Shown piece after piece: positions 1 to 64,000 of a stretch of DNA of 64,000 bases. The notes below the pieces were generated by a model. That model was given only the letters and a program-made list of their open reading frames with translations, was not told the origin of the DNA and ran no database searches. The DNA lies in NCBI GenBank assembly GCA_965216315.1, contig CBDCFN010000016.1, positions 576,001 through 640,000 of the forward strand. The letters run 5' to 3'. Made by a program: the position numbers and the translations under genes. The stretch is from a bacterium. GTDB taxonomy: Bacteria > UBA10199 > 2-02-FULL-50-16 > JAJFLM01. Position 1 is the first letter of the stretch; each line of letters opens with the position of its first letter.

Positions 1-2
1 CC

Positions 3-215
3 AAGCAGAAGCAAGCACCGGTCTTTGAGGCGACGCCTTGTTCCAAGCAGCAGCAAAAGGCGCAGACCTATTCGTTTTTAATGGAACCGTTTTTACAACC
101 GCAACTTAATGAATTGAGTTGCGAGTGGAGTTCCTGGGAGCTGTCGAAGGCAACCGGGCACTTATCATCCTATCTGTTGATTCCACCGACTCCACCGCCG
201 CAAATCCTTTCCTGA
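3..215 (+). CDS. 3' end of an ORF running in from the window edge, ending LLIPPTPPPQILS*; possible Pro-rich leader-type small protein
   Basis: Manual translation of frame 3: 70 sense codons, TGA at 213-215. Not in the ORF track because the start lies outside the window. Confidence 0.55.
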   Translation, partial: KQKQAPVFEATPCSKQQQKAQTYSFLMEPFLQPQLNELSCEWSSWELSKATGHLSSYLLIPPTPPPQILS

Positions 216-260
216 GTTTAAGAAGATTTTGGCGAATATTAATTAACAACGGAGCAAGGA

Positions 261-1109
261 ATGCGCGCATTTTCGGTGTGCTGCGCGTTGTTGGTACTCG
301 TCGTTTTTGTACCGACCGCGCAGGCGCATCATCCGGGCCATGCCGCGTCCAGTCGTGGAAGTGGGCAATACAGTCCCTTTCTGCTGGGATCCGGTGGTCC
401 CAAGACAAGACTGACCTATACCTTTGACTGGAGTCATCTGGACAACAGTGCGGGTGACGTCTACCTGAACCAAATAGAAGGAGAATACTCCATCGTTGAC
501 GGGTTCAGTGTCCTCTTGCGCGTGCCTATCTTGTCGCTGCAATTTAATTTTCGCCCTAGCAAGACGGGGATAGGGGATATTGCCTTCGGGATCAAAGGAC
601 GTTTATTTCAAGACGATAAACACAGTTTGATGCTCGGCAATGATGTCTCTTTTCCAACCGGCAATCGAAACAATGGGACGGGGTCCGGAGCGGTGATTAC
701 CTCACCGTATCTGGCTTATCAGTACGATTTTGGGTTCCTGCAAGCTTATGGGAGCGTGGGGACTAGTTTTGAGCTGGACAATAATCCTGAGCCGTCATTG
801 TTGCCGAGCGCCGGTGTATCTATCCCGCTCTTGAAGCAAGGTATTCCACTAACCGCCTTTGTAAGCCTGCGTGGGCAAATTCTGTTCGCGGATGAGACCT
901 TTCAACGAGGGAGCAGCAAAGTTTATCTCATGCCGGGGCTCATTATTTATCCTCTGGAAAATAAGCGGCTGAGTCTCGTCGTTTCGGGAACCGTCTCGAT
1001 TATCGATACATTAAAGGTGAAGTCGGGTGTCACATTAAATAACGACAGTCTAGCACTTTCACAGGATATTCTGGCTGGGGCGACGTTGCAAATAAACTAT
1101 TCATTCTAG
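261..1109 (+). CDS. Outer-membrane beta-barrel transporter-like protein (MetA/phenol-pathway-like) with His-rich N-terminus
   Basis: Signal peptide ending AQA then HHPGH; GIGDIAFGIK and SFPTG...GTGSG motifs; alternating beta-strands; C-terminal INYSF beta-signal; GGAG RBS. Confidence 0.7.
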   Translation: MRAFSVCCALLVLVVFVPTAQAHHPGHAASSRGSGQYSPFLLGSGGPKTRLTYTFDWSHLDNSAGDVYLNQIEGEYSIVDGFSVLLRVPILSLQFNFRPSKTGIGDIAFGIKGRLFQDDKHSLMLGNDVSFPTGNRNNGTGSGAVITSPYLAYQYDFGFLQAYGSVGTSFELDNNPEPSLLPSAGVSIPLLKQGIPLTAFVSLRGQILFADETFQRGSSKVYLMPGLIIYPLENKRLSLVVSGTVSIIDTLKVKSGVTLNNDSLALSQDILAGATLQINYSF

Positions 1110-1190
1110 TGTTTGTTACAATAAAGCACCTTTATTGTTTACAAACACTTGTGCCGAGTCATTTTTTGGAATGTAAAACATAAAGGTGCT
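1108..1190 (+). promoter_or_regulatory. Intergenic element with two mutually exclusive hairpins and a Zur-box-like sequence
   Basis: 1108-1126 pairs with 1130-1149; alternatively 1125-1143 pairs with 1172-1190; TGTTACAATAAAGCA at 1114-1128. Confidence 0.5.
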
Positions 1191-1202
1191 AGGAGAATCA
1201 CA

Positions 1203-2051
1203 ATGAAATCGCTTGTTTCAAAATTAATACTACTTATCACGGCTGTTACATTAAGTGCGTGCAGTGGTGACCCGCTCGTGTCAAACGCGAGCACTTCACT
1301 GGATTTGTTTGTGGCTCATGTGCAGATTGTGCATCACCCGACCCCAAACGCGGACGGTAGTTTTCCGGATTATGATGCGGTTGACGGTAAGGAATTCGAA
1401 AATGACCTGGGTTACACGATTGAGTTGCATGACGGTGCTTTAAGCTTCCACACGCTGACGCTCGTCTCGGGAGGGGATGACCCTGACTGTATTGAGGGCC
1501 ATGATCAAGAGGTGCATCTCAATCTGACCGAGTCATTGGTCGGTGAAGATCTGTTAATATCGAGCTTGGGAACTCATGGAATTGAAGATCGTGCTTACTG
1601 CCAATATGAGCTCATTCTCGGCGCTGTTGATCACGACCATCCGGCTCTTATGCAGGCACTCCATGATGCCGCTGAGGACGAACATGATCATGATGTGACA
1701 GCTTCCGACGGTGCGGACAACCTGACGGACGAACACGCAGATACGGCGGTATACTTGTCAGGGCATTGGTCCAAGGTCGGTAGTAATGGTGAATTTACGA
1801 TTATGATAGCTGATGAGGTTACCGCATCGGCTGCTTTTAAGGCCAAAGTTGACGGAGTCAGTGAAGCGCATCCCATTCACTTTCATGAAGGCGAAACAGA
1901 GCTTACTATCACCTTTGGAACCAAATACGATAAGCTTTTTGAAGGGGTCGATTTTGAGACCGACTCTGCAGCTGAGATAAAACAACAAGTTATTGCCAAT
2001 ATCCAAGCCGGTGCGGTTCATCAGCATCTGGGTAGTTCACATAGCAGCTAA
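1203..2051 (+). CDS. His/Asp-rich lipoprotein, probable metal-binding protein
   Basis: AGGAG RBS before ATG 1203 (track start 1149 is probably too early); lipobox LSAC; DHDHP, DEHDHD, HPIHFHE and C-terminal HQHLGSSH. Confidence 0.7.
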   Translation: MKSLVSKLILLITAVTLSACSGDPLVSNASTSLDLFVAHVQIVHHPTPNADGSFPDYDAVDGKEFENDLGYTIELHDGALSFHTLTLVSGGDDPDCIEGHDQEVHLNLTESLVGEDLLISSLGTHGIEDRAYCQYELILGAVDHDHPALMQALHDAAEDEHDHDVTASDGADNLTDEHADTAVYLSGHWSKVGSNGEFTIMIADEVTASAAFKAKVDGVSEAHPIHFHEGETELTITFGTKYDKLFEGVDFETDSAAEIKQQVIANIQAGAVHQHLGSSHSS

Positions 2052-2057
2052 TTTTGC

Positions 2058-2091
2058 AGCCCCTGCCGCTCTAAGGATAGCGGCAGGGGCT
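2058..2091 (+). terminator. GC-rich hairpin, probable terminator of the metal module
   Basis: Perfect 13-bp stem AGCCCCTGCCGCT/AGCGGCAGGGGCT with 8-nt loop just after the stop; weak U-tail. Confidence 0.6.
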
Positions 2092-2142
2092 CATATAGCG
2101 ATTTAAATCAAAGGCCACTGATGGTATAAGAACTATCAGTCT

Positions 2143-4461
2143 ATGCTCTCTGCTCTTATCCGCCTTATCATTGATAATCCGAAGAAAATTCTTTGTGTTG
2201 CCTTTGGTGTCACGCTCCTATTGGGCTACTTTATTCCAGGCCTCAAATTAGAAAGCTCTGCCAGCCAACTTTATCCCTCAAAAAAGAGTGCAGAACGTCG
2301 CCTTTTTGAGCGTGTTGATCAGGAATTCGGAGAAGAGGCTGCGATGGTTGTCGTGTTCAAAAGTGAAGATATCTTTCGTGTAGGTACGCTGCGCAAATTG
2401 AGGGAGATTACTGAAGAGATTGAATCCTGGGATGCCGTCGATCGCGTTGACAGCCTGGCCACGGCACAGCGCATTTCAAGCACAGAGGACTTGCTGAGCG
2501 CGGATGATTTTCTTGCCGAAATACCTGAGTCGGATGCTGCATTGGCGCTACTCAAGAAGGATATTAATGAAAGTATTATCTACGGTGGTCGCTTGGTCTC
2601 TGAGGATAATCGCATGACGATTGTCAATGTTATCATGAAGCCAACAGAAGACATCCAATTGAAGAGCCGCGTGTCGCAGCGTCTCCATGAGTTGATCGAA
2701 AAACACCAAGGGCCTGAGGAGATTTTTATAACCGGACCGTCGGAATGGAATGTCGCCATGACCCACATACTCAACCGGGAACTGAAATATTTTGCTCCCA
2801 TGGTCGTGATTATCATGCTGATCATGCTGTTCTGCAATTTTAGGTCTTATATGGGTTTTGTCCTCCCTCTTTTTAGTGCTTGCGTTGGTATACTCTGGAC
2901 CTTAGGAATTATGGGGTTTACGAAAATTCCCCTGACAATGCTATCGGTGACATTGCCACCAGTGCTGGTGGCTGTTGGCTGCTCGTATGCTGTCTATGTG
3001 CTTTCAGCCTATTTCTATATGCACGCGGATGAAGCTGATATGGCGACACGGCTGGAGTCGGTTCTACGCCGCACCCTCTTAGCGATCATACTTTGTGGCG
3101 GGACAACGGTGCTCGGTTACTTTGGGCTTTGGATCAACGAGATACAACTTGTTGAGCAAATGGGTCTGGCGGCAATGATAGGTATTGTCTGTCTCTTGGT
3201 GATGACGACCTTTGTTCTGCCGAGCTTATTTGTTTTCTTGGGTGTTTCTCAGATGGCTAAAGAGGGTAGTGACGATCGTCCGCGCAAGATACCGCGTAAA
3301 AGCATCTTCTCGAGAATTCCTTACCTCTACCGCCATCATTCAGGTAAATTTGTTGTCTCCTTTGTCGTATTTACTTTATTTGTTATTTTTTTCATTCCGC
3401 GTCTTCGGATTGAAACCGATCCTGCGCGCTTTTTCCGTGAGAATTCCATTGTGAGGCAGAATCTAAACCAGCTGATGAATACAATGAATACGGGATACAA
3501 TATCCAGATTGTGATGCAAGGGGACAAGCCTGATTATTTCAAACACCCTGATATGCTCAAACGAATTGCCACAGCACAGCGCAAGATGTCGCTACTCCCA
3601 GGAGTTGGAAAGACGACATCATTGGCCGACTATATAATGATGATCAACCAGTCGTTCAATGAGAATGATCTGCAGCGTCGACGAATACCGGAGTCAGCGG
3701 ACGAATTGGCTCAGTACCTTCTGTTGTTCAATATCGCCGGGGCAAGCGATGATCTGTTTCGGACGGTCACTGAGGATTATGCTATGTCGCAGATACATGT
3801 GAATACCGGAATTGCAAACTCACGCAAGTTATTTGCGTTGACGGATCAAGCATTGGACTTGTGCAATAAAGAGTTTGAGGGGGTTCTTGAATGTCAAGCG
3901 ACAGGGTATACTCTGTTAACAACGAAGAGTTCGGAACAGTTGGCTCATGGTGTATTGAAGGGTTTTGCTGTGGCGATTGCCGTTATCATGATCCTTATGA
4001 TCACCTTGTTCAGATCTTTTAAGGTTGGCATGATTGCGATGATTCCCAATGTCATCCCGGTCCTTCTGCTTCTGGGAATTATGGGGGCTATGGGGATTCC
4101 TTTTAATGTTGCGACCTGCGTTACTGTGAGTTTGGCCTTAGCGATGGCCGTGGATGATACGGTACATTTCTTTGTTCATTTTTATATCGAGCTCAAGGAA
4201 TCAAATCATTATATGATTCGCCAAAACACAGGGGTTAAGAGGACTGAAGAACAATGGAAGGCCATGGTGAGCACCTGGCATCAGCTTTATCGCCCTATGA
4301 TGACGACGACCTTAACGATCATTATGGGCTTCTCAGTTCTTCTTTTTTCGGACCTCCTTCCCATCGCTTTCTTGGGTTTTCTCATGGCCTTGGCCATGAT
4401 ACTCGCGCTCGTGACGGATTTGATTTTGAGCCCGATTCTCTTGGTGTCGATAGCTATTTAG
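2143..4461 (+). CDS. MMPL/RND-superfamily (HAE3-like) lipid transporter, copy 1
   Basis: 772 aa; two repeats of 1 TM + periplasmic domain + 5 TM; AMIPNVIP and AMAVDDTVHF motifs. Confidence 0.9.
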   Translation: MLSALIRLIIDNPKKILCVAFGVTLLLGYFIPGLKLESSASQLYPSKKSAERRLFERVDQEFGEEAAMVVVFKSEDIFRVGTLRKLREITEEIESWDAVDRVDSLATAQRISSTEDLLSADDFLAEIPESDAALALLKKDINESIIYGGRLVSEDNRMTIVNVIMKPTEDIQLKSRVSQRLHELIEKHQGPEEIFITGPSEWNVAMTHILNRELKYFAPMVVIIMLIMLFCNFRSYMGFVLPLFSACVGILWTLGIMGFTKIPLTMLSVTLPPVLVAVGCSYAVYVLSAYFYMHADEADMATRLESVLRRTLLAIILCGGTTVLGYFGLWINEIQLVEQMGLAAMIGIVCLLVMTTFVLPSLFVFLGVSQMAKEGSDDRPRKIPRKSIFSRIPYLYRHHSGKFVVSFVVFTLFVIFFIPRLRIETDPARFFRENSIVRQNLNQLMNTMNTGYNIQIVMQGDKPDYFKHPDMLKRIATAQRKMSLLPGVGKTTSLADYIMMINQSFNENDLQRRRIPESADELAQYLLLFNIAGASDDLFRTVTEDYAMSQIHVNTGIANSRKLFALTDQALDLCNKEFEGVLECQATGYTLLTTKSSEQLAHGVLKGFAVAIAVIMILMITLFRSFKVGMIAMIPNVIPVLLLLGIMGAMGIPFNVATCVTVSLALAMAVDDTVHFFVHFYIELKESNHYMIRQNTGVKRTEEQWKAMVSTWHQLYRPMMTTTLTIIMGFSVLLFSDLLPIAFLGFLMALAMILALVTDLILSPILLVSIAI

Positions 4462-4474
4462 CCTGCACTTCGTG

Positions 4475-5059
4475 CTAAAAAGGGGCAGAAAAACCAACAC
4501 CCGCGGAGGTGTTATTGCCCTGCTGCGAAACAGTCGGCGTAATCGTAACCTTGGCTTTCTTTGGGATCGCCCAGCCAATAAGAGCTCCTACCGCGCCGCC
4601 AAAGAGGGCGCCGCCAAATCCACCAATTAGTGAGCCAGCCGCACGCATGGTGTCACAGTCCCCTGGATCACTGCTATTCTCACAGCCTGATAAGGCAAAG
4701 CCGAGACCGAGTGGGAGGCCGATGGCTGCAGCACCTATCCCCATGCCAGGGAGAGCGTAAGAGCCCACTCGTTCGTCAGAGGTACTGTTAATCCGTTCGA
4801 TGCTGTGGGCTGGATAGGCTGTGATTGCCTTATTGTCTTGCGACCGGACTATGAGTTGATCGTTTTGCGTGGCGAGCTGGGAGCCTTTTACCTTGAGCTC
4901 GGTCTCGCGGTTATGCAGCTTGATCGCGTAAGTTTTGCTCGGCTTAAAACGAGTCTGGGCTAAGGGTTGACTGATTTGGCGATGGGGTGCCGAGGCGCAC
5001 CCCGTCTGGATGCAGACAACTGTCAAAAGTAATATTGTTAAGTGCCGTGAAGTCTTCAT
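4475..5059 (-). CDS. Lipoprotein with glycine-zipper hydrophobic hairpin, unknown function
   Basis: Lipobox QTGC; GMGIGAAAIG and GGFGGALFGGAVGALIG stretches separated by a Cys pair; 4-nt overlap with the upstream gene. Confidence 0.7.
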   Translation of the reverse strand: MKTSRHLTILLLTVVCIQTGCASAPHRQISQPLAQTRFKPSKTYAIKLHNRETELKVKGSQLATQNDQLIVRSQDNKAITAYPAHSIERINSTSDERVGSYALPGMGIGAAAIGLPLGLGFALSGCENSSDPGDCDTMRAAGSLIGGFGGALFGGAVGALIGWAIPKKAKVTITPTVSQQGNNTSAGVGFSAPF

Positions 5060-6000
5060 TGTTGGACCTCATCATTGTTTGAGAAGACGTTCGAACATGC
5101 CTCATCATTTTCGAGTAGGATCTCAGCATCCTCGATATTGACAATAGGGGCCGACTCACCGACATTGTCGCAAGTTTCATTGAGGCTACTGATGCATGCA
5201 TATAATGCGCTATCATTGACTTGAATTGACCCTTCGTTAATGGATTCTCGTACTTGCTGTGAGGAATAGGTATTGCCAATATCGGCAAGGCCGAGATTGC
5301 TCCAGTCGGGAACGGAAACGCCTCCATAATATTGGTTAAACGTACCGATGCATTGAGATAGCTCAAGCTCAGGATTGCAGCGCACGGTGGCGCTACAAAG
5401 GGAATTGATTAAATAATCAACAGCGCTCACGGTTTCTTCTTCCGTTTCAGGCTCTATTGGATCGATGGGCCCTTGAGGGAAAAGATCCGAGTCAACGCAA
5501 GCGGGAAAAGGATCTTGCCCGCAGAGCGGCGCATCCAGTGGAACGAGAAAAGGGCCGATGGCGCCACCAGTTTTGCAACTGGTACTGCTTAAATAGTACG
5601 AGTCTTTGTCGCTATCGTTTTGCCATGAGTCGTAGTAGCTAAAATGGCAGACCTGTCCATCTCTGAAACAATCACCATCGATAGAAGAGTCGGAAATTTC
5701 TGCCACGCAGACAATTTTATTACCACTTATCGATCCGTCCGCATCAGGGGCAAAATAGTAATTGCCATCTTGCCAGTTGAGCTGGGCCGAAAAGGTCAGT
5801 TCATTGTATTCGAGGACAATATTTTCCCCGGAGCCGGAGACCAGAAGGCTGTCCTCGTAGGGGTCATAGTCGTCATTTGCATAGGGGCTTCCTATCCAGG
5901 TGCTACCGGAACTCCAATCGTCAAGGACGTTACATCCTGACAGGATTAGAAAAAACGGAAGGCTTAAGAATCCAAGTTGCTTGAAAAAATTAACGGTCAT
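5056..6000 (-). CDS. Cys-rich acidic lipoprotein, unknown function
   Basis: AAGGAG RBS; lipobox LSGC; about a dozen further Cys residues. Confidence 0.75.
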   Translation of the reverse strand: MTVNFFKQLGFLSLPFFLILSGCNVLDDWSSGSTWIGSPYANDDYDPYEDSLLVSGSGENIVLEYNELTFSAQLNWQDGNYYFAPDADGSISGNKIVCVAEISDSSIDGDCFRDGQVCHFSYYDSWQNDSDKDSYYLSSTSCKTGGAIGPFLVPLDAPLCGQDPFPACVDSDLFPQGPIDPIEPETEEETVSAVDYLINSLCSATVRCNPELELSQCIGTFNQYYGGVSVPDWSNLGLADIGNTYSSQQVRESINEGSIQVNDSALYACISSLNETCDNVGESAPIVNIEDAEILLENDEACSNVFSNNDEVQQ

Positions 6001-6047
6001 TGCGTTCTCCTTTGCGGATGATGAAATTCATGTTTGCACAGAGATAA

Positions 6048-6064
6048 TGCAGGGTCCGTGCCAG
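6048..6064 (-). promoter_or_regulatory. Sigma-54 -24/-12 promoter for the two-lipoprotein operon
   Basis: Minus strand reads CTGGCACG-GACC-CTGCA versus consensus TGGCACG-N4-TTGC; about 48 nt upstream of ATG 6000; AT-rich IHF-like tract at about 6091-6116. Confidence 0.75.
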
Positions 6065-6165
6065 CAAAGGCGCCGGAAGGAAAAGTCGAAAATATTTAAT
6101 AATTTTAAATGGTTAATGAGCTAGCGGCGTTGGCGAAGGGGATTGGGAGTATCGAATGATGCTCA

Positions 6166-6195
6166 TGATCGTCGATTATCGTCGATGATCAACGA
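6166..6195. repeat. Three tandem 10-bp repeats, candidate upstream activator sequence
   Basis: TGATCGTCGA / TTATCGTCGA / TGATCAACGA, about 100-130 bp upstream of the sigma-54 promoter. Confidence 0.5.
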
Positions 6196-6196
6196 A

Positions 6197-7591
6197 CTAA
6201 ATCAGTCCGAATTTCTTAAGGCGATGGAAGAGGGTGCTGCGGGCGATGCCCATTTGGCGAGCGGCTGCGGCGATATTGCCATTGTTTTGTTTAAGTATCT
6301 CCGTGAGAGATGCTATTTGCTGCTGTTCGATTTGAGCACGAATCTTTGTGGGCTTAGCGATGTTCGCGATATCGATTTGTTCTGTTTGAAGAATTTGTTC
6401 TAGATTTAAGTGCAAATCATCGGCATCGATTTGGGTGCTCGGACTCAAGATCGCTGCCCGCTCGATGATGTTCTGCAACTCACGGACATTCCCAGGCCAG
6501 TCATAGCGTTTGAGCTGCTCGATTGCTGAATCTGCTAAGATAAGTTTACGTCCTATTTGTGATGCATATTTATCAAGAAAGTATTGAGCTAGTGATGGAA
6601 TGTCACCTATGCGTTCACGTAGTGGTGGTACCAAGATTGGAACAACATTGAGGCGATAATATAAATCCTCTCTAAAGGCTCCGTCTTTAACTGCTTTTTC
6701 TAGGTTTTTATTAGTTGCAGCGATAATCCGCGTGTCAATAGGGATCAGTTGGTTGCCACCTACGCGCTGGATTTCTCTTTCTTGCAATACGCGCAATAAC
6801 TTTACTTGGACGCTATCTGGAATCTCACCTAATTCATCCAGGAAAATAGTTCCACCCTGGGCTGCTTCAAATCTTCCGATGCGTGTCTTATTCGCTCCAG
6901 TGAAAGCGGCTTTTTCGTGGCCAAATAATTCGCTCTCAAGGACTGTCGTCGCGAGTGCAGCGCAATGTACCGGTATAAAGGTTTGTTTCCTACGTTGACT
7001 GTTTGCATGGACGGCGCGTGCGAGAATTTCTTTGCCGGTTCCGGTTTCTCCAAGAATGAGAACAGTAGAATCAGTAGGGGCGATCTTCTTAATTGTATCG
7101 ATAACATTTTTTAAACCGCTTGTTGCACCGATTAAACCGTCAAAATCGTAAATCTCGTGTATTTGTTCTTCCAGGGTGTCACTTCTGACTGCAAGCTCCT
7201 GAAGTTTTGCCATTCGTTCTTTGAAATTAATAAAAGCCTTTTCAATGATTGGCTTAAGCTCGCTTTTTCGCCACGGTTTAACGATATAATCATGAACGTG
7301 GCCGCGATTGATAGCATCGAGTAATAGTTGCGTTTCCGTATAGGCGGTTAGGATCATTCTGATGGAATTGGGACTGGCATCAATCAGCTTTTCACATAAC
7401 TCTATTCCGGTCATGCCTGGCATTCTTTGATCCGCAATGATCAAGGGGAATTCTTCCTGCTCTAGAATCGTGAGGGCTTCTGCTGCAGACAGACAGGTTT
7501 TGACTAAGTAATCGGACTGAAAAGCCCGCTTGAATGTATTTAGATTGGATTGTTCATCATCCACGTAAAGAATGGCCGGTCTAAAGGTCAT
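6197..7591 (-). CDS. Sigma-54-dependent response regulator (NtrC/AtoC family: REC-AAA+-Fis HTH)
   Basis: YVDDE and ADQRMPGMTG receiver motifs; GETGTGKE Walker A; ESELFGHEKAAFTGA; FLDE; WPGNVRELQN; C-terminal HTH. Confidence 0.95.
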   Translation of the reverse strand: MTFRPAILYVDDEQSNLNTFKRAFQSDYLVKTCLSAAEALTILEQEEFPLIIADQRMPGMTGIELCEKLIDASPNSIRMILTAYTETQLLLDAINRGHVHDYIVKPWRKSELKPIIEKAFINFKERMAKLQELAVRSDTLEEQIHEIYDFDGLIGATSGLKNVIDTIKKIAPTDSTVLILGETGTGKEILARAVHANSQRRKQTFIPVHCAALATTVLESELFGHEKAAFTGANKTRIGRFEAAQGGTIFLDELGEIPDSVQVKLLRVLQEREIQRVGGNQLIPIDTRIIAATNKNLEKAVKDGAFREDLYYRLNVVPILVPPLRERIGDIPSLAQYFLDKYASQIGRKLILADSAIEQLKRYDWPGNVRELQNIIERAAILSPSTQIDADDLHLNLEQILQTEQIDIANIAKPTKIRAQIEQQQIASLTEILKQNNGNIAAAARQMGIARSTLFHRLKKFGLI

Positions 7592-9237
7592 AATGAGACT
7601 CCAGGAAGAGTGATGTCAAATTCCGTGCCTTTTCCTGCTTCCGAACTAACTTCAATGCTACCATGATGACGCTTTAGAGTTTCGAGGCTCAATGCGAGAC
7701 CAAGTCCCGTCCCTTTTCCTGGGCTCTTAAGCGTGACAAAGGGGTCAAAAATACGCGGCAAAACCGCTTTCGGAATTCCACAACCAGTATCACGAATCCT
7801 GATCCTAATTCCAGAGCCATTTCGTTCGGTTAATAATTCTATTGTTCCTCTGTCTTTTATTGCATCACAAGAATTTGCAATGATATTGATAAAAACCTGG
7901 CCGAGCTCCTCCGGTACACCTTGAACAAGCGGGATATTACCATACTGACGAACTATTGAAATGCGATCACGCCATTTAGGGCTCAGAAGTTTCAGGCTCT
8001 GATCCAGAATTTGATTGATATCAATTTCCTGTAGTTTGCTTTGACCTGGATGAGAAAATTCACGAAAATTATCAAGAATAGCCTTAGCGCGTGTCGCACC
8101 TGCATCAATATCTCGCCTTAACTCATCTAAATTTTCAATCATCGCCTTGCTTTGATCGTCTTGAGTCTTTTTGACGCTTTGTTTCAGATCATCTGTGATT
8201 TCCTTGAAAGGCTCTAAATTTGAATAAATAAAAGTCATTGGATTGTTCAACTCGTGAGCCAGTCCAGCCATTAAGTTGCCGACTGCGGCCCTTTTTTCCA
8301 TCATAATCAATTGTATCTGACTTTGACGGAGCCGGCCCATGATTACGCCAAGAAAAAGGGATACTGGAAATAATAGAATTATTGGAGCGGCCAAGTTGAG
8401 AGGAACAGGAGTGTTGGTGACAAAAATTGCGATTGCTGCTGCAAGCGGGACAGTAAATGCAATGAGTTGCCCAAGTAATAAGTAGCGGGCAATTATGCGG
8501 TTAATTTCTAGCTGTGGGCGTTTAAGTGTTATGATCAGGCGCACCAACCAGAAGAGATAGGCGGCAACAACGTACAAGACCGTCGCATATTCAAATAGAA
8601 TCCAAACAGCAGGATTGTTCTTAAAGTAATAGAGGTAGGGAATGCACAAAAACGTTGAAATGACATATGGAGCGAGAAAGGCACGGCTATGTTTAATGAT
8701 AATATTCGATGTTTCTGGGAAGAAAAGTGCAAAATGTAGAATCGTTGCTGGAATGAACGAAAAAAAGCAGAGTAATAAGTAAGAATAATTGTATGTGAGG
8801 TGAAAGTCAGGGCTGAGGATGAGGTAATTACCAGCTAAGAAATGGAAAATTAATAGCGGAAGACGACTCGTTGTTATCGGCATGTAGATAAATATGATTG
8901 CGCCTAGGAACGCGAATAAGAGGCCGGATAGGCTTGGTAGCAGCACAACGAGCGTGTAATCTTGTTTTGAGAAAATTTCGGGAGATGGCGTATCGCCTGT
9001 CTGCCGGTCATGATACAGAATTCCCTTGCGGCTGTCTGTCCAGCCCGGGACATAAAATGGTCCGACAATGTTATTTTCAAAGGCCAAAAAACCCGGAAAG
9101 GGTTGACCGACTTTCTGGTAATTTTCGTGGCATGTTATCGAGAAAAGTCCAAGCGTAAAGGCTAACAGGATAAAAGTTAGGGTCGCGTTGCGGCGGCCAA
9201 CGCTCACTTTTTGAGCCATATTGGGCTTTATAAGCAA
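7588..9237 (-). CDS. Membrane-bound sensor histidine kinase (NtrB-like)
   Basis: Multiple TM helices; H-box AHELNNP; N-box QVFINIIANS; DTGCGI, FDPFVT and GTGLGL; 4-nt overlap with the regulator. Confidence 0.92.
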   Translation of the reverse strand: MLIKPNMAQKVSVGRRNATLTFILLAFTLGLFSITCHENYQKVGQPFPGFLAFENNIVGPFYVPGWTDSRKGILYHDRQTGDTPSPEIFSKQDYTLVVLLPSLSGLLFAFLGAIIFIYMPITTSRLPLLIFHFLAGNYLILSPDFHLTYNYSYLLLCFFSFIPATILHFALFFPETSNIIIKHSRAFLAPYVISTFLCIPYLYYFKNNPAVWILFEYATVLYVVAAYLFWLVRLIITLKRPQLEINRIIARYLLLGQLIAFTVPLAAAIAIFVTNTPVPLNLAAPIILLFPVSLFLGVIMGRLRQSQIQLIMMEKRAAVGNLMAGLAHELNNPMTFIYSNLEPFKEITDDLKQSVKKTQDDQSKAMIENLDELRRDIDAGATRAKAILDNFREFSHPGQSKLQEIDINQILDQSLKLLSPKWRDRISIVRQYGNIPLVQGVPEELGQVFINIIANSCDAIKDRGTIELLTERNGSGIRIRIRDTGCGIPKAVLPRIFDPFVTLKSPGKGTGLGLALSLETLKRHHGSIEVSSEAGKGTEFDITLPGVSL

Positions 9238-9284
9238 TAAGTTCTGATTTTCAAAGCCTTATCGAATGTGTTAGTCTTGCTGCC

Positions 9285-10001
9285 TTGCTGAGCTTAATAT
9301 TTGGACAAGGCCATCCCCCTGAAAAACGTAAGCGCTACCGGTATACCTTGCCGTCATCAGTGGCGGGTCGGGTTGAGTTGGAGTTGCCACTTGGTGAACG
9401 GCTAACGCTTCGGGTGGTCGATCTCAATGACGAGGCGGTATCCGGTCACTACGAGGGGGAACTCTCGATGCCGGTTGATGATTTGCCGCGGCTGAATGCG
9501 ACGCTGTATCTCGATGACTTGCAGTTTGCGTTTAAGGCGCAAATTATTCGTTATGCCAAAAATTTCCTCGTTTTTAAGTATTGTGATTATGATGAGGAGA
9601 CCTATAAGGAAGTCCTCGAATATTTCCCGGTGATATTAGGTCGGAGCTTGGAGGATCGCGGGGCGCAAAGTAAGACATCGGATTGGATACATGGTTCAAA
9701 TTATACCGATATTTTTATTCAGAACGAAGAAGACCGGAGTGGTGATATCCATAGTTTAACCTATGTTTCAGAGGATAACTATTTGCACTGGAACAGAGAA
9801 ACGGGCATGAAAACGGGGCAAGTTAAGCGAGAGACTTTTGCCGAAGGGTTAGGGTTTTCGAAGCGAGTGCAGAATCCGATTATAAAAGACGCTAGGCCTG
9901 ATGCGGGTCGAATAAAGCGCTTAGCAAGTATTGTTGCGCATTCCTCCTTGCCTGTAGAGACAAAGCAGGCCATTGCTGCAATTCTTGAGATTGGATCATG
10001 A
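9285..10001 (+). CDS. PilZ-domain-like protein
   Basis: RxxxR motif (RKRYR) followed by beta-strands and a degenerate DxSxxG (DLNDEA); ATGA overlap with MMPL copy 2; start uncertain. Confidence 0.55.
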   Translation: MLSLIFGQGHPPEKRKRYRYTLPSSVAGRVELELPLGERLTLRVVDLNDEAVSGHYEGELSMPVDDLPRLNATLYLDDLQFAFKAQIIRYAKNFLVFKYCDYDEETYKEVLEYFPVILGRSLEDRGAQSKTSDWIHGSNYTDIFIQNEEDRSGDIHSLTYVSEDNYLHWNRETGMKTGQVKRETFAEGLGFSKRVQNPIIKDARPDAGRIKRLASIVAHSSLPVETKQAIAAILEIGS

Positions 10002-12316
10002 TTAGTAAGCTCATTGATCTACTCGTCATTCATCCGAAGAAATTTCTTTTTACCGCGCTAGGGATTACCTTGTTGTTGGCGTTTTTTGTGCCCGAAATCC
10101 GCATGGTGACGTCAGTCGAGCAGCTCTACCCCTCTAAAAAGGATCCTGACCGCCAGGTATTGGAGGAGACGGAATATCTCTTTGGGGAGGACCCAAGTCT
10201 GATTGTCGCTTTGAAGACGGATGAGGTGTTTAAGAAAGATGTTTTGACTAAAGTGCGTGCCCTTACGCGTGATATAGAAAAAGTTGAACATGTGACTCGG
10301 GTCGATAGTCTGGCTACGGCCAAACGCATCATCAGTGACGAAGAGAGTATGTTGGCAGAGGATTTTTTGGAAAAAATTCCTCAGACAGAGAACGAAATCA
10401 AAGCCCTTCGCAAAGAATACTTTGATAACCCACTGTATCGTAACGCTTACGTTTCGGCCAACGGGCAATGGGCTATCTTTAATGTCGTATTAGAATCTGA
10501 AGATAAGATCGGCAATATCCCGCCAATCGTGAAGAAAATCCGTGCTCTAGCGGTTCAATATCAAGGGCCGGAACGAATATTTGTATCGGGGCGCAGTGAA
10601 CTCAATACCAGTTTCAATGATCTCATGCAAAGCGATCGCCGGCGGCTAATCCCGATTTTGATTGTGGTGATGCTGATCGTCCTTTATTTGAATTTTAGGT
10701 CGTTGGTTGGCTTCGCGCTTCCCTTAGTCAGTGTTTTGATAGGTGTTGTGTGGACATTCGGTGTTATGAGCCTTTTTGGAATCCCAATCTCCATCTTAAC
10801 TTCGACCTTGCCGTCCATTTTGATTGCGATCGGATGTTCTTACGCTATCTATTTTCTCGCGACCTATTTCACGCTCTGGTCTGAAGATCAGGATCCTGTC
10901 GATCATTTAAAGAGGGTGCTGAATAAAACTCTCTTGGCGGTTATCTTCTGCGCTTTTACTACGATTGTCGGGTTTTTTGGGCTCTCTTTAAATGATATCA
11001 ACTTGATCAAGCAGATGGGAGTTGCGGCGGTCATCGGGATATCAAGCCTGTTGGCGCTGACGGCTTTTGTCTTGCCGTGTTTTATCCTTGTAATCAGTGC
11101 ACTCCAGCAGAGCCGTCTGCGTCGGCAGCGGCCCATTCGCATCGCAGACAAGAAGCAGCAGCTTCACACGTTTCCAAGACGTTTCTTGAATCATTCGGGT
11201 AAATTGTTGTGCGGGTGGGCCATCGTCTTTATGATATGCCTGTTCTTTATTCCGCAGCTGAAAATTGAGAACGACCCGAGCACTTTTTTCAAGAAAGATT
11301 CAAGTACCTGGACTAATTTGCAATCATTGGTCAATGAATTGAATATGTACGGTCGATTCAAAATCGTTTTGAGCGCTAAGCAAGAAGACTATTTTAAAAA
11401 CCCCGAGGCATTGAAGCAGATCGAACTGTTGGGAACGAAGATTCAGGCTCTCGAAGAAACAGGCAAGACAATGTCGTTGGCGGATTTTGTGAAAACCATC
11501 AATAAGTCATTCAATGAACATAAACCGGAGTTTGAAGCGATTCCCCCCACCGAGCAGGAAGTCGCCCAGTACTTATTGCTCTATTCACTCTCCGGTGACG
11601 ACGAGAATCTTTATAGGTATGTCACTGAAGACTATAAAACGACTCAAATTGATATTAATGCAGGCGTGACGAGTAGTATCGATAGCTTGACCCTCGCTAA
11701 CAAAATTGAGGCTGACTGCAATGAGGTTTTTGGTGATGATGTCACCTGTCGCGCATCCGGTGCTTCGCTCATACTGGCGAAAAGCGCTCGTTATATTGCT
11801 TTGGGAGTTCTGAAGGGGTTTAGCCTTGCACTGTTTATTATTCTCATTTTGATGTTTGTGCTGTTCCGATCGATTCGGATTGGGCTGATCGCGATGATTC
11901 CAAATGTTGTTCCCACTTCGCTGCTGCTGAGTTTTATGGCGATTGCAGGCATTCCCTTGAACGTGGGTACGTCGATTATTTTGACGATCGCACTCGGTAT
12001 TGCTGTCGATGATACCTTGCATTTTTTCGTTCATTATTATCAGGAACTTAAACAGACGAACCATTTTTTGATTCAGTCCCAGACGGGAATTCGTATTACG
12101 GAAGATCAGAAGTGGGCGGTCGTCACAACCTGGCGGCACCTTTATAAGGCCCTGACGACCACAACGGCGACGATCGTGTGCGGTTTTCTCGTGTTGACTC
12201 TTTCGGATCTGACGCCTTTGGCTCTCTTTGGGTCTTTGACCGCCTTGACGATGTTTTTTGCCTTGCTCACCGATTTAACGCTGACGCCCGCCTTGATTAT
12301 GAAGACGAAGTTCTAG
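9998..12316 (+). CDS. MMPL/RND-superfamily lipid transporter, copy 2
   Basis: 772 aa, collinear with copy 1 (QLYPSKK, RVDSLATA, AMIPNV, GIAVDDTLHF). Confidence 0.9.
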   Translation: MISKLIDLLVIHPKKFLFTALGITLLLAFFVPEIRMVTSVEQLYPSKKDPDRQVLEETEYLFGEDPSLIVALKTDEVFKKDVLTKVRALTRDIEKVEHVTRVDSLATAKRIISDEESMLAEDFLEKIPQTENEIKALRKEYFDNPLYRNAYVSANGQWAIFNVVLESEDKIGNIPPIVKKIRALAVQYQGPERIFVSGRSELNTSFNDLMQSDRRRLIPILIVVMLIVLYLNFRSLVGFALPLVSVLIGVVWTFGVMSLFGIPISILTSTLPSILIAIGCSYAIYFLATYFTLWSEDQDPVDHLKRVLNKTLLAVIFCAFTTIVGFFGLSLNDINLIKQMGVAAVIGISSLLALTAFVLPCFILVISALQQSRLRRQRPIRIADKKQQLHTFPRRFLNHSGKLLCGWAIVFMICLFFIPQLKIENDPSTFFKKDSSTWTNLQSLVNELNMYGRFKIVLSAKQEDYFKNPEALKQIELLGTKIQALEETGKTMSLADFVKTINKSFNEHKPEFEAIPPTEQEVAQYLLLYSLSGDDENLYRYVTEDYKTTQIDINAGVTSSIDSLTLANKIEADCNEVFGDDVTCRASGASLILAKSARYIALGVLKGFSLALFIILILMFVLFRSIRIGLIAMIPNVVPTSLLLSFMAIAGIPLNVGTSIILTIALGIAVDDTLHFFVHYYQELKQTNHFLIQSQTGIRITEDQKWAVVTTWRHLYKALTTTTATIVCGFLVLTLSDLTPLALFGSLTALTMFFALLTDLTLTPALIMKTKF

Positions 12317-12466
12317 GAGTCAATATCTTGACTGTTAGGGCTCTCAATATGATAAAAAATAGTGTAGACTAAGCGGAGCGAGTGTCATTTATTCATATAA
12401 AACAACAGCTTACTTTTTTTGGCTACTGGTACGTTTATTGCACTAGCTAGAATGGTGGATTCATTT

Positions 12467-13906
12467 ATGTCGGGCAGAAACATCAGCATTGGGGGGATTT
12501 TGCTTGCCGCCCTGTTGGTAGGGGCGCTTTCAGGGCCGGTGCAGGCGCAGCCGAGTGCCGCGGATGAGCCGACGGAAGCGCCAGCTCCACCAACGATGCC
12601 CCCGCCAACGACACCCCCACTGCCGCCCCTGCCGGACGATCCCGCCGATAGTTCGACGCCACCGCCTCCCGGCGAAACAGGGTCTGAGTTGCCCAGCGAC
12701 CCTCTCGGGGAGCCTGAGGTCGGTGAAGTGGAAGAGCCGGCCGTAAAGTATAAAGTGGGTTATATTTGCAGCCCGGCGGCAGGCAATGTTGAGAATCAAA
12801 GTAACCTTTGTGTCGTGGATTCCGATGGAAAAAATCCACGTGTCATGGTGGTGGGCGGCATCCTTGCCGCGCCGGTTTGGTCTTTAGATGGCCAGTTCAT
12901 CTATTTTTCTTATGATAAGGGTCCCGCCAATCTAGAAGCGTTACCGGGGATGCCTCCGGTCAGCATTCCCCATAATTTTGATGTTCATTATCTGCGTTGG
13001 AGTGATGGAGCGCATCTGCAATTAACGGATAGTCCTGCGCCCGAATTCTTGATTCAAGATCTTCCTGCCGGAAATGAATTGCTGTTGACACGTCGTCGTT
13101 TTGTAAACGAAACCTCACAGCTGGGAGTTGAGAAAAAGAAGCTGGAGATCAAATTAAAGCTAATAGATTTTCCGTGTGTTTTTTCCATGACTGAACAGAA
13201 TTGCGAGAGTTTAGGCGCAACGGCAGGGGAGTTAGCGAACTCTGATTGCCCACCCTTGGCGCTCCCATTGCCTCTAGGCTTGTCTCCATTTGGACGCTGG
13301 GCGACCCAATCGGCAATGTTGTGTGATGAAGGGGTAAGGAAGGAAGGCTTTTTTCTCGTTGATACTGAAAGTGATAAGAGGATTCCGGTTTTGCATAAGG
13401 ACCTTAGTGCATGTCGCGTTATAGATTTTCACGGCGGCATTGCCGTCAATGACGATGGATCGCCCATGGTGATTCCTTTTAATACGAAATCTCTTAAAAT
13501 AGATAGCTGTGTCTTCTACTTGTCCCCGGAAAGGCAACGCATGGCTTACATCAACGTTAACGGTCAAGTTGGTGTGATTGATTTGAATAGCCGTCAACTC
13601 CAGTACATGACAGTCGAGGCGCCGGTTCAAGGCATTGATGCGCTGGCGTGGTCACCCGGTGGCAATGATTTGTTGGCCTTCAAGCGGGAAGGCGGGGGGC
13701 CGATGTATAGAATTTCGGCGCTAATCGTCGACGATGTCAGTTTTCTGGGTTACGGGAGTCAACCTGCCTGGAGTCCGATTCCGCTCGCGACGTATACCTC
13801 CGAAGCGACGGTTGCAGCGGCCGAAACTATTGAGCTCGACAATGTTCCCGCCGAGAAGACGCAAATCATCGCGCAGCCTGCCGCTGGATGTACCCTCATC
13901 CGCTAA
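12467..13906 (+). CDS. Secreted TolB/PD40-like beta-propeller protein with Pro-rich N-terminal arm
   Basis: Signal peptide ending VQA (likely ATG 12467); Pro-rich segment; repeats PVWSLDG, LSPFG, LSPER, AWSPGG, PAWSP; ends AAGCTLIR. Confidence 0.7.
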   Translation: MSGRNISIGGILLAALLVGALSGPVQAQPSAADEPTEAPAPPTMPPPTTPPLPPLPDDPADSSTPPPPGETGSELPSDPLGEPEVGEVEEPAVKYKVGYICSPAAGNVENQSNLCVVDSDGKNPRVMVVGGILAAPVWSLDGQFIYFSYDKGPANLEALPGMPPVSIPHNFDVHYLRWSDGAHLQLTDSPAPEFLIQDLPAGNELLLTRRRFVNETSQLGVEKKKLEIKLKLIDFPCVFSMTEQNCESLGATAGELANSDCPPLALPLPLGLSPFGRWATQSAMLCDEGVRKEGFFLVDTESDKRIPVLHKDLSACRVIDFHGGIAVNDDGSPMVIPFNTKSLKIDSCVFYLSPERQRMAYINVNGQVGVIDLNSRQLQYMTVEAPVQGIDALAWSPGGNDLLAFKREGGGPMYRISALIVDDVSFLGYGSQPAWSPIPLATYTSEATVAAAETIELDNVPAEKTQIIAQPAAGCTLIR

Positions 13907-13981
13907 GCAACTGAAATCTTTCCCTTATTCATGTTTTCACAAGTGGCGAGCTGTGATATTGTGTAGCGACCAAACAGCGTT

Positions 13982-15715
13982 GTGAAATCACTTATTATCA
14001 TCATTATGTTGCTCGGCTTGGCGGTAGGTGCCAGTGCCGCTGAGGAAGAAACGGTCTCGGAGGAGATCCCCCCGAATTGGAAGAAGTGGGAGACTCCCGA
14101 CGGGGCGGTTTATTATCAGCGGCCCGATGGGACAACGACGTGGGAAAATCCACTCAATCCGCCCGAGCTAGGTCCGGGAGTTGATGACAAGCAGGGTCCC
14201 GTTCCAAGCCAAACTGTCAGTGATGACGGGGCGCCCGAACCAGTTGAGGCAGAGCCGGCTCCTGTTGAGGCAACAACCGTTGGTGCGCGGCAGCCGAGAA
14301 AGAGCGGGGCGTTTATGGAGGGAAGCGCCGAAGCGGCTCCTGAGGTATCGGTGTTACCGGATGGTTGGAAAGAGTGGCGCACCGAAGACGGCAAACGCTA
14401 CTACGAGAAGCCGGATGGAACGACGACATGGGACCGCCCCAAAATTGTCTGGGAAAAGCCCTCGGCAGACGGAACACTGACGCTCACGCGCTATCATACT
14501 GAAAACATTAATTGGGCAAATGATTTTCGCTTTGGGGGGTCGCTAGAATATCGATTTTCCGGGTTTTTTAAAAATGATGTGAATAGTGATGAGCGTCTCT
14601 GGAATGATGTCATTTTTCAATTGTTTACCGATGTTCGCTGGAATGATCAGGTTCGCACTTATGGCAAGATGGAGTTGACAGGATATCTCCCGCAATCGGA
14701 TCCGCGTATTCGTATTATTCCGGAAGAAGCTTTTCTGGATCTTTATTTAGGTCCCGTTGATATTCGGGCGGGTTATCAGATTTATTCCTGGGGTGTGGCT
14801 GATCTGTATAATCCGACGGATAAGCTGAACCCGCGTGATTATATAGACATTCTCAATTACGAAAAAGAAGGTATCTTAAGTTTGAAGGTCGGTTATTCTT
14901 TTAGCAATTGGACGCTCGAAGGCATTTGGATTCCTTTGCCGGAGGAGAGTTATCTCCCTCAACCCGGCTGGCGCTTTTTTGAAATGCCGGGCGCCTCCCA
15001 GGGACTGCCGCCGGCAATCGTGTCGGACCTAATAGCCTTGCGGCCCGGTAAAAGTATTCGAAATCCGCAGTTTGCAGCCCGCTTGCGAGGGACTGCGGGG
15101 CGTTTTGATCTGGGTTTCAGCTATTTCTATGGCTTGGCGACAGTGCCGCAGCGTGAGGTGAGTGTAGGCACATTCAACCCTGTCGATAATACGGTGACGG
15201 TAACAGTGACCGAAGTATTTCCACGCGAGCATACCGTTGGGGCGAACATGGCAACCACGATCAAAAAACTCGGACTCCATTTGGAAACGGCTGCTGTTTT
15301 TCCTAAGGATACCGGAAGAGACATCGGCTCCGCTGATCAATTTCGCTTTAACTATGTTGTCGGCGGGAATTATACGTGGAGCGATGTCATTTCAGACCAT
15401 GATATAAGATTTTTCCTCGATTTTACTCACGAGATTCATCGTGATGAAAAAAGCACTAACCTTTCCCGAATTTTTCAGTTATCATTGCTCTCACGTCTGG
15501 AATATATCGTCTCAGACGACCTTAAAATCACTCTATCAGGGGCCTATAATTTCGATGATCGCGATTATATTATTCGGCCTCGTATCGAGTGGGGTTTTTA
15601 TGAGGGCTTTACATTGACCGCCGGTGCCGATTTCCTGGGTGGGCCGAGCGGAAGCTTTTTTGACCTGTTTGAAGAGGATGACCGGGGCTATGCCTGGCTA
15701 AAGTACGAATTTTAG
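13982..15715 (+). CDS. Outer-membrane beta-barrel (DUF1302-like) with two N-terminal WW domains
   Basis: Signal peptide; WW-like repeats at aa 29-57 and 125-153; EAFLD..DIRAGYQIYSWGVAD..NPTDKLNP barrel motif; C-terminal WLKYEF. Confidence 0.8.
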   Translation: MKSLIIIIMLLGLAVGASAAEEETVSEEIPPNWKKWETPDGAVYYQRPDGTTTWENPLNPPELGPGVDDKQGPVPSQTVSDDGAPEPVEAEPAPVEATTVGARQPRKSGAFMEGSAEAAPEVSVLPDGWKEWRTEDGKRYYEKPDGTTTWDRPKIVWEKPSADGTLTLTRYHTENINWANDFRFGGSLEYRFSGFFKNDVNSDERLWNDVIFQLFTDVRWNDQVRTYGKMELTGYLPQSDPRIRIIPEEAFLDLYLGPVDIRAGYQIYSWGVADLYNPTDKLNPRDYIDILNYEKEGILSLKVGYSFSNWTLEGIWIPLPEESYLPQPGWRFFEMPGASQGLPPAIVSDLIALRPGKSIRNPQFAARLRGTAGRFDLGFSYFYGLATVPQREVSVGTFNPVDNTVTVTVTEVFPREHTVGANMATTIKKLGLHLETAAVFPKDTGRDIGSADQFRFNYVVGGNYTWSDVISDHDIRFFLDFTHEIHRDEKSTNLSRIFQLSLLSRLEYIVSDDLKITLSGAYNFDDRDYIIRPRIEWGFYEGFTLTAGADFLGGPSGSFFDLFEEDDRGYAWLKYEF

Positions 15716-15864
15716 AGGATCAATGAAAATGACCACCTGCATCGTTGCCTCAAAATTCAGTCATTGCGACGTACTTAAAGTACGACTCATTCCTGAATTT
15801 ATCAGCGCCTTGCATCTGGAACATTTTCATTAATCCTTATACTGTGAATTGCAAGGAGAGTAGA

Positions 15865-16695
15865 ATGTATCGATATGTAGGTTATACCGGGATTATCACG
15901 TTCACGTTTCTGCTAATAGCGAGTAGCGGGCATGCACAAACGGCGAGCGAAGCGCCGGCGGGAACCGCTCAACCGACGGCTCCGGCTCAACCGCAGTTAA
16001 CGGCTCGCCAGATGATGCAGAAATTTGTCGATCATTATGATAATCGTGATGAGGCGACTAAGATGCAAATGGTGCTGATCTCCAAGACAGGTTCACAACG
16101 GAATCGACGCATGAGTATCAAACGTCGCACTGATGAAAAAGATCTTGAAAAGATAATGATCCGTTTCCATGAACCCAATGATATCCGCGGGACCTCTTTG
16201 CTGACTTGGGAACAGGCGGCTGGTAAGGATGATTTGCAATGGATTTATCTGCCGGCACTGAAAAAGACCAAGCAGATTTCAGGTGGCGCCAAAAAAGATG
16301 ATTTCGTCGGCAGTGACTTTACCTATGAGGATCTGCGCCCCGAAAAATTGGATGACTTTAATTACACGTTAGTCGGAGCTCAGGATGGCCGCGTCATTAT
16401 TGATGCAACGCCACGTATCAGTGATTCCGGTTATAGCCGCCGGCGCGTCTGGCTGCGGCAGGACAATTATTTTGCAGTGGGTATCAAGTATTACGACCAT
16501 AAAGGCCAATTCCTCAAAAAAATGAGCGTTTCGGGTTTGGTGAATGTCGCCGGTGGGCGCGTACGTGCCAATAAAGTGAGGATGGAAAACGTTCAAAATG
16601 GCCATGCGACTGAATTGAATGTCCATAGCCGTCAGTTAGACACGGGCTTGAAAGAAGCCGCGTTTACCAAGCGGGAATTGGAAAAGGGCGTCTAG
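15865..16695 (+). CDS. Outer-membrane lipoprotein-sorting protein (LolA-like carrier)
   Basis: AAGGAG RBS before ATG 15865; signal peptide; FHEPNDIRGTSLL, DDLQWIYLPALKK and FVGSDFTYEDL motifs typical of LolA-like partners of MMPL transporters. Confidence 0.85.
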   Translation: MYRYVGYTGIITFTFLLIASSGHAQTASEAPAGTAQPTAPAQPQLTARQMMQKFVDHYDNRDEATKMQMVLISKTGSQRNRRMSIKRRTDEKDLEKIMIRFHEPNDIRGTSLLTWEQAAGKDDLQWIYLPALKKTKQISGGAKKDDFVGSDFTYEDLRPEKLDDFNYTLVGAQDGRVIIDATPRISDSGYSRRRVWLRQDNYFAVGIKYYDHKGQFLKKMSVSGLVNVAGGRVRANKVRMENVQNGHATELNVHSRQLDTGLKEAAFTKRELEKGV

Positions 16696-16696
16696 T

Positions 16697-17866
16697 TCAA
16701 TCAGCGGTAAAGTAATTCTGACGACCGCGCGAGTAAAGCACTTCAGAGATCATATATTTCTGTATCTCGGTGGTTCCTTCAATAATAGAAAGGATTTTTG
16801 AATCGTTGACTAGCTTGGCGATTGGATACTCGAGGGAAATACCGGCTCCCCCCATAATTTGAGCTGCTTTTAGAGTGACTTCTTCGGCTGTTGATGTTGC
16901 ATAGGCTTTAGCCAGTGATGCCTCGTAGCGATAATCCTGGCCGAGAGAGGCTTTCCATGCCGCCCGCCAAGCTGCAAGTCTTGATGCCTCTGTCGCCATT
17001 TGCATTTGCGCAATGTATTGGCGAATGACCGGATGATCCCCAATGGCTTTTCCAGCCGAGTAACGAGTTCTTGAATAATCAATGCATTCATCAATGGCAC
17101 GTTGTTGTATGCCCGTAGCTATGGCAGCCGTTCCGGTCCTGCCACGCGAGAGAGAACGCATGGCTACCTGATAGCCGTTGCCCTCTTTGTCTAGAAGGTT
17201 TTCACGCGGGATGAAGACATCTTCAAAAGTGAGACCGGATGTATCGGCGGCTTTAAGGCCAAGCTTTTTTTCAGGGCGCGCTTTGATGACTCCATCCAGG
17301 TTGCCGGGAACGATAAAGGCTGATAGCTCAGAAATTTGTTGAGACCCCTTAGGGTAGGCGAAAACAATATAGATGCCGGCACGATTTGCATTGGATATCC
17401 ACGCTTTCTGACCATTGATGACAAAGCCATCATTCTTTGTTTCGTAATGGGTTTTTAAGCCGCCAAGGTCGGAGCCGGTTTGGGGCTCGGTTAAGGCAAA
17501 CGAAATCAGCATTCGCTCTTCACATAATAAGGTAAGCCACTTCTTTTTTTGTTCTGCCGTGCCGAAATAGTCAATAGGTGCGGAAGCCAGATTATTAGTC
17601 AGTATGGCGAGTGCTATACCTGCACAAGCATGTCCCAGGATTTCTGCAATAAGGACGGACTCAGCAGGTCCCATGTTACCTCCACCATACTCATCTGAAA
17701 TTCCCAAGTTAACGATACCTAACTCTTGAGCTTTATCGATAATATCTTCAGGAAAAGTATGGCTTTCATCATATTCTGCTGCTTTGGGTAGGATTTCGTT
17801 TGAGGCAAAATCTTTTGCCATATCCACGATCAAGCGCTGGTCTTCAGTCAAAGAAAAATCAATCAT
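16697..17866 (-). CDS. Acyl-CoA/acyl-ACP dehydrogenase
   Basis: FALTEPQTGSD, NGQKAWISN, KLGLKA and IIEGTTEIQ; start probably 17866 behind AAGGAG, overlapping the upstream stop. Confidence 0.92.
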   Translation of the reverse strand: MIDFSLTEDQRLIVDMAKDFASNEILPKAAEYDESHTFPEDIIDKAQELGIVNLGISDEYGGGNMGPAESVLIAEILGHACAGIALAILTNNLASAPIDYFGTAEQKKKWLTLLCEERMLISFALTEPQTGSDLGGLKTHYETKNDGFVINGQKAWISNANRAGIYIVFAYPKGSQQISELSAFIVPGNLDGVIKARPEKKLGLKAADTSGLTFEDVFIPRENLLDKEGNGYQVAMRSLSRGRTGTAAIATGIQQRAIDECIDYSRTRYSAGKAIGDHPVIRQYIAQMQMATEASRLAAWRAAWKASLGQDYRYEASLAKAYATSTAEEVTLKAAQIMGGAGISLEYPIAKLVNDSKILSIIEGTTEIQKYMISEVLYSRGRQNYFTAD

Positions 17867-20663
17867 AAACATGCTCCTTTTCGCCATCACTGCTGTGTTG
17901 TTTTAGGCGGCGCAGGGACATTCCCGGTGCAAGTCTCGGGGTGGCTCCCAGTCTAATAATTTCCTGCTCGATCAGAGATGTGATGAACTCATGCTTGGGT
18001 TTTCCATTCGGTGAATCGATATTTCTTGGCGATATAGGGCTCCCAAATATGATTTTAACTTTGGACGGACGGGGAATGTACTGGTCGCGATTGAGAACAT
18101 TAAAGCTGCCTTTAATATAGATAGGAATAATCGGAGAACCGGTTGCTTCGGCCAGAATGCCAACGCCATTCTTGAAACGATTTAGTTTTCCGTCCATTGA
18201 CGGTGTTCCTTCAGGATGAATGAATAAGATATTTCCTGAATCCAGGACTTTTTTACCTGCCTGGAGTGCGGGGAGAAAATTCCCTTCGCGATCAATTGGA
18301 ATCATCTGGGCCAACCAGGCAAACAGGCCACGGTCAAAGCGCTGCAGATGCTCTTTTTTTCCGATAACATAAAAAAACTTTCGAAGTTGTGGAGCCAGCT
18401 TGCACAGAACAAAAAGGGGGTCCATATAGCTTTCATGGTTTGAGGCTAAGATGAAAGGTGGTTTCGCCGGAAGGTGCTCTATACCATCGCATTCCAGTCG
18501 AAACATTATGCGACTGATAAGTGACAGAGTTGAAATGAACCGCTGACGAAAATGCCCGGTAGAATTGTTATCAAGATGGACCCGCTGCTTTATTTCGCGA
18601 TCGATTACGGGAGAGATGGATTGGTCTAGTACCTCGTTCCAACATGTGGAATTGTTATTATCCATGCCTCTCCTGTAGTCCCCTTTTGATAGATCTATTT
18701 CGTTTTGAGAGCAGAATTCATTGATAGCGATGATGCAATCCCGAATCGAACGCATTGAGTAGACAATATCTTTAGATACCGGCTGTCCGATGATTTCTTC
18801 GATATTCACCGCTAATTCCGCCATCGACAATGAGTCAAAACCGAGGTCCATAAATAGATGTGACTCCAGCTCAAATTGGATGGGTCCCCCTTTTACGCGA
18901 GCCACAGCTTCCTTAAGGAGTTTGCCTGCACCCGACGAGAGCAGCTTTTCGCCGGATATATTAATTTCGACATTCGTTTTCTGACCGTTTCGATCGATGA
19001 CATTCTGTCTCAGCTCAAATTTCTTGATTTTTCGAGTCGTGGTCCGGGGTAGGGACTGATACTGAATTTCATATCGGTTGATTCGGCACCAGCCGGGCAG
19101 CTGTTCAGATCTGTCGATAATTGTGTTCTTGATAATCATGTCAACGTCGTTCAAGCAGTTCGTCTTGAAGTAGCTCATATTGGGGACAATGATGGCGTAT
19201 ATTTCTTCCGCTTTTTCGCGAGTACTTTTCGGGACTCCGAAGACGGCGATCTCTTCAATGCAGTCGGATTCGAGATAAAATTCTTCTATTTCGTCGGGGA
19301 AAACATTTTTTCCGGAAGGAAGTACGATGACGTCTTTAGATCTTCCGCAGATACTGAGATAGTTCTCTTTATCTAGCGACCCAATATCTCCTGTCAGAAA
19401 ATAGCCATCGCTCGTAAAAGTCGAGCCGTTATTATTTAGTTGATAGTAGCCATTAAAAACAGGCGGACCCTTAACGGCAATTTCACCCGCGCCATTATCA
19501 TCGGGTGAAACGATTTTAACGGATATGCCGTTAAGTCTGCGTCCGACTGTGCCGGGACGAGCATGATGAGGAAAATTACAGAAAATCACCGGTGCTGTTT
19601 CAGTCAGGCCGTAGCCCTCGAATATGGGGAGTCCTAAAGTGTTGAAAGTACGGATCACGTCTTCGTCGAGCGCGGCAGCACCCGAAATGATACGACGAAT
19701 ATTCCCGCCCAGCGCATCATGGATTTTTTTAAAGAGGCATTTTTTTATTCCGTAGAGATGAGCACCGTTGTCGCTGATATATCGAGACGATTTCAGGGTA
19801 TGAAATATGAGCTGGGCCGAGTTTGGAGCAAAATTAATCTGCTCGACTATGCCTCTGTAGAGCTGATTGAGGATAGCTGGGACAAATATAAGCGTTGTAA
19901 GTCGGTTCTTTTGAATGCATTCTAATAGGTCGGCTTTATTCAGGCTGCTGAGGATGAAGATATCGGCACCAACTTCCAGCGAATTCAGTAGGCAAGCGGA
20001 AAACGAGTAGGCATGATTCAGAGGGAGTAGCATCAGTGTTTTATCATCTTCAGATAATCTCATATCGTGGGCAATCGAAAGCTGAGAGAGAAAATTAGTA
20101 TGCTTTAATAATACTCCCTTTGGGTTGGATGTCGTGCCCGAAGTATAAATGAGTGAAGCGCTGTTTTTAGGGGAGGATCGGATGACTTTGAAATCAGAGT
20201 CATGTCTTTCCTCGATCCAGGAAAAAGGAATGCATTTACGCAAGTAATTGATGTCGGCGTCGAGAACGACGTATTTGCTGACTTTTTCGTCAAGCTCAGG
20301 AGAGCGGATGTTGGGTAAGATATTCCGCTCAGTGAATAAAAGCCTGGCTTTAGAATTGCCGATGATATTATTGATTTCGTGTGCTGATAAGTGGGGATCA
20401 ATTGTCACAGCGCAGGCGCCGACATTGATAATGCCTATATATATTGCGATCCATTCAATTCGATTGGTGGACATGAGAGCGACATTTTCGCCCCTTCTGA
20501 CATTATGATTCGCTAAGAAACGGCCTACTTTAAGGCTCAATTCATATACTTCCCGAAAAGAACTCTCGGTGTGCTGAGCCGCGCCCTGATGGTGAATAGA
20601 GGATAAATTATCCACTGCTTTGGCTTGGAAAAAATCGGTGAGAGATTGGTAACTGGCTGCCAT
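17859..20663 (-). CDS. Tri-domain long-chain acyl-AMP/CoA ligase - ACP - PlsC-type acyltransferase
   Basis: YTSGTTSNPKG, GYGLTE and TGDIG adenylation motifs; DLGFDSL carrier serine; NHESYMD (HxxxxD) and HPEGT acyltransferase motifs. Confidence 0.9.
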   Translation of the reverse strand: MAASYQSLTDFFQAKAVDNLSSIHHQGAAQHTESSFREVYELSLKVGRFLANHNVRRGENVALMSTNRIEWIAIYIGIINVGACAVTIDPHLSAHEINNIIGNSKARLLFTERNILPNIRSPELDEKVSKYVVLDADINYLRKCIPFSWIEERHDSDFKVIRSSPKNSASLIYTSGTTSNPKGVLLKHTNFLSQLSIAHDMRLSEDDKTLMLLPLNHAYSFSACLLNSLEVGADIFILSSLNKADLLECIQKNRLTTLIFVPAILNQLYRGIVEQINFAPNSAQLIFHTLKSSRYISDNGAHLYGIKKCLFKKIHDALGGNIRRIISGAAALDEDVIRTFNTLGLPIFEGYGLTETAPVIFCNFPHHARPGTVGRRLNGISVKIVSPDDNGAGEIAVKGPPVFNGYYQLNNNGSTFTSDGYFLTGDIGSLDKENYLSICGRSKDVIVLPSGKNVFPDEIEEFYLESDCIEEIAVFGVPKSTREKAEEIYAIIVPNMSYFKTNCLNDVDMIIKNTIIDRSEQLPGWCRINRYEIQYQSLPRTTTRKIKKFELRQNVIDRNGQKTNVEINISGEKLLSSGAGKLLKEAVARVKGGPIQFELESHLFMDLGFDSLSMAELAVNIEEIIGQPVSKDIVYSMRSIRDCIIAINEFCSQNEIDLSKGDYRRGMDNNNSTCWNEVLDQSISPVIDREIKQRVHLDNNSTGHFRQRFISTLSLISRIMFRLECDGIEHLPAKPPFILASNHESYMDPLFVLCKLAPQLRKFFYVIGKKEHLQRFDRGLFAWLAQMIPIDREGNFLPALQAGKKVLDSGNILFIHPEGTPSMDGKLNRFKNGVGILAEATGSPIIPIYIKGSFNVLNRDQYIPRPSKVKIIFGSPISPRNIDSPNGKPKHEFITSLIEQEIIRLGATPRLAPGMSLRRLKQHSSDGEKEHVYD

Positions 20664-20764
20664 TTAACCTACAGGTGATTCAATTTCAGCAAAAATAATA
20701 TCTATGCTCATGATAACAGAAGCTCATAATTGCATGTTAGATTATTTGTATGCACCGGATTAAA

Positions 20765-20786
20765 ACTGTTTACTCGTGTAAACAGT
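20765..20786. promoter_or_regulatory. Inverted-repeat operator/enhancer candidate in the divergent intergenic region
   Basis: ACTGTTTAC-tcgt-GTAAACAGT, perfect 9-bp arms; half-site-like copies near 20862 and 20923. Confidence 0.55.
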
Positions 20787-20944
20787 GTCATTATCTCTAC
20801 ATAGAGTGGGTACATGATGACCTCAAGACTGAGATGTAAATTGTATCCAACCGAATTGCGTTAACAGTTTTTGAGCAAACAATATTTTATTAACCAGCTG
20901 AAAAATAATGAAGATGCCTTTAACTGTTTACATGAATTGCGCTT

Positions 20945-20960
20945 AGGCATGTAATTTGCA
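20945..20960 (+). promoter_or_regulatory. Sigma-54 -24/-12 promoter candidate for the NRPS operon
   Basis: AGGCATG-TAAT-TTGCA with correct GG/GC spacing, 60 nt before GTG 21021; IHF-like TAACCAGCTGAAAA at 20891. Confidence 0.6.
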
Positions 20961-21020
20961 GTTCAGCCTCTCAGATTATTTTTTGTTTATGATAATCCAG
21001 GTTAAGAGGAGACGCAGATA

Positions 21021-24000
21021 GTGGTTCTAAAGAAGTGGGAAGAAAGTTTATGCACGCTCCTCAAAAAGAAAGCACAAGAGCAGCAGGACGAAATAGCATT
21101 CACCTATATAAAGAATGACGGATCAGGCGCTGAAGAGATGACATACGCGGAGCTTGATGAAGGGGCCCGCGCAATCGCAGCCTATCTTGCCCCGATGAAC
21201 GTTATCGGGAAGCCGATCGTCACCCTTCAAATTAATAGTTTAGAGGCTATTTACGCCGTATTTGGGATTCTTTATGCGGGTGGGATTGCCGTGCCGGCTT
21301 ATCCGCCGGACCCGGCGCGAATCAGCCATACGCTGCCTCAATTGCTGTCAACTATCAGCGACAGCCAAGCAAAACTCATCCTGACCTCAACGTTCCTTCT
21401 GGAAGCAGCCGGCCCATTGCTCGAGGCGATGCCTGAGCTGAAAGCACTCCAATGGGTCGCAGTCGATGAGATTGTCGGGCAGACCCACAGCGATAACGAG
21501 CTTCCTCTCACCCAGCCGGAGACGGTGGCATTTATTCATTATACGTCGGGCTCGACGGGAGAGCCTAAGGGCGTTGTGACGACGCATAAGAATCAGATAC
21601 GGGCGACCCGAGGAATGGTGGAAGTCAATGACTACGATAAAGATACTGTCGTCCTCTCTTGGTTGCCGCTGCAGCATAGTGCCGGGTTTATGGCAAGCGT
21701 ATTGACTCCTATTATGTCGGGTGGAAGGGGTGTCATCATGTCGCCGTTGATGGCGCTTGAGGATCCCAAAAAATGGTTGCAAGCAATCTCGCAATACAAG
21801 GCCAATGTTAGCGGTGGCCCGAACTTCATTTTTGATCTTTGTGTGAAAAAAGTAAGTGATCAGGACATAGACCAGTTGGATTTACGTTCATGGCATCACG
21901 CCATCGTGGCAACAGAAGTCGTGCGTTCCGAGACACTCCGTGCCTTTGCTTCAAAGTTTGCATCATGTGGCTTCGAGGAGGGTTCATTCGACCCTAGCTA
22001 TGGACTAACGGAAATGCCGTTGGTGACGCTGAATGGCATGGCTGATATCGAGACCCGCATTGATTCTGGAATTGTCAGTTGTGGAAGACCGGCCCCTGGA
22101 GTTGAGCTGGAGATAGTGAACCCGGAAACGATGACGATCTGTAAGGCCGGAGAAGTAGGTGAAATATGGATCGGCGGTCCATCACTGGCTCAAGGGTATT
22201 GGAAAAAGCCAGATGAAACGGACCTGCTGTTTAAATCGTTTACAAAGGATACACTGAGAGGCCCATTTTTTAAGACAGGTGATTTAGGCTATCTGTCGGA
22301 AGACGAGCTATTTATTACGGGTCGGATCAAAGAGTTGATCATCATCCGAGGAAAAAATCACTATCCAATCGATATCGAACGGAGTCTTCAAGAGAACATA
22401 CCGGAATGTGGCGCTGGTTGTATTGCAGCATTCGGAATGGAAGCAAGTGGAGCTGAACAGCTCGTGATTGTTCAAGAGATATCCTCGAGTATGTCTAAAA
22501 AAGATCAGCTTGAATTGATTCAATCGATTAGAGAGGTCACGGGCCGTGAACACCAAGTAACTCCCAATGAAATCGGTTTGGTGGCATTGGGGAGTATTCC
22601 GCGAACGAGAAATGGCAAGGTTCAGAGAACTCTATGTAAGCAGCAATATATTTCAAACGAATTGGAACTTATCCATGATTCATCCGATGGGAGTGAGTTT
22701 GAGCAACGGCAGCCGAATACGTTTGTAGCCCCTCAAAGCGCGTGGGAAAAAGTGTTAGAGGAAATGTGGCGCACATCGCTCAGTCCGGATCAGGATTCAA
22801 TAGGAATACATGATAATTTCTTTCAGCTGGGTGGCGATAGCTTGAGCGCCATATCGATTGTGGGAGACTTATCGCGACTAACAGGCCGTATTCTTGATGA
22901 GAATTTAGTCCATCTTCACCCGACAATTCAAGACCTGGCGGCCCATTTGGAAACGTTGATCGGTGAAGTGCCAGCGGATGATGATGTAGCCGCGAGAGAT
23001 GAAACGTACAGGCAGCATATTAGATCGGACCAGTCAGAGTTTCCGCTCGAACCGCTTCAACAGTCTTTCTACATCAATAATATGTTGGGAGATGTTCTCT
23101 GCTATGTCTGCGGAGACCTGCGCCTTAAAAGTGAACTTAAACCCGAGGAGTTCCAACGTGTCATTCGTGAGGCGATGGAAATCATGCATTACCGTCATCC
23201 GACGCTCCGCTTGGCCTACCGCTTGGATGACGATGGGCCACGTCAGTACATTAAGGAGGACTATCCCGAGTTTACCGTTAACTGTATAGACCTCTCTAGT
23301 TACTCTTTAAGCGATGTTGAAAGAGGCATTAAAATCGAGTTTGAACGGTTGAACTGTTATCAATTCGATACGGAAGCGGGTGAAAACTTCGTTGCAACAC
23401 TTCTTTATACGGGGAGTGAAAATTACCGCCTGATATTCAGTATAAACCATCTCGGCATTGATGGTTTCAGCTTACCTTTCTTTTTCGACGACTTTCTGGG
23501 TGAGGTGTTTCCTTCTGTTCTTGCACGAGAACCCGTGGAAAGAATTCCACAGACCAGTATGAGCTTTAAGGATTATTTAGAAATCAAATTTGCACTTAAA
23601 GACAATGATAAAAGGCAATATGATATTGATTTCTGGTTGCAAAAATTGGAGCGTCTCGAGGCATTTCCTCCTCTGCCTGAAAATCACGAAAAAACAGCTG
23701 ATATATCTTTTGGCATGCACTGGCTGGATGTTGACCGGTTAATAGTGGAGAAACTGAGTCATATTGCTCGGATGCATGAGACAACATTGTTTTCCCTTCT
23801 GTTTGCAACGTTCTTCAAGTTAGTGGCCCAGTGGAGTTTGGTTGGAAATATTTCGGTTAATACGCCGATCGTCAATCGGCGGCCCTATGCGAAGGATGTG
23901 AATAATATATTGGGTTGTTTTACGGACATCCTGCCTGTGCACGTTGAAGAGGCTCTGAGCAAGCCGGTCATTGAGCTAGCAAAAGATATTCAAGGACAGT

Positions 24001-25973
24001 TGGCTGAAATACTCTCACATAGTTCCGTTTCCGCTGTCGAAATCGCTCGCATGCTCATGCAACGAGACAAGCAGAAGATGACCGCCTTAAGTCCAATTAT
24101 TTTCACTTCGGCACTTTTACCCGATTATGGGCTGAATGGTAAAGAAACCTTCGACGAAGTTGAGCTCATGCAAGTAAGAACAGGGGCACCAGCTACCTGG
24201 ATGGATGTCATTGTGGGGAGCCAACAAGAAGGAATATTTTTCTCTTGGAATTACAATCGGCGTCGATTCACTCAAGAATGGGTTGAGATTTTTTCTGATC
24301 AATATAGCGTGGCTTTGCAAGAGATTGCTACTAATCCTCAGACGTGCCGACCCATTAAATCATTAAAGACAGAACGTGACGATGAAGCCTATGCGCGTCT
24401 TAATCAAACAGAACGTTCTTATGGGAATCCAAAAACTCTCCATGAGAGGTTTGAGGTTCAGGTTGAGAAAAATCCCGATGCAACTGCAATCAAGCATAAT
24501 GACCATGACATGACATATGCTCAATTGAATATGCGCGCGAATCAGTATGCGCATACGTTACTCGAAAAGGGAGCTACCTGCGGTGATTTTGTCGCGATTT
24601 TGTCAGATCGGTCCAGTGAGTTTGTGGCTGGCATTCTTGGAATACTCAAAATAGGAGCCGCCTATGTCCCTATTGATCCAGGTTATCCTGATAAACGGCA
24701 GCAGTATATTCTGAGGGATTCTGAGGCCAAGGTTTTATTGATTGAGTCGAAGTATCATAAATTAAGTGATGAGTGGGTTGCGGACTGCCGCCAACTTAAT
24801 CATGTTATTAGCTTGGACGATATATCTCTGTCTGGTTCAACTCATGATCCTCAAATTAATGTCGATTCAAAAGTAATTGCCTACATGATCTACACTTCGG
24901 GATCTACGGGCGATCCTAAGGGTGTGATGATTTCTCATTGTGCAGTCGATAATCGTCTTCAATGGATGCAAGAGATATTTGAGATTAGTGGACACGACAC
25001 GATCGCTCAAAAAACTTCTCAGAGTTTCGATGTCTCAGTATGGGAATTATTTTGGCCCTTGCAGCAGGGGAGTCGAATGCTGATTATTGATTCGGAAGCG
25101 ATCATGGACCCTTTCCTTTTTCAATCAATAATCAATAAGGGGGAAGTCTCTGTCATGCATTTTGTGCCCTCGATGTTCATGGTATTTCTAGAGGTAGCCG
25201 AAAGCATGAGTGAGATAGAGCGCGCTATGCCCTGCTTGAGATGGGTCGTTGCCAGTGGGGAAGCACTGCCGGCGGAGGCTGTTCGCCGCTGGCAGCGGCT
25301 CTATCCACAAATTCCAGTGGCTAATTTATATGGCCCTACTGAAGCCGCGATTGATGTGACGTATCAGATTGTTAGCGAGGCACTTCCTGATGATGCGACA
25401 CAAATTCCTATTGGTCGACCCGTCGCCAACACTCAGATTCTGATTCTGGATAAGGAAGGGCATGTGCAGCCAGCAGAAGTGCCAGGCGAGATCTGTCTTG
25501 GGGGGGTGCAGTTGGCGGAGGGTTATTGGCATAAGCCAGAGCTGAGTGCTGAGAAGTTTATCGATAACCCTGATGAGTCGACGCGCAAGAGTATTCCTCG
25601 TTTGTACCGCACAGGTGATTTGGGCGTATTAGATGGTGGAGGGGTCATTCAATATTTAGGTCGACTCGATCATCAGGTGAAAGTACGAGGCTTTCGTATT
25701 GAGCTCGGCGAGATAGAAGCGGCATTACTGCGCCATCCTGCTGTGAGCGAAGCTGCTGTCGTCGCTCAAGACGGAAAAAATGGTCAGAAACGACTGGTTG
25801 CCTTTGTGAAACCATCTAATGGATCGATTTCTTCCGAGGAATTGAAATCATTTATTGCTCAGTCGTTACCAGAATATATGGTCCCGTCATTTATCAATTC
25901 AATTGAAGCAATGCCACATAATTCAAATGGAAAAATTGATCGGAAAAATTTAATCAGCCTTGACTGTCGCTAG
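21021..25973 (+). CDS. Lipo-initiating NRPS: FAAL - ACP - Cy/C-like - A (Ser-type code)
   Basis: FAAL motifs YTSGSTGEPKG, SWLPLQH, GGPNF, IIRGKNHYP; LGGDSL; FPL..QQ, RHPTLR, NHLGIDGFS, PIIFTS; A domain YTSGSTGDPKG, SFDVSVWE, NLYGPTEAAIDV, NGKIDR; GAGGAG RBS. Confidence 0.93.
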   Translation: MVLKKWEESLCTLLKKKAQEQQDEIAFTYIKNDGSGAEEMTYAELDEGARAIAAYLAPMNVIGKPIVTLQINSLEAIYAVFGILYAGGIAVPAYPPDPARISHTLPQLLSTISDSQAKLILTSTFLLEAAGPLLEAMPELKALQWVAVDEIVGQTHSDNELPLTQPETVAFIHYTSGSTGEPKGVVTTHKNQIRATRGMVEVNDYDKDTVVLSWLPLQHSAGFMASVLTPIMSGGRGVIMSPLMALEDPKKWLQAISQYKANVSGGPNFIFDLCVKKVSDQDIDQLDLRSWHHAIVATEVVRSETLRAFASKFASCGFEEGSFDPSYGLTEMPLVTLNGMADIETRIDSGIVSCGRPAPGVELEIVNPETMTICKAGEVGEIWIGGPSLAQGYWKKPDETDLLFKSFTKDTLRGPFFKTGDLGYLSEDELFITGRIKELIIIRGKNHYPIDIERSLQENIPECGAGCIAAFGMEASGAEQLVIVQEISSSMSKKDQLELIQSIREVTGREHQVTPNEIGLVALGSIPRTRNGKVQRTLCKQQYISNELELIHDSSDGSEFEQRQPNTFVAPQSAWEKVLEEMWRTSLSPDQDSIGIHDNFFQLGGDSLSAISIVGDLSRLTGRILDENLVHLHPTIQDLAAHLETLIGEVPADDDVAARDETYRQHIRSDQSEFPLEPLQQSFYINNMLGDVLCYVCGDLRLKSELKPEEFQRVIREAMEIMHYRHPTLRLAYRLDDDGPRQYIKEDYPEFTVNCIDLSSYSLSDVERGIKIEFERLNCYQFDTEAGENFVATLLYTGSENYRLIFSINHLGIDGFSLPFFFDDFLGEVFPSVLAREPVERIPQTSMSFKDYLEIKFALKDNDKRQYDIDFWLQKLERLEAFPPLPENHEKTADISFGMHWLDVDRLIVEKLSHIARMHETTLFSLLFATFFKLVAQWSLVGNISVNTPIVNRRPYAKDVNNILGCFTDILPVHVEEALSKPVIELAKDIQGQLAEILSHSSVSAVEIARMLMQRDKQKMTALSPIIFTSALLPDYGLNGKETFDEVELMQVRTGAPATWMDVIVGSQQEGIFFSWNYNRRRFTQEWVEIFSDQYSVALQEIATNPQTCRPIKSLKTERDDEAYARLNQTERSYGNPKTLHERFEVQVEKNPDATAIKHNDHDMTYAQLNMRANQYAHTLLEKGATCGDFVAILSDRSSEFVAGILGILKIGAAYVPIDPGYPDKRQQYILRDSEAKVLLIESKYHKLSDEWVADCRQLNHVISLDDISLSGSTHDPQINVDSKVIAYMIYTSGSTGDPKGVMISHCAVDNRLQWMQEIFEISGHDTIAQKTSQSFDVSVWELFWPLQQGSRMLIIDSEAIMDPFLFQSIINKGEVSVMHFVPSMFMVFLEVAESMSEIERAMPCLRWVVASGEALPAEAVRRWQRLYPQIPVANLYGPTEAAIDVTYQIVSEALPDDATQIPIGRPVANTQILILDKEGHVQPAEVPGEICLGGVQLAEGYWHKPELSAEKFIDNPDESTRKSIPRLYRTGDLGVLDGGGVIQYLGRLDHQVKVRGFRIELGEIEAALLRHPAVSEAAVVAQDGKNGQKRLVAFVKPSNGSISSEELKSFIAQSLPEYMVPSFINSIEAMPHNSNGKIDRKNLISLDCR

Positions 25974-25982
25974 GAGGTCTCA

Positions 25983-27476
25983 ATGGATTCAATTCAACAG
26001 CAGTTATCAGATATACTCACTTCAATTCTTGATGTTGAGGAAGTAGATCCACGAGAAGAATTAACAAGCCTAGGCATTACGTCGATTGATTTAATGCGTT
26101 TAGCGGCTCGGCTGGAGAAAAATTTTGGTTTTCGCCCGCAAGTTAACGAGTTTATGAAGCTGACATCGATAGAGAAATTAGCCGAATTCTATCAATCGCA
26201 TATAGATACTGTTGAGAGCATAAATGCTCAAGCGTTAAACTGTGCTGAGGCTTCAAGGATAGAGTTTGCATTTAACCGCGATGATCCGAATGATATTCGC
26301 CAGGATATTCGCTTGCATGAGGCCATTAAGCCAGCGGCGGCAACTCATTCAGTCACTGGAAGTCCAACAAATCTATTTGTGACAGGGGCAACAGGATTTT
26401 TAGGCGCACATGTTCTCCATAGCCTGCTGCAAGAGACTCAGGCAACCATTAGCTGTCTGGTTCGGGCAGAGAATTCCGATCAGGGGATGAAGCGGATCTT
26501 GAAAAACCTCGAGTACTATAAGCTCTGGGATGACAGTTATTCAGAACGGGTTAAGCCGGTGGTCGGGGATATATCGCAGCCCTTATTGGGTCTTAGCGTG
26601 AAAGATTTCCATCGGGTAGCTTCTGAGGCTCAAGCTCTCTATCACATCGGGGCAGTCGTTAATTTTGTTCATTCTTACGACATGCTCAAAGAAACTAATG
26701 TGGACGGGACGATTGAAATGCTTCGCTTGGCTTGTGCTGATAAGCAGGCACCTCTTTATTATGTTTCGACTTATGGAGTTTTCAATTCTCCTGAATACCT
26801 TAAATATAAAATCATTGATGAATCCACTTCTACGGATCACTGGGAATTATTGGCTAATGGATATGAGCAAAGTAAATGGGTTTCGGAAAAAATATTAGCC
26901 ATTGCCAAGGAAAGAGGGATTCCCGTGACAATATTCCGACCGGGTACTATTGCAGGTGATAGTCGAAACGGCATATTTAATTCAAAAAATGATATTTTAT
27001 CATTGATGATCCGCGGGAGTCTGCAGATGAAACTTGTTCCCAAGATTGATATGGATGTGGACTTAACTCCAGTTGACTATATAAGCAAGGCACTTACAGT
27101 AATTTCATTACAACCTGATGTAGAGGGAAAAACATATCATTTGGTGAATCCCCAATCGGTTTCCTATGGTGATTTCGTGAAGTGGATCCGGAACTACGGC
27201 TATGATTTTGAGGAAACATCGTATCAAGAGTGGCGCCAAGCATTATTGAAAGTAGATCGGAGCAATGCGTTATTCCCATTGCTCTCATTATTTGAAGCAA
27301 TGGAGACGTCAGACCGATTCAGTATTCCTTATATGCGGTCAGATGAAACACTCCGCGCATTAAAAGACAGTAAGTTAACATGTCCAGCGCCTGAGAATCG
27401 ACTTCTGCAGACCTATTTTTCCCGCTTTATTAAGGAGGGATTTTTGGATGTTCCTGAGAGACGTGAAATCCATTAG
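25983..27476 (+). CDS. Stand-alone carrier protein + thioester reductase (R/TD) domain
   Basis: LGITSIDL carrier motif; TGATGFLG, YVST, GYEQSKW (YxxxK) and FRPG; AGGAGG RBS. Confidence 0.92.
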   Translation: MDSIQQQLSDILTSILDVEEVDPREELTSLGITSIDLMRLAARLEKNFGFRPQVNEFMKLTSIEKLAEFYQSHIDTVESINAQALNCAEASRIEFAFNRDDPNDIRQDIRLHEAIKPAAATHSVTGSPTNLFVTGATGFLGAHVLHSLLQETQATISCLVRAENSDQGMKRILKNLEYYKLWDDSYSERVKPVVGDISQPLLGLSVKDFHRVASEAQALYHIGAVVNFVHSYDMLKETNVDGTIEMLRLACADKQAPLYYVSTYGVFNSPEYLKYKIIDESTSTDHWELLANGYEQSKWVSEKILAIAKERGIPVTIFRPGTIAGDSRNGIFNSKNDILSLMIRGSLQMKLVPKIDMDVDLTPVDYISKALTVISLQPDVEGKTYHLVNPQSVSYGDFVKWIRNYGYDFEETSYQEWRQALLKVDRSNALFPLLSLFEAMETSDRFSIPYMRSDETLRALKDSKLTCPAPENRLLQTYFSRFIKEGFLDVPERREIH

Positions 27477-27487
27477 AAGGTGAATTT

Positions 27488-28639
27488 ATGAATACTCCAA
27501 GTGCCTACCATTCCTATTTTAATCAGGCTCATGATGTTGTCCGCAAGCGTGTGCGTAACTTCATTGATAGTGAGGTGAAACCCTATATCGATGAATGGGA
27601 AGAGAATGAGCAGATTCCTAGAGAACTCCATTATCGTGCAGCTGAGCTAGGAATATTGGGGATAGGTTTCCCTGATTCATGTGGCGGGCTCTCGGGGGAT
27701 GTATTTTTTCAAGTTGCGGCAAATGAAGAGATAGCACGTGCTGGATCATGTGGGTTGTCTGCCAGCCTAGCTTCTCATGCGTTGGCATTACCTCCTATAG
27801 TTAGGGATGGAACAGATGAACAGAAAGAAAAATTTGTGAAACCAGTTTTATTGGGAAAGAAAATAGCTGCAGTCGCGATTTCAGAGACTGAACGAGGCTC
27901 AGATGTTGCAAACATAACGACGACCGCTGTGCGTGATGGAGATTTCTATATCGTTAACGGGAAGAAAGATTTCGTTACTTGTGGAGGACGTGCAGACCAA
28001 ATAACTTGTGCAGTTCGGACTGGAGGTGAAGGTGCTCATGGAATCAGTCTTTTAGTTATCGAAGCTGGCACTCCTGGATATTCTGTGAAGCGGGGACGCA
28101 AATTCATGGGTTGGTGGTCTGCTGAAATTGTAGAAATCGAACTGAAAGACTGTCGTGTTCCCATCTCCAATCGAATCGGGAATGAAAATGAAGGCTTTTA
28201 TAGTATTATGGCTAATTTCCAGATGGAAAGACTCCACTTGTCAGTCATTGCTAATACAAGTTCTCAGGTAGCCTATGAGGAAGCTATGGCATACTCAAAG
28301 GAGCGAGAAGTCTTTGGCAAGGAGATATTTAATTATCAGGTTACGCAGCACAAACTCGTGGATATGCTAACTCTATTGGAAGCAACTAAGGCGTTTACTT
28401 ATCAAGTTGCTGCTAAAATTGGAGCGGGAATAGATCAGACGAAAGAAATAGCAATGGTTAAAAACTTTGCTTGTGACGCTAGTAATAAGATTATCTATGA
28501 TGCTGTTCAGCTTTTCGGAGGTAAAGGTTATGTGCGTGGATACGTAGTCGAGAGACTCTTTCGTGATAATCGTGCGCTTGCGATTGGAGGCGGGACGTCA
28601 GAGATCATGAAGGAGATCGTTGCTAAGTTCATGCTTTAA
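27488..28639 (+). CDS. Acyl-CoA/acyl-ACP dehydrogenase
   Basis: AISETERGSD, NGKKDFVT, FQMERL, QLFGGKGY and IGGGTSEIM. Confidence 0.92.
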   Translation: MNTPSAYHSYFNQAHDVVRKRVRNFIDSEVKPYIDEWEENEQIPRELHYRAAELGILGIGFPDSCGGLSGDVFFQVAANEEIARAGSCGLSASLASHALALPPIVRDGTDEQKEKFVKPVLLGKKIAAVAISETERGSDVANITTTAVRDGDFYIVNGKKDFVTCGGRADQITCAVRTGGEGAHGISLLVIEAGTPGYSVKRGRKFMGWWSAEIVEIELKDCRVPISNRIGNENEGFYSIMANFQMERLHLSVIANTSSQVAYEEAMAYSKEREVFGKEIFNYQVTQHKLVDMLTLLEATKAFTYQVAAKIGAGIDQTKEIAMVKNFACDASNKIIYDAVQLFGGKGYVRGYVVERLFRDNRALAIGGGTSEIMKEIVAKFML

Positions 28640-31097
28640 CTCCGCTTTTTTTGTATTGAACCAGCAAGTACTGTTCACCATTTACTTCTATGCGTTCTGC
28701 TTTAAGGTCCATAAGGACGGGACCTGACTTGCCTATCATTTCGATGTTTTTCCATTCTCCCGTACCTAATCGGATGGTACTTTGCACCATTGCCGGTATG
28801 CGTGTTAAGTCGGCTTTTCCAATTAAACCTTGAATGTTGAGGGCCTCTACTTCGGAACGAGTATAGCCGAGGAAAGTCTTAAATTTAGTGCTGTTGAGGA
28901 TGGGCAAAATGAGACCGCTCTCGCTATTAATGACTTTGTATAGCGTTACAATCAGATCTAAATTGTCGAGGACAATTTTGTTGGCCTCGAGTCGCTTCAG
29001 GGCTTTGGCGCGTTCGTCCGCTCTAATAAGCGAAAACCAACCCCAGTCTTTTGCTGTCGTTCCAATGGTGGCAGCATGAAGGTCGTAATGAACATAGCCA
29101 TCGGTTTTTTTTAATCGTATCAGTTCCAAACGGCCACTACCGGTCGTGGCGACAGTATCGAGAAATTCTTTTAAGGAGCTTAAGTCATCCGGGTGACAGC
29201 GTTGCTTCAGGACAGTCGATGAAATCTCTTGTCCTAGGAGATCCTTTCCGGCCTGGCTGATTGCCCGTAAGCGGAATCCAGCATGGTTGCTCCATAAGCC
29301 GACGGGCTCTGTCCACTGCCCCCAGACAATATCCGCCACGCTATCGATCAGCGGCGAGTCGAAGCTCAGTTGGGATACCCAGCGCGATTCAAGCTCCTCA
29401 ATTTTTCGGAGTATTCGCTTCCGGTTAGCGCGTATCAGTTGGCCTTCATTGGAAGGAGCCGGAAAACGATCACGCGCGCGTTTATATTCATCGATAGCAT
29501 CTTTAAGTTGACCATTCTTTTCTAAGCTTTGAGCGCGCCAAGTCAGCAGTTCGTAGAGCATCGTCCCTGCATTTTTATATCGGTCTTCAGGGTTACGGGA
29601 AAGCGCTGTTAAGATAATACCTTGAATTTCGATTGGTATGTCTCGTGTAGGACTGACGTGTCGTAGTGGCCTTGCTTCATTTCGGAGCTTCTTCATAAGC
29701 TGATCAACGCAGAGTGCATTCCCTTTCTTGCTATTTGGACTGTTGAATGGCAGCACGTCGGTAAAGAGCTGGTATAGTGTTACGCCTAATGCATAAACAT
29801 CGCGTGTGTAAGATTCTTTTCTTTCATGTGTAAATGCTTCGGGCGGCATGAAATGAGGTGTTCCTGCTGCATCACAATCCTCATCTTCCTGGCAGGCGAG
29901 GCCGAAATCGCCAAGACGCGCTTTCCCGCGATAGAGAAATAGATTTTCAGGTTTAATGTCACGATGAATAATTTTTTGATCATGCGCGACCAGTGCAGCC
30001 GTTACGACTTGTTCGGAGATAGTAAGTCTTTCATTTAGGTCGTAGTCGTGTGAAATAGCCCATTCGTATAAGTTTGAGTCTAATATTTCCATCACAATGA
30101 AAGGTGCGCCTTTGGTCGTGAGACCACGTTCGTATACTGTTACTATGCTGTGCTCTTGGATGCGTGCCTGGAGTTCGGCTTCGCGTGCCATGCATTCAGT
30201 GAGTTTTGCGGCATAGACAGCGTCTAAGTTTTCGATGCTTAATGCCTTGATTGCAACTTCACGTCGCAGCATGCGATCATAGGCTCTATACACAGTTGCC
30301 TGAGCTCCTTCGCCCAGAACCTGTTGGAGCAGATAAGGAGAATTAAACCGCCCCTCTATTGCCAATGTTCGAGGCAATGTATTCGCTGCAGTAGATATGA
30401 CTTTTTTGCGCGAAGCGCCTGGGCCAAAACGGACTGATGGAATGATGGTTACTGGAGTCACGTGGATTTCACCGGTTTCTCCGATGACGCGACGAAACGG
30501 AATGACCCTATCCGTGCTGTCAAGCTGTTGATCGGCTGGTGAGCGGATTAAACCTGTTTCCATTAAAAAATTTTCTAATGATTCGAACGTGGGCGGGAGT
30601 ATACCGTCGTTTATTAGATCATCTATCAGTTCTATTCCGCTAATAGTGGTTTTATCTTGTAATCGCTCAATTTTTTCTAAGAGCGTATCAATGATAAGTC
30701 GCGCAGGTGCATTTAGGTGATTGCTCCAGAGGCTTAGCCGATAATTTTCTAATAGAGCCTGTGCCGTTTGACGGCTTAGTACGCTATCTAAAGATGCCGC
30801 GGTGAGCGCACGTATGGCATAACGGACTTGATCCGTTGCATGAAGCCGTTCCCTGAATAGCGGAATAACTGCAGGCAATAATAGTTTTGAGTTGCCAGCG
30901 AGATGTTGGAATTCGCTGGATGTCTTGCTGAACGGTCGACCGTCTTTATTGTAGGCCAGGCCGTAGAAGTGTTGATCTGCTGCAGATTGGGGGAAATTTG
31001 TCGTGCCTTCAAGAGATTGTAAGGCGATGGCTTGGCCATGCAGAAAACCAGTGAGGGATACTGGAGCCGTAGATGATAGGATTCCTAGTGTAACCAT
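28629..31097 (-). CDS. Hanks-type Ser/Thr protein kinase with C-terminal PAS-like domains
   Basis: LGEGAQATVY, VAIK, HRDIKPEN, DFGLA, GTPHFMPPE and DVYALG; C-terminal CHPDD and FLGYTRSEV PAS-like segments. Confidence 0.88.
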   Translation of the reverse strand: MVTLGILSSTAPVSLTGFLHGQAIALQSLEGTTNFPQSAADQHFYGLAYNKDGRPFSKTSSEFQHLAGNSKLLLPAVIPLFRERLHATDQVRYAIRALTAASLDSVLSRQTAQALLENYRLSLWSNHLNAPARLIIDTLLEKIERLQDKTTISGIELIDDLINDGILPPTFESLENFLMETGLIRSPADQQLDSTDRVIPFRRVIGETGEIHVTPVTIIPSVRFGPGASRKKVISTAANTLPRTLAIEGRFNSPYLLQQVLGEGAQATVYRAYDRMLRREVAIKALSIENLDAVYAAKLTECMAREAELQARIQEHSIVTVYERGLTTKGAPFIVMEILDSNLYEWAISHDYDLNERLTISEQVVTAALVAHDQKIIHRDIKPENLFLYRGKARLGDFGLACQEDEDCDAAGTPHFMPPEAFTHERKESYTRDVYALGVTLYQLFTDVLPFNSPNSKKGNALCVDQLMKKLRNEARPLRHVSPTRDIPIEIQGIILTALSRNPEDRYKNAGTMLYELLTWRAQSLEKNGQLKDAIDEYKRARDRFPAPSNEGQLIRANRKRILRKIEELESRWVSQLSFDSPLIDSVADIVWGQWTEPVGLWSNHAGFRLRAISQAGKDLLGQEISSTVLKQRCHPDDLSSLKEFLDTVATTGSGRLELIRLKKTDGYVHYDLHAATIGTTAKDWGWFSLIRADERAKALKRLEANKIVLDNLDLIVTLYKVINSESGLILPILNSTKFKTFLGYTRSEVEALNIQGLIGKADLTRIPAMVQSTIRLGTGEWKNIEMIGKSGPVLMDLKAERIEVNGEQYLLVQYKKSGVKA

Positions 31098-31188
31098 GAC
31101 AATGGGGCCAGTTTGCGCATTTTGTCGCCGATTGATGGAATGAGTTGTGCTTTAGTTAAGCTCATTGAAGAAAAAGTGTTTACACGAG

Positions 31189-31932
31189 TTAATGTTTATA
31201 TTGCCAAAATTTTAAGCAGGTCACTTCATGTTGTGCGGCGATAGCGGCGATGGTTCCGGGGTCAGGCTGGAAGGAATGGAGACTCCAAGGGATTTGGTTT
31301 AGCTTAGTTGATTGGAACTCGATACGGCATTGCTGTTCACTGGGGTGACCGGAAACGGAGAATTCCTGAAGCTTCGGTTTTCCGCTCAGTCCACCACCAC
31401 ATGCCTTGAGTACGGCTTCTTTGCGGGTCCAGAGACTCAAAAAGGTGGCATGCTTGAGCTGATCGGAGGCTTCGGCATATTCGGCATACTCTGTTGCAGT
31501 GAAATTGCGGCGGGCGATCATGTTGTCTTCGTTCCTTCTTGAAAGGCACTCAACATCAACGCCTAGCGAGCGATCTCTTCCTATTGCGATTAATCCGATA
31601 CGTTGTGAATGTGACATGTTAAATTCATAACTGATGGACCCATAGGGTCGCTTCAACGCCGGTTTGTCAAACTCGCCGTAAGTAAACTCAAATTGGGTTG
31701 GAGAACAATTTGTATAGTATGATAAAATCAGGCGAAGTGCGTTATGTGCATTTGTATAGCGACGCTCTAATTCGGCCGTAGCAAATTTAGCTGCTTGTTC
31801 TTGTTCCTTAGGAGAAAGGAAGTTTTTTCCTGGTGATGAGTCAAGATCAATTTTCCAGATATGAATCGTATCAGAAGATTCTATAGTTAGTCTTTTAGGT
31901 GGTTCCAGCCACTGCGTGTTAACGTTTGTCAT
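31189..31932 (-). CDS. sfp: Sfp-type 4'-phosphopantetheinyl transferase
   Basis: KP, FNMSHS, LGVDVE and WTRKEAVLKACGGGL. Confidence 0.92.
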   Translation of the reverse strand: MTNVNTQWLEPPKRLTIESSDTIHIWKIDLDSSPGKNFLSPKEQEQAAKFATAELERRYTNAHNALRLILSYYTNCSPTQFEFTYGEFDKPALKRPYGSISYEFNMSHSQRIGLIAIGRDRSLGVDVECLSRRNEDNMIARRNFTATEYAEYAEASDQLKHATFLSLWTRKEAVLKACGGGLSGKPKLQEFSVSGHPSEQQCRIEFQSTKLNQIPWSLHSFQPDPGTIAAIAAQHEVTCLKFWQYKH

Positions 31933-32374
31933 GATTGATCTGGCGGTACGCCTCGTAGAGGGCGATTCCCACTGAAGTCGCTAAGTTTAAGCTCCTAACT
32001 GGGCCCCACATAGGGATCCGCACTAACCGATTCTCGTGATTAGCGTAGATTTTTTCATCGAGACCGCTACCCTCATTGCCGAATGTCAGTATGTCCGAGT
32101 CCTTGTAGCGAATATCCGCGTAGTCTTTTTTGCCTCTCGTGCTGAGAAACCACATTCGGGACCCTGGGTTTTGCTGCGCGATATCATCAAGAGAATCGAC
32201 GATTTCCAGCTCTAAATCGTCCCAATAGTCCAGGCCTGAGCGGCGGATCTCTTTGGAGTCGAGATGGAAACCCAAGGGACGAACCAGGTAAAGCGGGGTA
32301 TTGGTAGCGACGCAGAGTCGACCGATATTGCCGGTGTTTTGCGGGATTTCGGGTTGAAAAAGGGCGATCATCAT
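31919..32374 (-). CDS. trmL: tRNA (cytidine/uridine-34-2'-O)-methyltransferase
   Basis: PEIPQNTGNIGRLC, RRSGLDYW, FGNEGSGL and VRSLNLA. Confidence 0.93.
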   Translation of the reverse strand: MMIALFQPEIPQNTGNIGRLCVATNTPLYLVRPLGFHLDSKEIRRSGLDYWDDLELEIVDSLDDIAQQNPGSRMWFLSTRGKKDYADIRYKDSDILTFGNEGSGLDEKIYANHENRLVRIPMWGPVRSLNLATSVGIALYEAYRQINHDKR

Positions 32375-32508
32375 GGTTCTTCAGCAGTTGCAACAATCTA
32401 ACTATCTGTCAATTAAATCTACTATTTGCAGATATTTTTTTAAATGACATCGATGATGAATGAGTGCAAAATCTCAAGGTTAACTAGCTTATTGATGCGA
32501 GTTTCATA

Positions 32509-33981
32509 GTGAAAATAGGATTAATATTTCCCAGTAAAACTCCCACGAATGCGCATCGTCGTCCGATGAGTCAGTTTCAAAATCCCTTGGTGCGATGGCT
32601 TTTATCCTGGTCCAGTAGAAATGTATTGCCTTCGGGGATCAACCTAGTTGTTCCTGATGACGGTGGGATGGACATCATTCTTAGCCTTACCTACCCCCAC
32701 TTGGCAGCTCTTACGCCTCCAGGCCACGAGATCAAAATTATTAATGAGAATGTCCAGGAAATCGATTTTGAGGAGGACTTTGACCTTATTGGCATAACTG
32801 TATGGACCGCTTTTGCAAGGCGTGCCTACGAATTAGCGGCACATTATCGAAGCAAAGGGTCGAAGGTTGTCTTAGGAGGACCTCATGTAACTCTCTTGCC
32901 TGAGGAAGGGATTAGGTATGCCGATAGTGTCGTCATTGGTGAAGGTGAACTCACGTGGCCCCAGGCAGTCGATGATGCCCTGAAAGGCGAGCTAAAATCT
33001 TTTTATAGCCCCCCGCGCACGATTACGTTGTCCGATGATGAAGGGATCATACCGGCTTTTCCGAGAAGAGATTTAGTAGACAAATCATACTACGTTTTTC
33101 AGAATTTAGTGCTGACAGGCAGGGGATGCCCCTTTGATTGCCACTTTTGTTCCGTGACAACTATTTATGGCGCAAAATATCGACACCGCTCAGTGGAAAG
33201 TGTCATCAATGAAATTTCAAATTTAAAAGAGAAGTTCTTTATCTTTATTGATGACAATTTATTTGGGAATAGACCTCATGCAAAAGAGCTCTTTAAAGCG
33301 TTGACTCCCCTTAAGAAAATTTTTCGATGTGAAGCAACTATTAATATAGCACGCAATGAAGAAATGGTTTCTCTTCTTGCAGATGCCGGATGTCAGGTTG
33401 TTTCCGTGGGGGTAGAATCTCTTTCTTCTGAGAATATAACAGAAATGCATAAACTTCAAAATAATCCAGAGGAATATGGTAAAGCGATCAAGCTATTTCA
33501 TAAATATGGAATTGGGTTTTGGGCGGGGCTAATTATGGGCTTCGATGAAGATGATATCGGTGTTGGTGAGAGAATGATCAGTTTTTGCGTCGAAAATAAT
33601 GTGGATTTTCCAATGCTTAATATTCTCATACCGTATCCGACAACTAAATTATATTATCGCATCAAGCAAGAAGGTCGCCTGTTTCATGAGGATTGGAATA
33701 GATACACAGGCCGGTATGCAGTTTTTCAGCCGAAAAAAATGTCTCCGGAAGAACTCGAGCAGCTCTATGTGGATACAATGAGAAAACTCTATTCTGTACC
33801 CATTATACTGCGAAGGATTTCACATTGGGGAATTCTTACGAAAAAATGGTGGCGGTATCTAACGGTCAATATGGCCATTAAACATGAAATTGAGGCGATT
33901 TGTGACGCGAGGCAAGCGGAAATCGATGCCTCGAAGAAACAAGAAGTGACTCTAGATCGCCCCGTGTTCGAGCGCCCATGA
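32509..33981 (+). CDS. Cobalamin-binding radical SAM protein
   Basis: LAALTP..DLIGIT..VVLGGPHVT..VIGEGE B12-binding domain; RGCPFDCHFC (CxxxCxxC); FIDDN and GVES. Confidence 0.9.
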   Translation: MKIGLIFPSKTPTNAHRRPMSQFQNPLVRWLLSWSSRNVLPSGINLVVPDDGGMDIILSLTYPHLAALTPPGHEIKIINENVQEIDFEEDFDLIGITVWTAFARRAYELAAHYRSKGSKVVLGGPHVTLLPEEGIRYADSVVIGEGELTWPQAVDDALKGELKSFYSPPRTITLSDDEGIIPAFPRRDLVDKSYYVFQNLVLTGRGCPFDCHFCSVTTIYGAKYRHRSVESVINEISNLKEKFFIFIDDNLFGNRPHAKELFKALTPLKKIFRCEATINIARNEEMVSLLADAGCQVVSVGVESLSSENITEMHKLQNNPEEYGKAIKLFHKYGIGFWAGLIMGFDEDDIGVGERMISFCVENNVDFPMLNILIPYPTTKLYYRIKQEGRLFHEDWNRYTGRYAVFQPKKMSPEELEQLYVDTMRKLYSVPIILRRISHWGILTKKWWRYLTVNMAIKHEIEAICDARQAEIDASKKQEVTLDRPVFERP

Positions 33982-34023
33982 CCGTTTGACTTTCCGGTCG
34001 GCGCGGCCGATGATCCGGGTCCC

Positions 34024-35697
34024 ATGGGCACTCCATCCGTTCTGCATATCCTGCCAAACCCGGACCGCGAAGGGCGTTTTTGGGCCCGACAGCTGCTGAG
34101 CGGACCCAATGATCAGACGGCTTTTCTGGTGCGAGCCACGCAATATTCCCCCGTCATCATGTGGTTGTTGCGGGCTTGGGTGGAGGCATCGGGGAAGACC
34201 TCCTCTTATTGGGCCGGGAGTCTCTGGGATATTCCGGTGGTGAGGAAATACTTAAAAGAACTTAAACAGCAAAATCAGGTAGAAGTTCTCCAGGCCTTGG
34301 AAGCCCGGCAGCAGATCCCGTTGGATCTGTTTGATATCCAGACGTTTGAGCAACGGGATGCGGAAGCCCTGCGTTGTTTTCGCGAGTTGCTGGAGCCCTC
34401 CAAAGAGGTGATGTCGCTCGATTCATGGCGGGAACTTTGCGATGTGTGTCGAACCACACGTATTGAAGTTGGAACTTTGCCTTGGTCGGTGCCGGTCCTC
34501 AGTGAGTCGGACCAAGCTCCTACTGAAATCGAAACGGTCTGGATTCCACAGGCTCAGTGTAGTTCCAATGTCGGCTGGCCCGCATGGCTGGAAAATATCT
34601 CTTCAGTCTGTGCGACAGCCAGCAAAAAGAATGATCGCGGGATGATCTTGAGTCCTGATTATGCCCTTGCCAAGCGCAGCCAATGGCAGATACGTGAAGG
34701 CGATGAAGAAGGGCTCGGTGCGGATAACGAGCCAGAATCTCCGCAGCACCATTTTCAATTAAAAGGTGAGCCGCTGAAACGCTGGCAAGATCAGTTGCAG
34801 TCACACATTTTTTCGTCCACGGAGCTTGAGACCTACTTGCGTTCTCCTTATGCCTATTACTGTGAAAGGGTGTTGAAGTTGAACGGCGTAGAGGAAGAAG
34901 GTTGGGATCTCGAGGCTGCCGAATTAGGATTGTTGGCCCATGATGTCTTGGAGGATTTCTACAGTCAGAACGAAGGCCTTTTTGAGGATCATAAGTTCGA
35001 TATCAAGGCGAGCTTTGCTCAGTTGGATGGTTTGTTGGCTGATGCCGTAAAAGCGTTGCAGCAAGAGCGACCCGGACTTGAGAATATGCTTGTACAACGT
35101 CAGCAGCAGAGAGTTCAACGCGCACTCCACGCTGTCGTACTTAAAGACAGTGAAGATATCAGCTCCCAGCAAAGTCCGCTGTATCCAAAATATTTTGAAT
35201 GGAGTTTCGGCAAAGGAAATGTTCCGCCGTTGGAATTGCCTGGTGATATTCGCTTGCGTGGTACCGTTGATCGTATCGATGTCGATCCGGTTAAAAAAAC
35301 TTTTCTGATTATTGATTATAAGACTGGATCACGCGTGATTACAGGTGCTGATATTGAAAGAGGGGCGTCTCTTCAGCTGCCTCTCTATATCGAAGCTGTC
35401 CGTCAGATTTTGCTCCCGGATTATACGCCAATCGGGGCAATTTTCTTTTCGTTAGCTGATTTGAGCAAAAAGAATGGGATGTTGCGACTCGACTATGCGA
35501 GCGATTATTTTGAACTATCACTACGCAGCTCATCACTGATGACGCCGGAAAAGTGGCAAGATGTACAAACAAATGCCTTGGCGTGCACGCAAGAGACCGT
35601 GGAAGCCATTCGGCAAGGAATGTTCCCTCGTTGTGAGGAGATCTGCGTGGGCTACTGTCCCTATCAAGATATGTGTGGGTGTGGGGTGGCCCTTTAA
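34024..35697 (+). CDS. PD-(D/E)XK nuclease, short AddB/RexB-like subunit
   Basis: SSTELETYLRSPY, GLLAHDVLE, LRGTVDRID, IIDYKTG, LQLPLY and a C-terminal Cys cluster. Confidence 0.8.
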   Translation: MGTPSVLHILPNPDREGRFWARQLLSGPNDQTAFLVRATQYSPVIMWLLRAWVEASGKTSSYWAGSLWDIPVVRKYLKELKQQNQVEVLQALEARQQIPLDLFDIQTFEQRDAEALRCFRELLEPSKEVMSLDSWRELCDVCRTTRIEVGTLPWSVPVLSESDQAPTEIETVWIPQAQCSSNVGWPAWLENISSVCATASKKNDRGMILSPDYALAKRSQWQIREGDEEGLGADNEPESPQHHFQLKGEPLKRWQDQLQSHIFSSTELETYLRSPYAYYCERVLKLNGVEEEGWDLEAAELGLLAHDVLEDFYSQNEGLFEDHKFDIKASFAQLDGLLADAVKALQQERPGLENMLVQRQQQRVQRALHAVVLKDSEDISSQQSPLYPKYFEWSFGKGNVPPLELPGDIRLRGTVDRIDVDPVKKTFLIIDYKTGSRVITGADIERGASLQLPLYIEAVRQILLPDYTPIGAIFFSLADLSKKNGMLRLDYASDYFELSLRSSSLMTPEKWQDVQTNALACTQETVEAIRQGMFPRCEEICVGYCPYQDMCGCGVAL

Positions 35698-37721
35698 TGC
35701 AGTTAACTCCTGAACAAGAATATGCAATTGCTTCGGCCGGTCAGGATATGGTGCTTTATGCGGCAGCCGGTTCGGGGAAAACCTTTGCATTGACGGAGAT
35801 GGTTGCCCATTTAATCCAAACTCAGGATGTATCTCCTGAAAATATAGTGGTTGTTACCTTTACGGAAAAAGCAGCTGATGAGCTCAAAGAACGTATTGTC
35901 GAACGCTTGTCTATCGATCGCGATGACCTTGCGGATAGTCCGATTGGTACCATCCATGCCTTTGCGACCCAATTGTTGCGTCAATATGGTCGTGCTCTGC
36001 CACGGGATTTTATCATCTGGGATGACTATCGGGCGTCTTTAGAGCGTAATCGAATTGTCCACCAAGAATTGCAATCGCGCCTTGCCAAGCCTTCAAAAGA
36101 TCTTGCGGCTTTAATGAGCGAATATGGTTGGAGGACGTTGGTGCGATTGATTTCCAATCAGCTTGCGATGCGCTGGAAGATGCAATCTTTAGAGAATAGC
36201 GTTTCAGACGCAGAACTGTGGCCAGCCTACCTCAAGCTTTACCGAGAAATGCAAAAGGCCTATTCAATGCACAAGCGCAGTCATGGGGCCCTTGATTTCG
36301 AGGATTTGGAGGAAGAGTCTTTGCACCTCTTGGAAGATGATTCCTTGTGCCGGCAACTTCAGCATCGTTATCGTTATATTTTTATCGATGAATATCAGGA
36401 TGTCAGCCCACCGCAGTATCAACTTATTCAGCGTCTTTATGCTAACGGTAAGAATCACCTTGCTATAGTGGGTGACCCACTTCAGTCAATATATCGTTTT
36501 CGTGGGGCTGAGGCTGCTCTTTTTCAGCAGACGCAAGCGGATCTTGTTGAACAGGGTGCCCGTCACTGTGAATTGATGCATAACTTTCGCACGGAAGCAG
36601 GGTTAATTGATAGCTTGAATATGATCTTTGCTTCGGTGTTCGGTTCTGAATATCATCCGATGAAGAGTCATCAGTCTGATTCCATCAAGGGCGAAGTGAC
36701 TCTCCTGAATATTTCTAAATCACGGACACTTTCCGAGCGGCGTGAGCTGGAGGCCGAGAATATTGTTGCTGAGCTCAAGAAGCAATTAGCTGCAGGTTAT
36801 CGTCCAGAGGATATAGCGATTTTGTTTAGAAGCCGCGCCGCCATGCCGGTTTACGAAGCGGCTCTGGAGATGGCAGGTATTCCCTATCAGTCGCAGCAGG
36901 GGGAATACTTGCTCGAGCAGCCTGAAATCATTGAGCACCTTAATGTTTTTCGCGTCTTGGTGAATCCTCAGGATGAAATTGCCATGGCGGGTGTGTTGCG
37001 CTCATCACTTGTGGGGCTATCCGACCAGGCACTCATGGAGGTGCGTCGAAAGCAAGGTGATTTGGCTGAAAAGGACTTGTGGTCTGCTTTTCAGCACTGG
37101 TGGTCCGGTCTTGTCGCGGAAGCTCCATATCTGAAGGCGTCGGAGGTGGCTCACCGAATTTTTCAGCGTGCGCGAGAACGTGGGTATTATAAGGATGGAT
37201 CGGCACGACGTTGTACTAAGCAATGGATTGCGTTCTTGGAGTGGATGGAGGAAATCGATCCTTTTGAACTGGCGGACCTTCTTGAAGTTGTTGAAGGTTT
37301 TCGTGAGGATGGGGCACGTATTATGACTCAACAGGATGAGTATGAGAATAAAGAGGCCGTCCAACTCATGACGGTACATGCGGCAAAGGGCTTAGAGTTT
37401 CCGGTAGTTGCCGTTGCTGATTTGACGACGACTATCCCCAGTCCTCGTGACCCTATTTTAATTGATGCAAACCAGGGCGTAGGGATGCGTCACCTCGATC
37501 CCGAAGCGCAAGGACTACGTGATCAGATGGTTGATACGGAGGGTTATACTCGAGTCAAAGAGTTTATTAGAGAACAGGAGCTACAAGAGAGCCGGCGCCT
37601 GCTTTATGTGGCCTGTACAAGGGCGAAAGATTTGCTTATTCTAGCCCTGGACCGGAATCGAAAGGAAAAATCGCCAACTTGGAACAAGTGGCTGTGTGAG
37701 GCGTTAACTTGTGATGAATGA
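35697..37721 (+). CDS. UvrD/AddA-like superfamily 1 helicase
   Basis: LTPEQ, AAAGSGKT, TFTEKAA, IDEYQD, VGDPLQSIYRFRGA, MTVHAAKGLEF and LLYVACTRAK; TAATG stop/start overlap at 35695-35699. Confidence 0.9.
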   Translation: MQLTPEQEYAIASAGQDMVLYAAAGSGKTFALTEMVAHLIQTQDVSPENIVVVTFTEKAADELKERIVERLSIDRDDLADSPIGTIHAFATQLLRQYGRALPRDFIIWDDYRASLERNRIVHQELQSRLAKPSKDLAALMSEYGWRTLVRLISNQLAMRWKMQSLENSVSDAELWPAYLKLYREMQKAYSMHKRSHGALDFEDLEEESLHLLEDDSLCRQLQHRYRYIFIDEYQDVSPPQYQLIQRLYANGKNHLAIVGDPLQSIYRFRGAEAALFQQTQADLVEQGARHCELMHNFRTEAGLIDSLNMIFASVFGSEYHPMKSHQSDSIKGEVTLLNISKSRTLSERRELEAENIVAELKKQLAAGYRPEDIAILFRSRAAMPVYEAALEMAGIPYQSQQGEYLLEQPEIIEHLNVFRVLVNPQDEIAMAGVLRSSLVGLSDQALMEVRRKQGDLAEKDLWSAFQHWWSGLVAEAPYLKASEVAHRIFQRARERGYYKDGSARRCTKQWIAFLEWMEEIDPFELADLLEVVEGFREDGARIMTQQDEYENKEAVQLMTVHAAKGLEFPVVAVADLTTTIPSPRDPILIDANQGVGMRHLDPEAQGLRDQMVDTEGYTRVKEFIREQELQESRRLLYVACTRAKDLLILALDRNRKEKSPTWNKWLCEALTCDE

Positions 37722-39135
37722 TGAAATCAAAAAAATACTTCGCTCGTCCGGGTATCCGGATCGCGCTGAATTTGAGTGGATTGAGTTTGAGAAGGCCTAC
37801 CAGCGCGAGGTGAGGGCTGAATTGCCTAACAATGAGTGGCTTGGCCATTTGGCTAAACTGTTTGGGCGTTCGTTTTACCTCACGAGCTACCTCATCAAGC
37901 ATCCTGATCTGGCAAAGCGCTTTTTTCAGACGGATTTTTTAACCAAGCCGAAAAGCTATGATCGGTTTATAGAAGAATTGTCAGCAATTGTGGAACCTAT
38001 CAGTAGTGATATCGCTGCTACCGAACGTGCCTTACGCCATTATCGTTATGAAGAGACTTTACGCTATACCGTCCGTGATATTGCTGGCTTAGGTGACTTT
38101 GTCGAATTGGGATACGAACGTTCCAACTTGGCAGCGGCCTGCATTGAAGTGGCATATCAAGTAATCAATGAAAAACTAAGAAGCGAGTATGGGCTGCCCG
38201 TAGATGAAGAAGACAATCAGGAGTCGCGTTTTTCGGTTTTAGGGATGGGTAAACTAGGTGGTGGAGATCTCAACTATAGTTCTGACATTGATTTAATTTA
38301 TTTATATTCCTCAGATAAAGGCGGCTTTGATTTAGAAGGCGCGGAACATGATCTGTCGCATCATCAATACTTTGTTCGTTTAGGCGAGATGTTAGCAAAA
38401 GTGCTATCGGATCGGACTCAGGATGGCTTTGTCTATCGAGTTGACCTCGATTTACGCCCAGAGGGAATTAAAGGGACTTTGGCGAACTCGATTGAAGCCA
38501 TGGAGGTCTATTACGAATCATTCGGGGATAATTGGGAGCGTATGGCCCTGACTAAAGCCAGGCCTGTAGCAGGAGATCAGGCCTTAGGGATGGACTTATT
38601 ACAGCGAGTGCGTCCTTTCATTTATCCTCGAACTTCCGATTATACCACGGTGGAACAAGTTCATGATCTGAAGAATAGAATTGAACAATCCTTAGATGCA
38701 CGGATTGTCGGAGAGGTAAACCCGCAACGACCAGGTTATAATGTTAAATTAGGAATCGGTGGGATTCGTGAGATTGAATTCATTGTAGGCGCATTTCAAA
38801 GGCTTTATGGCGGCCGTGAGAAGGAAATTCAAGACAGACATACATTGACGGTTTTAAGTAAGCTCGCAGATAAAGAGCTGATGAGTGAGAAAGATGCGCA
38901 GAGCTTAGCAATGGCCTATCAATTTTTGCGCTCCGTGGAAAATCGCTTGCAGATGCTAGAGGATCGTCAGACCCATTCATTGCCCAAGAATAAAGAGGAG
39001 CTTGAAGCCTTTGTGTGTAATCTTCAGTATGATACGGAAGGTGATAATCAGTTAAGCATGGACCGTTTCTATGAGAATATATCTATCCATACGGAGCAGG
39101 TGCGCCGCTCCTTCGAGAGTTTATTGAAAAAATGA
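37711..39135 (+). CDS. glnE: Glutamine synthetase adenylyltransferase GlnE, N-terminal half
   Basis: GMGKLGGGDLNYSSDIDL, YRVDLDLRPEG, WERMALTKAR and NVKLGIGGIREIEF. Confidence 0.85.
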   Translation: MMNDEIKKILRSSGYPDRAEFEWIEFEKAYQREVRAELPNNEWLGHLAKLFGRSFYLTSYLIKHPDLAKRFFQTDFLTKPKSYDRFIEELSAIVEPISSDIAATERALRHYRYEETLRYTVRDIAGLGDFVELGYERSNLAAACIEVAYQVINEKLRSEYGLPVDEEDNQESRFSVLGMGKLGGGDLNYSSDIDLIYLYSSDKGGFDLEGAEHDLSHHQYFVRLGEMLAKVLSDRTQDGFVYRVDLDLRPEGIKGTLANSIEAMEVYYESFGDNWERMALTKARPVAGDQALGMDLLQRVRPFIYPRTSDYTTVEQVHDLKNRIEQSLDARIVGEVNPQRPGYNVKLGIGGIREIEFIVGAFQRLYGGREKEIQDRHTLTVLSKLADKELMSEKDAQSLAMAYQFLRSVENRLQMLEDRQTHSLPKNKEELEAFVCNLQYDTEGDNQLSMDRFYENISIHTEQVRRSFESLLKK

Positions 39136-40274
39136 CTTTGTGGCAGCAAGAACTGGAACGATATGAAAACTTGTGTGCGGAAATCGAAGCATCGGTGCAG
39201 TTAGCACTGAAGGATTGCGATGAACGGGAAGAGTTCATGGATACTCTCCGGGTTTTTAAACAGGAACGCAATGAAAAGCTCATTAAGGATTACAAGGAAG
39301 GGGAATTGCCCCTGGAGAAAATGATGTTTTCATTGACGGCCCTTGCCGAGACCTGTCTGCAAGCAGCCTACTTATTTGAAAGTCATGAGATAAAGAAGAT
39401 TTATGGATTGCCCAATAGCCATTTTCATATGGTTGCAATGGGTAAATTCGGCGGTTGTGAGATGACTGTCCAGTCTGACCTAGACTTGATATTTCTTTTT
39501 GCGGAGCCGGCCAAGACAACCGGTCCTAAAGTGATTACCAATCAGGAGTATTTTGCGCGCTTGGTACAACGAGTGATATCTAATGTTTCATTGATGACGC
39601 GCCGTGGTCGTGCGTATCAGGTAGATGCTGAGTTGAGACCTTCCGGGCGCGCGGGTATACTCGTCTCCTCATGGAAGTCATTTGAAGAGTATCATCAACG
39701 CGATGCGCGTATCTGGGAAAAACAAGCGCTATTGAGGGCGCGGCCGATTGAGCCGGAGGTAGCGGTGCGCCGTCATGTCCATGATAAGCTGCATGCCCAG
39801 CTATGGAACCGCACTTATGGAGCGAATATTGCCGAAGATATACTCGAACTTCGTCAAAAGATGGAGAAGGAGTTAGCGAAGGAAGGTGACAGTCACTATA
39901 ATATCAAGGTCGGGCCAGGGGGTATCGTCGATATTGAATTTGCAGTTCAGTATCTGCAGCTCAGGCATGGAGGGCAGTGTGAGGCCGTTCGCGCTCCGCA
40001 TACTTTGACTGGCCTGAGGGCGCTCGCCGCTGAAGGCATTTTAGCTGAAAAGTCGGCGGAAGAGCTGGAGTCAGCTTATCTTTTTTATCGCCGGGTCGAG
40101 ACAGCCTTAAGGCAGTTGCAGGGACGAGCCGTATCGCTGGTCCCTTGTAAGGCAGGTGATGACTTGCAGGCCCTCGCCGATTTTCTTAAGGAAGACCCAG
40201 TCGATTTGGTCAGAAAATATGAGACTTTGCGGCAAGAAGTGCGTCAGAGCTATATAAAGGTACTCCAGTCATGA
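39132..40274 (+). CDS. glnE: Glutamine synthetase adenylyltransferase GlnE, C-terminal half
   Basis: AMGKFGGCEMTVQSDLDL, VDAELRPSG, WEKQALLRAR and GGIVDIEFAVQYLQL. Confidence 0.85.
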   Translation: MTLWQQELERYENLCAEIEASVQLALKDCDEREEFMDTLRVFKQERNEKLIKDYKEGELPLEKMMFSLTALAETCLQAAYLFESHEIKKIYGLPNSHFHMVAMGKFGGCEMTVQSDLDLIFLFAEPAKTTGPKVITNQEYFARLVQRVISNVSLMTRRGRAYQVDAELRPSGRAGILVSSWKSFEEYHQRDARIWEKQALLRARPIEPEVAVRRHVHDKLHAQLWNRTYGANIAEDILELRQKMEKELAKEGDSHYNIKVGPGGIVDIEFAVQYLQLRHGGQCEAVRAPHTLTGLRALAAEGILAEKSAEELESAYLFYRRVETALRQLQGRAVSLVPCKAGDDLQALADFLKEDPVDLVRKYETLRQEVRQSYIKVLQS

Positions 40275-41557
40275 TACTCAACAAGATGCATCAACAACTT
40301 ATGGCAAAAAAGTCTGCAGTCGATGATTGGATGCAGGTGAGGCTTTTTAGTTTGGAAGCGCCGATTTATAGCTCGGCGGATATTCGCCATGCAGGCTATA
40401 AAATGGCGGTTGTCGATACTAATTTATTTCCAGCCGGGTTTAATAACCTCTGTGAAACTTTTTCGAAAAGAGCAGGTGAAGTTTTAAAAAATACTTTGAG
40501 CCGCCTTGGTTTAGTGCAGCCAACAGTTCTTATTCTTCCGGAAGCCCATACGCGGAATGAATTTTACTGGAATAACATTGTGGCGCTGCAGGAAATTATA
40601 GGTCGAGCCGGTGCGGAGTCAGTGATTGGAAGCTACGAGGAGATTGGGATCGATCTACCTTCTCAGGTACAGGGCCTTGATAATGTCGTTTTGAAAGTAT
40701 TGCCGGTTGAGCGACGTGAAAATGAAATTTTTGTGGGGTCGTTGAAGCCTGATTTAGTTCTTCTTAATAATGATTTTAGCCATCGTTTTCCGGAGGAATT
40801 ATGTGGCATTGAGCAGCCTGTTATGCCCTCGCCCGCTTTAGGGTGGCATCAACGTCAGAAATCAGATCATTTTGATATTTATGAGGAGCTCATGGGCGAG
40901 TTTGCCGAGGTCCTCGAAATGGACCCTTGGTTTTTAAATCCATTGATGACGACAGCGCGCGAGATTGATATTCATGAAGAAACATCTCGCGGGCAATTAC
41001 GTGATGCGGTAGATTCTTTGATCGCGCAAATTCGATCCAAGCATGAACAACATGGAATCTCGGCAGAACCTTATGTGTTTATCAAGGATAATTCCGGGAC
41101 TTACGGGATGGGAATTACACACGTGACAAGCGGTCAGCAGGTTCTTGAACTAGGGCGACGCAAACGCAATAAGATGGCGGCCGGTAAAGGACGACCCGAG
41201 GTGTCTGATTTTATCATCCAGGAAGGGCTTGAGACCGTCCAATCTTATGAGGGAATGCCTCTGGAGCCGGTATTTTACCTCATTGACGGCAAACCGATTG
41301 GTAATTTTTTTCGCATCCATGGAGACAAGACGCCACGAGATAACTTGAATTCGAAGGGGATGAGCTTTAATTGCCTCTGTTCTCATCAAATTGAATCGCC
41401 ATCCGGCGTTGTTGATATCAATTGTGATTCAATGGATGAGCTAAGGACGGTCGGTGGTGTGCTGGCGCAAATTGCTACTTATGCGGCGAGTCTTGAGTTA
41501 GTTGATATTAAGAAGAAGCTGGTTGAACCCGGAACAGCCGTTAAGGGGTGTCTTTAG
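40271..41557 (+). CDS. gshA: Glutamate--cysteine ligase (betaproteobacterial/Acidithiobacillus-type GshA)
   Basis: YSSADIRHAGYKMAVVDTNLFPAGFNNL, LLNND, GWHQRQKSDHF and GTYGMGI. Confidence 0.85.
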   Translation: MILNKMHQQLMAKKSAVDDWMQVRLFSLEAPIYSSADIRHAGYKMAVVDTNLFPAGFNNLCETFSKRAGEVLKNTLSRLGLVQPTVLILPEAHTRNEFYWNNIVALQEIIGRAGAESVIGSYEEIGIDLPSQVQGLDNVVLKVLPVERRENEIFVGSLKPDLVLLNNDFSHRFPEELCGIEQPVMPSPALGWHQRQKSDHFDIYEELMGEFAEVLEMDPWFLNPLMTTAREIDIHEETSRGQLRDAVDSLIAQIRSKHEQHGISAEPYVFIKDNSGTYGMGITHVTSGQQVLELGRRKRNKMAAGKGRPEVSDFIIQEGLETVQSYEGMPLEPVFYLIDGKPIGNFFRIHGDKTPRDNLNSKGMSFNCLCSHQIESPSGVVDINCDSMDELRTVGGVLAQIATYAASLELVDIKKKLVEPGTAVKGCL

Positions 41558-41941
41558 CTATTCAGCATAGGAGCGTTCCATTTGCTCCTGTTCCTCTTTG
41601 CAGAGGATGCACATATCAGTCACGGGACGGGCTTCAAGGCGTTTCACTTCAATCACCTCTCCGCAGTTCTCACACTGGCCATAGGTGCCGGCCTCGATTT
41701 TTTCCAATGCTTTATCTATTTTGCGAAGCAGCACACGCTCCCGGTCCCGAAGCATCAGGTTCATCGCCTGACCCGATTCTGTGGTAGCCAGATCGACTTC
41801 ATCGGGAAGGTCCTCGCGGGTGAAGCCGATGCCTTGCTGGCGCGATTCGTTGACGAGTTCGCTGAGCTCATCGCGTCGAGTCTCTAAGAGCGTTTTTAAC
41901 TTGGTCAGGTCTTTTTTTGTGAGTTTTTTTGCCTTAGCCAT
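41558..41941 (-). CDS. dksA: RNA polymerase-binding factor DksA (C4 zinc finger)
   Basis: DEVDLA coiled-coil tip; YGQCENCG..I..KRLEARP...CILCKE; GAGGGA RBS before ATG 41941. Confidence 0.9.
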   Translation of the reverse strand: MAKAKKLTKKDLTKLKTLLETRRDELSELVNESRQQGIGFTREDLPDEVDLATTESGQAMNLMLRDRERVLLRKIDKALEKIEAGTYGQCENCGEVIEVKRLEARPVTDMCILCKEEQEQMERSYAE

Positions 41942-41965
41942 ATCTCCCTCAGTTCCGAGCAAGCC

Positions 41966-41994
41966 GTTATGATGACTGGGCTGAATTTTGTCAA
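41966..41994 (-). promoter_or_regulatory. Sigma-70-type promoter candidate for dksA
   Basis: Minus strand TTGACA-17 nt-CATAAC. Confidence 0.5.
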
Positions 41995-42035
41995 TCTCTA
42001 TTTGATTGCGTAATAATCTATTATGACATAATCAA

Positions 42036-42338
42036 GTGGAAATGGAGAAAAAATCTGAAGGGCTGGTGGGCCTGGGCGAAATATTGGGGCAGCGCGTCAT
42101 AGCCAAGCGGCAGCCCGTGCTAACCCTGCTAGATCTAGTGAAAAAATGGCCGGAAATCGTCGGTACCTACGTCGCGAAACAGGCCTTTCCGAATCGCCTG
42201 CAACAGGCAACCCTCGTGGTCCAGGCGATCTCGCCGATTTGGGCCCAAGAACTCCAGATGATGGCGCCTCGGCTCTTGGAGGCTATCGACGAGCACTGCC
42301 CGCATTTGAATGTAAAAAGACTGCGCTTCGTTTCTTAA
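42036..42338 (+). CDS. DUF721/DciA-family protein
   Basis: WPEIVG..VA...P..L....LVV...SPIWAQEL pattern. Confidence 0.8.
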   Translation: MEMEKKSEGLVGLGEILGQRVIAKRQPVLTLLDLVKKWPEIVGTYVAKQAFPNRLQQATLVVQAISPIWAQELQMMAPRLLEAIDEHCPHLNVKRLRFVS

Positions 42339-42422
42339 TAGGGGCTTGCGTCTGATCAGCGTCTCTGACGCCCCAAGTGCCGAGAGCTCTGCGATCGGCT
42401 GCCTCCTGTTCGCTAACAGAGA

Positions 42423-43736
42423 CTAATCAATCAAGTTAATTACGAGACCTGTTGGAAGTTTTGGATAAAAGTAAGTTGTTTTGGGCGGCATGAACTGACC
42501 CGCTTCGGCAACCGTGCGAATTTGCGCAAGCGGGGATGCATTCATGATGATGCCGACTTGGGCATCGGGTTCGTGGATGCGCTTGAGAAAGTCTTTTCCC
42601 GACTTCATGTAGTTGATGTAGTCTGTGTTTTCTTGGTCGAGTGCCGTGTAGCCGAGAAAACTTTCGAGAAAGACTTTGTGCAGAATCGCGGCATCAAGTG
42701 ATTTGAGCGGTTCGTCAACTATTTGCAAGGCGGGAATCTGGTTGAGTTGAGTACTTTCAATCGAGGCGATATAGCGCTTGGTATCGCCTTGGAGTGAAAT
42801 ACCGAAGACATGTTTGTTGGCTGCGGCTGATTGCGAAACACGGTCAAACCAATCCTCATCACTGATATCAGTCAACTCTTCTACAGCAAAAAAATCGCGG
42901 ACTTTAGCTAAAAAATCACCGGCTGAAAAATCGGGTCGGTGATGGGCGACACGATGGGTCGGAAGGACGAGCAAGCCGGGATCCTCTACTTCCTCACAGA
43001 ACATCAGCACATAGCCGGCAAGTTCGTTTGGCTGGTTATCTTTACGCCATTGTGCGTAAGCAAGCGCCGTTTCGTAGCGATGATGGCCGTCGGCGATTAG
43101 AAACGGGCTGTCTTGAACCGCGTTCTGTAATGATTGAATCCAAGTCTGATCGGTGACTTGCCAAAGACGGTGCTGTTGGCCGCTATCATCTTTGATGTCA
43201 AAAAGGGGATTGGTTTCTACAGCTTGTTTCATTAGTTGCGCGGCGGCTCCGGACTCATCGCGGAAGAGAGCAAAGATCGGACTCATCTGAGTGGAGGTTG
43301 CCTTCATGAGTGCAAGCCGGTCTTTCTTGGGGCCTGCCAAGGTCTTTTCGTGTGGGAAAACCTTACCCGCGCCAAAGGCTTCAAGGCGGCGCAGGGCGTA
43401 GAAGCCGCGACGTGTAAAACGCTGTCCGTCGGGCGCTGTAAATATTTGCTCATAGACGTAGATTCCCGTTTGGGGATCACGCGCGAGGACTCCCTTGTCT
43501 TGCCAGGCTTGATAATCGCTGGCGGCCTTAGCGTAACGTTGTTCAGTCGGTTGACCGCTTCCTTCCTGAGTCACATCCAGCCAGGCGATATTGTAAGCAC
43601 TTTTATCATAGAGGGCTTTTTGTTGTTCAGGTCCGATGACGTCATAGGGTGGCGCGATGACATCCGCTAGATTATCTATTGAGGTCAGGTTGTAGCGGAG
43701 TGCTTGAAAGGGGAGTATTGTCTCTTGCTTCGTCAT
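42423..43736 (-). CDS. DUF1015 family protein
   Basis: PFQALRY, APPYDVI, PHEKT, IADGHHRYETA and MPPKTTYFYPKLPTGL. Confidence 0.88.
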   Translation of the reverse strand: MTKQETILPFQALRYNLTSIDNLADVIAPPYDVIGPEQQKALYDKSAYNIAWLDVTQEGSGQPTEQRYAKAASDYQAWQDKGVLARDPQTGIYVYEQIFTAPDGQRFTRRGFYALRRLEAFGAGKVFPHEKTLAGPKKDRLALMKATSTQMSPIFALFRDESGAAAQLMKQAVETNPLFDIKDDSGQQHRLWQVTDQTWIQSLQNAVQDSPFLIADGHHRYETALAYAQWRKDNQPNELAGYVLMFCEEVEDPGLLVLPTHRVAHHRPDFSAGDFLAKVRDFFAVEELTDISDEDWFDRVSQSAAANKHVFGISLQGDTKRYIASIESTQLNQIPALQIVDEPLKSLDAAILHKVFLESFLGYTALDQENTDYINYMKSGKDFLKRIHEPDAQVGIIMNASPLAQIRTVAEAGQFMPPKTTYFYPKLPTGLVINLID

Positions 43737-44380
43737 GAAATCTCACTTTCTGCGAACAGTTCAAATATATCTTCGGCAGCGATATCGCCTTCACGGATAA
43801 TGACAAGTTTTTCTTCCGATGCATCAACAACGGTTGATCCGCGACTTGGCAAAAGTTCGCCACAGTCTGCAATTAAATCAATTTTTTCAGCGAAATAGTT
43901 CTGTACATGTTTGATGCTGAATGAAGGGGGGAATCCCGCCAAATTGGCACTCGTTGTCGTGAGCGGCTTGCCCAGGCCCGCTGTAATCGCTCGGGCCACG
44001 GGATGTGAAGAGGCGCGGATGCCTATCTTACCGGTATTGGTGGTCAGGGCCTTTGAGATGACAGCATTGGTCGGGAATAAAATCGTGAGGGGGCCCGGCC
44101 AGTATTTTTCTATAAGCGGTTCTACTTGGGGAGGGATTTCCCGAACAACGTCCTTGAGCATATCAACATCTGAGACGATTACGGCGATTGGATTTCCATA
44201 ATCCCGCCTTTTAAGGTCGAAAAGACGTTTAATTGCGTAGTCGTTGGTGACATCGACACCCAAGCCGTAAAAAGTCTCGGTGGGATATGCGGTGATAGCT
44301 CCTTGGCGGATTGCTCCGGTGATTTCATCGATGAGGCTTTTGTCGATGTTGTCCGGATCAATCGAAAGAATGCGACTCAT
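43733..44380 (-). CDS. tsaC: Threonylcarbamoyl-AMP synthase (Sua5/YrdC)
   Basis: YPTETFYGLG, LKRR, WPGPLT, TSANLAG and STVVD. Confidence 0.92.
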   Translation of the reverse strand: MSRILSIDPDNIDKSLIDEITGAIRQGAITAYPTETFYGLGVDVTNDYAIKRLFDLKRRDYGNPIAVIVSDVDMLKDVVREIPPQVEPLIEKYWPGPLTILFPTNAVISKALTTNTGKIGIRASSHPVARAITAGLGKPLTTTSANLAGFPPSFSIKHVQNYFAEKIDLIADCGELLPSRGSTVVDASEEKLVIIREGDIAAEDIFELFAESEIS

Positions 44381-44883
44381 GAAGACTGAACTTTCTCATT
44401 CTGTGAGATGACTTTATCGGCAAGGCTCTTGCGATAATCAGCTAATTTTTGGGCAAGATCCGCATTATCATTTGCGAGTATCTGTACAGCAAAAAGCCCG
44501 GCATTACGTGCCCCTGATTTGCCAATGGCCATGGTGGCGACAGGAATGCCGCCAGGCATTTGGACCGTGGCTAATAAGGAGTCCAGCCCCTTCAGTGCGG
44601 ATGAATCGATGGGGACGCCGATGATCGGGAGTGTTGTATTGGCGGCGAGTACCCCCGCTAAATGAGCGGCATGTCCAGCCCCGGCGATTATGACTTTTAA
44701 CCCCCGGTCACGTGCACTCGTGGCGTAGTCATGGGTTTGATTCGGGGTGCGATGGGCACTTGAGATGACAATCTCATTGCCGATGCCAAATTCTTCGAGT
44801 ATTTTGACGGCCTCTTGCATGATCGGTAGATCTGATTCGCTGCCCATTAAAATGCCGACCTGTGGGTTGTTTGAATGAGTCAT
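44377..44883 (-). CDS. purE: N5-CAIR mutase
   Basis: GILMGSESD, SAHRTP, IAGAGHAAHLAG and VQMPGGIPVAT; start reassigned to ATG 44883. Confidence 0.96.
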   Translation of the reverse strand: MTHSNNPQVGILMGSESDLPIMQEAVKILEEFGIGNEIVISSAHRTPNQTHDYATSARDRGLKVIIAGAGHAAHLAGVLAANTTLPIIGVPIDSSALKGLDSLLATVQMPGGIPVATMAIGKSGARNAGLFAVQILANDNADLAQKLADYRKSLADKVISQNEKVQSS

Positions 44884-44884
44884 G

Positions 44885-46138
44885 TTAAGTTCCGATGTCC
44901 TTTCTATAGTAGCAGCCTTTCCACTGAATTTTTTCAATCGCGGCATAGGCTTTAGTTCGCGCTTCAGTACGGTCTTGTCCTAATGCGGTGACGCCGAGGA
45001 CACGGCCTCCATTCGTAACGATTTGTCCATTTTCTTGCTTGGTGCCCGCGTGAAACACGATGACATCGGCATCATTAATGCTATCAAGGCCCGCGATGAC
45101 ATCGCCCCTGCGATAAGCGCCGGGGTATCCCTCACTGGACATAACGACGCAGAGCGCATGCCGCGCATCCCATTGGAGCGGCGTTTCACGAAGCGCTCCT
45201 GCATGAGTGGCTTCCAATATATCAATAAGGTCTGTTTTGAGTCGTGGCAATATCACCTGGGCCTCCGGGTCACCAAAACGGACGTTAAACTCAAGGACCT
45301 GGGGGCCGTCCTCGGTTAACATCAAGCCGGTATAGAGTATGCCTTTGAATGGGGAGCCTTGAGCCCGCATTCCATCAATGACCGGTTGAACGATTTCATT
45401 AATGATCTTCGTGCGGAGGTCTTGATTTAACGTGTCGGTGGGACAGAAGGTCCCCATGCCGCCCGTGTTGGGGCCCTTGTTCCCTTCAAAGATTGGTTTG
45501 TGGTCTTGGGCGGGCTCCAGGGGGAGAACTGCGGTCCCATCTGAAAAGACGAGAAAACTGGCCTCGACACCTTCAAGGCAATCTTCAACGAGGACTTCTT
45601 TACCGGCATCACCGAAAGTCTTTTTGATGAAAATTTCGTCCAATGCCTGCATGACATCCGCTTCAGTTTGACAAACAAAGACCCCTTTGCCGGCGGCGAG
45701 TCCGTCAGCCTTAATAACTTGCGGCAGACCACGTTCATCAATGTAGCTCCGCACGGAATTCGCGTCCGTAAAGACTTCGAAGGCGGCCGTTGGTATCCCG
45801 TGCTCGGCCATAAAACGCTTAGAAAAAATCTTGGAACCCTCGAGCTGGGCGGCCGCCGCTTCCGGGCCAAAGACTTTGAGATTGGCATCTCGAAAACGGT
45901 CGACAATTCCGGCGCAAAGGGGGGCTTCGGGGCCGACGACGGTCCAGTCGATGCCTTCGCGTTGGGCAAATTCGAGGAGCTTCTCGATCTCCTCGGCCCC
46001 GATGGGGATGCATTCGCCCAGTTGCGCCATGCCCGGGTTGCCGGGAGCCGCAAAAAGTTGAGTGATTTTAGGGCTTTGAGAGAGCTTCCAGGCCAGGGTA
46101 TGTTCGCGGCCACCGCCGCCGATGACGAGTACTTTCAT
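44885..46138 (-). CDS. purD: Phosphoribosylamine--glycine ligase
   Basis: GGGGREH, VGPEAPL, KADGLAAGKGV, GPNTGGMG and EFNVRFGDPE. Confidence 0.97.
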   Translation of the reverse strand: MKVLVIGGGGREHTLAWKLSQSPKITQLFAAPGNPGMAQLGECIPIGAEEIEKLLEFAQREGIDWTVVGPEAPLCAGIVDRFRDANLKVFGPEAAAAQLEGSKIFSKRFMAEHGIPTAAFEVFTDANSVRSYIDERGLPQVIKADGLAAGKGVFVCQTEADVMQALDEIFIKKTFGDAGKEVLVEDCLEGVEASFLVFSDGTAVLPLEPAQDHKPIFEGNKGPNTGGMGTFCPTDTLNQDLRTKIINEIVQPVIDGMRAQGSPFKGILYTGLMLTEDGPQVLEFNVRFGDPEAQVILPRLKTDLIDILEATHAGALRETPLQWDARHALCVVMSSEGYPGAYRRGDVIAGLDSINDADVIVFHAGTKQENGQIVTNGGRVLGVTALGQDRTEARTKAYAAIEKIQWKGCYYRKDIGT

Positions 46139-46190
46139 GGAAGGCCTGATCTAACGCGTCAGGACGAGGAAAACAAGTGGGGGGCCGAAA

Positions 46191-48380
46191 TTATCTGACC
46201 GAAAAATGCACGGGCTCGGTTTCACGGATTTTTTTACCGTTTCGCCATATCGTTGCGTAAAGGAGGTGCTCGCCTTTTTGGAGGGGCCAGAGATAGCGAC
46301 CGTTATTAGTCCGGGCGATCAATTTTCTATTGAGCCACCACGTGACGTGATCTGTCGCGGCTAAACCACTCACTAAGAATTCGAAAGCCTGCTCCGAATC
46401 CGGTATGCGCGGATCGCGGGCGAGGTGTAGGCCGGGAGTGGGCTGAAGCAGCTGGATCGGCTTGTTTGAGTTGGCTGGTTTGGTCCAGGCGTTGGATGCT
46501 GTTCCCGGTACAAACCATTCCTTGCCTTCGACGCAGGGGGCCGTTGCAGTGCGTGCGATACAGGTTGAGTGCTGTACCAATCGTGGGCTCAAGTAGAGGG
46601 GCCGCGTCTTTTTGTGCTCATTGAGATGAGAAAAAATACTACGTAAAAGAAGCGTCGGTCCGCGTGATCCTGTTAGGCCCTTGGTCGCACTTTGATCAAG
46701 ATTTCCCATCCAGATGCCGACGACATAACGATGATTAAATCCAATCGACCAGGCATCGCGATAATCGCTCGAGGTTCCCGTTTTAACGGCGGTTTGGACG
46801 GGAAAGCGCAAGACGCTGTTGCGCCCAAACTCGAGTTGGCGTGCTTCAGGGTCGGATAGAATGTTGGCGATCAGTGAGCTGATTTCCGGAGACATGACTT
46901 TCTTGGCTCCATCGACCGGATTATCATCGTGGAAGACATGCAATGGGCGGAGGTGACCTCGATTTGCCAAGGCCGTATAGGCTTGAACGAGTTCGAATAG
47001 GCTGATTTCGCCATTCCCCAGGGCAAGTCCATCACCATAGTAGTCTGCTTCTTGTCGCAAGCTGGTAATGCCTAGGTCGAGCAGACGTGCAAAGAAGTGG
47101 TCAACGCCGACGAAGCGGATGGTTCGTATCGCGGGGATGTTGAGGGAGTTGCCTAGGGCTTCGCGAAGCGTCACCGGACCATAGAAAAGGCGGCTGTAAT
47201 TTTGAAAACTGTGCAAGCCGTGGCCCAAGGACTCCGTTAAAGGACTGTCGTTAATAAGCGTTGCGGCGGTCCAGCCGGATTCGAGGGCCATTCCATAGAC
47301 GAAGGGCTTGAGGGTTGATCCCGGTTGCCGTGGTGTCGTGACGGCATCGATGTGACGACCGGGGACATCGTCTTTGTCGCTACCGGCGACGGCCCAGGCG
47401 AGAATGTGTCCTGTTTGATGGTCAGCGATAAGAACCGCACCGTTGCGCACCTCGTAACGCTTGAGTCGTTGCAGCCGTTGATCCAGGCGGTCCTGCACCC
47501 AGCGCTGTAGCGAGGCCTCCAAGCTTGTGCGCAGCGTTTGCGTTTCGGTATGTTCCGGGAGAGTGTGTTGGCGAGCATAGTGAATAAAGTGCTTGGCTGC
47601 CACGGAGAGGTGAGGGGCTTCGAGTGAAAGGGTTTCGTCGAGTATGGCTTGGTAGGAAGTCGGTTGAAGAATCCCTTGCTCGCGCAGCTGTGCGGCTAAG
47701 CGCTTGATCGGTTCTTCGATGCGAGTTGCCTGCTGGTAAGGGTCAAGGCGCGATGGAGCGCGCACGAGTACGACGAGAGTGAGGATTTCTTTAGGGCTCA
47801 GTGTCTCTAAGTCGCGATTAAAATAATAGCGAGCGGCTTGCAGAACACCGCGTCGATTCGAGGCATAGGGAACTTGGTTGAGGTAGAATTCGAAGATCTC
47901 GGCCTTCGTAAACTTTTTCTCCAGCGCGGAAGCCTCCCATCCTTCGAGCCAACGTGACCACAATGTGCGGGGACGCGGGTGAAGAAGGCGGGCGACTTGT
48001 TCGGTGATCGTGCTGGCACCCCGGACTTTGCGGAGCGCCTTGATATTCTGAAAGAGCGCATGGAGTCGGGCTTGCCAGTCAACACCGCTGTGTTCGTAGA
48101 AACGTTTATCTTCAGAGGCGATAAAGCTCTGCTGGAGCAGTGCAGGAATCTCATAAAGCGACAGAGTATCGTGGTGATTCCAGCGATTTTGATAGGAAAC
48201 GCTTAGGGACTGCCCGTGACGATCCAGTACCTGTAAGCGCTCAATGTCGGAAAGAACGTTCCGCAGAGATAATGGTGAGGAGTTAAGACTATAATATGTT
48301 GTTGCGGTAAGAGCTGCGGCTGTTCCAGCCAAGACGCAAACAACAATAATAAGTATTCTTCTGCCCATAAGACAGTCCAA
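46191..48380 (-). CDS. pbpC: Penicillin-binding protein 1C
   Basis: EDKRFYEHSGVD and GASTITEQ transglycosylase; STLK, SLN and KTG transpeptidase motifs; directly after alpha-2-macroglobulin. Confidence 0.92.
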   Translation of the reverse strand: MDCLMGRRILIIVVCVLAGTAAALTATTYYSLNSSPLSLRNVLSDIERLQVLDRHGQSLSVSYQNRWNHHDTLSLYEIPALLQQSFIASEDKRFYEHSGVDWQARLHALFQNIKALRKVRGASTITEQVARLLHPRPRTLWSRWLEGWEASALEKKFTKAEIFEFYLNQVPYASNRRGVLQAARYYFNRDLETLSPKEILTLVVLVRAPSRLDPYQQATRIEEPIKRLAAQLREQGILQPTSYQAILDETLSLEAPHLSVAAKHFIHYARQHTLPEHTETQTLRTSLEASLQRWVQDRLDQRLQRLKRYEVRNGAVLIADHQTGHILAWAVAGSDKDDVPGRHIDAVTTPRQPGSTLKPFVYGMALESGWTAATLINDSPLTESLGHGLHSFQNYSRLFYGPVTLREALGNSLNIPAIRTIRFVGVDHFFARLLDLGITSLRQEADYYGDGLALGNGEISLFELVQAYTALANRGHLRPLHVFHDDNPVDGAKKVMSPEISSLIANILSDPEARQLEFGRNSVLRFPVQTAVKTGTSSDYRDAWSIGFNHRYVVGIWMGNLDQSATKGLTGSRGPTLLLRSIFSHLNEHKKTRPLYLSPRLVQHSTCIARTATAPCVEGKEWFVPGTASNAWTKPANSNKPIQLLQPTPGLHLARDPRIPDSEQAFEFLVSGLAATDHVTWWLNRKLIARTNNGRYLWPLQKGEHLLYATIWRNGKKIRETEPVHFSVR

Positions 48381-48382
48381 AA

Positions 48383-51300
48383 TTAATTGTTACTAATCTG
48401 TAATGTCGCTGGCAAGCCTTTGCCGTAGATATCCGGGTCATACATTTCCTCGGCATGAATGGGGAAGAGTCCGAAGTTGCCGGTCGCGATCGCCTGGGCC
48501 GTGTAGGACAGGTGATAATGGCCGGGTGCCAGATACTCGGAGTAAAAACGTACGGCATTATGGCGCAATTCTTGGTGATAAAAACTCCAGCGTGAGACGC
48601 CATAGTGAGACCAATCATTAAACTTAAACCAGTAGGATCCGCCAGCTGCTTGGTAGTCACCAGCTTCCGCGTCGAGTACGGAGGCCGTAGCCAAGTCACG
48701 GTTGATCGGTTCAAGGCCGCCGGGAACGGGATCGTCGACGACAACAAAGTAGCGCGCCGTCGGAAGATCGATAAAAATATCGACGCGCACGACATCGCCG
48801 CGTTTCAGCTGATCGTCTTTGAGTAGAACCCACTTATTATTGCGGCGCACACTGTATTCGCGACGGATTTCAATGCCTGAGTTGATGCGCTCCTCGCGTG
48901 GTTTGAGATAGGCATAGCGTAAGCGTGTCGCATAGTAGAGGCGACCCTCGCCATCTCGATCCAGCGTGAGTTTGGCCTTGCGGCCGGGATCATTGGCTTT
49001 GAGGGGGCGCTTGAGTGTTACCGCTTCGTCATTTAAAGCGTAAAAACTGGCGTCGCCAAAATTTTCTCCATCGAGGCTTGCATCAACGGTCATATCAGGC
49101 GTAACGTTTTCGAAGACGCGGCTATAATCCGTCAGGGCGTTCATGCAGAAGACATTTTCTTGGGTGTTCTCCCAGTGGTCTTTGCGGCCCCGTGCTTGGG
49201 TGAGCGTACGTACCAGCTTGAACGGGATGGTCTTTTCTTTGGCCGCGACGAGCGAACTTAAAATGGCGCATTGTGAGCGCAGTGGTGTCGCTAAGATGCG
49301 TGTGAAGCCGTCGTCAAGCTCCTCATTAAATTGGAATTTGCCCCCGCTTTGATTCGAATGGGCCAATATTTTTTCTAGGACCTCCTGCGCAATGTCCGCC
49401 GCATTAGGGACTTTGAGGGCCGCTTGTAAGAAATGGGCCCTGCCAAACAGGCTCATTGCGTCGACGTGCTTGCGATAACGCTCCAGGTCACTGCGTTGAA
49501 CCTTGCCGTGCTGGGCAAGGGCGGCAAGGGCAACAGCACGGACGGTAGACGTCATTCCCTGCGAATAATAACCGGGAACGACGTTGCGCTTAAGGAGGCC
49601 ATCTAAATAGGTGAGTAACTTTTCTTCGACGCTGGACGGGATCTGGTGCCCTGACTTGCGCAACCAGTTGAAGGCAAGCGCGGTATAGGCGCTTAAGTAG
49701 GGACTCGCGTAATGATCTTCGGGAATGTAGTAGGTGAAGGCCCCGCTGGGTGATTGAAAGTCCGCGGCATCTTCCAATATTGATTTCGTGACCTCGACAC
49801 TCTCTTTCCATTCAAGTTCTGCGGGGAGATATTCTTTGAGGTTGCGATAATGCGATGCCATGAGCCCCTTGCTCAAGCGTTGCTCCCAGCAGCTATAGGG
49901 GTAGTCGGCCATATACCGAAAGGCACCGGCAACATTACCGATGACGCTCGGGGTCAGGACAACGCTTAAGTCACCAACGTCGGTTCGGATCTGGTCAGGA
50001 AACTGGATGGACGTTTCCGTATGCTGCGCCGTGGTGGTCCCATAATCGGCAGCCGTTTCAAAGGTGACTAAGGTGTGCACGGGGATGCTGTGTTCGAGCC
50101 CATCACGGTCCGTCTCGTCTCCAGCAATGACTTTAAAGTGCAGGGCCTCGGTCGCAAACTTTGTCTGCTTCCGCTTCGTCTGCAACGGCATCCAGACCTG
50201 GGTTCGTTTGAAAGGCTCCAGTTTGACACTGGTTTTATAACTATTGGGAGTCGCCGCGGCGTCAATCGGTCCCGAAGCTTGGATCTTGACTTCGATGGTG
50301 CGCGCTTTATCGGTACGGTTCATGATCGTAAAGCCGGCATCAAACTTATCACCGAGGCTGACCTGGTTGGGCAATGCCGGGAGGATCTGAGTGGGTCGAT
50401 TGACCTTAAAGTTGCCTTGGCCCAGGCCCATTCGGTCACTGGGTGTCATGGCGAGAGTCAGAATGCGCCAACCCGTCAGATTATCCGGCAGGACAAAGTC
50501 AAAATTGGCTTCACCATTTTCATTCGTCTTGATGGAAGGGTTCCAGTAACTGACAAATTTAAAGATAGAACGCATGGCGACATCACTGCCACCGCCACCG
50601 CCAGGGCTGGCCCCTTTCTTTTCAAATTTTTGGATGCCGATAAGTCGCGTGATGAGATTATAATTGGTCAGGTCAAGGCTATCGAGGCGGTAGAACCCTT
50701 CATAAGGGTCGAAATGTTTTTTGCCTCCTTGGATCATATCAAATACGGCTTCGTCCAAAACAGCGACCGCTAGCTCGATCGGCCCTTTACCTTTGGGGTG
50801 ACGCGGCTGCGCCTTGACGGAAACGTGGACCCGTTCTCGTGGTTTGTAAACCGGCTCTGCTGTTTTGATATCCACTTGCATTTCATTGTACGGGTCGCGC
50901 ACCGGAACACGAACGTATCCGATGCGGAATGCCGGTTTACCAAGGTCGACATTACCTTTGCCCAGCGGTTTGTCGACGCGCGGGGAGATGACTACGGCAG
51001 AGAGATAGAAACCGGGTAAAAACTCGGGCTCTACCGGAAATTCGAGCACGGAGGTGCTGTTGTCCAAGGTTTGGACCCAATGTTTGAGAATACCGTAACG
51101 CTCAATCGTGATCAGCGCCTTCGCCCCGGGAAAGGGATTTTTAATCAAGTAACGGGCGGTTTCACCGATGCGGTACGATTCTTTTTCGGGAATGATTTTA
51201 AGATTAAAGTCATTGCCCTCATCCCAGAGGACATAACCTGAGCCAACGACCCAGGTATGGAGCTGCGTTTTGTGAACGCGATTTTGAGTATCATGAATTT

Positions 51301-54193
51301 CCGCGGTGAGGCGATAGGAGCCGGCTTGCCTAGGTGTGATATCGCAGCTTCCGGGTTCACGTTTGGTTTTGGCTTCACAGCTGCCTTCGCTTTTCCATTC
51401 TTCGGAATATCCTTTGAGGTAGGCATTGCCGGCACCTTTGATACGCGCGGCTTTTCTGATGAGACGCTCCAGCGTCAATTTGACCGGAGATCCGGAGACG
51501 GGGGTTCCATTAGCATCGACGACAATGTATTCAAAGCGTGCCGGTTTATTGGCCGAGTAAACCCACTGAGTGGGGCGCAATCCGACGAGCCTATCGACAC
51601 CGACAAAAGCTGCCGTGGCCCGATTGGCGACCGATTTGCCGCGGTCATCTTGTACGGATGTTTCAACGAGTAGTTCGCCATACAGAATTTCCTGCTTGGG
51701 GATTTTGAATTCGGTTTGGTTACGGCCCTGGTCATCGAGGGCGCTCTCCGTTTGAAAAACCGTTACTTGGGGTTTGTCAAGAAAGGTGTCAAAGGAGAAG
51801 TTTTTGGCGACGGGGTGGCGTGGATAAAAATTCTTTTCACGGATAACGGCATTGACCTTTGCCTGTGCCTGCGTATAGGGCCCCCCCGAGTGTAGTTTTG
51901 CGAGGCTGGTCACTTCGACTTTATCATCTGTTTCAAACTGATCTCCGTTGAGACTGGTTTCAACTTTGAAAGGCGCAGGCGTGAAATCCGTGACGAGGAT
52001 GCGAAGGGGCCACCAGCTGCCTTTGTGGAAGTCCGCTTTTAGTTGAAACTGATACCAACCAATGGCTCCTTTTTTAGGGATCTTAAACTCACCATGAAAA
52101 CCGCCAAATTCGGATAAGGTGATGTCCTCGATTTTGTGAACTTCTTTGCCGGTGGGATCGGTGACAGTGAGTTTGTAGGTCTTGTTGGGCGCGGGAATAA
52201 GCGATTCGTTGTCTTGGTCCCGCACATAGATCTTAAACTGAATGGTGTCGCCGGCCCGGTAGAGGCCCTGGGCCGTGGTGCCCCATGCCCGCATATGACC
52301 ATGACGATTGCGCTGATAGGGGTAGACATCATTGGCAACCGAATAGCTGTCCACGATAAAGCGACCGTCGAGTGGAATGAGGGCCATGTCATCGCCCTTA
52401 GTAAGATAGAGAAACATTTTCTCTTTCTTGTCCGAGCTGTAAGAGCCGATATATTTCAGCTGAGGGTCCAAACTTTCGGTTCCGGGTAAAATTACCATGC
52501 CGTCGGCATCCGACAAACCTTGAGCGATAATGTCCGGTGAGAGTTCAAGCGTTTTTATCATGCCGCGTGTCACCTGAGTATTGACTCCGCTCACAGGTTT
52601 GCCCGTTGCGAGGTCAGTGATCCAAACCAGTGTGTTAAAATGACCCACTTTGGCGTGAACTTGGTAAGGTGTGACTTGTGCAAAGAGACGCCGCTCGCCC
52701 TCGTATTTTTTGATAGCAGGAGTACTACTTAAATTTCCGTAGATGGCTCCACTACTTCCTCCCGTGAGATCGCGGACTTTGAGCGGAATGGCAAAGGCAA
52801 TGTCTTCGGCTTTGGGCACAGAAACGGTTGCTTTTTGTTGTTGGTCGCGCTGCTTGGCTGTCAGTTTATTGTAATCTAAATCGACTCGGTCGAGATTGGT
52901 GACAATGAGCGGGACATGGGTCTCCACGTTTTTTTCCAATACCGCGGTATTGTGGTCGAGTACGTAGTCGGGCAGGCGATGATCGGTGAGAAAATGCATA
53001 TTCAAAGCCTTGCTAAGCGGGCGACCAAAACCATCTTTAATGCTCGTTGCCGGTAGTGTGATGAAAATGGACTTAAGCCGGTCCAGCCAGCCGTATTCAG
53101 GTGCTTTGTTAGTGAGGTGGTATTTTTCGAATGCTTTGAGCTGGTAGCTGATCGTCGCGCCATAAGTTTTTTTGCGCGTATGTGTCATGCTGATGCGTCG
53201 CTTGTGTGTCTCTGATTCTTGCTCTTCCGCTTTCTCTTTGGAAAACGGATCAGGCGTTAAGCTGATTTCCTGCTTGATGTGATTTCTTTGGACCGGGCTG
53301 CTAAATTGGAGCCGAACACGCTGGAGGGGGTTGCAGCGTTCTTGCTTATGCAACGGTTCGTCCGGTTTAATCAGGATATCTTTGTGCTCATTGGTCGTGC
53401 ATTTGATTCCGAGGAAGCGAAACTCGGGGAAGGTGTCGAATCCACTCAAGCGCGCATCTTCTTTAACGCTGGGTTCCGGTCCGTGGGAGGAGATGAGCCC
53501 AGGTTCTACGGCGAGAATGCCGTGAGAATTGGGAGGGAGCGCTTTTTCGGGGGAAACCAGCCAGATGCGCTGTGCCTCGCTGGCTATTTTGGCTTCATTG
53601 GGGACGGGTTCCACGGCAACAGCCATCCGCTTGGCGGTGTCGCCTTCCTCAGAGCTGTCTTGCGGAGAATAATCAATGAAAACGTGTTTAGCGACCGAGG
53701 TTTTCGTGACCGGCTGGTTGAAAGTGATGCGGAAGACCGGCATTTCGGGTCCGCGCCATTCGTACATCCAGGCATAGCGGACCTGAGGTCGTTTCGTGAT
53801 GAACTCATGTTTATGGACGGAAGCGATCGTGCCCCCGTCTTCGGCCTTGATTCCCGGTTGAATGATCAGTTTGTAACGATGAGCCGCTTTAAGGGCATCC
53901 TTTTTGCTGAGTTGGCAGGCGAGAGCACTTGTGTTGAGCCAGCGCCATTCACAGTTGAGCGGTGGCGTGATTTCAATCGGGATTTCGTCGGCCTTGCGCT
54001 CCATGCGTCCCAGTGGAACGACAGGTCGATTAAATTGGATGACAATCTGTTGCCCTGCGGGAACGTCTTCTCCTGTCGGCGTGATGCGCGTAATCTTGAG
54101 ATTTTTCGATTGAGGGAGAGGTTCTTGAGCCATGGCCGTACCTGTGAATAGGAGGAGGGCCAAACTGAGTCCTATGCCGACTTGCAGGCGCAT
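48383..54193 (-). CDS. Bacterial alpha-2-macroglobulin (YfhM-like)
   Basis: 1936 aa with signal peptide; YRAGDT, AVLDEAV and LPDNLTGW; thioester YPYSCWEQ (CWEQ at 49880-49891); DPVPGGLEP and AEEMYDP. Confidence 0.93.
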   Translation of the reverse strand: MRLQVGIGLSLALLLFTGTAMAQEPLPQSKNLKITRITPTGEDVPAGQQIVIQFNRPVVPLGRMERKADEIPIEITPPLNCEWRWLNTSALACQLSKKDALKAAHRYKLIIQPGIKAEDGGTIASVHKHEFITKRPQVRYAWMYEWRGPEMPVFRITFNQPVTKTSVAKHVFIDYSPQDSSEEGDTAKRMAVAVEPVPNEAKIASEAQRIWLVSPEKALPPNSHGILAVEPGLISSHGPEPSVKEDARLSGFDTFPEFRFLGIKCTTNEHKDILIKPDEPLHKQERCNPLQRVRLQFSSPVQRNHIKQEISLTPDPFSKEKAEEQESETHKRRISMTHTRKKTYGATISYQLKAFEKYHLTNKAPEYGWLDRLKSIFITLPATSIKDGFGRPLSKALNMHFLTDHRLPDYVLDHNTAVLEKNVETHVPLIVTNLDRVDLDYNKLTAKQRDQQQKATVSVPKAEDIAFAIPLKVRDLTGGSSGAIYGNLSSTPAIKKYEGERRLFAQVTPYQVHAKVGHFNTLVWITDLATGKPVSGVNTQVTRGMIKTLELSPDIIAQGLSDADGMVILPGTESLDPQLKYIGSYSSDKKEKMFLYLTKGDDMALIPLDGRFIVDSYSVANDVYPYQRNRHGHMRAWGTTAQGLYRAGDTIQFKIYVRDQDNESLIPAPNKTYKLTVTDPTGKEVHKIEDITLSEFGGFHGEFKIPKKGAIGWYQFQLKADFHKGSWWPLRILVTDFTPAPFKVETSLNGDQFETDDKVEVTSLAKLHSGGPYTQAQAKVNAVIREKNFYPRHPVAKNFSFDTFLDKPQVTVFQTESALDDQGRNQTEFKIPKQEILYGELLVETSVQDDRGKSVANRATAAFVGVDRLVGLRPTQWVYSANKPARFEYIVVDANGTPVSGSPVKLTLERLIRKAARIKGAGNAYLKGYSEEWKSEGSCEAKTKREPGSCDITPRQAGSYRLTAEIHDTQNRVHKTQLHTWVVGSGYVLWDEGNDFNLKIIPEKESYRIGETARYLIKNPFPGAKALITIERYGILKHWVQTLDNSTSVLEFPVEPEFLPGFYLSAVVISPRVDKPLGKGNVDLGKPAFRIGYVRVPVRDPYNEMQVDIKTAEPVYKPRERVHVSVKAQPRHPKGKGPIELAVAVLDEAVFDMIQGGKKHFDPYEGFYRLDSLDLTNYNLITRLIGIQKFEKKGASPGGGGGSDVAMRSIFKFVSYWNPSIKTNENGEANFDFVLPDNLTGWRILTLAMTPSDRMGLGQGNFKVNRPTQILPALPNQVSLGDKFDAGFTIMNRTDKARTIEVKIQASGPIDAAATPNSYKTSVKLEPFKRTQVWMPLQTKRKQTKFATEALHFKVIAGDETDRDGLEHSIPVHTLVTFETAADYGTTTAQHTETSIQFPDQIRTDVGDLSVVLTPSVIGNVAGAFRYMADYPYSCWEQRLSKGLMASHYRNLKEYLPAELEWKESVEVTKSILEDAADFQSPSGAFTYYIPEDHYASPYLSAYTALAFNWLRKSGHQIPSSVEEKLLTYLDGLLKRNVVPGYYSQGMTSTVRAVALAALAQHGKVQRSDLERYRKHVDAMSLFGRAHFLQAALKVPNAADIAQEVLEKILAHSNQSGGKFQFNEELDDGFTRILATPLRSQCAILSSLVAAKEKTIPFKLVRTLTQARGRKDHWENTQENVFCMNALTDYSRVFENVTPDMTVDASLDGENFGDASFYALNDEAVTLKRPLKANDPGRKAKLTLDRDGEGRLYYATRLRYAYLKPREERINSGIEIRREYSVRRNNKWVLLKDDQLKRGDVVRVDIFIDLPTARYFVVVDDPVPGGLEPINRDLATASVLDAEAGDYQAAGGSYWFKFNDWSHYGVSRWSFYHQELRHNAVRFYSEYLAPGHYHLSYTAQAIATGNFGLFPIHAEEMYDPDIYGKGLPATLQISNN

Positions 54194-54257
54194 AGCAGGG
54201 CTCTAAACGAAGCCGGCTCATAAAGCAATCATCTAAAATATAGGGGGGAGTGAGGAG

Positions 54258-54291
54258 TGGGAGCTGCATTGAGTGCGCAATGCAGCTCCCA
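54258..54291. other. Perfect 14-bp hairpin upstream of the alpha-2-macroglobulin operon
   Basis: TGGGAGCTGCATTG-agtgcg-CAATGCAGCTCCCA; no U-tract on either side. Confidence 0.6.
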
Positions 54292-54534
54292 GTGTTGCGT
54301 TGGGTTGTTGAAGTTACGTGTTAGAATAAAATTTTTGTTACACCTATCATCACACTAATTGCATTATCGCTTCCTTGGGGGCCCAAAGTTGCGAGGCTTT
54401 TTTCCGGTGGTCGTTGGGGCCACGCCAGCGCGAGGGGATGTCACGGGGATGGCTATGTAACTATATGATTTTAATGATTATTTTATGAGCCGCTGGGGAA
54501 GGAAAACTGTGTTCAAATGTCCACTGAAAGCCAT

Positions 54535-54563
54535 TTGACAGCCCCTGCTATTCTGCATACCCT
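54535..54563 (+). promoter_or_regulatory. Sigma-70-type promoter candidate
   Basis: TTGACA-17 nt-TACCCT, 40 nt upstream of ATG 54604. Confidence 0.55.
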
Positions 54564-54603
54564 CGCGCTTTTCATAAACTCTCAAATCAGAAGGAACTAA
54601 CTC

Positions 54604-54987
54604 ATGCGCAAATTAAATGTACTTGGAATGATCTTAGCATGCTCCTTGGTCATGACTTTTATGGTGAGTAGTGCAATGGCCGCCTATGCAAAGGGTGATC
54701 GCGTCCTGGGCAAGTGGAAGGACAACCGCTGGTATCCGGCACGGGTCGCAGCGGTGTCAGGTGGCAATTACACGGTTAATTTTGACGATGGCGATGTATC
54801 GACCCTTCCCGAGGCCAAGCTGAAAAAGGTCGATTGGAAGGTCGGTACGGCAGTTCAATGCAATTGGAAACTTAGAGGAAAGTATTACCCTGGCAAGATT
54901 ACAAAAATGAATGGCGAGGCCGTTCACATTTCATACAATGATGGAGATCAAGAAGACATTACGATCTCTCGTTGCCGTACTCCATAA
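54604..54987 (+). CDS. Small secreted protein with tandem Tudor/Agenet-like domains
   Basis: Signal peptide ending AMA; two repeats G..V...W....(W/Y)YP.......V.(F/Y).DGD; AAGGA RBS. Confidence 0.75.
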   Translation: MRKLNVLGMILACSLVMTFMVSSAMAAYAKGDRVLGKWKDNRWYPARVAAVSGGNYTVNFDDGDVSTLPEAKLKKVDWKVGTAVQCNWKLRGKYYPGKITKMNGEAVHISYNDGDQEDITISRCRTP

Positions 54988-55012
54988 GGATTCTGAGTGA
55001 ATGCAACGCAAT

Positions 55013-55048
55013 AAAAAAAGCCCCGGTCATCTGACCGGGGCTTTTTTT
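55013..55048. terminator. Bidirectional rho-independent terminator
   Basis: A7-GCCCCGGTCA-tc-TGACCGGGGC-T7 between convergent genes. Confidence 0.95.
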
Positions 55049-55061
55049 GTGAAAATTGTTT

Positions 55062-55307
55062 CTAGCGTTTTTTGATGCGATGTGGGCCGACCGTTTCGTC
55101 CCAGCTGCTGCTCCAGCCATCATAATGAATACGATAGAGGCAAGGTTTGCCTTTGCGGACGTTTAAAATCGTTGCATTGTACCATTTACCTTTCCATACC
55201 ACGCGGACCTTTTGCCCGCTGTAGTAGAGGCAGGCATAGGCGGTAGCGGGGACGCTGGCAATGACGACGAAAAGACTTAAGACTATCGCAGCCGCAAATC
55301 GTTTCAT
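55062..55307 (-). CDS. Small secreted Tudor-knot/chromo-barrel-like protein
   Basis: AAGGAGG RBS before ATG 55307; signal peptide ending AYA; GQKVRVVWKGKWYNATIL...YRIHYDGWSSSWDETV. Confidence 0.75.
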   Translation of the reverse strand: MKRFAAAIVLSLFVVIASVPATAYACLYYSGQKVRVVWKGKWYNATILNVRKGKPCLYRIHYDGWSSSWDETVGPHRIKKR

Positions 55308-55326
55308 AATGACCTCCTTCTTTAGC

Positions 55327-56889
55327 TTAATGACGAAAATGCCGAATTCCGGTAAATACAAGCGCAATCTCATGTTCATCGGCGGCTTGTATGACTTCCT
55401 CGTCCCTCATCGACCCGCCCGGTGATATAATGGCTGTGATGCCGAGTTTGGCAGCTTCGTCGATATTATCACGAAATGGAAAAAATGCATCCGATCCCAT
55501 TACGGCGCCTTTAATAGGGTGACGCGCCTTCATGGCGGCAATTTTAGTTGAATCAATGCGGCTCATCTGGCCGGCGCCGACGCCAATGCTGCGATCCGCG
55601 TAGGTGAAGACAATCGCATTGGATTTAACGTGTTTGGTGACCTTCCAAGCGAAATCGAGGGCGGCCCATTCTTCTTCGTTGGGTTGACGCTTTGTAGGGA
55701 CTTTGCACTCCCTGACCTTAACAACCTCTTGATCACGGCCTTGGACCAGAAGGCCTCCACTGATCTTGCGTAACATTTGTACATTGTTGGCCAGCGGCTC
55801 ACGCAAGCTGGGAAGTTTGAGGAGGCGCAAATTTTTCTTCTGTTTGAGAATGGCTAAGGCCCCCGCATCGTAGTCCGGTGCAATGACGGCTTCATAGAAA
55901 TCTTTGCGTATTTTTTCGGCTGTGTTTTCATCCACGCTGCGATTCAAGCCAATGATGCCGCCAAAGGCCGAGAGGGGGTCGCAATCAAGGGCCTTGTCAA
56001 AGGCTTCCTCGAGTGACTCGGTTGCGACTGCCACCCCGGCAGGATTGCTGTGTTTGATAATGACGCAGGCCGGATCTTCGAATTCTTTGACGATGGCCAG
56101 CGCGGCATCGAGGTCGAGAAAATTATTGTAAGAGAGTTCCTTGCCGTGGAGTTGTTCCGCGCGACTCAGTGCTGAGGCCTCCGGTTCGGGGTCTACATAG
56201 ATAGCGGCTTTCTGGTGCGGGTTTTCGCCGTAGCGCAGCTCCTGACGTTTTTTGAACGTGATTTGTAATTGTTCCGGAAAATCCGAAGCCGCGCTCTCGA
56301 CACCTTTTTCAAGGTACTGGGCGATGCAACGATCGTAATGCGCGGTAACCGCATAGGCTTTTTGGGCCAGCCGTCGGCGGGTGTCGCCACTGATAGAGCC
56401 GTTATCCTGCTGCATTTCGTTTAAGAGGGCTGCGTAATCCGCCGGATCCGTGACGACAACGACGTCGTTATGGTTTTTAGCGGCGGCGCGGATAAGGGTG
56501 GGCCCGCCGATATCAATGTTCTCGATCGCTTCCGCAAAGGAGGCGTCAGGGCGGGCAATGGTCTTTTCAAATTGGTAAAGATTAACGACAACCATATCAA
56601 TAAAGGAAATGTTGTGGTCAGAGGCTTGTTCTTGATGTTTTGGATTATCGCGAATGCCGAGTATGCCGCCCGCAATCTTGGGGTGCAGCGTCTTGACACG
56701 GCCATCCATGATCTCCGGAAAGTCGGTGACTTCACTAACGTCGCGCACGTCAATGCCGTGATCACGAAGAAATTGAGCTGTGCCGCCCGTCGAGATGATT
56801 TCGACGTCCAGGGCCTGGAGGCCCTTGGCAAAAGTATCGAGGCCAACCTTGTCAGTTACCGAAATAAGTGCGCGTTTGATCTCAGTCAT
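55327..56889 (-). CDS. purH: Bifunctional AICAR transformylase/IMP cyclohydrolase
   Basis: RALISVTDK, GRVKTLHP, IDIGGP, LRYGENPHQ and SDAFFPF. Confidence 0.98.
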   Translation of the reverse strand: MTEIKRALISVTDKVGLDTFAKGLQALDVEIISTGGTAQFLRDHGIDVRDVSEVTDFPEIMDGRVKTLHPKIAGGILGIRDNPKHQEQASDHNISFIDMVVVNLYQFEKTIARPDASFAEAIENIDIGGPTLIRAAAKNHNDVVVVTDPADYAALLNEMQQDNGSISGDTRRRLAQKAYAVTAHYDRCIAQYLEKGVESAASDFPEQLQITFKKRQELRYGENPHQKAAIYVDPEPEASALSRAEQLHGKELSYNNFLDLDAALAIVKEFEDPACVIIKHSNPAGVAVATESLEEAFDKALDCDPLSAFGGIIGLNRSVDENTAEKIRKDFYEAVIAPDYDAGALAILKQKKNLRLLKLPSLREPLANNVQMLRKISGGLLVQGRDQEVVKVRECKVPTKRQPNEEEWAALDFAWKVTKHVKSNAIVFTYADRSIGVGAGQMSRIDSTKIAAMKARHPIKGAVMGSDAFFPFRDNIDEAAKLGITAIISPGGSMRDEEVIQAADEHEIALVFTGIRHFRH

Positions 56890-56907
56890 TGTTCTTCCTT
56901 ATCTGGC

Positions 56908-58287
56908 TTACCTGGCCGCCGCGGCGCCGAGGCCGAGTAGCGACTTAACATCATTGTCAACAAATTGGAAGCCCGCCCCGACGAACCAGTCAGTGGGAAT
57001 ATCGGGATTGAGCGGGTCATCAATGCCGCCTAAAACGAAGAAATTTCGGGTTAAATTAAGCGTACCCCACGCTTTGATATGCGGCCGCCGTCCGCCGTCC
57101 GTTCGAAAGTCCCACGCCGAGACGGAGGCCTTGAAAAACTTTTTCTGGTAATCAAAGCCGATACCGGCGCGCGATTCGATGAGACCGCCACGGATGGTGA
57201 AGTCATGAAAGTCCTGGGCGATCTGGGCGGAGAAACGAAACTGGTCCCGTTTGGTAATCTCCCGTTCGGTTTCGACGGTCGTGGTTGTTCCACCCGTTGT
57301 GACATCAGTCACAATGAGTTCCCGGTCCGGTGACGGCGTTGAGTCGGCAACAAACTCAAAGAGGAAAGCGCGATCCGGACGTGTGTTCAGGCCAACACTA
57401 ACGTAGTTTTTAAAGGCTTCGCTGCGCCCCAGATATTCAAGGTGATAGCCCATACTGAGTTCAAAGCCTGAGAAGCCCCCGATGGTCTCGTTGAGATTAG
57501 CGACCGCCTTGTTGAGTTCGTCGACTGTGGTCTCATCATTGACGAGGCGGCCGATGGTGCCGCGACCCTCATCGATCTTTTGTGCGATGCTGCGGATGTG
57601 CTGCATGCTGTTGGTCAGTTCGCCTCGATTTTGTTCGACCATGACGCGTAATTGCTGAGTAAGGGCGGCGAGATTCGCGACGACGCGGTTCATGTCGCCC
57701 TTGTTGTGTTGAGTGAATTCTTTCAAGTCTTTGGTGAAGTCCCGCATGTTGAGAACCATTTGAGTGACGGGGGCCTGCGACTTGTCATCGGGTGCTTTAA
57801 ATAAAGACTTCACTGACGACGTCATTTCTGACACGTCATCGGCAATTTCGTTGAGCTTGCCGCTCAACTGGGAAAGGTCGGCGAAAGGATTGGTGGCCTC
57901 GATCGTGTCGCCAGGTTTTAAGAAACCCTTTTCGCCGTCGCCTTGTTTAAGGTCAATGTAGGATTCTCCTAGGAACCCCTTGGTGCGCACCTGGGCCACC
58001 ACATCTTTCGTCAGTTTGACGTCCTTGTTGATGTTGAGGGAGACCTTGGCGGCGCGATTATCGATGAGCTTTGATTTTCCCAGGGTGCCGACCTGGATGC
58101 CGGCTATTTCAATCGGTGTTTTAGGAGTCAGGCCTTCGGCTGACTCCATGACGGCAAAGACCTCATAAGTGCCCGTTGAAAAAATACCGCCTTCTTGGCT
58201 TACGCGGATGGTGGCATAGGTGATGATGAGGATAATTGCGAGAGCGAAGAGACCTACTTTGATTTCTGTTCCTTGTATTTTTTTCAT
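56908..58287 (-). CDS. mlaD: MCE/MlaD protein with long helical region and C-terminal beta-rich domain
   Basis: EIKVGLF TM anchor; AEGL...IAGIQVG and GFLGESYI MCE motifs; heptad region; GTIGRLVND; C-terminal amphipathic strands. Confidence 0.85.
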   Translation of the reverse strand: MKKIQGTEIKVGLFALAIILIITYATIRVSQEGGIFSTGTYEVFAVMESAEGLTPKTPIEIAGIQVGTLGKSKLIDNRAAKVSLNINKDVKLTKDVVAQVRTKGFLGESYIDLKQGDGEKGFLKPGDTIEATNPFADLSQLSGKLNEIADDVSEMTSSVKSLFKAPDDKSQAPVTQMVLNMRDFTKDLKEFTQHNKGDMNRVVANLAALTQQLRVMVEQNRGELTNSMQHIRSIAQKIDEGRGTIGRLVNDETTVDELNKAVANLNETIGGFSGFELSMGYHLEYLGRSEAFKNYVSVGLNTRPDRAFLFEFVADSTPSPDRELIVTDVTTGGTTTTVETEREITKRDQFRFSAQIAQDFHDFTIRGGLIESRAGIGFDYQKKFFKASVSAWDFRTDGGRRPHIKAWGTLNLTRNFFVLGGIDDPLNPDIPTDWFVGAGFQFVDNDVKSLLGLGAAAAR

Positions 58288-59024
58288 GAGGGTTGTTTTG
58301 CTGCGTAATGTCCGATGAAATGTTGTACGAATTTGTCATGTGAGCGGCGGAACTGATCCGGCGTTCCGACCTCGATAATATTTCCCCCATGGAGCATCGC
58401 TACTTGGTCTGCCACCTGAAATGTCGATTCGATATCATGACTGATTACGACTGAAGTCACTTTTAGTTGCTTTTGCATCGTGACAATCAGTTGGTTAATC
58501 GATTCCGCCGTTATCGGGTCCAGACCGGTGGTTGGCTCATCATAAAGAACGATTTTGGGTTCTAGCGCAATGGCCCGAGCGAGTCCAACCCTTTTTCTCA
58601 TGCCTCCAGACAGCTCTGAGGGGTGTTTATCATTAATTCCACTGAGACCGATCAGGGAGAGGTTGTGGTTGACGATCTCTAAGATCTCCTGCGGAGACTT
58701 GTCCGTGTGCTCTCGAAGCGGGAACGCGATGTTGTCCTCGACGGACAATGAGTCAAACAGGGCCGCGTTCTGAAAGAGCATGCCGAAGCGGCGGCGGAAG
58801 TCGTTGAGCGCGGCGGCGTCCAGTTGAGTGATATCCGTTCCATCGACATGGATATGACCTTCGTCGGGTTCCAATAATCCGATCATATTTTTGAGGAGGA
58901 CGGATTTTCCGGTTCCCGACTGCCCGAGAATCACGGCAATGCTGCCCGCTTCGATCTCTAAATTAACACCATTGAGGACTTTGTGCTCGCCAAAGGCTTT
59001 GCGGACGTTTTCCAGTTTAATCAT
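58284..59024 (-). CDS. mlaF: ABC ATPase of the Mla system
   Basis: GQSGTGKS, LSGGMRKRVGLARA and YDEPTTGLDP; start reassigned to ATG 59024. Confidence 0.92.
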   Translation of the reverse strand: MIKLENVRKAFGEHKVLNGVNLEIEAGSIAVILGQSGTGKSVLLKNMIGLLEPDEGHIHVDGTDITQLDAAALNDFRRRFGMLFQNAALFDSLSVEDNIAFPLREHTDKSPQEILEIVNHNLSLIGLSGINDKHPSELSGGMRKRVGLARAIALEPKIVLYDEPTTGLDPITAESINQLIVTMQKQLKVTSVVISHDIESTFQVADQVAMLHGGNIIEVGTPDQFRRSHDKFVQHFIGHYAAKQPS

Positions 59025-59907
59025 TGAGGAAAAACTCCAGAATCCAAGCGGTGAGAAAATAATCGACAATGAGAATGAGGACGGAACTGATGACAACGGA
59101 ACGTGTTGTTGCGATGCCGACGCCCTTGGAGCCGCCTCGAGTTGCGTACCCTTGATAGCAGCTGACCACGGCGAGCAGAAATCCAAATACCGTCGCCTTA
59201 ATCAATCCTCCGATGATGTCTTCCGGGTCGACGTGATAAACAAGATTGTCAATGAAGTAAAAGGAATGGATGGAAAGAATCTTAATGGCGACGAAATAGC
59301 CTCCGACCACGCCAATATAGCTGAAAAGAGCACAGAGTAGGGGGGCCATGATCGTTGTGGCGAGGACGCGCGGGACAACGAGGAACTGAATGGGATTAAC
59401 GGCCATCGTCTTTAACGCGTCGATTTGTTCAGTAACACGCATGGAGCCAATTTCAGCGGCCATAGCGGATCCGCACCGCGCCGTGATCATGAGGGCCGTA
59501 AAGACGGGGGCGAGTTCACGCGTGAGGGAGAGGCCGATCGTGGAGCCGACGAGGTTTTCCGCATTAAAGAGTCGAAAGGCATAGCCCGTTTGCAGCCCGA
59601 GGACCGCCCCTGAAAACAGGCCGGTCAAGGCGATGATGGGGATGGAGCGAATGCCGATCAATTCCAGTTGGTTCAGCAGCTCTTGCCAACGAAAAGGGGG
59701 GCGCACGGTCCACGCAAAAAAACGGCGCGTAAAACCGATAACGGCGCCTAGCTCTTCGACAAAGTGCTTTAACATTCCGATGAGTAATTTAACTAAGGGA
59801 AGTTCAGTCAACCAACTTAGATTACTCTTTGTAGGCTCGGGGAACCCGTCCTGCGATTCTGGTAATGATTTCATAATTGATCGTCTCCGCCCATGAGGCG
59901 AGATCAT
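59017..59907 (-). CDS. mlaE: MlaE permease (true start probably downstream of the alr stop, at or below about 59820)
   Basis: RELAPV, GSAMAAEIGSMRVTEQIDAL and GVGIATTRSVV. Confidence 0.92.
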   Translation of the reverse strand: MISPHGRRRSIMKSLPESQDGFPEPTKSNLSWLTELPLVKLLIGMLKHFVEELGAVIGFTRRFFAWTVRPPFRWQELLNQLELIGIRSIPIIALTGLFSGAVLGLQTGYAFRLFNAENLVGSTIGLSLTRELAPVFTALMITARCGSAMAAEIGSMRVTEQIDALKTMAVNPIQFLVVPRVLATTIMAPLLCALFSYIGVVGGYFVAIKILSIHSFYFIDNLVYHVDPEDIIGGLIKATVFGFLLAVVSCYQGYATRGGSKGVGIATTRSVVISSVLILIVDYFLTAWILEFFLND

Positions 59908-60937
59908 CAGCTGTTATTTGTTCTGTGCCGCCCTGGCCGAGTACCGTCACGGTGTCTCCGATGGCCACATCGGGAATATCTGTTACGTCGACCATCGTCA
60001 AATCCATACAGACACGCCCGGCGATCGGGGCCCGTTGCCCGTGAATGAGGAAAGCGCTTCGGTTGGAGAGGAGGCGTGGATAGCCGTCGGCGTAGCCCAG
60101 AGGAATAACGGCAATACGGCTTTCCCGTTGCGTCGTATAGGTACAGCCATAACTGACCGAGGTGCCTGCCGGGACGGTCTTGAGATCGATGATTCGGCTG
60201 GTCCATTGCAAAGTTGGTTTCAGCGTGACCTGGTCGCGGAGGCTTTCGTCAGGATAGCAGCCGTAGAGAACGATGCCGGCCCTCACCATGTTGTTGTGGG
60301 GGAATAAATTCTTAACAGCGCCGATGCTATTGGCAAAATGCCATAAGGTGATATCTGCATTTTGGGCCTTGATGTCGGTGCATGCCTGGTCCCAGGCCTC
60401 TTTCTGGGTTGCGGTGTAGGCCGGGTCCGAGGCCTCGGCGAGATGGGAGAGTACGCCCTCAACCTTTAAGTGCGTCAGTTGGTTGAGCTCTTCCATGAAG
60501 GTGGAGATCTGAGTTGCCGGGACGCCGAGTCGCGTCATGCCCGTGTCGATTTTAACGTGTACTTTATGGACCAGTCCTTGTTGTTCCAAGTAGTGATTGA
60601 AGGCGCGGGCGGTCTCCAAGTCGTAGATAGTCGGGGTCAGTTGATGGCCGACGAATTGTTCAAAGGCGTCGGCAATCAGACCCAGTAATATAAGGATAGG
60701 ACACTCGATTCCGGCTTCACGCAGGCGCCGCCCCTCCTCGACGTCGCGTACACCAAAAAAATTCGCCTCTTCGATGACGAGGGCCTTGGCGACTTCGACG
60801 AGGCCGTGACCGTAGGCGTTTGATTTGATGACGCAGAGGACGCGTTGGTCCTCGGGGACGATGCGGCGGATCTCGCGGTAGTTGTGGCGGATGGCGCTGA
60901 GATCGATGGTGACTTGAGTTGGGTTAATATCTGTCAT
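59822..60937 (-). CDS. alr: Alanine racemase
   Basis: VIKSNAYGHG (PLP lysine), KIDTGMTRLG, GYADG, GRVCMD and TINYE. Confidence 0.96.
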   Translation of the reverse strand: MTDINPTQVTIDLSAIRHNYREIRRIVPEDQRVLCVIKSNAYGHGLVEVAKALVIEEANFFGVRDVEEGRRLREAGIECPILILLGLIADAFEQFVGHQLTPTIYDLETARAFNHYLEQQGLVHKVHVKIDTGMTRLGVPATQISTFMEELNQLTHLKVEGVLSHLAEASDPAYTATQKEAWDQACTDIKAQNADITLWHFANSIGAVKNLFPHNNMVRAGIVLYGCYPDESLRDQVTLKPTLQWTSRIIDLKTVPAGTSVSYGCTYTTQRESRIAVIPLGYADGYPRLLSNRSAFLIHGQRAPIAGRVCMDLTMVDVTDIPDVAIGDTVTVLGQGGTEQITADDLASWAETINYEIITRIAGRVPRAYKE

Positions 60938-60991
60938 TTTCTCAAATGATTGCATTCTACACCGGGCGCACGCTATGACGGAGCCTATCCA

Positions 60992-61747
60992 ATGTCAAAC
61001 TTAGCTATCACCTATATCGGACACTCCACCACGATCATCCACGTCGATGGCCTCAATATCTATACGGACCCTCATTTCGGCCGGAAGGCCTTGTGGTTGA
61101 AGAGGAAACGGCCCCTGCCGGTCCCGCCTGAGGATCTGCCCGCCCCTGATGCCATCATTATTAGCCATGCCCATTATGATCATCTTGATCTGCACAGCTT
61201 TAAGTACTTCTCATCACGAGTTCCGGTCTTGATCCCTCATGGTTTGTCGCTATTTCTGGGGCGATTTATTCGCAATCCAGTGATTGAGTTGGCTCCGGGC
61301 GCGGACTATCGCTTGAAGGATCGTGTTACGATACGGGCGATACCGGTGCAACACCGAGGGGGCCGCATTTTCGGACTGCGCCTCCGCGAGGCGACGGGTT
61401 ATCTGGTCAAAGGGGTATCGGAAAATGTTTTTTTCCCCGGTGATACGGCCTATCGACCCGATTTTGTCGAGATGAAACGGCATGGACCTTTAGCGGCGGC
61501 GATGTTGCCGATCGGCCCCATTTATCCGAAATGGCTGATGCGACGCCGGCATCTCGATCCTGATCAAGCGATTCGTTTAGGTGAGGAGCTGGCGCCGGCG
61601 ACGCTCATTCCCATTCATTGGGGTCAATTTCATTTGGGTCTCGAAGGCGCGGATACGCCGTTGCATTGGCTGAAAAAGCGCCTGCCCGATTCCTCTGTGG
61701 CCGATCGTTTTGTCATCCTGGAGCCGGGCCAGAAATGGGAGTCGTGA
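60992..61747 (+). CDS. MBL-fold metallo-hydrolase (NAPE-PLD/RomA-like)
   Basis: YIGHST, TDP, ISHAHYDHLD, GDT, LPIG and PIHWG; GGAG RBS before ATG 60992. Confidence 0.88.
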   Translation: MSNLAITYIGHSTTIIHVDGLNIYTDPHFGRKALWLKRKRPLPVPPEDLPAPDAIIISHAHYDHLDLHSFKYFSSRVPVLIPHGLSLFLGRFIRNPVIELAPGADYRLKDRVTIRAIPVQHRGGRIFGLRLREATGYLVKGVSENVFFPGDTAYRPDFVEMKRHGPLAAAMLPIGPIYPKWLMRRRHLDPDQAIRLGEELAPATLIPIHWGQFHLGLEGADTPLHWLKKRLPDSSVADRFVILEPGQKWES

Positions 61748-62991
61748 GTTCACCGCAATTAACGTTCTGCCAGCAAAACGCCCTCCGTTTGCTCGAAGAG
61801 AGTATTGAGAATGTATTTCTGACGGGCAGTGCGGGAAGTGGTAAGAGTTTTTTGATTCGGCAATTCCTTAAAGGCAAGGATCGTAAGAGTTTTCCCGTTG
61901 TCGCGAGTACCGGAGCGGCGGCCGTTCTCATCGGTGGACGGACCTTTCATAGCTTTTTTGGGCTTGGCATCATGGCTGGCGGTTATGAGCGCACGGTGAC
62001 GAGCGCTTTGACGAATCGCCGCATTGTCAATCGACTCAAAAAAATCGATGGCTTTGTGCTGGATGAAGTGTCGATGATTCCGGCGCCGGCCTTGCGGGCG
62101 GCGGAAGAAATCTGTCGGCGGGCCCGAGGCGAAGCGGCTCCCTGGGGTGGGGTGCGTGTCATTGCGGTCGGAGACTTTGCTCAATTGCCTCCCGTGCAAA
62201 CGGCAGGCGGGCAGCAAAAGGAATGGGCCTTTCTCGATCCGGTTTGGGAGCAATCGGCCTTGACGCCTGCGATTCTCAAGACGATTGTGCGGACGCCGGA
62301 TGAGGAGTACATCCGTATTCTTAATCGGATCCGGGAGGGTATTGTCGATGATGAGGTCGAAGCCTATCTCAACCGCAAAGTCGACTGCGATGCCGTTGAT
62401 TCTTCGCAGACCCATCTCTTTGCCCGACGCCATGCGGCCGAAAAATTTAATCGCGAACGCGTCGAAGCCATTTCTCATCCGCTGGTCGAAGTGCCGACAA
62501 ATTACAGCGGACGCGCGGATGCGATCGAACGCATCAAAAAAGTCGCGCCCATTCCCGACGTTCTGCACATCAAGCTCACTTCGTTAGTGATGCTCCGTTA
62601 TAATGACCCTAAGTGGCGTTTTGTAAACGGGACGGTGGGGACGGTAGAGGATATTGCGGATGACGAGTTGGTTTTGTCGCTCAAGAACGGCCGTGTCGTT
62701 GAAATTCCCAAGATGACTTTTACCCTCTTGGATGGCGAAGGGAAGCCCTTGGCGTCGGCAGAAAATTTCCCGGTCACTTTGGCCTATGCGACGACGATTC
62801 ATAAGGCCCAGGGCGCGACGCTCGAGTCACTCGTCGTGAAACTCAGCGGGCTCTGGGATCCGGGTCAGGCCTATGTGGCCTTGAGTCGTCTGCGCAGCGG
62901 CGCGGACTTGACGCTGACGGGGTGGGATCATCGGTCTATTTCAGTGGATCCTGAGGTGGTGCGCTTTCATCAAGGGCTGGAGCGCGATTGA
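61744..62991 (+). CDS. Pif1-family 5'-3' DNA helicase
   Basis: FLTGSAGSGKS, GGRTFHSFFG, DEVSM, GDFAQLPPV, LAYATTIHKAQGATL and GQAYVALSR; GTGA overlap with the upstream stop. Confidence 0.88.
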   Translation: MSSPQLTFCQQNALRLLEESIENVFLTGSAGSGKSFLIRQFLKGKDRKSFPVVASTGAAAVLIGGRTFHSFFGLGIMAGGYERTVTSALTNRRIVNRLKKIDGFVLDEVSMIPAPALRAAEEICRRARGEAAPWGGVRVIAVGDFAQLPPVQTAGGQQKEWAFLDPVWEQSALTPAILKTIVRTPDEEYIRILNRIREGIVDDEVEAYLNRKVDCDAVDSSQTHLFARRHAAEKFNRERVEAISHPLVEVPTNYSGRADAIERIKKVAPIPDVLHIKLTSLVMLRYNDPKWRFVNGTVGTVEDIADDELVLSLKNGRVVEIPKMTFTLLDGEGKPLASAENFPVTLAYATTIHKAQGATLESLVVKLSGLWDPGQAYVALSRLRSGADLTLTGWDHRSISVDPEVVRFHQGLERD

Positions 62992-63032
62992 CACGGCAGG
63001 GGGACGCTGCTAATGACGTGAGACATAATAAC

Positions 63033-63109
63033 AGCTAGGGGCGGTGGAGTTGTTCTGCCTGAGATGTCACCCTAAGAACCTGATCCAGGTAATGCTGGCG
63101 AAGGGAAGC
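63033..63109 (+). ncRNA. TPP (THI-box) riboswitch
   Basis: CTAGGGG...CTGAGA..CACCC..GAACCTGATCCAGGTAATGCTGGCGAAGGGA directly upstream of thiS. Confidence 0.93.
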
Positions 63110-63112
63110 ACG

Positions 63113-63313
63113 ATGAAAATTTTCCTTAATGGCGAGTCCCGAGAAGTGGGAGACGCCCTCAATCTTGCCGAAATCCTAGTCGAACTCAATCTGGCGAACC
63201 GAGCCTTAGCGATCGCCGTCAATCAAGAGATCATTCCGCGTTCCAAATATGCTTCGACTGTCTTGCAAAGCGAAGATCAAGTTGAATTGGTGCAGGCTGT
63301 GGGGGGAGGGTGA
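63113..63313 (+). CDS. thiS: Sulfur carrier protein ThiS
   Basis: [27 protein letters not shown] with C-terminal GG; real start ATG 63113. Confidence 0.95.
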
Positions 63314-64000
63314 TGCTTCAAATCGGGAATAGAGAATTCTCAAGCCGCCTCATGCTCGGTACCGGTAAGTTTGCCTCCATTGAATTATTAAGCCAGTCGA
63401 TACAGGCATCGGAGACGCAGATCGTTACGGTGGCTTTGCGTCGCGTTGATCTGGAGCAGAAGCAGGAAGATATACTGTCCGTGATCGATCGTGACAAGAT
63501 TCAACTCTTGCCGAATACATCCGGCGCGCGCACGGCTCAAGAAGCTGTGCTGTTGGCGAAACTGGCGCGCGAGGCGGGCTTGGGTGATTGGGTCAAAATC
63601 GAAGTCATTCCGGATTCCCGCTATTTATTGCCGGATGGACATGAAACGTTAAAGGCTGCCGAGGCCCTTGTCAAAGACGGCTTTGTTGTCCTGCCTTATA
63701 TTCAAGCGGACCCCGTGCTCGCCAAGCAACTGGCTGATGTGGGGACGGCAACCGTCATGCCGCTTGCGGCTCCGATTGGTTCGAATCAAGGTCTGAAGAC
63801 ACGACAGGCGATCGAAATTATTATTGAACAAAGTGAGGTCCCCGTAGTGGTCGATGCAGGGATCGGCGTGCCCTCGCATGCGTGTGAAGCGATGGAATTA
63901 GGGGCGGATGCCGTGCTTGTGAATACCGCGATCGCGACGGCGCAAGATCCAGTTGCCATGGCACAGGCCTTTGCGAAAGGCGTTGCGGCGGGGCGTGGAG
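63313..64000 (+). CDS. thiG: Thiazole synthase, truncated by the window end
   Basis: Manual translation: [62 protein letters not shown] overlap with thiS. Confidence 0.95.

Follow-up and report, generated by a model that had tools for sequence, protein, structure and literature searches.

FAAL-primed NRPS systems with reductive release are known from the cyanobacterial columbamides and serinolamides, the mycobacterial glycopeptidolipids and the isonitrile lipopeptides, in which a fatty acid, an amino acid and a terminal reductase (R) domain give a lipo-amino-alcohol, a logic shared by the locus described here, and mycobacterial MmpL transporters export such lipids. To our knowledge, these lines use ordinary C domains and contain no ElbD-like acyltransferase. 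ElbD of Myxococcus xanthus, an enzyme of ether-lipid synthesis, combines a reductase, an acyl-CoA-synthetase-like ligase, an ACP and an AGPAT-like acyltransferase whose activity is itself putative (PMC9131029), and ElbD-like proteins without, or split from, the reductase domain occur in other phyla (PMC9131029; bioRxiv 10.64898/2026.06.23.733905). The nearest known transport cassettes are AmeABCD of Castellaniella defragrans and a cofit DUF1302/DUF1329/BNR-propeller/RND cluster of Shewanella and Pseudomonas. Similar cassettes have been suggested as carriers of hydrophobic compounds through the envelope, but the direction of DUF1302/DUF1329/RND transport, and with it the function of the AmeABCD and cofit clusters, is disputed between export of cell-wall components, solvent efflux and ester use (PMC6394551; bioRxiv 10.1101/072470).

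We analysed a stretch of 64,000 nucleotides from the genome of an uncultured bacterium (G000; contig CBDCFN010000016.1, positions 576,001 to 640,000), hereafter the window, which contains the following features.

9285..10001, + strand: PilZ-like protein, 238 aa, first cassette gene, ancestral (ESM Atlas lead)
9998..12316, + strand: MMPL / HAE3-type RND inner-membrane transporter, 772 aa, ancestral (PF03176, 138.7 bits)
12419..13906, + strand: secreted protein with Pro-rich linker and TolB/PD40-like beta-propeller, 495 aa, ancestral (weak PD40, E=0.0014)
13982..15715, + strand: DUF1302-like outer-membrane barrel, 577 aa, ancestral (PF06980, 26.8 bits, cut-off 23.2)
15745..16695, + strand: LolA-like / DUF1329-related periplasmic lipid-binding protein, ancestral (PF17131, 174 bits; PF07044, 48.9 bits)
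16697..17890, - strand: ACAD1, acyl-CoA/acyl-ACP dehydrogenase family, left island edge (three ACAD Pfam domains)
17859..20663, - strand: ElbD-like ligase (30-545), ACP (582-642) and PlsC/AGPAT acyltransferase (722-851) (Pfam)
20664..21020, no strand: putative divergent promoter region, 357 bp, between the ligase-ACP-PlsC and NRPS genes
21021..25973, + strand: NRPS with FAAL-like ligase (1-552), ACP (579-643), Cy-lineage condensation domain (671-1108) and A domain (1144-1638)
25983..27476, + strand: PCP (7-69) and terminal thioester reductase (131-488) (PF00550, PF07993)
27488..28639, + strand: ACAD2, ACAD-family flavoprotein, last gene of the NRPS operon (Pfam)
28629..31097, - strand: Ser/Thr protein kinase, 822 aa, inside the island (Pkinase at 257-508)
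31177..31192, no strand: second operator-like copy, upstream of the kinase gene (inverted-repeat pair I14)
31189..31932, - strand: Sfp/HetI-type PPTase (PF01648)
31919..32374, - strand: SpoU-family RNA methyltransferase, ancestral right flank, outside the pathway (PF00588)
32509..33981, + strand: B12-binding radical-SAM protein, separate indel (Pfam)

As judged by gene order, 16697-31932 is an accessory gene island of ~15 kb, with a lipid-transport cassette of greater age on its left and spoU on its right. In a genome of the same family (G001), the PilZ-like, MMPL, propeller, DUF1302 and LolA-like genes are followed directly by spoU, which is 67% identical to that of the window and lies 42 bp from the LolA-like gene, and the synteny comparison with this one genome found no biosynthetic genes between the two. 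Since the G001 cassette runs straight into spoU, we read 16697-31932 as an accessory insertion, the polarity of the indel being based on this single same-family genome and parsimony. GC3 also sets the island apart from the cassette: it is 0.36-0.48 in all seven island genes, 0.485-0.55 in the five cassette genes and 0.605 in spoU, and the low values fit an insertion. Both island junctions are bridged, with 0 differences, by independent contigs built from the short reads of two samples in a single study (X1 record 4, 15155-34000; X2 record 9, 16004-17831; X4 record 29, 31196-32055), indicating that the adjacency of island and cassette is not an assembly artefact. The domains listed in the original prediction all lie in real ORFs and were recognised by Pfam and NCBIfam where it had placed them; its span of 9998-33981 was drawn too widely, taking in spoU (31919-32374) and the B12-radical-SAM gene (32509-33981), for which no pathway link was found. 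The latter has a GC3 of 0.405 and NCBIfam matches all far under cut-off, and it is missing at the syntenic place in G001. The kinase (28629-31097), PilZ-like (9285-10001) and propeller-like (12419-13906) genes had not been mentioned there.

The NRPS protein has no carrier after its A domain, and its gene ends with TAG, after which GGAGG precedes the next ATG by 6 nt. Because a stop and a ribosome-binding site thus precede the PCP-R start, the split between the A domain and PCP-R appears genuine. The specificity code of the A domain, read at the standard motif anchors, whose positions we take to be correctly placed, is DVWHVSLIDK. The first eight residues are identical to the PvdJ-M1-Ser code, of which eight residues are printed in PMC3207962. 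The reductase domain scored 343.5 bits with TIGR01746 (cut-off 213, NCBIfam) and contains both the TGATGFLG and the YEQSK motif. In ACAD2, the MCAD-type base position is occupied by Gly and an FQMERL motif contains Glu; its best NCBIfam matches, including the prolyl-PCP dehydrogenase RedW at 192.6 bits, are all under cut-off. The original calls of a Ser code, exact over the eight listed residues, of a PCP-reductase, above its family cut-off, and of two dehydrogenases (16697-17890 and 27488-28639), both of the acyl-CoA-dehydrogenase family, are therefore upheld, as is the Cy/C call, backed by the PDB matches and the intact Thr/Asp dyad described below.

Based on these observations, we tentatively suggest, with a little less confidence than an even chance would warrant, that the accessory island makes a Ser-lipid on a one-module NRPS beside an older, non-dedicated cassette. 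Synthesis would begin with the FAAL domain charging its own ACP with a fatty acid, after which the Cy-like domain would join the acyl group to Ser-S-PCP and likely cyclodehydrate it to a 2-alkyl-oxazoline-4-carbonyl thioester. While still tethered, the intermediate is possibly dehydrogenated by ACAD2, either in the acyl chain or from oxazoline to oxazole, in the latter case as a stand-in for the Ox domain found in relatives. Release by the R domain would then give an aldehyde or alcohol. Since the Ser code, the Cy domain with Thr/Asp, the R domain above cut-off and the PlsC motifs are all present, a reductively released alkyl-oxazoline or N-acyl-serine unit is a fair prediction. The divergent ElbD-like ligase-ACP-acyltransferase and ACAD1 would then probably esterify the released alcohol with a second fatty acid, the O-acylation of the NRPS product by PlsC being putative.

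The ligase-ACP-PlsC protein has the ligase-ACP-acyltransferase core of ElbD in the same order. Unlike ElbD, it has no reductase domain, is paired with an ACAD and lies opposite an NRPS; neither an HAD-type (elbB) nor a stand-alone NAD-epimerase (elbE) gene was recognisable by Pfam in the island, in a search for these two. Its PlsC motifs, HX4D (H743...D748) and P817-E-G-T820, are invariant across nine homologues. The same architecture is found in thousands of proteins at 30-36% identity and in eight at 44-55%, and the wider family (6856 matches) is common in genomes without such an NRPS nearby, so its normal acceptor may be a lysophospholipid. None of 22 distinct loci with a full-length family member has MMPL, LolA-like, NRPS or R neighbours. 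The ACAD1 reading frame starts before the ligase-ACP-PlsC gene ends, and ACAD1 keeps the Glu in IIEGTTEIQ, a position whose role we presume. In G074, where the pair recurs on an 11.8-kb contig, the homologue of the ligase-ACP-PlsC gene is followed downstream by a gene with 78% identity to ACAD1.

It is conceivable, if rather unlikely, that two unrelated modules share the island. The product of the NRPS, PCP-R and ACAD2 would then be an alkyl-oxazol(in)e aldehyde or alcohol, small and diffusible, that acts as a signal or antibiotic, and the ligase-ACP-PlsC protein and ACAD1 would use scavenged fatty acids, possibly 2-enoyl ones, to re-acylate ordinary lysophospholipids. In G074 the pair stands alone, beside a MacB/FtsX-type permease and a second PlsC gene; the nearest bifunctional NCBIfam model is Aas, an acyl-ACP-phospholipid acyltransferase, far under cut-off; the fused NRPS relative P0443 needs no acyltransferase; and ElbD-like proteins lacking a reductase are widespread and uncharacterised (PMC9131029). 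However, both modules are missing from G001, both have low GC3, and their operons diverge around a shared, repeated motif unique to this region of the window. The region holds a perfect palindrome (20765-20786) and a third half-site (20923-20931), and all three copies of the 9-mer in the window fall within 20664-21020 (0.21 expected; 0 of 100 shuffles reach three). A 16-nt copy at 31177-31192, ~80 nt upstream of the kinase start, is 94% complementary to 20769-20784. A sigma-54-like -24/-12 element with two mismatches lies at 20945-20959; the window has 55 such matches, against 57 expected by chance. The genome has four carrier domains, AcpP and three within the island. The putative shared motif, its copy upstream of the kinase and this carrier-domain count speak for coupling of the two synthetic operons. 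Matches to the kinase in G001, G002, G003 and G074 are limited to the kinase core; the regions on either side of it, N-terminal and C-terminal, are unassigned. The PPTase gene shares 14 nt with the 3' end of spoU; its protein scores 145 bits with the HetI model (under cut-off, NCBIfam) and is the sole PF01648 match in the genome; the PPTases of G001 and G074 are only 27-30% identical and located elsewhere. The predicted Sfp is therefore present, but as the only phosphopantetheinyl transferase of the genome it is no evidence for cluster membership.

To return to the Ser-lipid reading, its ring-forming step depends on the condensation domain, which by sequence is of the Cy lineage with the Thr/Asp dyad kept. 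Among 30 PDB matches, the best seven are without exception Cy domains, from BmdB (three chain sequences), EpoB, PchE, HMWP2 and Irp2. The Thr of IIFTS and the Asp of WMD align with FTS and YLD of BmdB, which, from BmdB residue numbers, we take to be its Asp-Thr dyad. Such a dyad is described for Cy domains in PMC9547227, where the DxxxxD aspartates are given as structural rather than catalytic. The domain differs from those of the BmdB, EpoB, PchE and HMWP2 oxazoline/oxazole and thiazoline modules: it is only ~20-25% identical (estimated by eye), has NHxxxD instead of DxxxxD, and would receive a FAAL-loaded fatty acyl-ACP, whereas their donors are aryl or aminoacyl groups. Since Asn replaces the first Asp of DxxxxD and His occupies the position of the C-domain catalytic His (NHLGIDG), the domain may only condense, giving an open-chain N-acyl-serinal or N-acyl-serinol without a heterocycle. 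The NRPS protein of the window also lacks an Ox domain, and N-acyl serinols are known bacterial lipids, the fatty amide of serinol being a possible open-chain scaffold here, although those of gut bacteria come from single N-acyl synthase (nas) enzymes (PMC13012048) rather than from an NRPS with reductive release. We consider this outcome unlikely, given the Cy matches, the retained dyad, the structural nature of the DxxxxD aspartates and the closest relatives. In a library of 1.84 billion proteins, eight single-match relatives have the same FAAL-ACP-Cy layout and motifs, and three of them with the same (N/D)H..DG motif (P0128, P0443 and P0452) carry a nitroreductase-type Ox domain, which points to ring closure since Ox is meaningful only after it.

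Two of these relatives, both uncharacterised metagenomic synthetases, have the domain order and Ser-type A residues of the window's NRPS. P0443 (2379 aa) is FAAL-ACP-Cy-A(Ser-like code)-Ox-PCP-R in one chain, with a terminal reductase as in the window's pathway, and P0128 (2107 aa; 45% identity) is FAAL-ACP-Cy-A-Ox-PCP. These two and the window's NRPS share (N/D)H..DGFS, PIIF(T/S)S and P.TW(L/M)D; GCFT is present in the window's NRPS and P0128, with no match in P0443. In both relatives Ox is inserted within the A domain, whereas in the window PCP-R is a separate gene, followed by an ACAD gene. Apart from one unconfirmed case, no close homologues of the NRPS, PCP-R and ligase were placed on a shared contig.

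The PilZ-like/HAE3-RND/propeller/DUF1302/LolA-like cassette, judged by its conservation in G001, is older than the island and does not form a dedicated part of it. The PilZ-like protein had no Pfam match at E<=0.001; 27 of its 30 nearest ESM Atlas clusters belong to a PilZ-bearing set (top score 0.95, a lead only), its stop overlaps the MMPL start, and its G001 orthologue is 41% identical. The MMPL protein scores 224 bits with TIGR00921 HAE3 (under the cut-off of 352), with 69% identity to its G001 orthologue and 42% to a paralogue in the window (2143-4461). The propeller protein has a signal-like N-terminus (read by eye), PD40/TolB-like nearest ESM Atlas clusters (0.90-0.91, a lead) and an orthologue at 36%. 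The DUF1302-like barrel, with two WW-like N-terminal repeats (WW only at E=0.37), and the LolA-like protein, encoded last before the island, both have G001 orthologues at 57%. As in the AmeABCD and cofit clusters, an HAE3-type RND, a DUF1302 barrel, a LolA-like/DUF1329 protein and a secreted beta-propeller are encoded together; the window differs in gene order, in its PD40/TolB-like rather than COG4447/BNR propeller, in the extra PilZ-like gene and in the WW-like repeats.

The original prediction had joined this cassette to the synthetic genes in one dedicated pathway, in which an N-acyl-serinol or alkyl-oxazoline alcohol is O-acylated by PlsC to a ceramide-like lipid and sent by MMPL, LolA-like protein and barrel to the outer membrane. 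Every needed activity is present (Pfam, NCBIfam), the LolA-like and ACAD1 stops lie 1 bp apart, the composition resembles the disputed transport systems cited above, and the surroundings are rich in lipid genes (Spt-like, OlsE-like hydroxylase, second MMPL), yet this dedicated pathway as a whole is quite improbable, as G001 has the entire cassette (36-69% identical proteins) without a synthetic gene, the operator-like motif is missing upstream of the cassette, GC3 differs between the two, and the transport direction is contested. Synthesis and export are also unlinked in relatives: the G074 pair has no NRPS or MMPL on its contig, and no full-length NRPS orthologue was found in any of the phylum's 92 other genomes. 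The Spt-like gene, which lies ~4.3 kb upstream of the window, weakens the idea of a ceramide-like lipid made without SPT.

The chemical reasoning behind the synthetic genes in the original prediction thus stands, and the dedicated trans-envelope delivery does not. In this organism, the accessory island unites an uncharacterised NRPS with ElbD-like lipid genes, and its domain content suggests that it likely builds a serine-derived lipid.

When we listed the open reading frames of the region in six frames and scanned them with Pfam and NCBIfam, the gene and domain set on which the original prediction had been built was present as stated. The region comprises a transport cassette (9285-16695) and an adjoining biosynthetic island running from ACAD1, the first of two acyl-CoA-dehydrogenase family proteins, through the PPTase (16697-31932).

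Genes and features of the region
9285-10001, + strand: PilZ-like protein of 238 aa, without a family match (ESM Atlas 0.95, 27 of the 30 nearest clusters PilZ-bearing; a lead only)
9998-12316, + strand: MMPL/HAE3 RND transporter (PF03176, above the Pfam cut-off)
12419-13906, + strand: secreted Pro-rich protein with weak PD40/TolB-propeller signals
13982-15715, + strand: DUF1302-like barrel (PF06980, above the Pfam cut-off)
15745-16695, + strand: LolA_like/DUF1329 protein (PF17131/PF07044, above the Pfam cut-offs)
16697-17890, - strand: ACAD1
17859-20663, - strand: ligase-ACP-PlsC protein (PF00501, PF13193, PF00550, PF01553)
20664-21020: divergent region of 357 bp between the ligase-ACP-PlsC gene and the NRPS
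21021-25973, + strand: NRPS with FAAL-like ligase, ACP, condensation-family domain and A domain
25983-27476, + strand: PCP and thioester reductase (R)
27488-28639, + strand: ACAD2
28629-31097, - strand: Ser/Thr kinase
31189-31932, - strand: Sfp/HetI-type PPTase
31919-32374, - strand: spoU
32509-33981, + strand: B12-radical-SAM gene

Short-read contigs (four runs, two samples, one study that is possibly the assembly's own source, the support being then not fully independent) covered the region without differences and bridged both junctions of the island; the gene arrangement is not an assembly artefact. For 14000-23999, no RNA evidence was listed.

The N-terminal third of the NRPS was matched best, among fatty-acid-ligase models, by PRK05850 (460.8 bits against a cut-off of 775), and this FAAL-like part carries the PF23024 C-terminal subdomain and a fused ACP. 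Assuming the customary positions of the motif anchors around FDxS, xFxPS, xxSGEA, NxYGPTE and GKxDRK, the A-domain code reads DVWHVSLIDK. Its 8-residue core, DVWHVSLI, is identical to the PvdJ-M1-Ser code, an 8-mer printed as 'ser-like specificity' in PMC3207962. The A domain matches a known Ser code and is predicted to activate Ser; PDB alignments of the domain (LgrA only) contributed nothing further to the specificity call. The NRPS gene stops with TAG, and the PCP-reductase gene, in the same frame, has GGAGG 6 nt ahead of its ATG, which is a genuine two-gene split. The R domain belongs to its family by TIGR01746 (343.5 bits, above the cut-off of 213.35) and contains the nucleotide-binding motif TGATGFLG and the Tyr-Lys motif YEQSK (YxxxK).

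When the condensation domain was compared with the PDB, the seven best of 30 matches were Cy domains (BmdB-Cy2, two further BmdB chains, EpoB, PchE, HMWP2 and Irp2; E 1.9e-22 to 9.2e-17), and surfactin synthetase followed them as the first ordinary C domain (E 6e-15). The signature of the domain, NHLGIDG (residues 809-815), is neither an exact DxxxxD nor an exact HHxxxDG: at position 1, where the clade members vary between N and D, Asn replaces the first Asp, and His stands at position 2. The Thr of PIIFTS and the Asp of TWMD align in HMMER with the FTS and YLD of BmdB-Cy2, residues which, by their 30-residue spacing, are presumably the Asp-Thr dyad. PMC9547227 describes the DxxxxD aspartates as structural and the dyad as the putative catalytic pair of cyclodehydration. 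The domain belongs to the Cy lineage and not among ordinary C domains. In a scan of all 1.84 billion protein representatives, 150 matches were listed, most of them giant multi-module NRPSs; among the matches listed, eight single-match relatives at 33-44% identity form a small clade. In seven of the eight, the Cy domain follows FAAL-ACP at the same position (P0452 is N-terminally truncated), and three of the eight (P0128, P0443 and P0452) contain a nitroreductase-type Ox domain. P0443 is a single-chain FAAL-ACP-Cy-A-Ox-PCP-R protein with the same Ser-type A-domain residues as the window NRPS. Since an Ox domain is useful solely after ring closure, this clade likely cyclises, with a heterocycle as the predicted product. 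In cyanobacterial relatives (~2850 aa, 30-34% identity), the domain is an ordinary starter C domain of the HHxxxD type. Based on the Ser code, the Cy lineage and an R domain above its cut-off, the chemistry proposed earlier for the NRPS half of a serine lipid pathway is well founded, and its product is likely an oxazoline, which sharpens the earlier proposal.

The two ACADs differ at the presumed catalytic base. ACAD1 keeps Glu in IIEGTTEIQ, while ACAD2 has Gly at this position, which we take to be that of the catalytic Glu in MCAD-type enzymes, and carries Glu instead in FQMERL; this layout, with the base at an alternative position, is presumably that of isovaleryl-CoA and long-chain dehydrogenases. 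The best NCBIfam matches of ACAD2, all below cut-off, include prolyl-PCP dehydrogenases. In an oxazoline-4-carbonyl thioester, the C4-C5 bond is alpha,beta to the carbonyl, so that ACAD2 could dehydrogenate the PCP-bound oxazoline and thereby stand in for the missing Ox domain.

In the ligase-ACP-PlsC protein, HX4D (H743...D748) and PEGT are intact, and both are invariant in nine homologues. This architecture is very common (6856 matches among 7996 scored candidates), and nearly all of the best 120 matches, from Acidobacteriota, Nitrospirota, Omnitrophota and others, contain PF00501, PF00550 and PF01553 at 29-36% identity; close relatives (44-55% identity) numbered only eight among the matches listed. 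Among named enzymes, ElbD of Myxococcus (reductase-ligase-ACP-acyltransferase) comes closest; its ligase-ACP-AGPAT core is found in the same order in 17859-20663, whereas its N-terminal FAR-like reductase domain is absent from that protein in the Pfam scan. Identity with Aas was rejected, as PRK08633 gave 191 bits against a cut-off of 1221 and PRK06814 gave 178 against 1349, and the domain order of Aas is presumably also unlike that of 17859-20663. ElbD-like proteins that lack the reductase domain or have it split off are reported, uncharacterised, in PMC9131029 and bioRxiv 10.64898/2026.06.23.733905. When we scanned genome contigs with the protein, none of 37 pattern matches was a relative, and alignment-profile scans with generic AMP-ligase patterns (80 of at least 585 genome stretches and 80 of at least 599 metagenome stretches) gave only 25-36% relatives.

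We then surveyed the neighbours of the wider family by tblastn of 23 window proteins against 167 loci. A full-length family member was found in 25 loci, or 22 distinct places. Among these 22 places, an ACAD1-like neighbour was present only in that of G074 and a PPTase-like neighbour in one of G073, both genomes of the same phylum, and none had an MMPL, LolA-like, NRPS or R neighbour at E<=1e-15. When the best 120 matches of each homologue search were compared, the sole contig coincidence of NRPS, PCP-reductase and ligase homologues was that of P0010 and the R-only P0355, each on a 6650-bp ENA contig, which is a hint only. In the literature searched, outside which most subscription papers lay, we found no characterised equivalent of the island, and the myxofacycline cluster, as described in PMC9298251, follows a different logic.

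The MMPL protein scored 224 bits with the HAE3 subfamily model, below the cut-off of 352. The cassette brings together an HAE3-type RND protein, a DUF1302 barrel, a LolA-like/DUF1329 protein and a secreted propeller, a composition with parallels in AmeABCD of Castellaniella (PMC6394551) and in a cofit cluster of four genes in Shewanella and Pseudomonas (bioRxiv 10.1101/072470). The propeller protein, 12419-13906, is weakly of the PD40/TolB type and not a COG4447/BNR (Ycf48-like) propeller of the AmeABCD type, and the PilZ-like gene overlapping the RND start is a feature of the window cassette. Cell-wall component export, solvent efflux and fatty-ester use have been proposed as roles of AmeABCD-like systems and are unsettled (PMC6394551, bioRxiv 10.1101/072470), and the structures of such systems are predicted ones only (PMC13499233). 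This overlap of the PilZ-like stop with the MMPL start, together with the conservation of the PilZ-like gene (41%) in the same-family genome G001, hints at c-di-GMP control of the RND lipid transporter. The DUF1302-like barrel has two N-terminal WW-like repeats (W...YY...W..P, residues ~30-58 and 125-153; Pfam WW E=0.37).

No serine palmitoyltransferase was found by Pfam or NCBIfam within 9998-33981. An Spt-like gene lies ~4.3 kb upstream of the window (G000:C16:570434-571672, G000 being the genome of the window; 469.5 bits, below the cut-off of 640). A second MMPL gene at 2143-4461, 42% identical to the first, follows the genes 261-1109 (weak DUF3187 match) and 1149-2051 and is a few kb from the Spt-like gene and an OlsE-like hydroxylase; 261-4461 and the Spt-like gene could be a ceramide-linked transport set. 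The cassette may have its own, older lipid cargo.

The original prediction had the pathway complete and coupled to its own outer-membrane delivery, and we examined this in a phylum collection of 93 genomes, all of one class. Strong matches of the ligase-ACP-PlsC protein (E<=1e-90) were found in three genomes besides G000, all of family f9, with 50% identity in G074 and 30-32% in G073 and G077. The NRPS (E<=1e-60) matched 19 other genomes, but solely by its FAAL(-ACP) part or by an A domain; the longest match, to a 3728-aa protein of G014, spans residues 590-1647 at 27% identity, and a full-length orthologue was present in 0 of the 92 other genomes. The MMPL protein has a 69% orthologue in G001, besides its 42% paralogue in the window. 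When the window proteins were placed by tblastn on contig C438 of G001, collinear genes were found for the PilZ-like protein (41% identity to G000), MMPL (69%), the propeller (36%), DUF1302 (57%), the LolA-like protein (57%), spoU (67%, 42 bp after the LolA-like gene), the PD-(D/E)XK nuclease (46%) and UvrD (51%). The genes from ACAD1 through the PPTase and the radical-SAM gene are absent at this place, and searches of the whole G001 genome (93% complete, 8% contamination) found orthologues of neither the ligase fusion nor the NRPS. Downstream of the G074 ligase fusion come an ACAD with 78% identity to ACAD1 and then a permease of the MacB/FtsX type, a small PlsC gene, greA and an ABC ATPase, and the 11.8-kb contig has no NRPS, reductase or MMPL. 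Since the cassette occurs without the synthesis genes in G001, the ligase/ACAD pair occurs without the cassette on the G074 contig and none of the 92 other genomes has the full-length NRPS, the proposed co-occurrence of export and synthesis fails in relatives, and the reading of the locus as a complete pathway with its own delivery falls with it.

GC3 sets the island apart, at 0.36-0.48 in its seven genes against 0.485-0.55 in the five of the cassette and 0.605 in spoU. The simplest history would be that the ~15.2-kb segment 16697-31932 was inserted in the G000 lineage beside a pre-existing cassette. As a less simple alternative, the island may have been lost in G001 rather than gained in the G000 lineage, the cassette being known in two genomes. 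At the island edges, no direct repeats beyond short chance-level ones, no integrase and no tRNA-like boundary mark were seen. Low GC3 (0.40-0.42) was also observed in the B12-radical-SAM gene (32509-33981) and a sigma-54 two-component pair (6197-9237); the 24-kb G001 contig, compared over its first 20 kb, has no equivalent of either, and both may be further indels.

Within the island, the 9-mer ACTGTTTAC occurs in three copies, the only ones in the 64-kb window, all in the 357-bp divergent region (20664-21020); 0.21 matches were expected, and three copies were reached in 0 of 100 shuffles. Two copies form a perfect 9-4-9 palindrome (20765-20786), a further half-site lies at 20923-20931, and a near-copy of the operator-like motif (31177-31192) lies ~80 nt upstream of the kinase gene. 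The putative operator palindrome and the extra half-sites are confined to promoter regions of the island; no such palindrome was found upstream of the transport cassette, and no DNA-binding regulator is encoded within the island. A sigma-54-like -24/-12 element with two mismatches, 62-76 nt upstream of the NRPS start, is suggestive, and such matches are not enriched in the window (55 with <=2 mismatches vs 57 expected). The window encodes a sigma-54 activator with a Fis-type HTH at 6197-7591, and its best sigma-54-like match (one mismatch; 6049-6063, - strand) lies immediately downstream of the sigma-54 response-regulator gene, in the gap that precedes the unassigned gene 5056-6000. The carrier domains of G000 number four, namely AcpP and the three that the island encodes, and the PPTase is the sole PF01648 match in this 98%-complete genome. 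Fatty-acid synthesis must therefore depend on this PPTase as well, and its position is thus weak evidence for island membership. G001 and G074 have one PF01648 match each, located elsewhere, the PPTases being 27-30% identical.

Three further observations were made. A GlnE-type adenylyltransferase is split into overlapping genes (37711-39135 and 39132-40274), each with GlnE and GlnD_UR_UTase, and the syntenic place in G001 has two ORFs of similar sizes. At 46191-54193 (- strand), a 1936-aa bacterial alpha-2-macroglobulin adjoins a PBP1c-type bifunctional penicillin-binding protein. In G037, a genome of the same class, a 6068-aa open frame has a PlsC-like stretch (G037:C8:17515-18024) that shares 46% identity with the ligase-ACP-PlsC protein over residues 698-865 of the latter; the frame may encode a megasynthase with a built-in acyltransferase.

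The island combines known kinds of enzymes, a FAAL-primed NRPS with reductive release and an ElbD-like acyltransferase. Putative O-acylation of the NRPS product by the PlsC domain is plausible, and this step is weakened because the ligase/ACAD pair stands alone in G074. We consider it rather improbable that the whole would work as one system, in which the island would make a neutral lipid with two tails and no glycerol, from a class still to be described, namely fatty esters of 2-alkyl-oxazol(in)e-4-methanol (a ring-masked N,O-diacyl-serinol), by NRPS logic and the ElbD-like acyltransferase, with an ACAD-family flavoprotein replacing Ox by alpha,beta-dehydrogenation of the PCP-bound oxazoline and with the PilZ/HAE3/LolA-like/DUF1302 cassette as outer-membrane carrier. 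The adjacency of the transporter mimicked a complete pathway, and one syntenic relative shows that the transporter is older. If the main model is right, in which the NRPS likely builds a serine-derived lipid that the ElbD-like enzyme probably esterifies, the island would unite two kinds of enzymes usually studied apart, a FAAL-Cy-A(Ser)-R synthetase of one module, whose family is small and wholly uncharacterised, and an ElbD-like ligase-ACP-acyltransferase, whose reductase-free relatives are widespread. It would also offer a concrete candidate acceptor for the ElbD-like acyltransferase, and the testable idea that an ACAD can take the place of an NRPS Ox domain.

Follow-up and report, generated by a model that had tools for sequence, protein, structure and literature searches.

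WW-type modules on a bacterial outer-membrane barrel encoded beside an exported putative propeller protein with a polyproline tail

Introduction

Could WW domains, the textbook module of eukaryotic signalling, hold a proline-rich partner in the envelope of a bacterium? The question is raised by a stretch of 64,000 nucleotides from an uncultured bacterium (contig CBDCFN010000016.1, positions 576,001 to 640,000; hereafter the window, in whose coordinates all positions are given), where an outer-membrane barrel carries, after its signal peptide, two modules with the full WW signature, and where the gene directly upstream encodes an exported protein with a polyproline tail. To answer it, we analyzed the operon, the identity of the modules, the composition of the tail, and the distribution of both among related genomes, and we weighed the readings that these data allow.

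Results

Gene content of the operon

All the genes considered here lie on the forward strand. The ORF list places a conserved protein of 238 aa (9285..10001) at the upstream end, with an ortholog in the same place in a relative genome, G001. This protein matched none of the families of Pfam or NCBIfam, and a PilZ identity was dropped, as Pfam did not support it even at a limit of E 10. The stop of its gene overlaps by 4 nt the start of a gene coding for an RND transporter of the inner membrane, of MMPL/HAE3 type (9998..12316, 772 aa; PF03176 MMPL, E 2.8e-40), which is also matched by TIGR00921 HAE3 at E 2.1e-66, under the family cut-off. The putative propeller (12419..13906) and the barrel (13982..15715) follow, and then a LolA-like/DUF1329-like protein of the periplasmic lipid-carrier type (15745..16695; PF17131 LolA_like, E 3.3e-51; PF07044 DUF1329, E 7.7e-13), whose likely start is M41 at 15865.

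The order RND/MMPL, propeller, WW barrel, LolA-like is identical in G001, and the pairing of the barrel with the LolA-like gene is also seen in distant relatives. The operon is flanked by lipid/lipopeptide biosynthesis genes. A promoter and terminator scan of 9000-17200 gave counts at the level of shuffled sequence and no candidate in the intergenic gaps. We infer a lipid cargo for the machine that these genes would encode, and likewise the periplasmic location.

The barrel

The barrel gene starts with GTG 75 nt downstream of the propeller gene and codes for a WW-WW-DUF1302 outer-membrane protein of 577 aa, as assigned by Pfam and AF2, with a signal peptide at aa 1-19. Its DUF1302-type domain (aa 164-577, 14471..15715) passes the Pfam cut-off (PF06980, E 3.5e-6, 26.8 bits vs 23.2), was predicted by AF2 as a closed barrel with pLDDT mostly >90, and retrieved porins, AlgE and OprD as top Foldseek matches (E from 6.4e-11). 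The description of this protein as an outer-membrane channel, which had been made from the sequence alone in an earlier note on this DNA, agrees with Pfam, AF2 and Foldseek and with the setting in a lipid-transport operon.

For the DUF1302-type barrel, a threshold of E 0.001 gives 2118 relatives. The close homolog P0005 (59% identical) has zero WW modules, which makes the modules dispensable for the core job of the barrel; P0008 lacks them as well. Fusions of a propeller to a barrel were looked for among 23 long DUF1302-like proteins, and none of the 23 carried a propeller family. Big_2 and PKD domains were seen in one protein of this set, while the majority of the N-terminal extensions could be given no family.

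Two modules of the WW type

Module 1 spans aa 29-57 (14066..14152) and module 2 aa 125-153 (14354..14440), and between them lies a disordered linker rich in Pro, Ala and Glu (aa 58-124, 14153..14353, pLDDT 31-44). Each contains the W-x20-W-x2-P signature (aa 33-57, nt 14078-14152, and aa 129-153, nt 14366-14440), the key residues being W33, Y44Y45, W54 and P57 in module 1 and W129, Y140Y141, W150 and P153 in module 2. A six-frame regular-expression scan of the 2.96 Mb genome returned eight W-x19-22-W-x2-P matches with an aromatic pair, of which only the two in the barrel look WW-like and share one ORF.

When barrel residues 21-163 were compared with the PDB by phmmer, the YAP1 tandem was found at E 7.9e-8, together with dozens of full-length matches to single WW domains, with E between 1e-3 and 1e-1; among these, 1e0m (the WW prototype), GAS7, NEDD4L and Yorkie matched at E 0.001-0.01 over 30-33 residues. 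Module 1 alone likewise retrieved WW domains, including those of the FE65 family (2ysc_A, E 0.001; 2ho2_A, E 0.0028), whereas module 2, which aligns over its full length with both YAP1 WW domains, has its best matches among PPxY-type domains such as YAP1 and NEDD4L. The Pfam WW family (PF00397) gives module 1 an E of 0.0091, and its cut-off of 26.9 bits was missed by the modules (16.4 and 12.0 bits), by the N-terminal fragment (16.5 bits), and by the modules again in a six-frame search (16.2 and 12.9 bits).

AF2 predicted a three-stranded antiparallel sheet for both modules, with pLDDT of 72-84 in one model and 88-96 in the full-length model (88-89 for module 1, 94-96 for module 2). All the top Foldseek matches of the predicted modules were WW structures with 32-46% identity (7lp2_A, rmsd 1.1 Å over 32 columns, 44% identity; 4n7h_A, 1.2 Å; 5dzd_B, 0.9 Å), and module 2 superposed on single WW structures with an rmsd of 1.0-1.7 Å. 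Nedd4L and YAP are among the WW domains on which the predicted sheets can be laid at ~1 Å. An ESM Atlas query with the WW region gave no usable match.

That both modules are genuine WW-type domains, as the earlier note had proposed for this ORF, is therefore well supported, sequence, predicted fold and conservation being in agreement. Both carry the groove residues, the strand-2 Tyr and the second Trp, and would be predicted to bind a proline peptide. Compared with both YAP1 WW domains, the loop between strands 2 and 3 has one residue fewer and reads E/Q-K/R-P instead of L/I-N-H, so the ligand class is not readable from the sequence. The WW region is also matched by two Sec16-like proteins, in which Pfam finds 16 and 12 WW domains (E 6.8e-30 and 1.8e-26); they are called eukaryote-type from their Pfam domains only, Sec16 and WW. 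As the nearest sequence relatives include these protist-type Sec16 WW repeats, the modules may come from a eukaryote.

The propeller protein and its tail

The gene upstream of the barrel codes for an exported PD40/TolB-like protein, a putative beta-propeller of 495 aa when read from a TTG start; its likely start is M17 at 12467, and the database version has 479 aa. The propeller label has a weak basis in sequence (Pfam PD40, E 0.0014; TIGR02800 TolB, E 1.2e-5 over 46 residues), and the language-model look-alikes in the ESM Atlas are PD40/TolB clusters at 0.95. No BNR family was found by Pfam at E up to 0.1, and a profile built from two propeller orthologs found no relative below E 0.03 among solved structures.

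Both this protein and the barrel look exported, as had been claimed: each N-terminus starts with a charged residue and a hydrophobic stretch and has an AxA-type site (GPVQA followed by QP in the propeller protein, GASA followed by AEEE in the barrel), all read from the sequence.

The mature propeller protein begins with an acidic, Pro-rich tail (aa 43-110, 12545..12748, 33% Pro by composition, and likewise 33% over residues 44-110), which runs APAPPTMPPPTTPPLPPLPDD...TPPPP. PPLPPLP and the runs PPPT and PPPP make up two clusters of prolines, a PPLPPLP cluster within aa 52-75 and a PPPP cluster within aa 76-90. The PPLPPLP motif was reported correctly at 12614..12634, where it forms residues 66-72 of the ORF, and it occurs in one of the 2714 ORFs of >=150 aa, PPLP in 16. 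With 16 Pro in its best 30-residue window, the tail ranks first of the 568 ORFs in which a crude filter detected an N-terminal signal or TM segment (runner-up, 11 Pro), a rank that is a post hoc statistic. Pro-rich linkers are common among the exported proteins here: 26 of the 568 ORFs have >=7 Pro per 30 residues, and PPxPP or PPPP runs occur in many exported proteins of the genome, several of them with signal peptides. Among the contigs from sequencing runs, none from a divergent strain reached across the Pro-rich tail, and short sequencing-run matches at 12535-12631 were rejected as low-complexity sequence from other organisms, with 6-7 mismatches per ~37 nt and flanks unlike the window.

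Conservation and distribution

The WW architecture is known from five sequences, all from uncultured bacteria. All four WW barrels of full length keep both modules, and the fifth, which is truncated, keeps the last one. Across the four modules of this genome and G001, 13 of 35 positions are invariant, including both Trp, the Tyr pair and the Pro. A profile of the modules searched against 93 genomes of the phylum gave two matches here and two in one relative, and no convincing match in the remaining 91. The propeller body was found in the same two of the 93 genomes. Gene context was readable in these two alone, both of one family. The distribution that the modules share with the propeller counts as one evolutionary event.

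More orthologous loci were sought in several ways. A single-protein scan of genome contigs yielded none. A metagenome scan yielded three loci, of which only L016 is close; its contig ends inside the last WW module and lacks the upstream gene. A further genome scan, in which the WW profile was reduced to the pattern PDGTTTW[DE], gave one true WW locus (L024), whose contig equals that of G001 in length, and two partial matches of 15-17 residues. Searches for homologs of the propeller among 5.8 billion proteins yielded the protein itself and no other, with a saturated word filter that passed over even the ortholog in G001.

The linker between the modules varies in length from ~12 residues in two relatives to 67 here, and an 18-nt deletion was found within it in one low-depth contig (depth ~3), from a relative ~93% identical, that spans module 1, the linker and part of module 2. 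Polyproline runs stand directly after a WW module in four of the five WW barrels (RPPPPGG, from G001; RPPPRPG; RPPTPTPTPEP with QPPPPSG; SPPPPAAG), and they are thus alternative candidate ligands. The barrel of the present genome has a segment NPLNPPELGPG of its own.

The propeller of G001 is 36% identical and has a tail of similar length with 8 Pro in the best 30-residue window. Neither PPLP nor any PP dipeptide occurs in this tail, and yet the G001 barrel retains both WW modules, which excludes a conserved trans polyproline ligand for G001. The expectation that PPLP would be kept wherever barrels keep WW domains failed in the one ortholog with readable context, this same G001, an outcome that the earlier note itself had listed against its idea. 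The WW-PPLP tether proposed in the earlier note stands in part: the only WW modules of the genome do adjoin its most Pro-dense exported segment, and the two components occur in the same two of 93 genomes, but the absence of PPLP and PP from the G001 tail counts against the specific motif. A co-folding prediction of the WW region with propeller residues 43-112 gave a score of 0.02, which speaks neither for binding nor against it.

Discussion

A proposed role for the modules

We propose that the two WW domains which the barrel has gained in a small lineage of uncultured bacteria, at its periplasmic N-terminus and on flexible linkers, work there as WW domains do in other proteins. A groove made by the conserved strand-2 Tyr and the second Trp would hold a Pro-rich peptide in an extended conformation, and in this way a Pro-rich segment of the transport machine would be tied to the periplasmic face of the barrel. 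The polyproline tail of the propeller would be the best candidate ligand in the present genome, bound in trans, whereas for the relatives the candidates would be the polyproline runs after the barrels' own WW modules, bound in cis or between protomers. As the candidate ligands differ in this way, the ligand would not be a fixed PPLP motif. Taken jointly, the claims that the locus encodes a four-part envelope transport machine within a lipid/lipopeptide biosynthesis cluster, and that the WW modules of its barrel hold a Pro-rich segment of that machine, seem to us about evenly balanced between right and wrong; we infer both the binding and the choice of the segment bound. More tentatively, and with less confidence than doubt, one may imagine that periplasmic WW modules on a lipid-export barrel capture polyproline, either the tail or their own linkers, and thereby assemble or gate the transporter, the ligand having moved from cis in the relatives to trans here.

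Three other readings have to be set beside this proposal. In its strict form, the earlier idea treats the modules as group II WW domains whose dedicated and conserved ligand is the tandem PPLP of the neighbouring propeller, which would dock the propeller on the barrel. The two proline clusters of the tail match the two modules in number, PPLPPLP is found just once in the 2714 ORFs, the genes are adjacent and their components co-distributed, and the sequence matches of module 1 include WW domains of the FE65 family. WW domains of that family bind PPLP. However, G001, as the one readable ortholog, keeps both modules beside a tail devoid of PPLP and PP, and module 2 is closest to the PPxY-type domains of YAP1 and NEDD4L. 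With nearest solved domains that are mixed, FE65 for module 1 and YAP/NEDD4 for module 2, group II is not singled out by sequence, and we regard the strict form as unlikely. Alternatively, the tail may be just an extended spacer, of the sort that Pro-rich hinges form in many envelope proteins; PPLP would then be compositional drift, and the modules would bind a Pro-rich protein encoded elsewhere or a non-peptide partner. Both orthologs keep the length and the acidic, Pro-rich character of the tail but not its sequence, PPxPP and PPPP runs are frequent among the exported proteins of this genome, and the linker between the modules evolves fast as well, judging by its range of lengths and the deletion in the low-depth contig. 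Such a spacer would nevertheless leave unexplained why the most Pro-dense exported segment of the genome adjoins its sole WW protein and why propeller and WW modules are present together in one lineage; no other candidate partner was identified. We see it as a possible account, though not a probable one.

It is very improbable, finally, that the modules are no WW domains at all and represent chance look-alikes or isolated hairpins of PQQ-type propeller blades. Their Pfam scores do lie under the cut-off, Pfam WW, when searched at E up to 1, finds matches below its threshold in 9 of 14 control genomes as well, and the designed PQQ-like propellers Cake and Scone lead the phmmer list of module 1 through many repeats of a 17-residue match. 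Yet the scores of Cake and Scone are sums of ~5-bit matches confined to strands 2-3, whereas the alignments with WW domains extend through all 30-33 residues and take in LPxGW and WxxP. The AF2 fold and Foldseek both point to WW, and the modules are set apart by a disordered linker, have no propeller context and are conserved in five proteins. The proposal that the WW modules hold a Pro-rich segment of their own machine remains our preferred explanation.

Significance

In the literature searched, canonical WW domains seem not to have been described from a bacterial envelope, and our search found no bacterial envelope system built on them, in line with the novelty that had been claimed for this pair. 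If the modules do bind Pro-rich tails in the periplasm, this would show how the poorly understood DUF1302/DUF1329/propeller/RND transporters hold together. It would also be a natural case of a modular domain for peptide recognition being reused where there is neither ATP nor phosphorylation, and bacterial cell envelopes would have their first WW-polyproline adaptor system. The binding claim is open to direct test with small recombinant domains and peptides.

Comparison with known systems

The modules share with the WW domains of eukaryotes (YAP1, NEDD4L, ITCH, FE65; PF00397) the LPxGW...G.xYY...TTTW..P signature, a predicted sheet that superposes at ~1 Å, and the tandem arrangement. They differ in being bacterial, in standing behind a Sec-type signal peptide, in being fused to an outer-membrane barrel, and in scoring below the Pfam cut-off, with a shorter strand 2-3 loop that lacks the L/I-N-H of YAP1.

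A porin-like barrel with a periplasmic N-terminal extension is also found in OmpM1 of Veillonella parvula, where the extension is an SLH domain binding peptidoglycan. The OmpM1 structure (8bym, with the entry title 'outer membrane attachment porin') is the top Foldseek match of the WW barrel, at an identity of 12% and with modest TM-scores of 0.36 and 0.59.

The operon as a whole is a variant of a described DUF1302/DUF1329/propeller/RND cluster. The available text of two reports describes a co-fit DUF1302/DUF1329/BNR-propeller/RND (COG1033) cluster in Shewanella, Pseudomonas and Kangiella, for which a role in the export of an envelope lipid or cell-wall component was proposed, its biochemistry being, in that text, not established (10.1101/072470; 10.1101/2020.07.04.188060). 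All four kinds of components, namely the barrel, the DUF1329/LolA-like protein, the propeller and the MMPL-type RND transporter, are present here. In contrast to that cluster, the propeller here gives PD40/TolB-like signals rather than those of the BNR/Ycf48 type (COG4447), the barrel carries WW domains, the propeller carries a polyproline tail, and the setting is one of lipid/lipopeptide biosynthesis.

A further parallel in a prokaryote comes from the protein mannosyltransferase of Mycobacterium tuberculosis (MtPMT), whose WW-like EL4 C-terminal motif is, according to the available text of a 2025 paper, extracytoplasmic and recognises proline-rich peptides; according to the same text, WW domains were until then characterised in eukaryotic proteins only, and this WW-like loop is put forward as the first case in a prokaryote with a function (PMC12331936). 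As described there, the MtPMT element is a degenerate hairpin within a loop of a membrane enzyme, with the second Trp replaced by Leu, whereas the modules of the present barrel are autonomous and two in number, retain both Trp and the terminal Pro, and sit on flexible linkers.

WW modules at the N-terminus of the barrel protein

The 577-aa exported protein encoded after the propeller gene (barrel, 13982-15715, + strand) carries two W-x20-W-x2-P modules (WW1 and WW2, residues 33-57 and 129-153). The earlier note had read them as WW domains, and this identity is strong on every test except the Pfam cut-off. The Pfam WW model covers the full length of both modules (profile positions 1-31 or 2-31), though weakly: all scores were below the 26.9-bit cut-off (16.4 and 12.0 bits for the modules, 16.5 for the fragment; 16.2 and 12.9 bits for the modules in a six-frame search of the genome), which leaves them outside the family by Pfam's rule, and at E up to 1 the model also matched, below threshold, in 9 of 14 control genomes. 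When residues 21-163 were compared with all PDB sequences by phmmer, the YAP1 tandem was the top match (E 7.9e-8); NEDD4L, the WW prototype, GAS7, Yorkie, Prp40, SMURF2, KIBRA, MAGI and others came next, with alignments running from LPxGW through WxxP; WW1 as sole query returned the same WW families. The designed PQQ-like propellers 'Cake' and 'Scone' also matched WW1, but a PQQ-like reading was rejected because they score by summing ~5-bit matches to a 17-residue hairpin.

AlphaFold2 predicted two three-stranded sheets and a disordered linker for residues 20-175 (pLDDT 72-84, 4-row alignment), and the modules reached pLDDT 88-89 and 94-96 in the full-length model (100-row alignment). The top Foldseek matches in the PDB were all WW structures, single domains superposing with an rmsd of 0.9-1.7 Å over 30-35 columns at 32-46% identity. 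Compared with both YAP1 WW domains, the bacterial modules have a strand 2-3 loop one residue shorter and E/Q-K/R-P in place of L/I-N-H. The His of the YAP1-type motif belongs to the PPxY pocket; as this position differs, the sequence of the modules does not point to one ligand class.

In a whole-library search, two proteins bearing a Sec16 domain with 16 and 12 Pfam WW domains (P0058, 2478 aa, and P0089, 2038 aa) matched the WW region only, in 17 and 10 stretches (E 6.8e-30 and 1.8e-26). They repeat PDGTTTW[ED]RP, which they share with the bacterial modules, and bear on a possible eukaryotic origin of the latter.

A probable transport operon beside lipid biosynthesis genes

Residues 164-577 of the barrel match PF06980 DUF1302 (26.8 bits, cut-off 23.2). 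At E up to 0.001 this region has 2118 relatives, and AlphaFold2 models it as a large beta-barrel, mostly at pLDDT >90. Among solved structures, porins, AlgE and OprD-type channels come closest in fold (Foldseek, E from 6.4e-11; TM 0.36-0.42 by query, 0.5-0.6 by target), consistent with the outer-membrane channel that had been proposed. N-terminal extensions of 400-900 residues occur in many DUF1302-like barrels (P0013, P0022, P0024, P0047, P0053, P0060 and others), one of them with Big_2 and PKD domains and most without a Pfam family; the barrel family seems to accept varied N-terminal add-ons, the WW tandem being one.

The barrel gene lies in a compact row of five + strand genes. A 238-aa conserved protein of unknown family (9285-10001), PilZ-like at its N-terminus by eye but without Pfam support, overlaps by 4 nt the start of a 772-aa RND transporter (9998-12316; PF03176 MMPL, E 2.8e-40; TIGR00921 HAE3, E 2.1e-66, under the HAE3 cut-off); the 495-aa exported putative propeller (12419-13906), the barrel and a LolA-like protein (15745-16695; PF17131, E 3.3e-51; PF07044 DUF1329, E 7.7e-13) follow. 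In consensus scans none of the gaps between these genes held a terminator-like site, total counts being at shuffle level, and the genes of the row presumably form one operon. A familyless protein of 238 or 243 aa heads it both here and in the relative G001 of the same family (locus L013, 1898-2629). A sigma-54 two-component pair of response regulator and histidine kinase, divergent and just upstream (6197-9237, - strand), is a candidate regulator of the operon.

Lipid/lipopeptide biosynthesis genes adjoin the operon (16697-31932): an AMP-binding-ACP-acyltransferase fusion (17859-20663, - strand), a 1650-aa NRPS-like protein (21021-25973) that combines two AMP-binding domains with an ACP and a condensation domain, an ACP-thioester reductase (25983-27476), two acyl-CoA dehydrogenases, a Ser/Thr kinase and a phosphopantetheinyl transferase. 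Given these neighbours and the LolA-like and MMPL parts, we infer that the cargo is a lipid, and this cluster is its likely source. Two ORFs without a Pfam family (282 and 300 aa) precede a second MMPL-type RND gene (772 aa, 2143-4461; PF03176, E 4.8e-24), with which they may make up another, simpler export set (261-4461).

The barrel and LolA-like pairing also occurs in distant relatives without WW modules or propeller (G003, L017). In G003, from a sister order (L014, 7020-11563), the WW-less homolog and its LolA-like partner lie beside a 784-aa multi-pass membrane protein, standing where the RND pump and propeller would be, that by eye resembles an ABC permease of the FtsX type; different inner-membrane engines may thus serve the outer-membrane pair.

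Rarity of the WW-barrel architecture

Besides itself, the barrel has only five homologs at E up to 0.001 in a 5.8-billion-protein set. Three, 53-58% identical, keep both WW modules, and P0005 (59% identical) and the distant P0006 have none. A fifth WW barrel comes from a truncated metagenome locus (L016, 1314-7298), where LolA-like, thioesterase-like and reductase-like genes and then a 1099-aa protein follow it, the latter reading by eye as ketoreductase, ACP and an aminotransferase of the 8-amino-7-oxononanoate-synthase kind: again a lipid-building neighbourhood. Among the best 150 of the 2118 representatives, WW modules and barrel are joined only in the P0004 cluster. Of 93 genomes of the phylum, only this one and G001 gave convincing matches to the WW profile, one further match (E 0.0019 over 22 positions) being left out of the count. 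The two modules are the only ones in this genome by regex scan, WW profile and six-frame Pfam search.

The proline-rich tail as a candidate ligand

The earlier note had proposed that the barrel's WW domains bind a PPLPPLP motif in the propeller. The motif lies where described (residues 66-72, nt 12614-12634), within a tail (residues 44-110) that is 33% proline and also contains PPT, PPPT and PPPP. Read by eye, both proteins begin with a positive charge, a hydrophobic stretch and an AxA-like site, in agreement with the signal peptides that the earlier note had described. The putative propeller gave only weak, PD40/TolB-like signals (Pfam, NCBIfam, ESM Atlas look-alikes), and a profile of the two orthologs found no solved relative. 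In both orthologs a variable Ala/Thr-rich stretch leads to a conserved Cys that lies 4-5 residues before the C-terminal end (...AGCTLIR, ...GGCGRVL; 13880-13906 and L013, 6540-6563).

Within this genome, a WW-PPLP tether is plausible. PPLPPLP is unique among 2714 ORFs, its gene lies 75 nt upstream of that of the only WW protein, and the tail is the most proline-dense segment behind 568 N-terminal signals (16/30; next 11), the signals being crudely detected and the statistic post hoc. Of the 93 genomes, the 2 with the WW profile are also the 2 in which the propeller body was found; both belong to one family, so that the shared distribution counts as one event. The strict version, with a conserved PPLP as the WW ligand, is however improbable: in G001, the one ortholog with readable context, gene order is the same and the barrel keeps both modules, but the tail of the propeller (36% identical), similar in length and with 8 Pro in its best window, has no PP dipeptide. 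In this one case the tether thus fails the conservation test that the earlier note had set, PPLP being lost from the propeller while the barrel keeps WW.

The sole polyproline of the G001 operon, PPPPG, lies in the barrel's own inter-WW linker. Four of the five WW barrels have a polyproline run directly after a WW module (RPPPPGG; RPPPRPG; RPPTPTPTPEP with QPPPPSG; SPPPPAAG), and the window barrel has only NPLNPPELGPG. We prefer, with doubt and confidence about balanced, a reading in which the modules would hold a proline-rich segment of their own machine, the propeller tail here and the barrels' own linkers in relatives. That the tail is a pure spacer and the modules have another partner is possible, if doubtful. 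In a ~93%-identical relative (one run, depth ~3), WW1 has two conservative changes (I29V, D40E), the covered part of WW2 (nt 14395-14440 of 14354-14440) only a synonymous one, and the linker an 18-nt deletion and three non-synonymous changes, a weak hint of constraint on the modules but not on the linker.

Comparison with known systems

A bacterial, exported, barrel-fused WW tandem appears to be undescribed so far. A literature search on WW domains, periplasm and proline-rich segments gave only the WW-like motif of MtPMT as relevant, in line with the view that no bacterial envelope WW system had been described; 'bacterial WW domain', 'prokaryotic WW domain' and 'WW domains in bacteria' were absent among the matches listed. 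According to the MtPMT paper, the characterisation of WW domains had been limited to eukaryotic proteins (PMC12331936).

The transport parts have a precedent. One study describes a cluster whose DUF1302, DUF1329, BNR beta-propeller and COG1033 RND-pump genes are co-fit, with a proposed role in cell-wall component export (10.1101/072470), and a later preprint discusses an esterase alternative (10.1101/2020.07.04.188060). The window operon contains the same four kinds of part as that cluster, its propeller giving PD40/TolB-like signals only, whereas that of the cluster is a BNR propeller.
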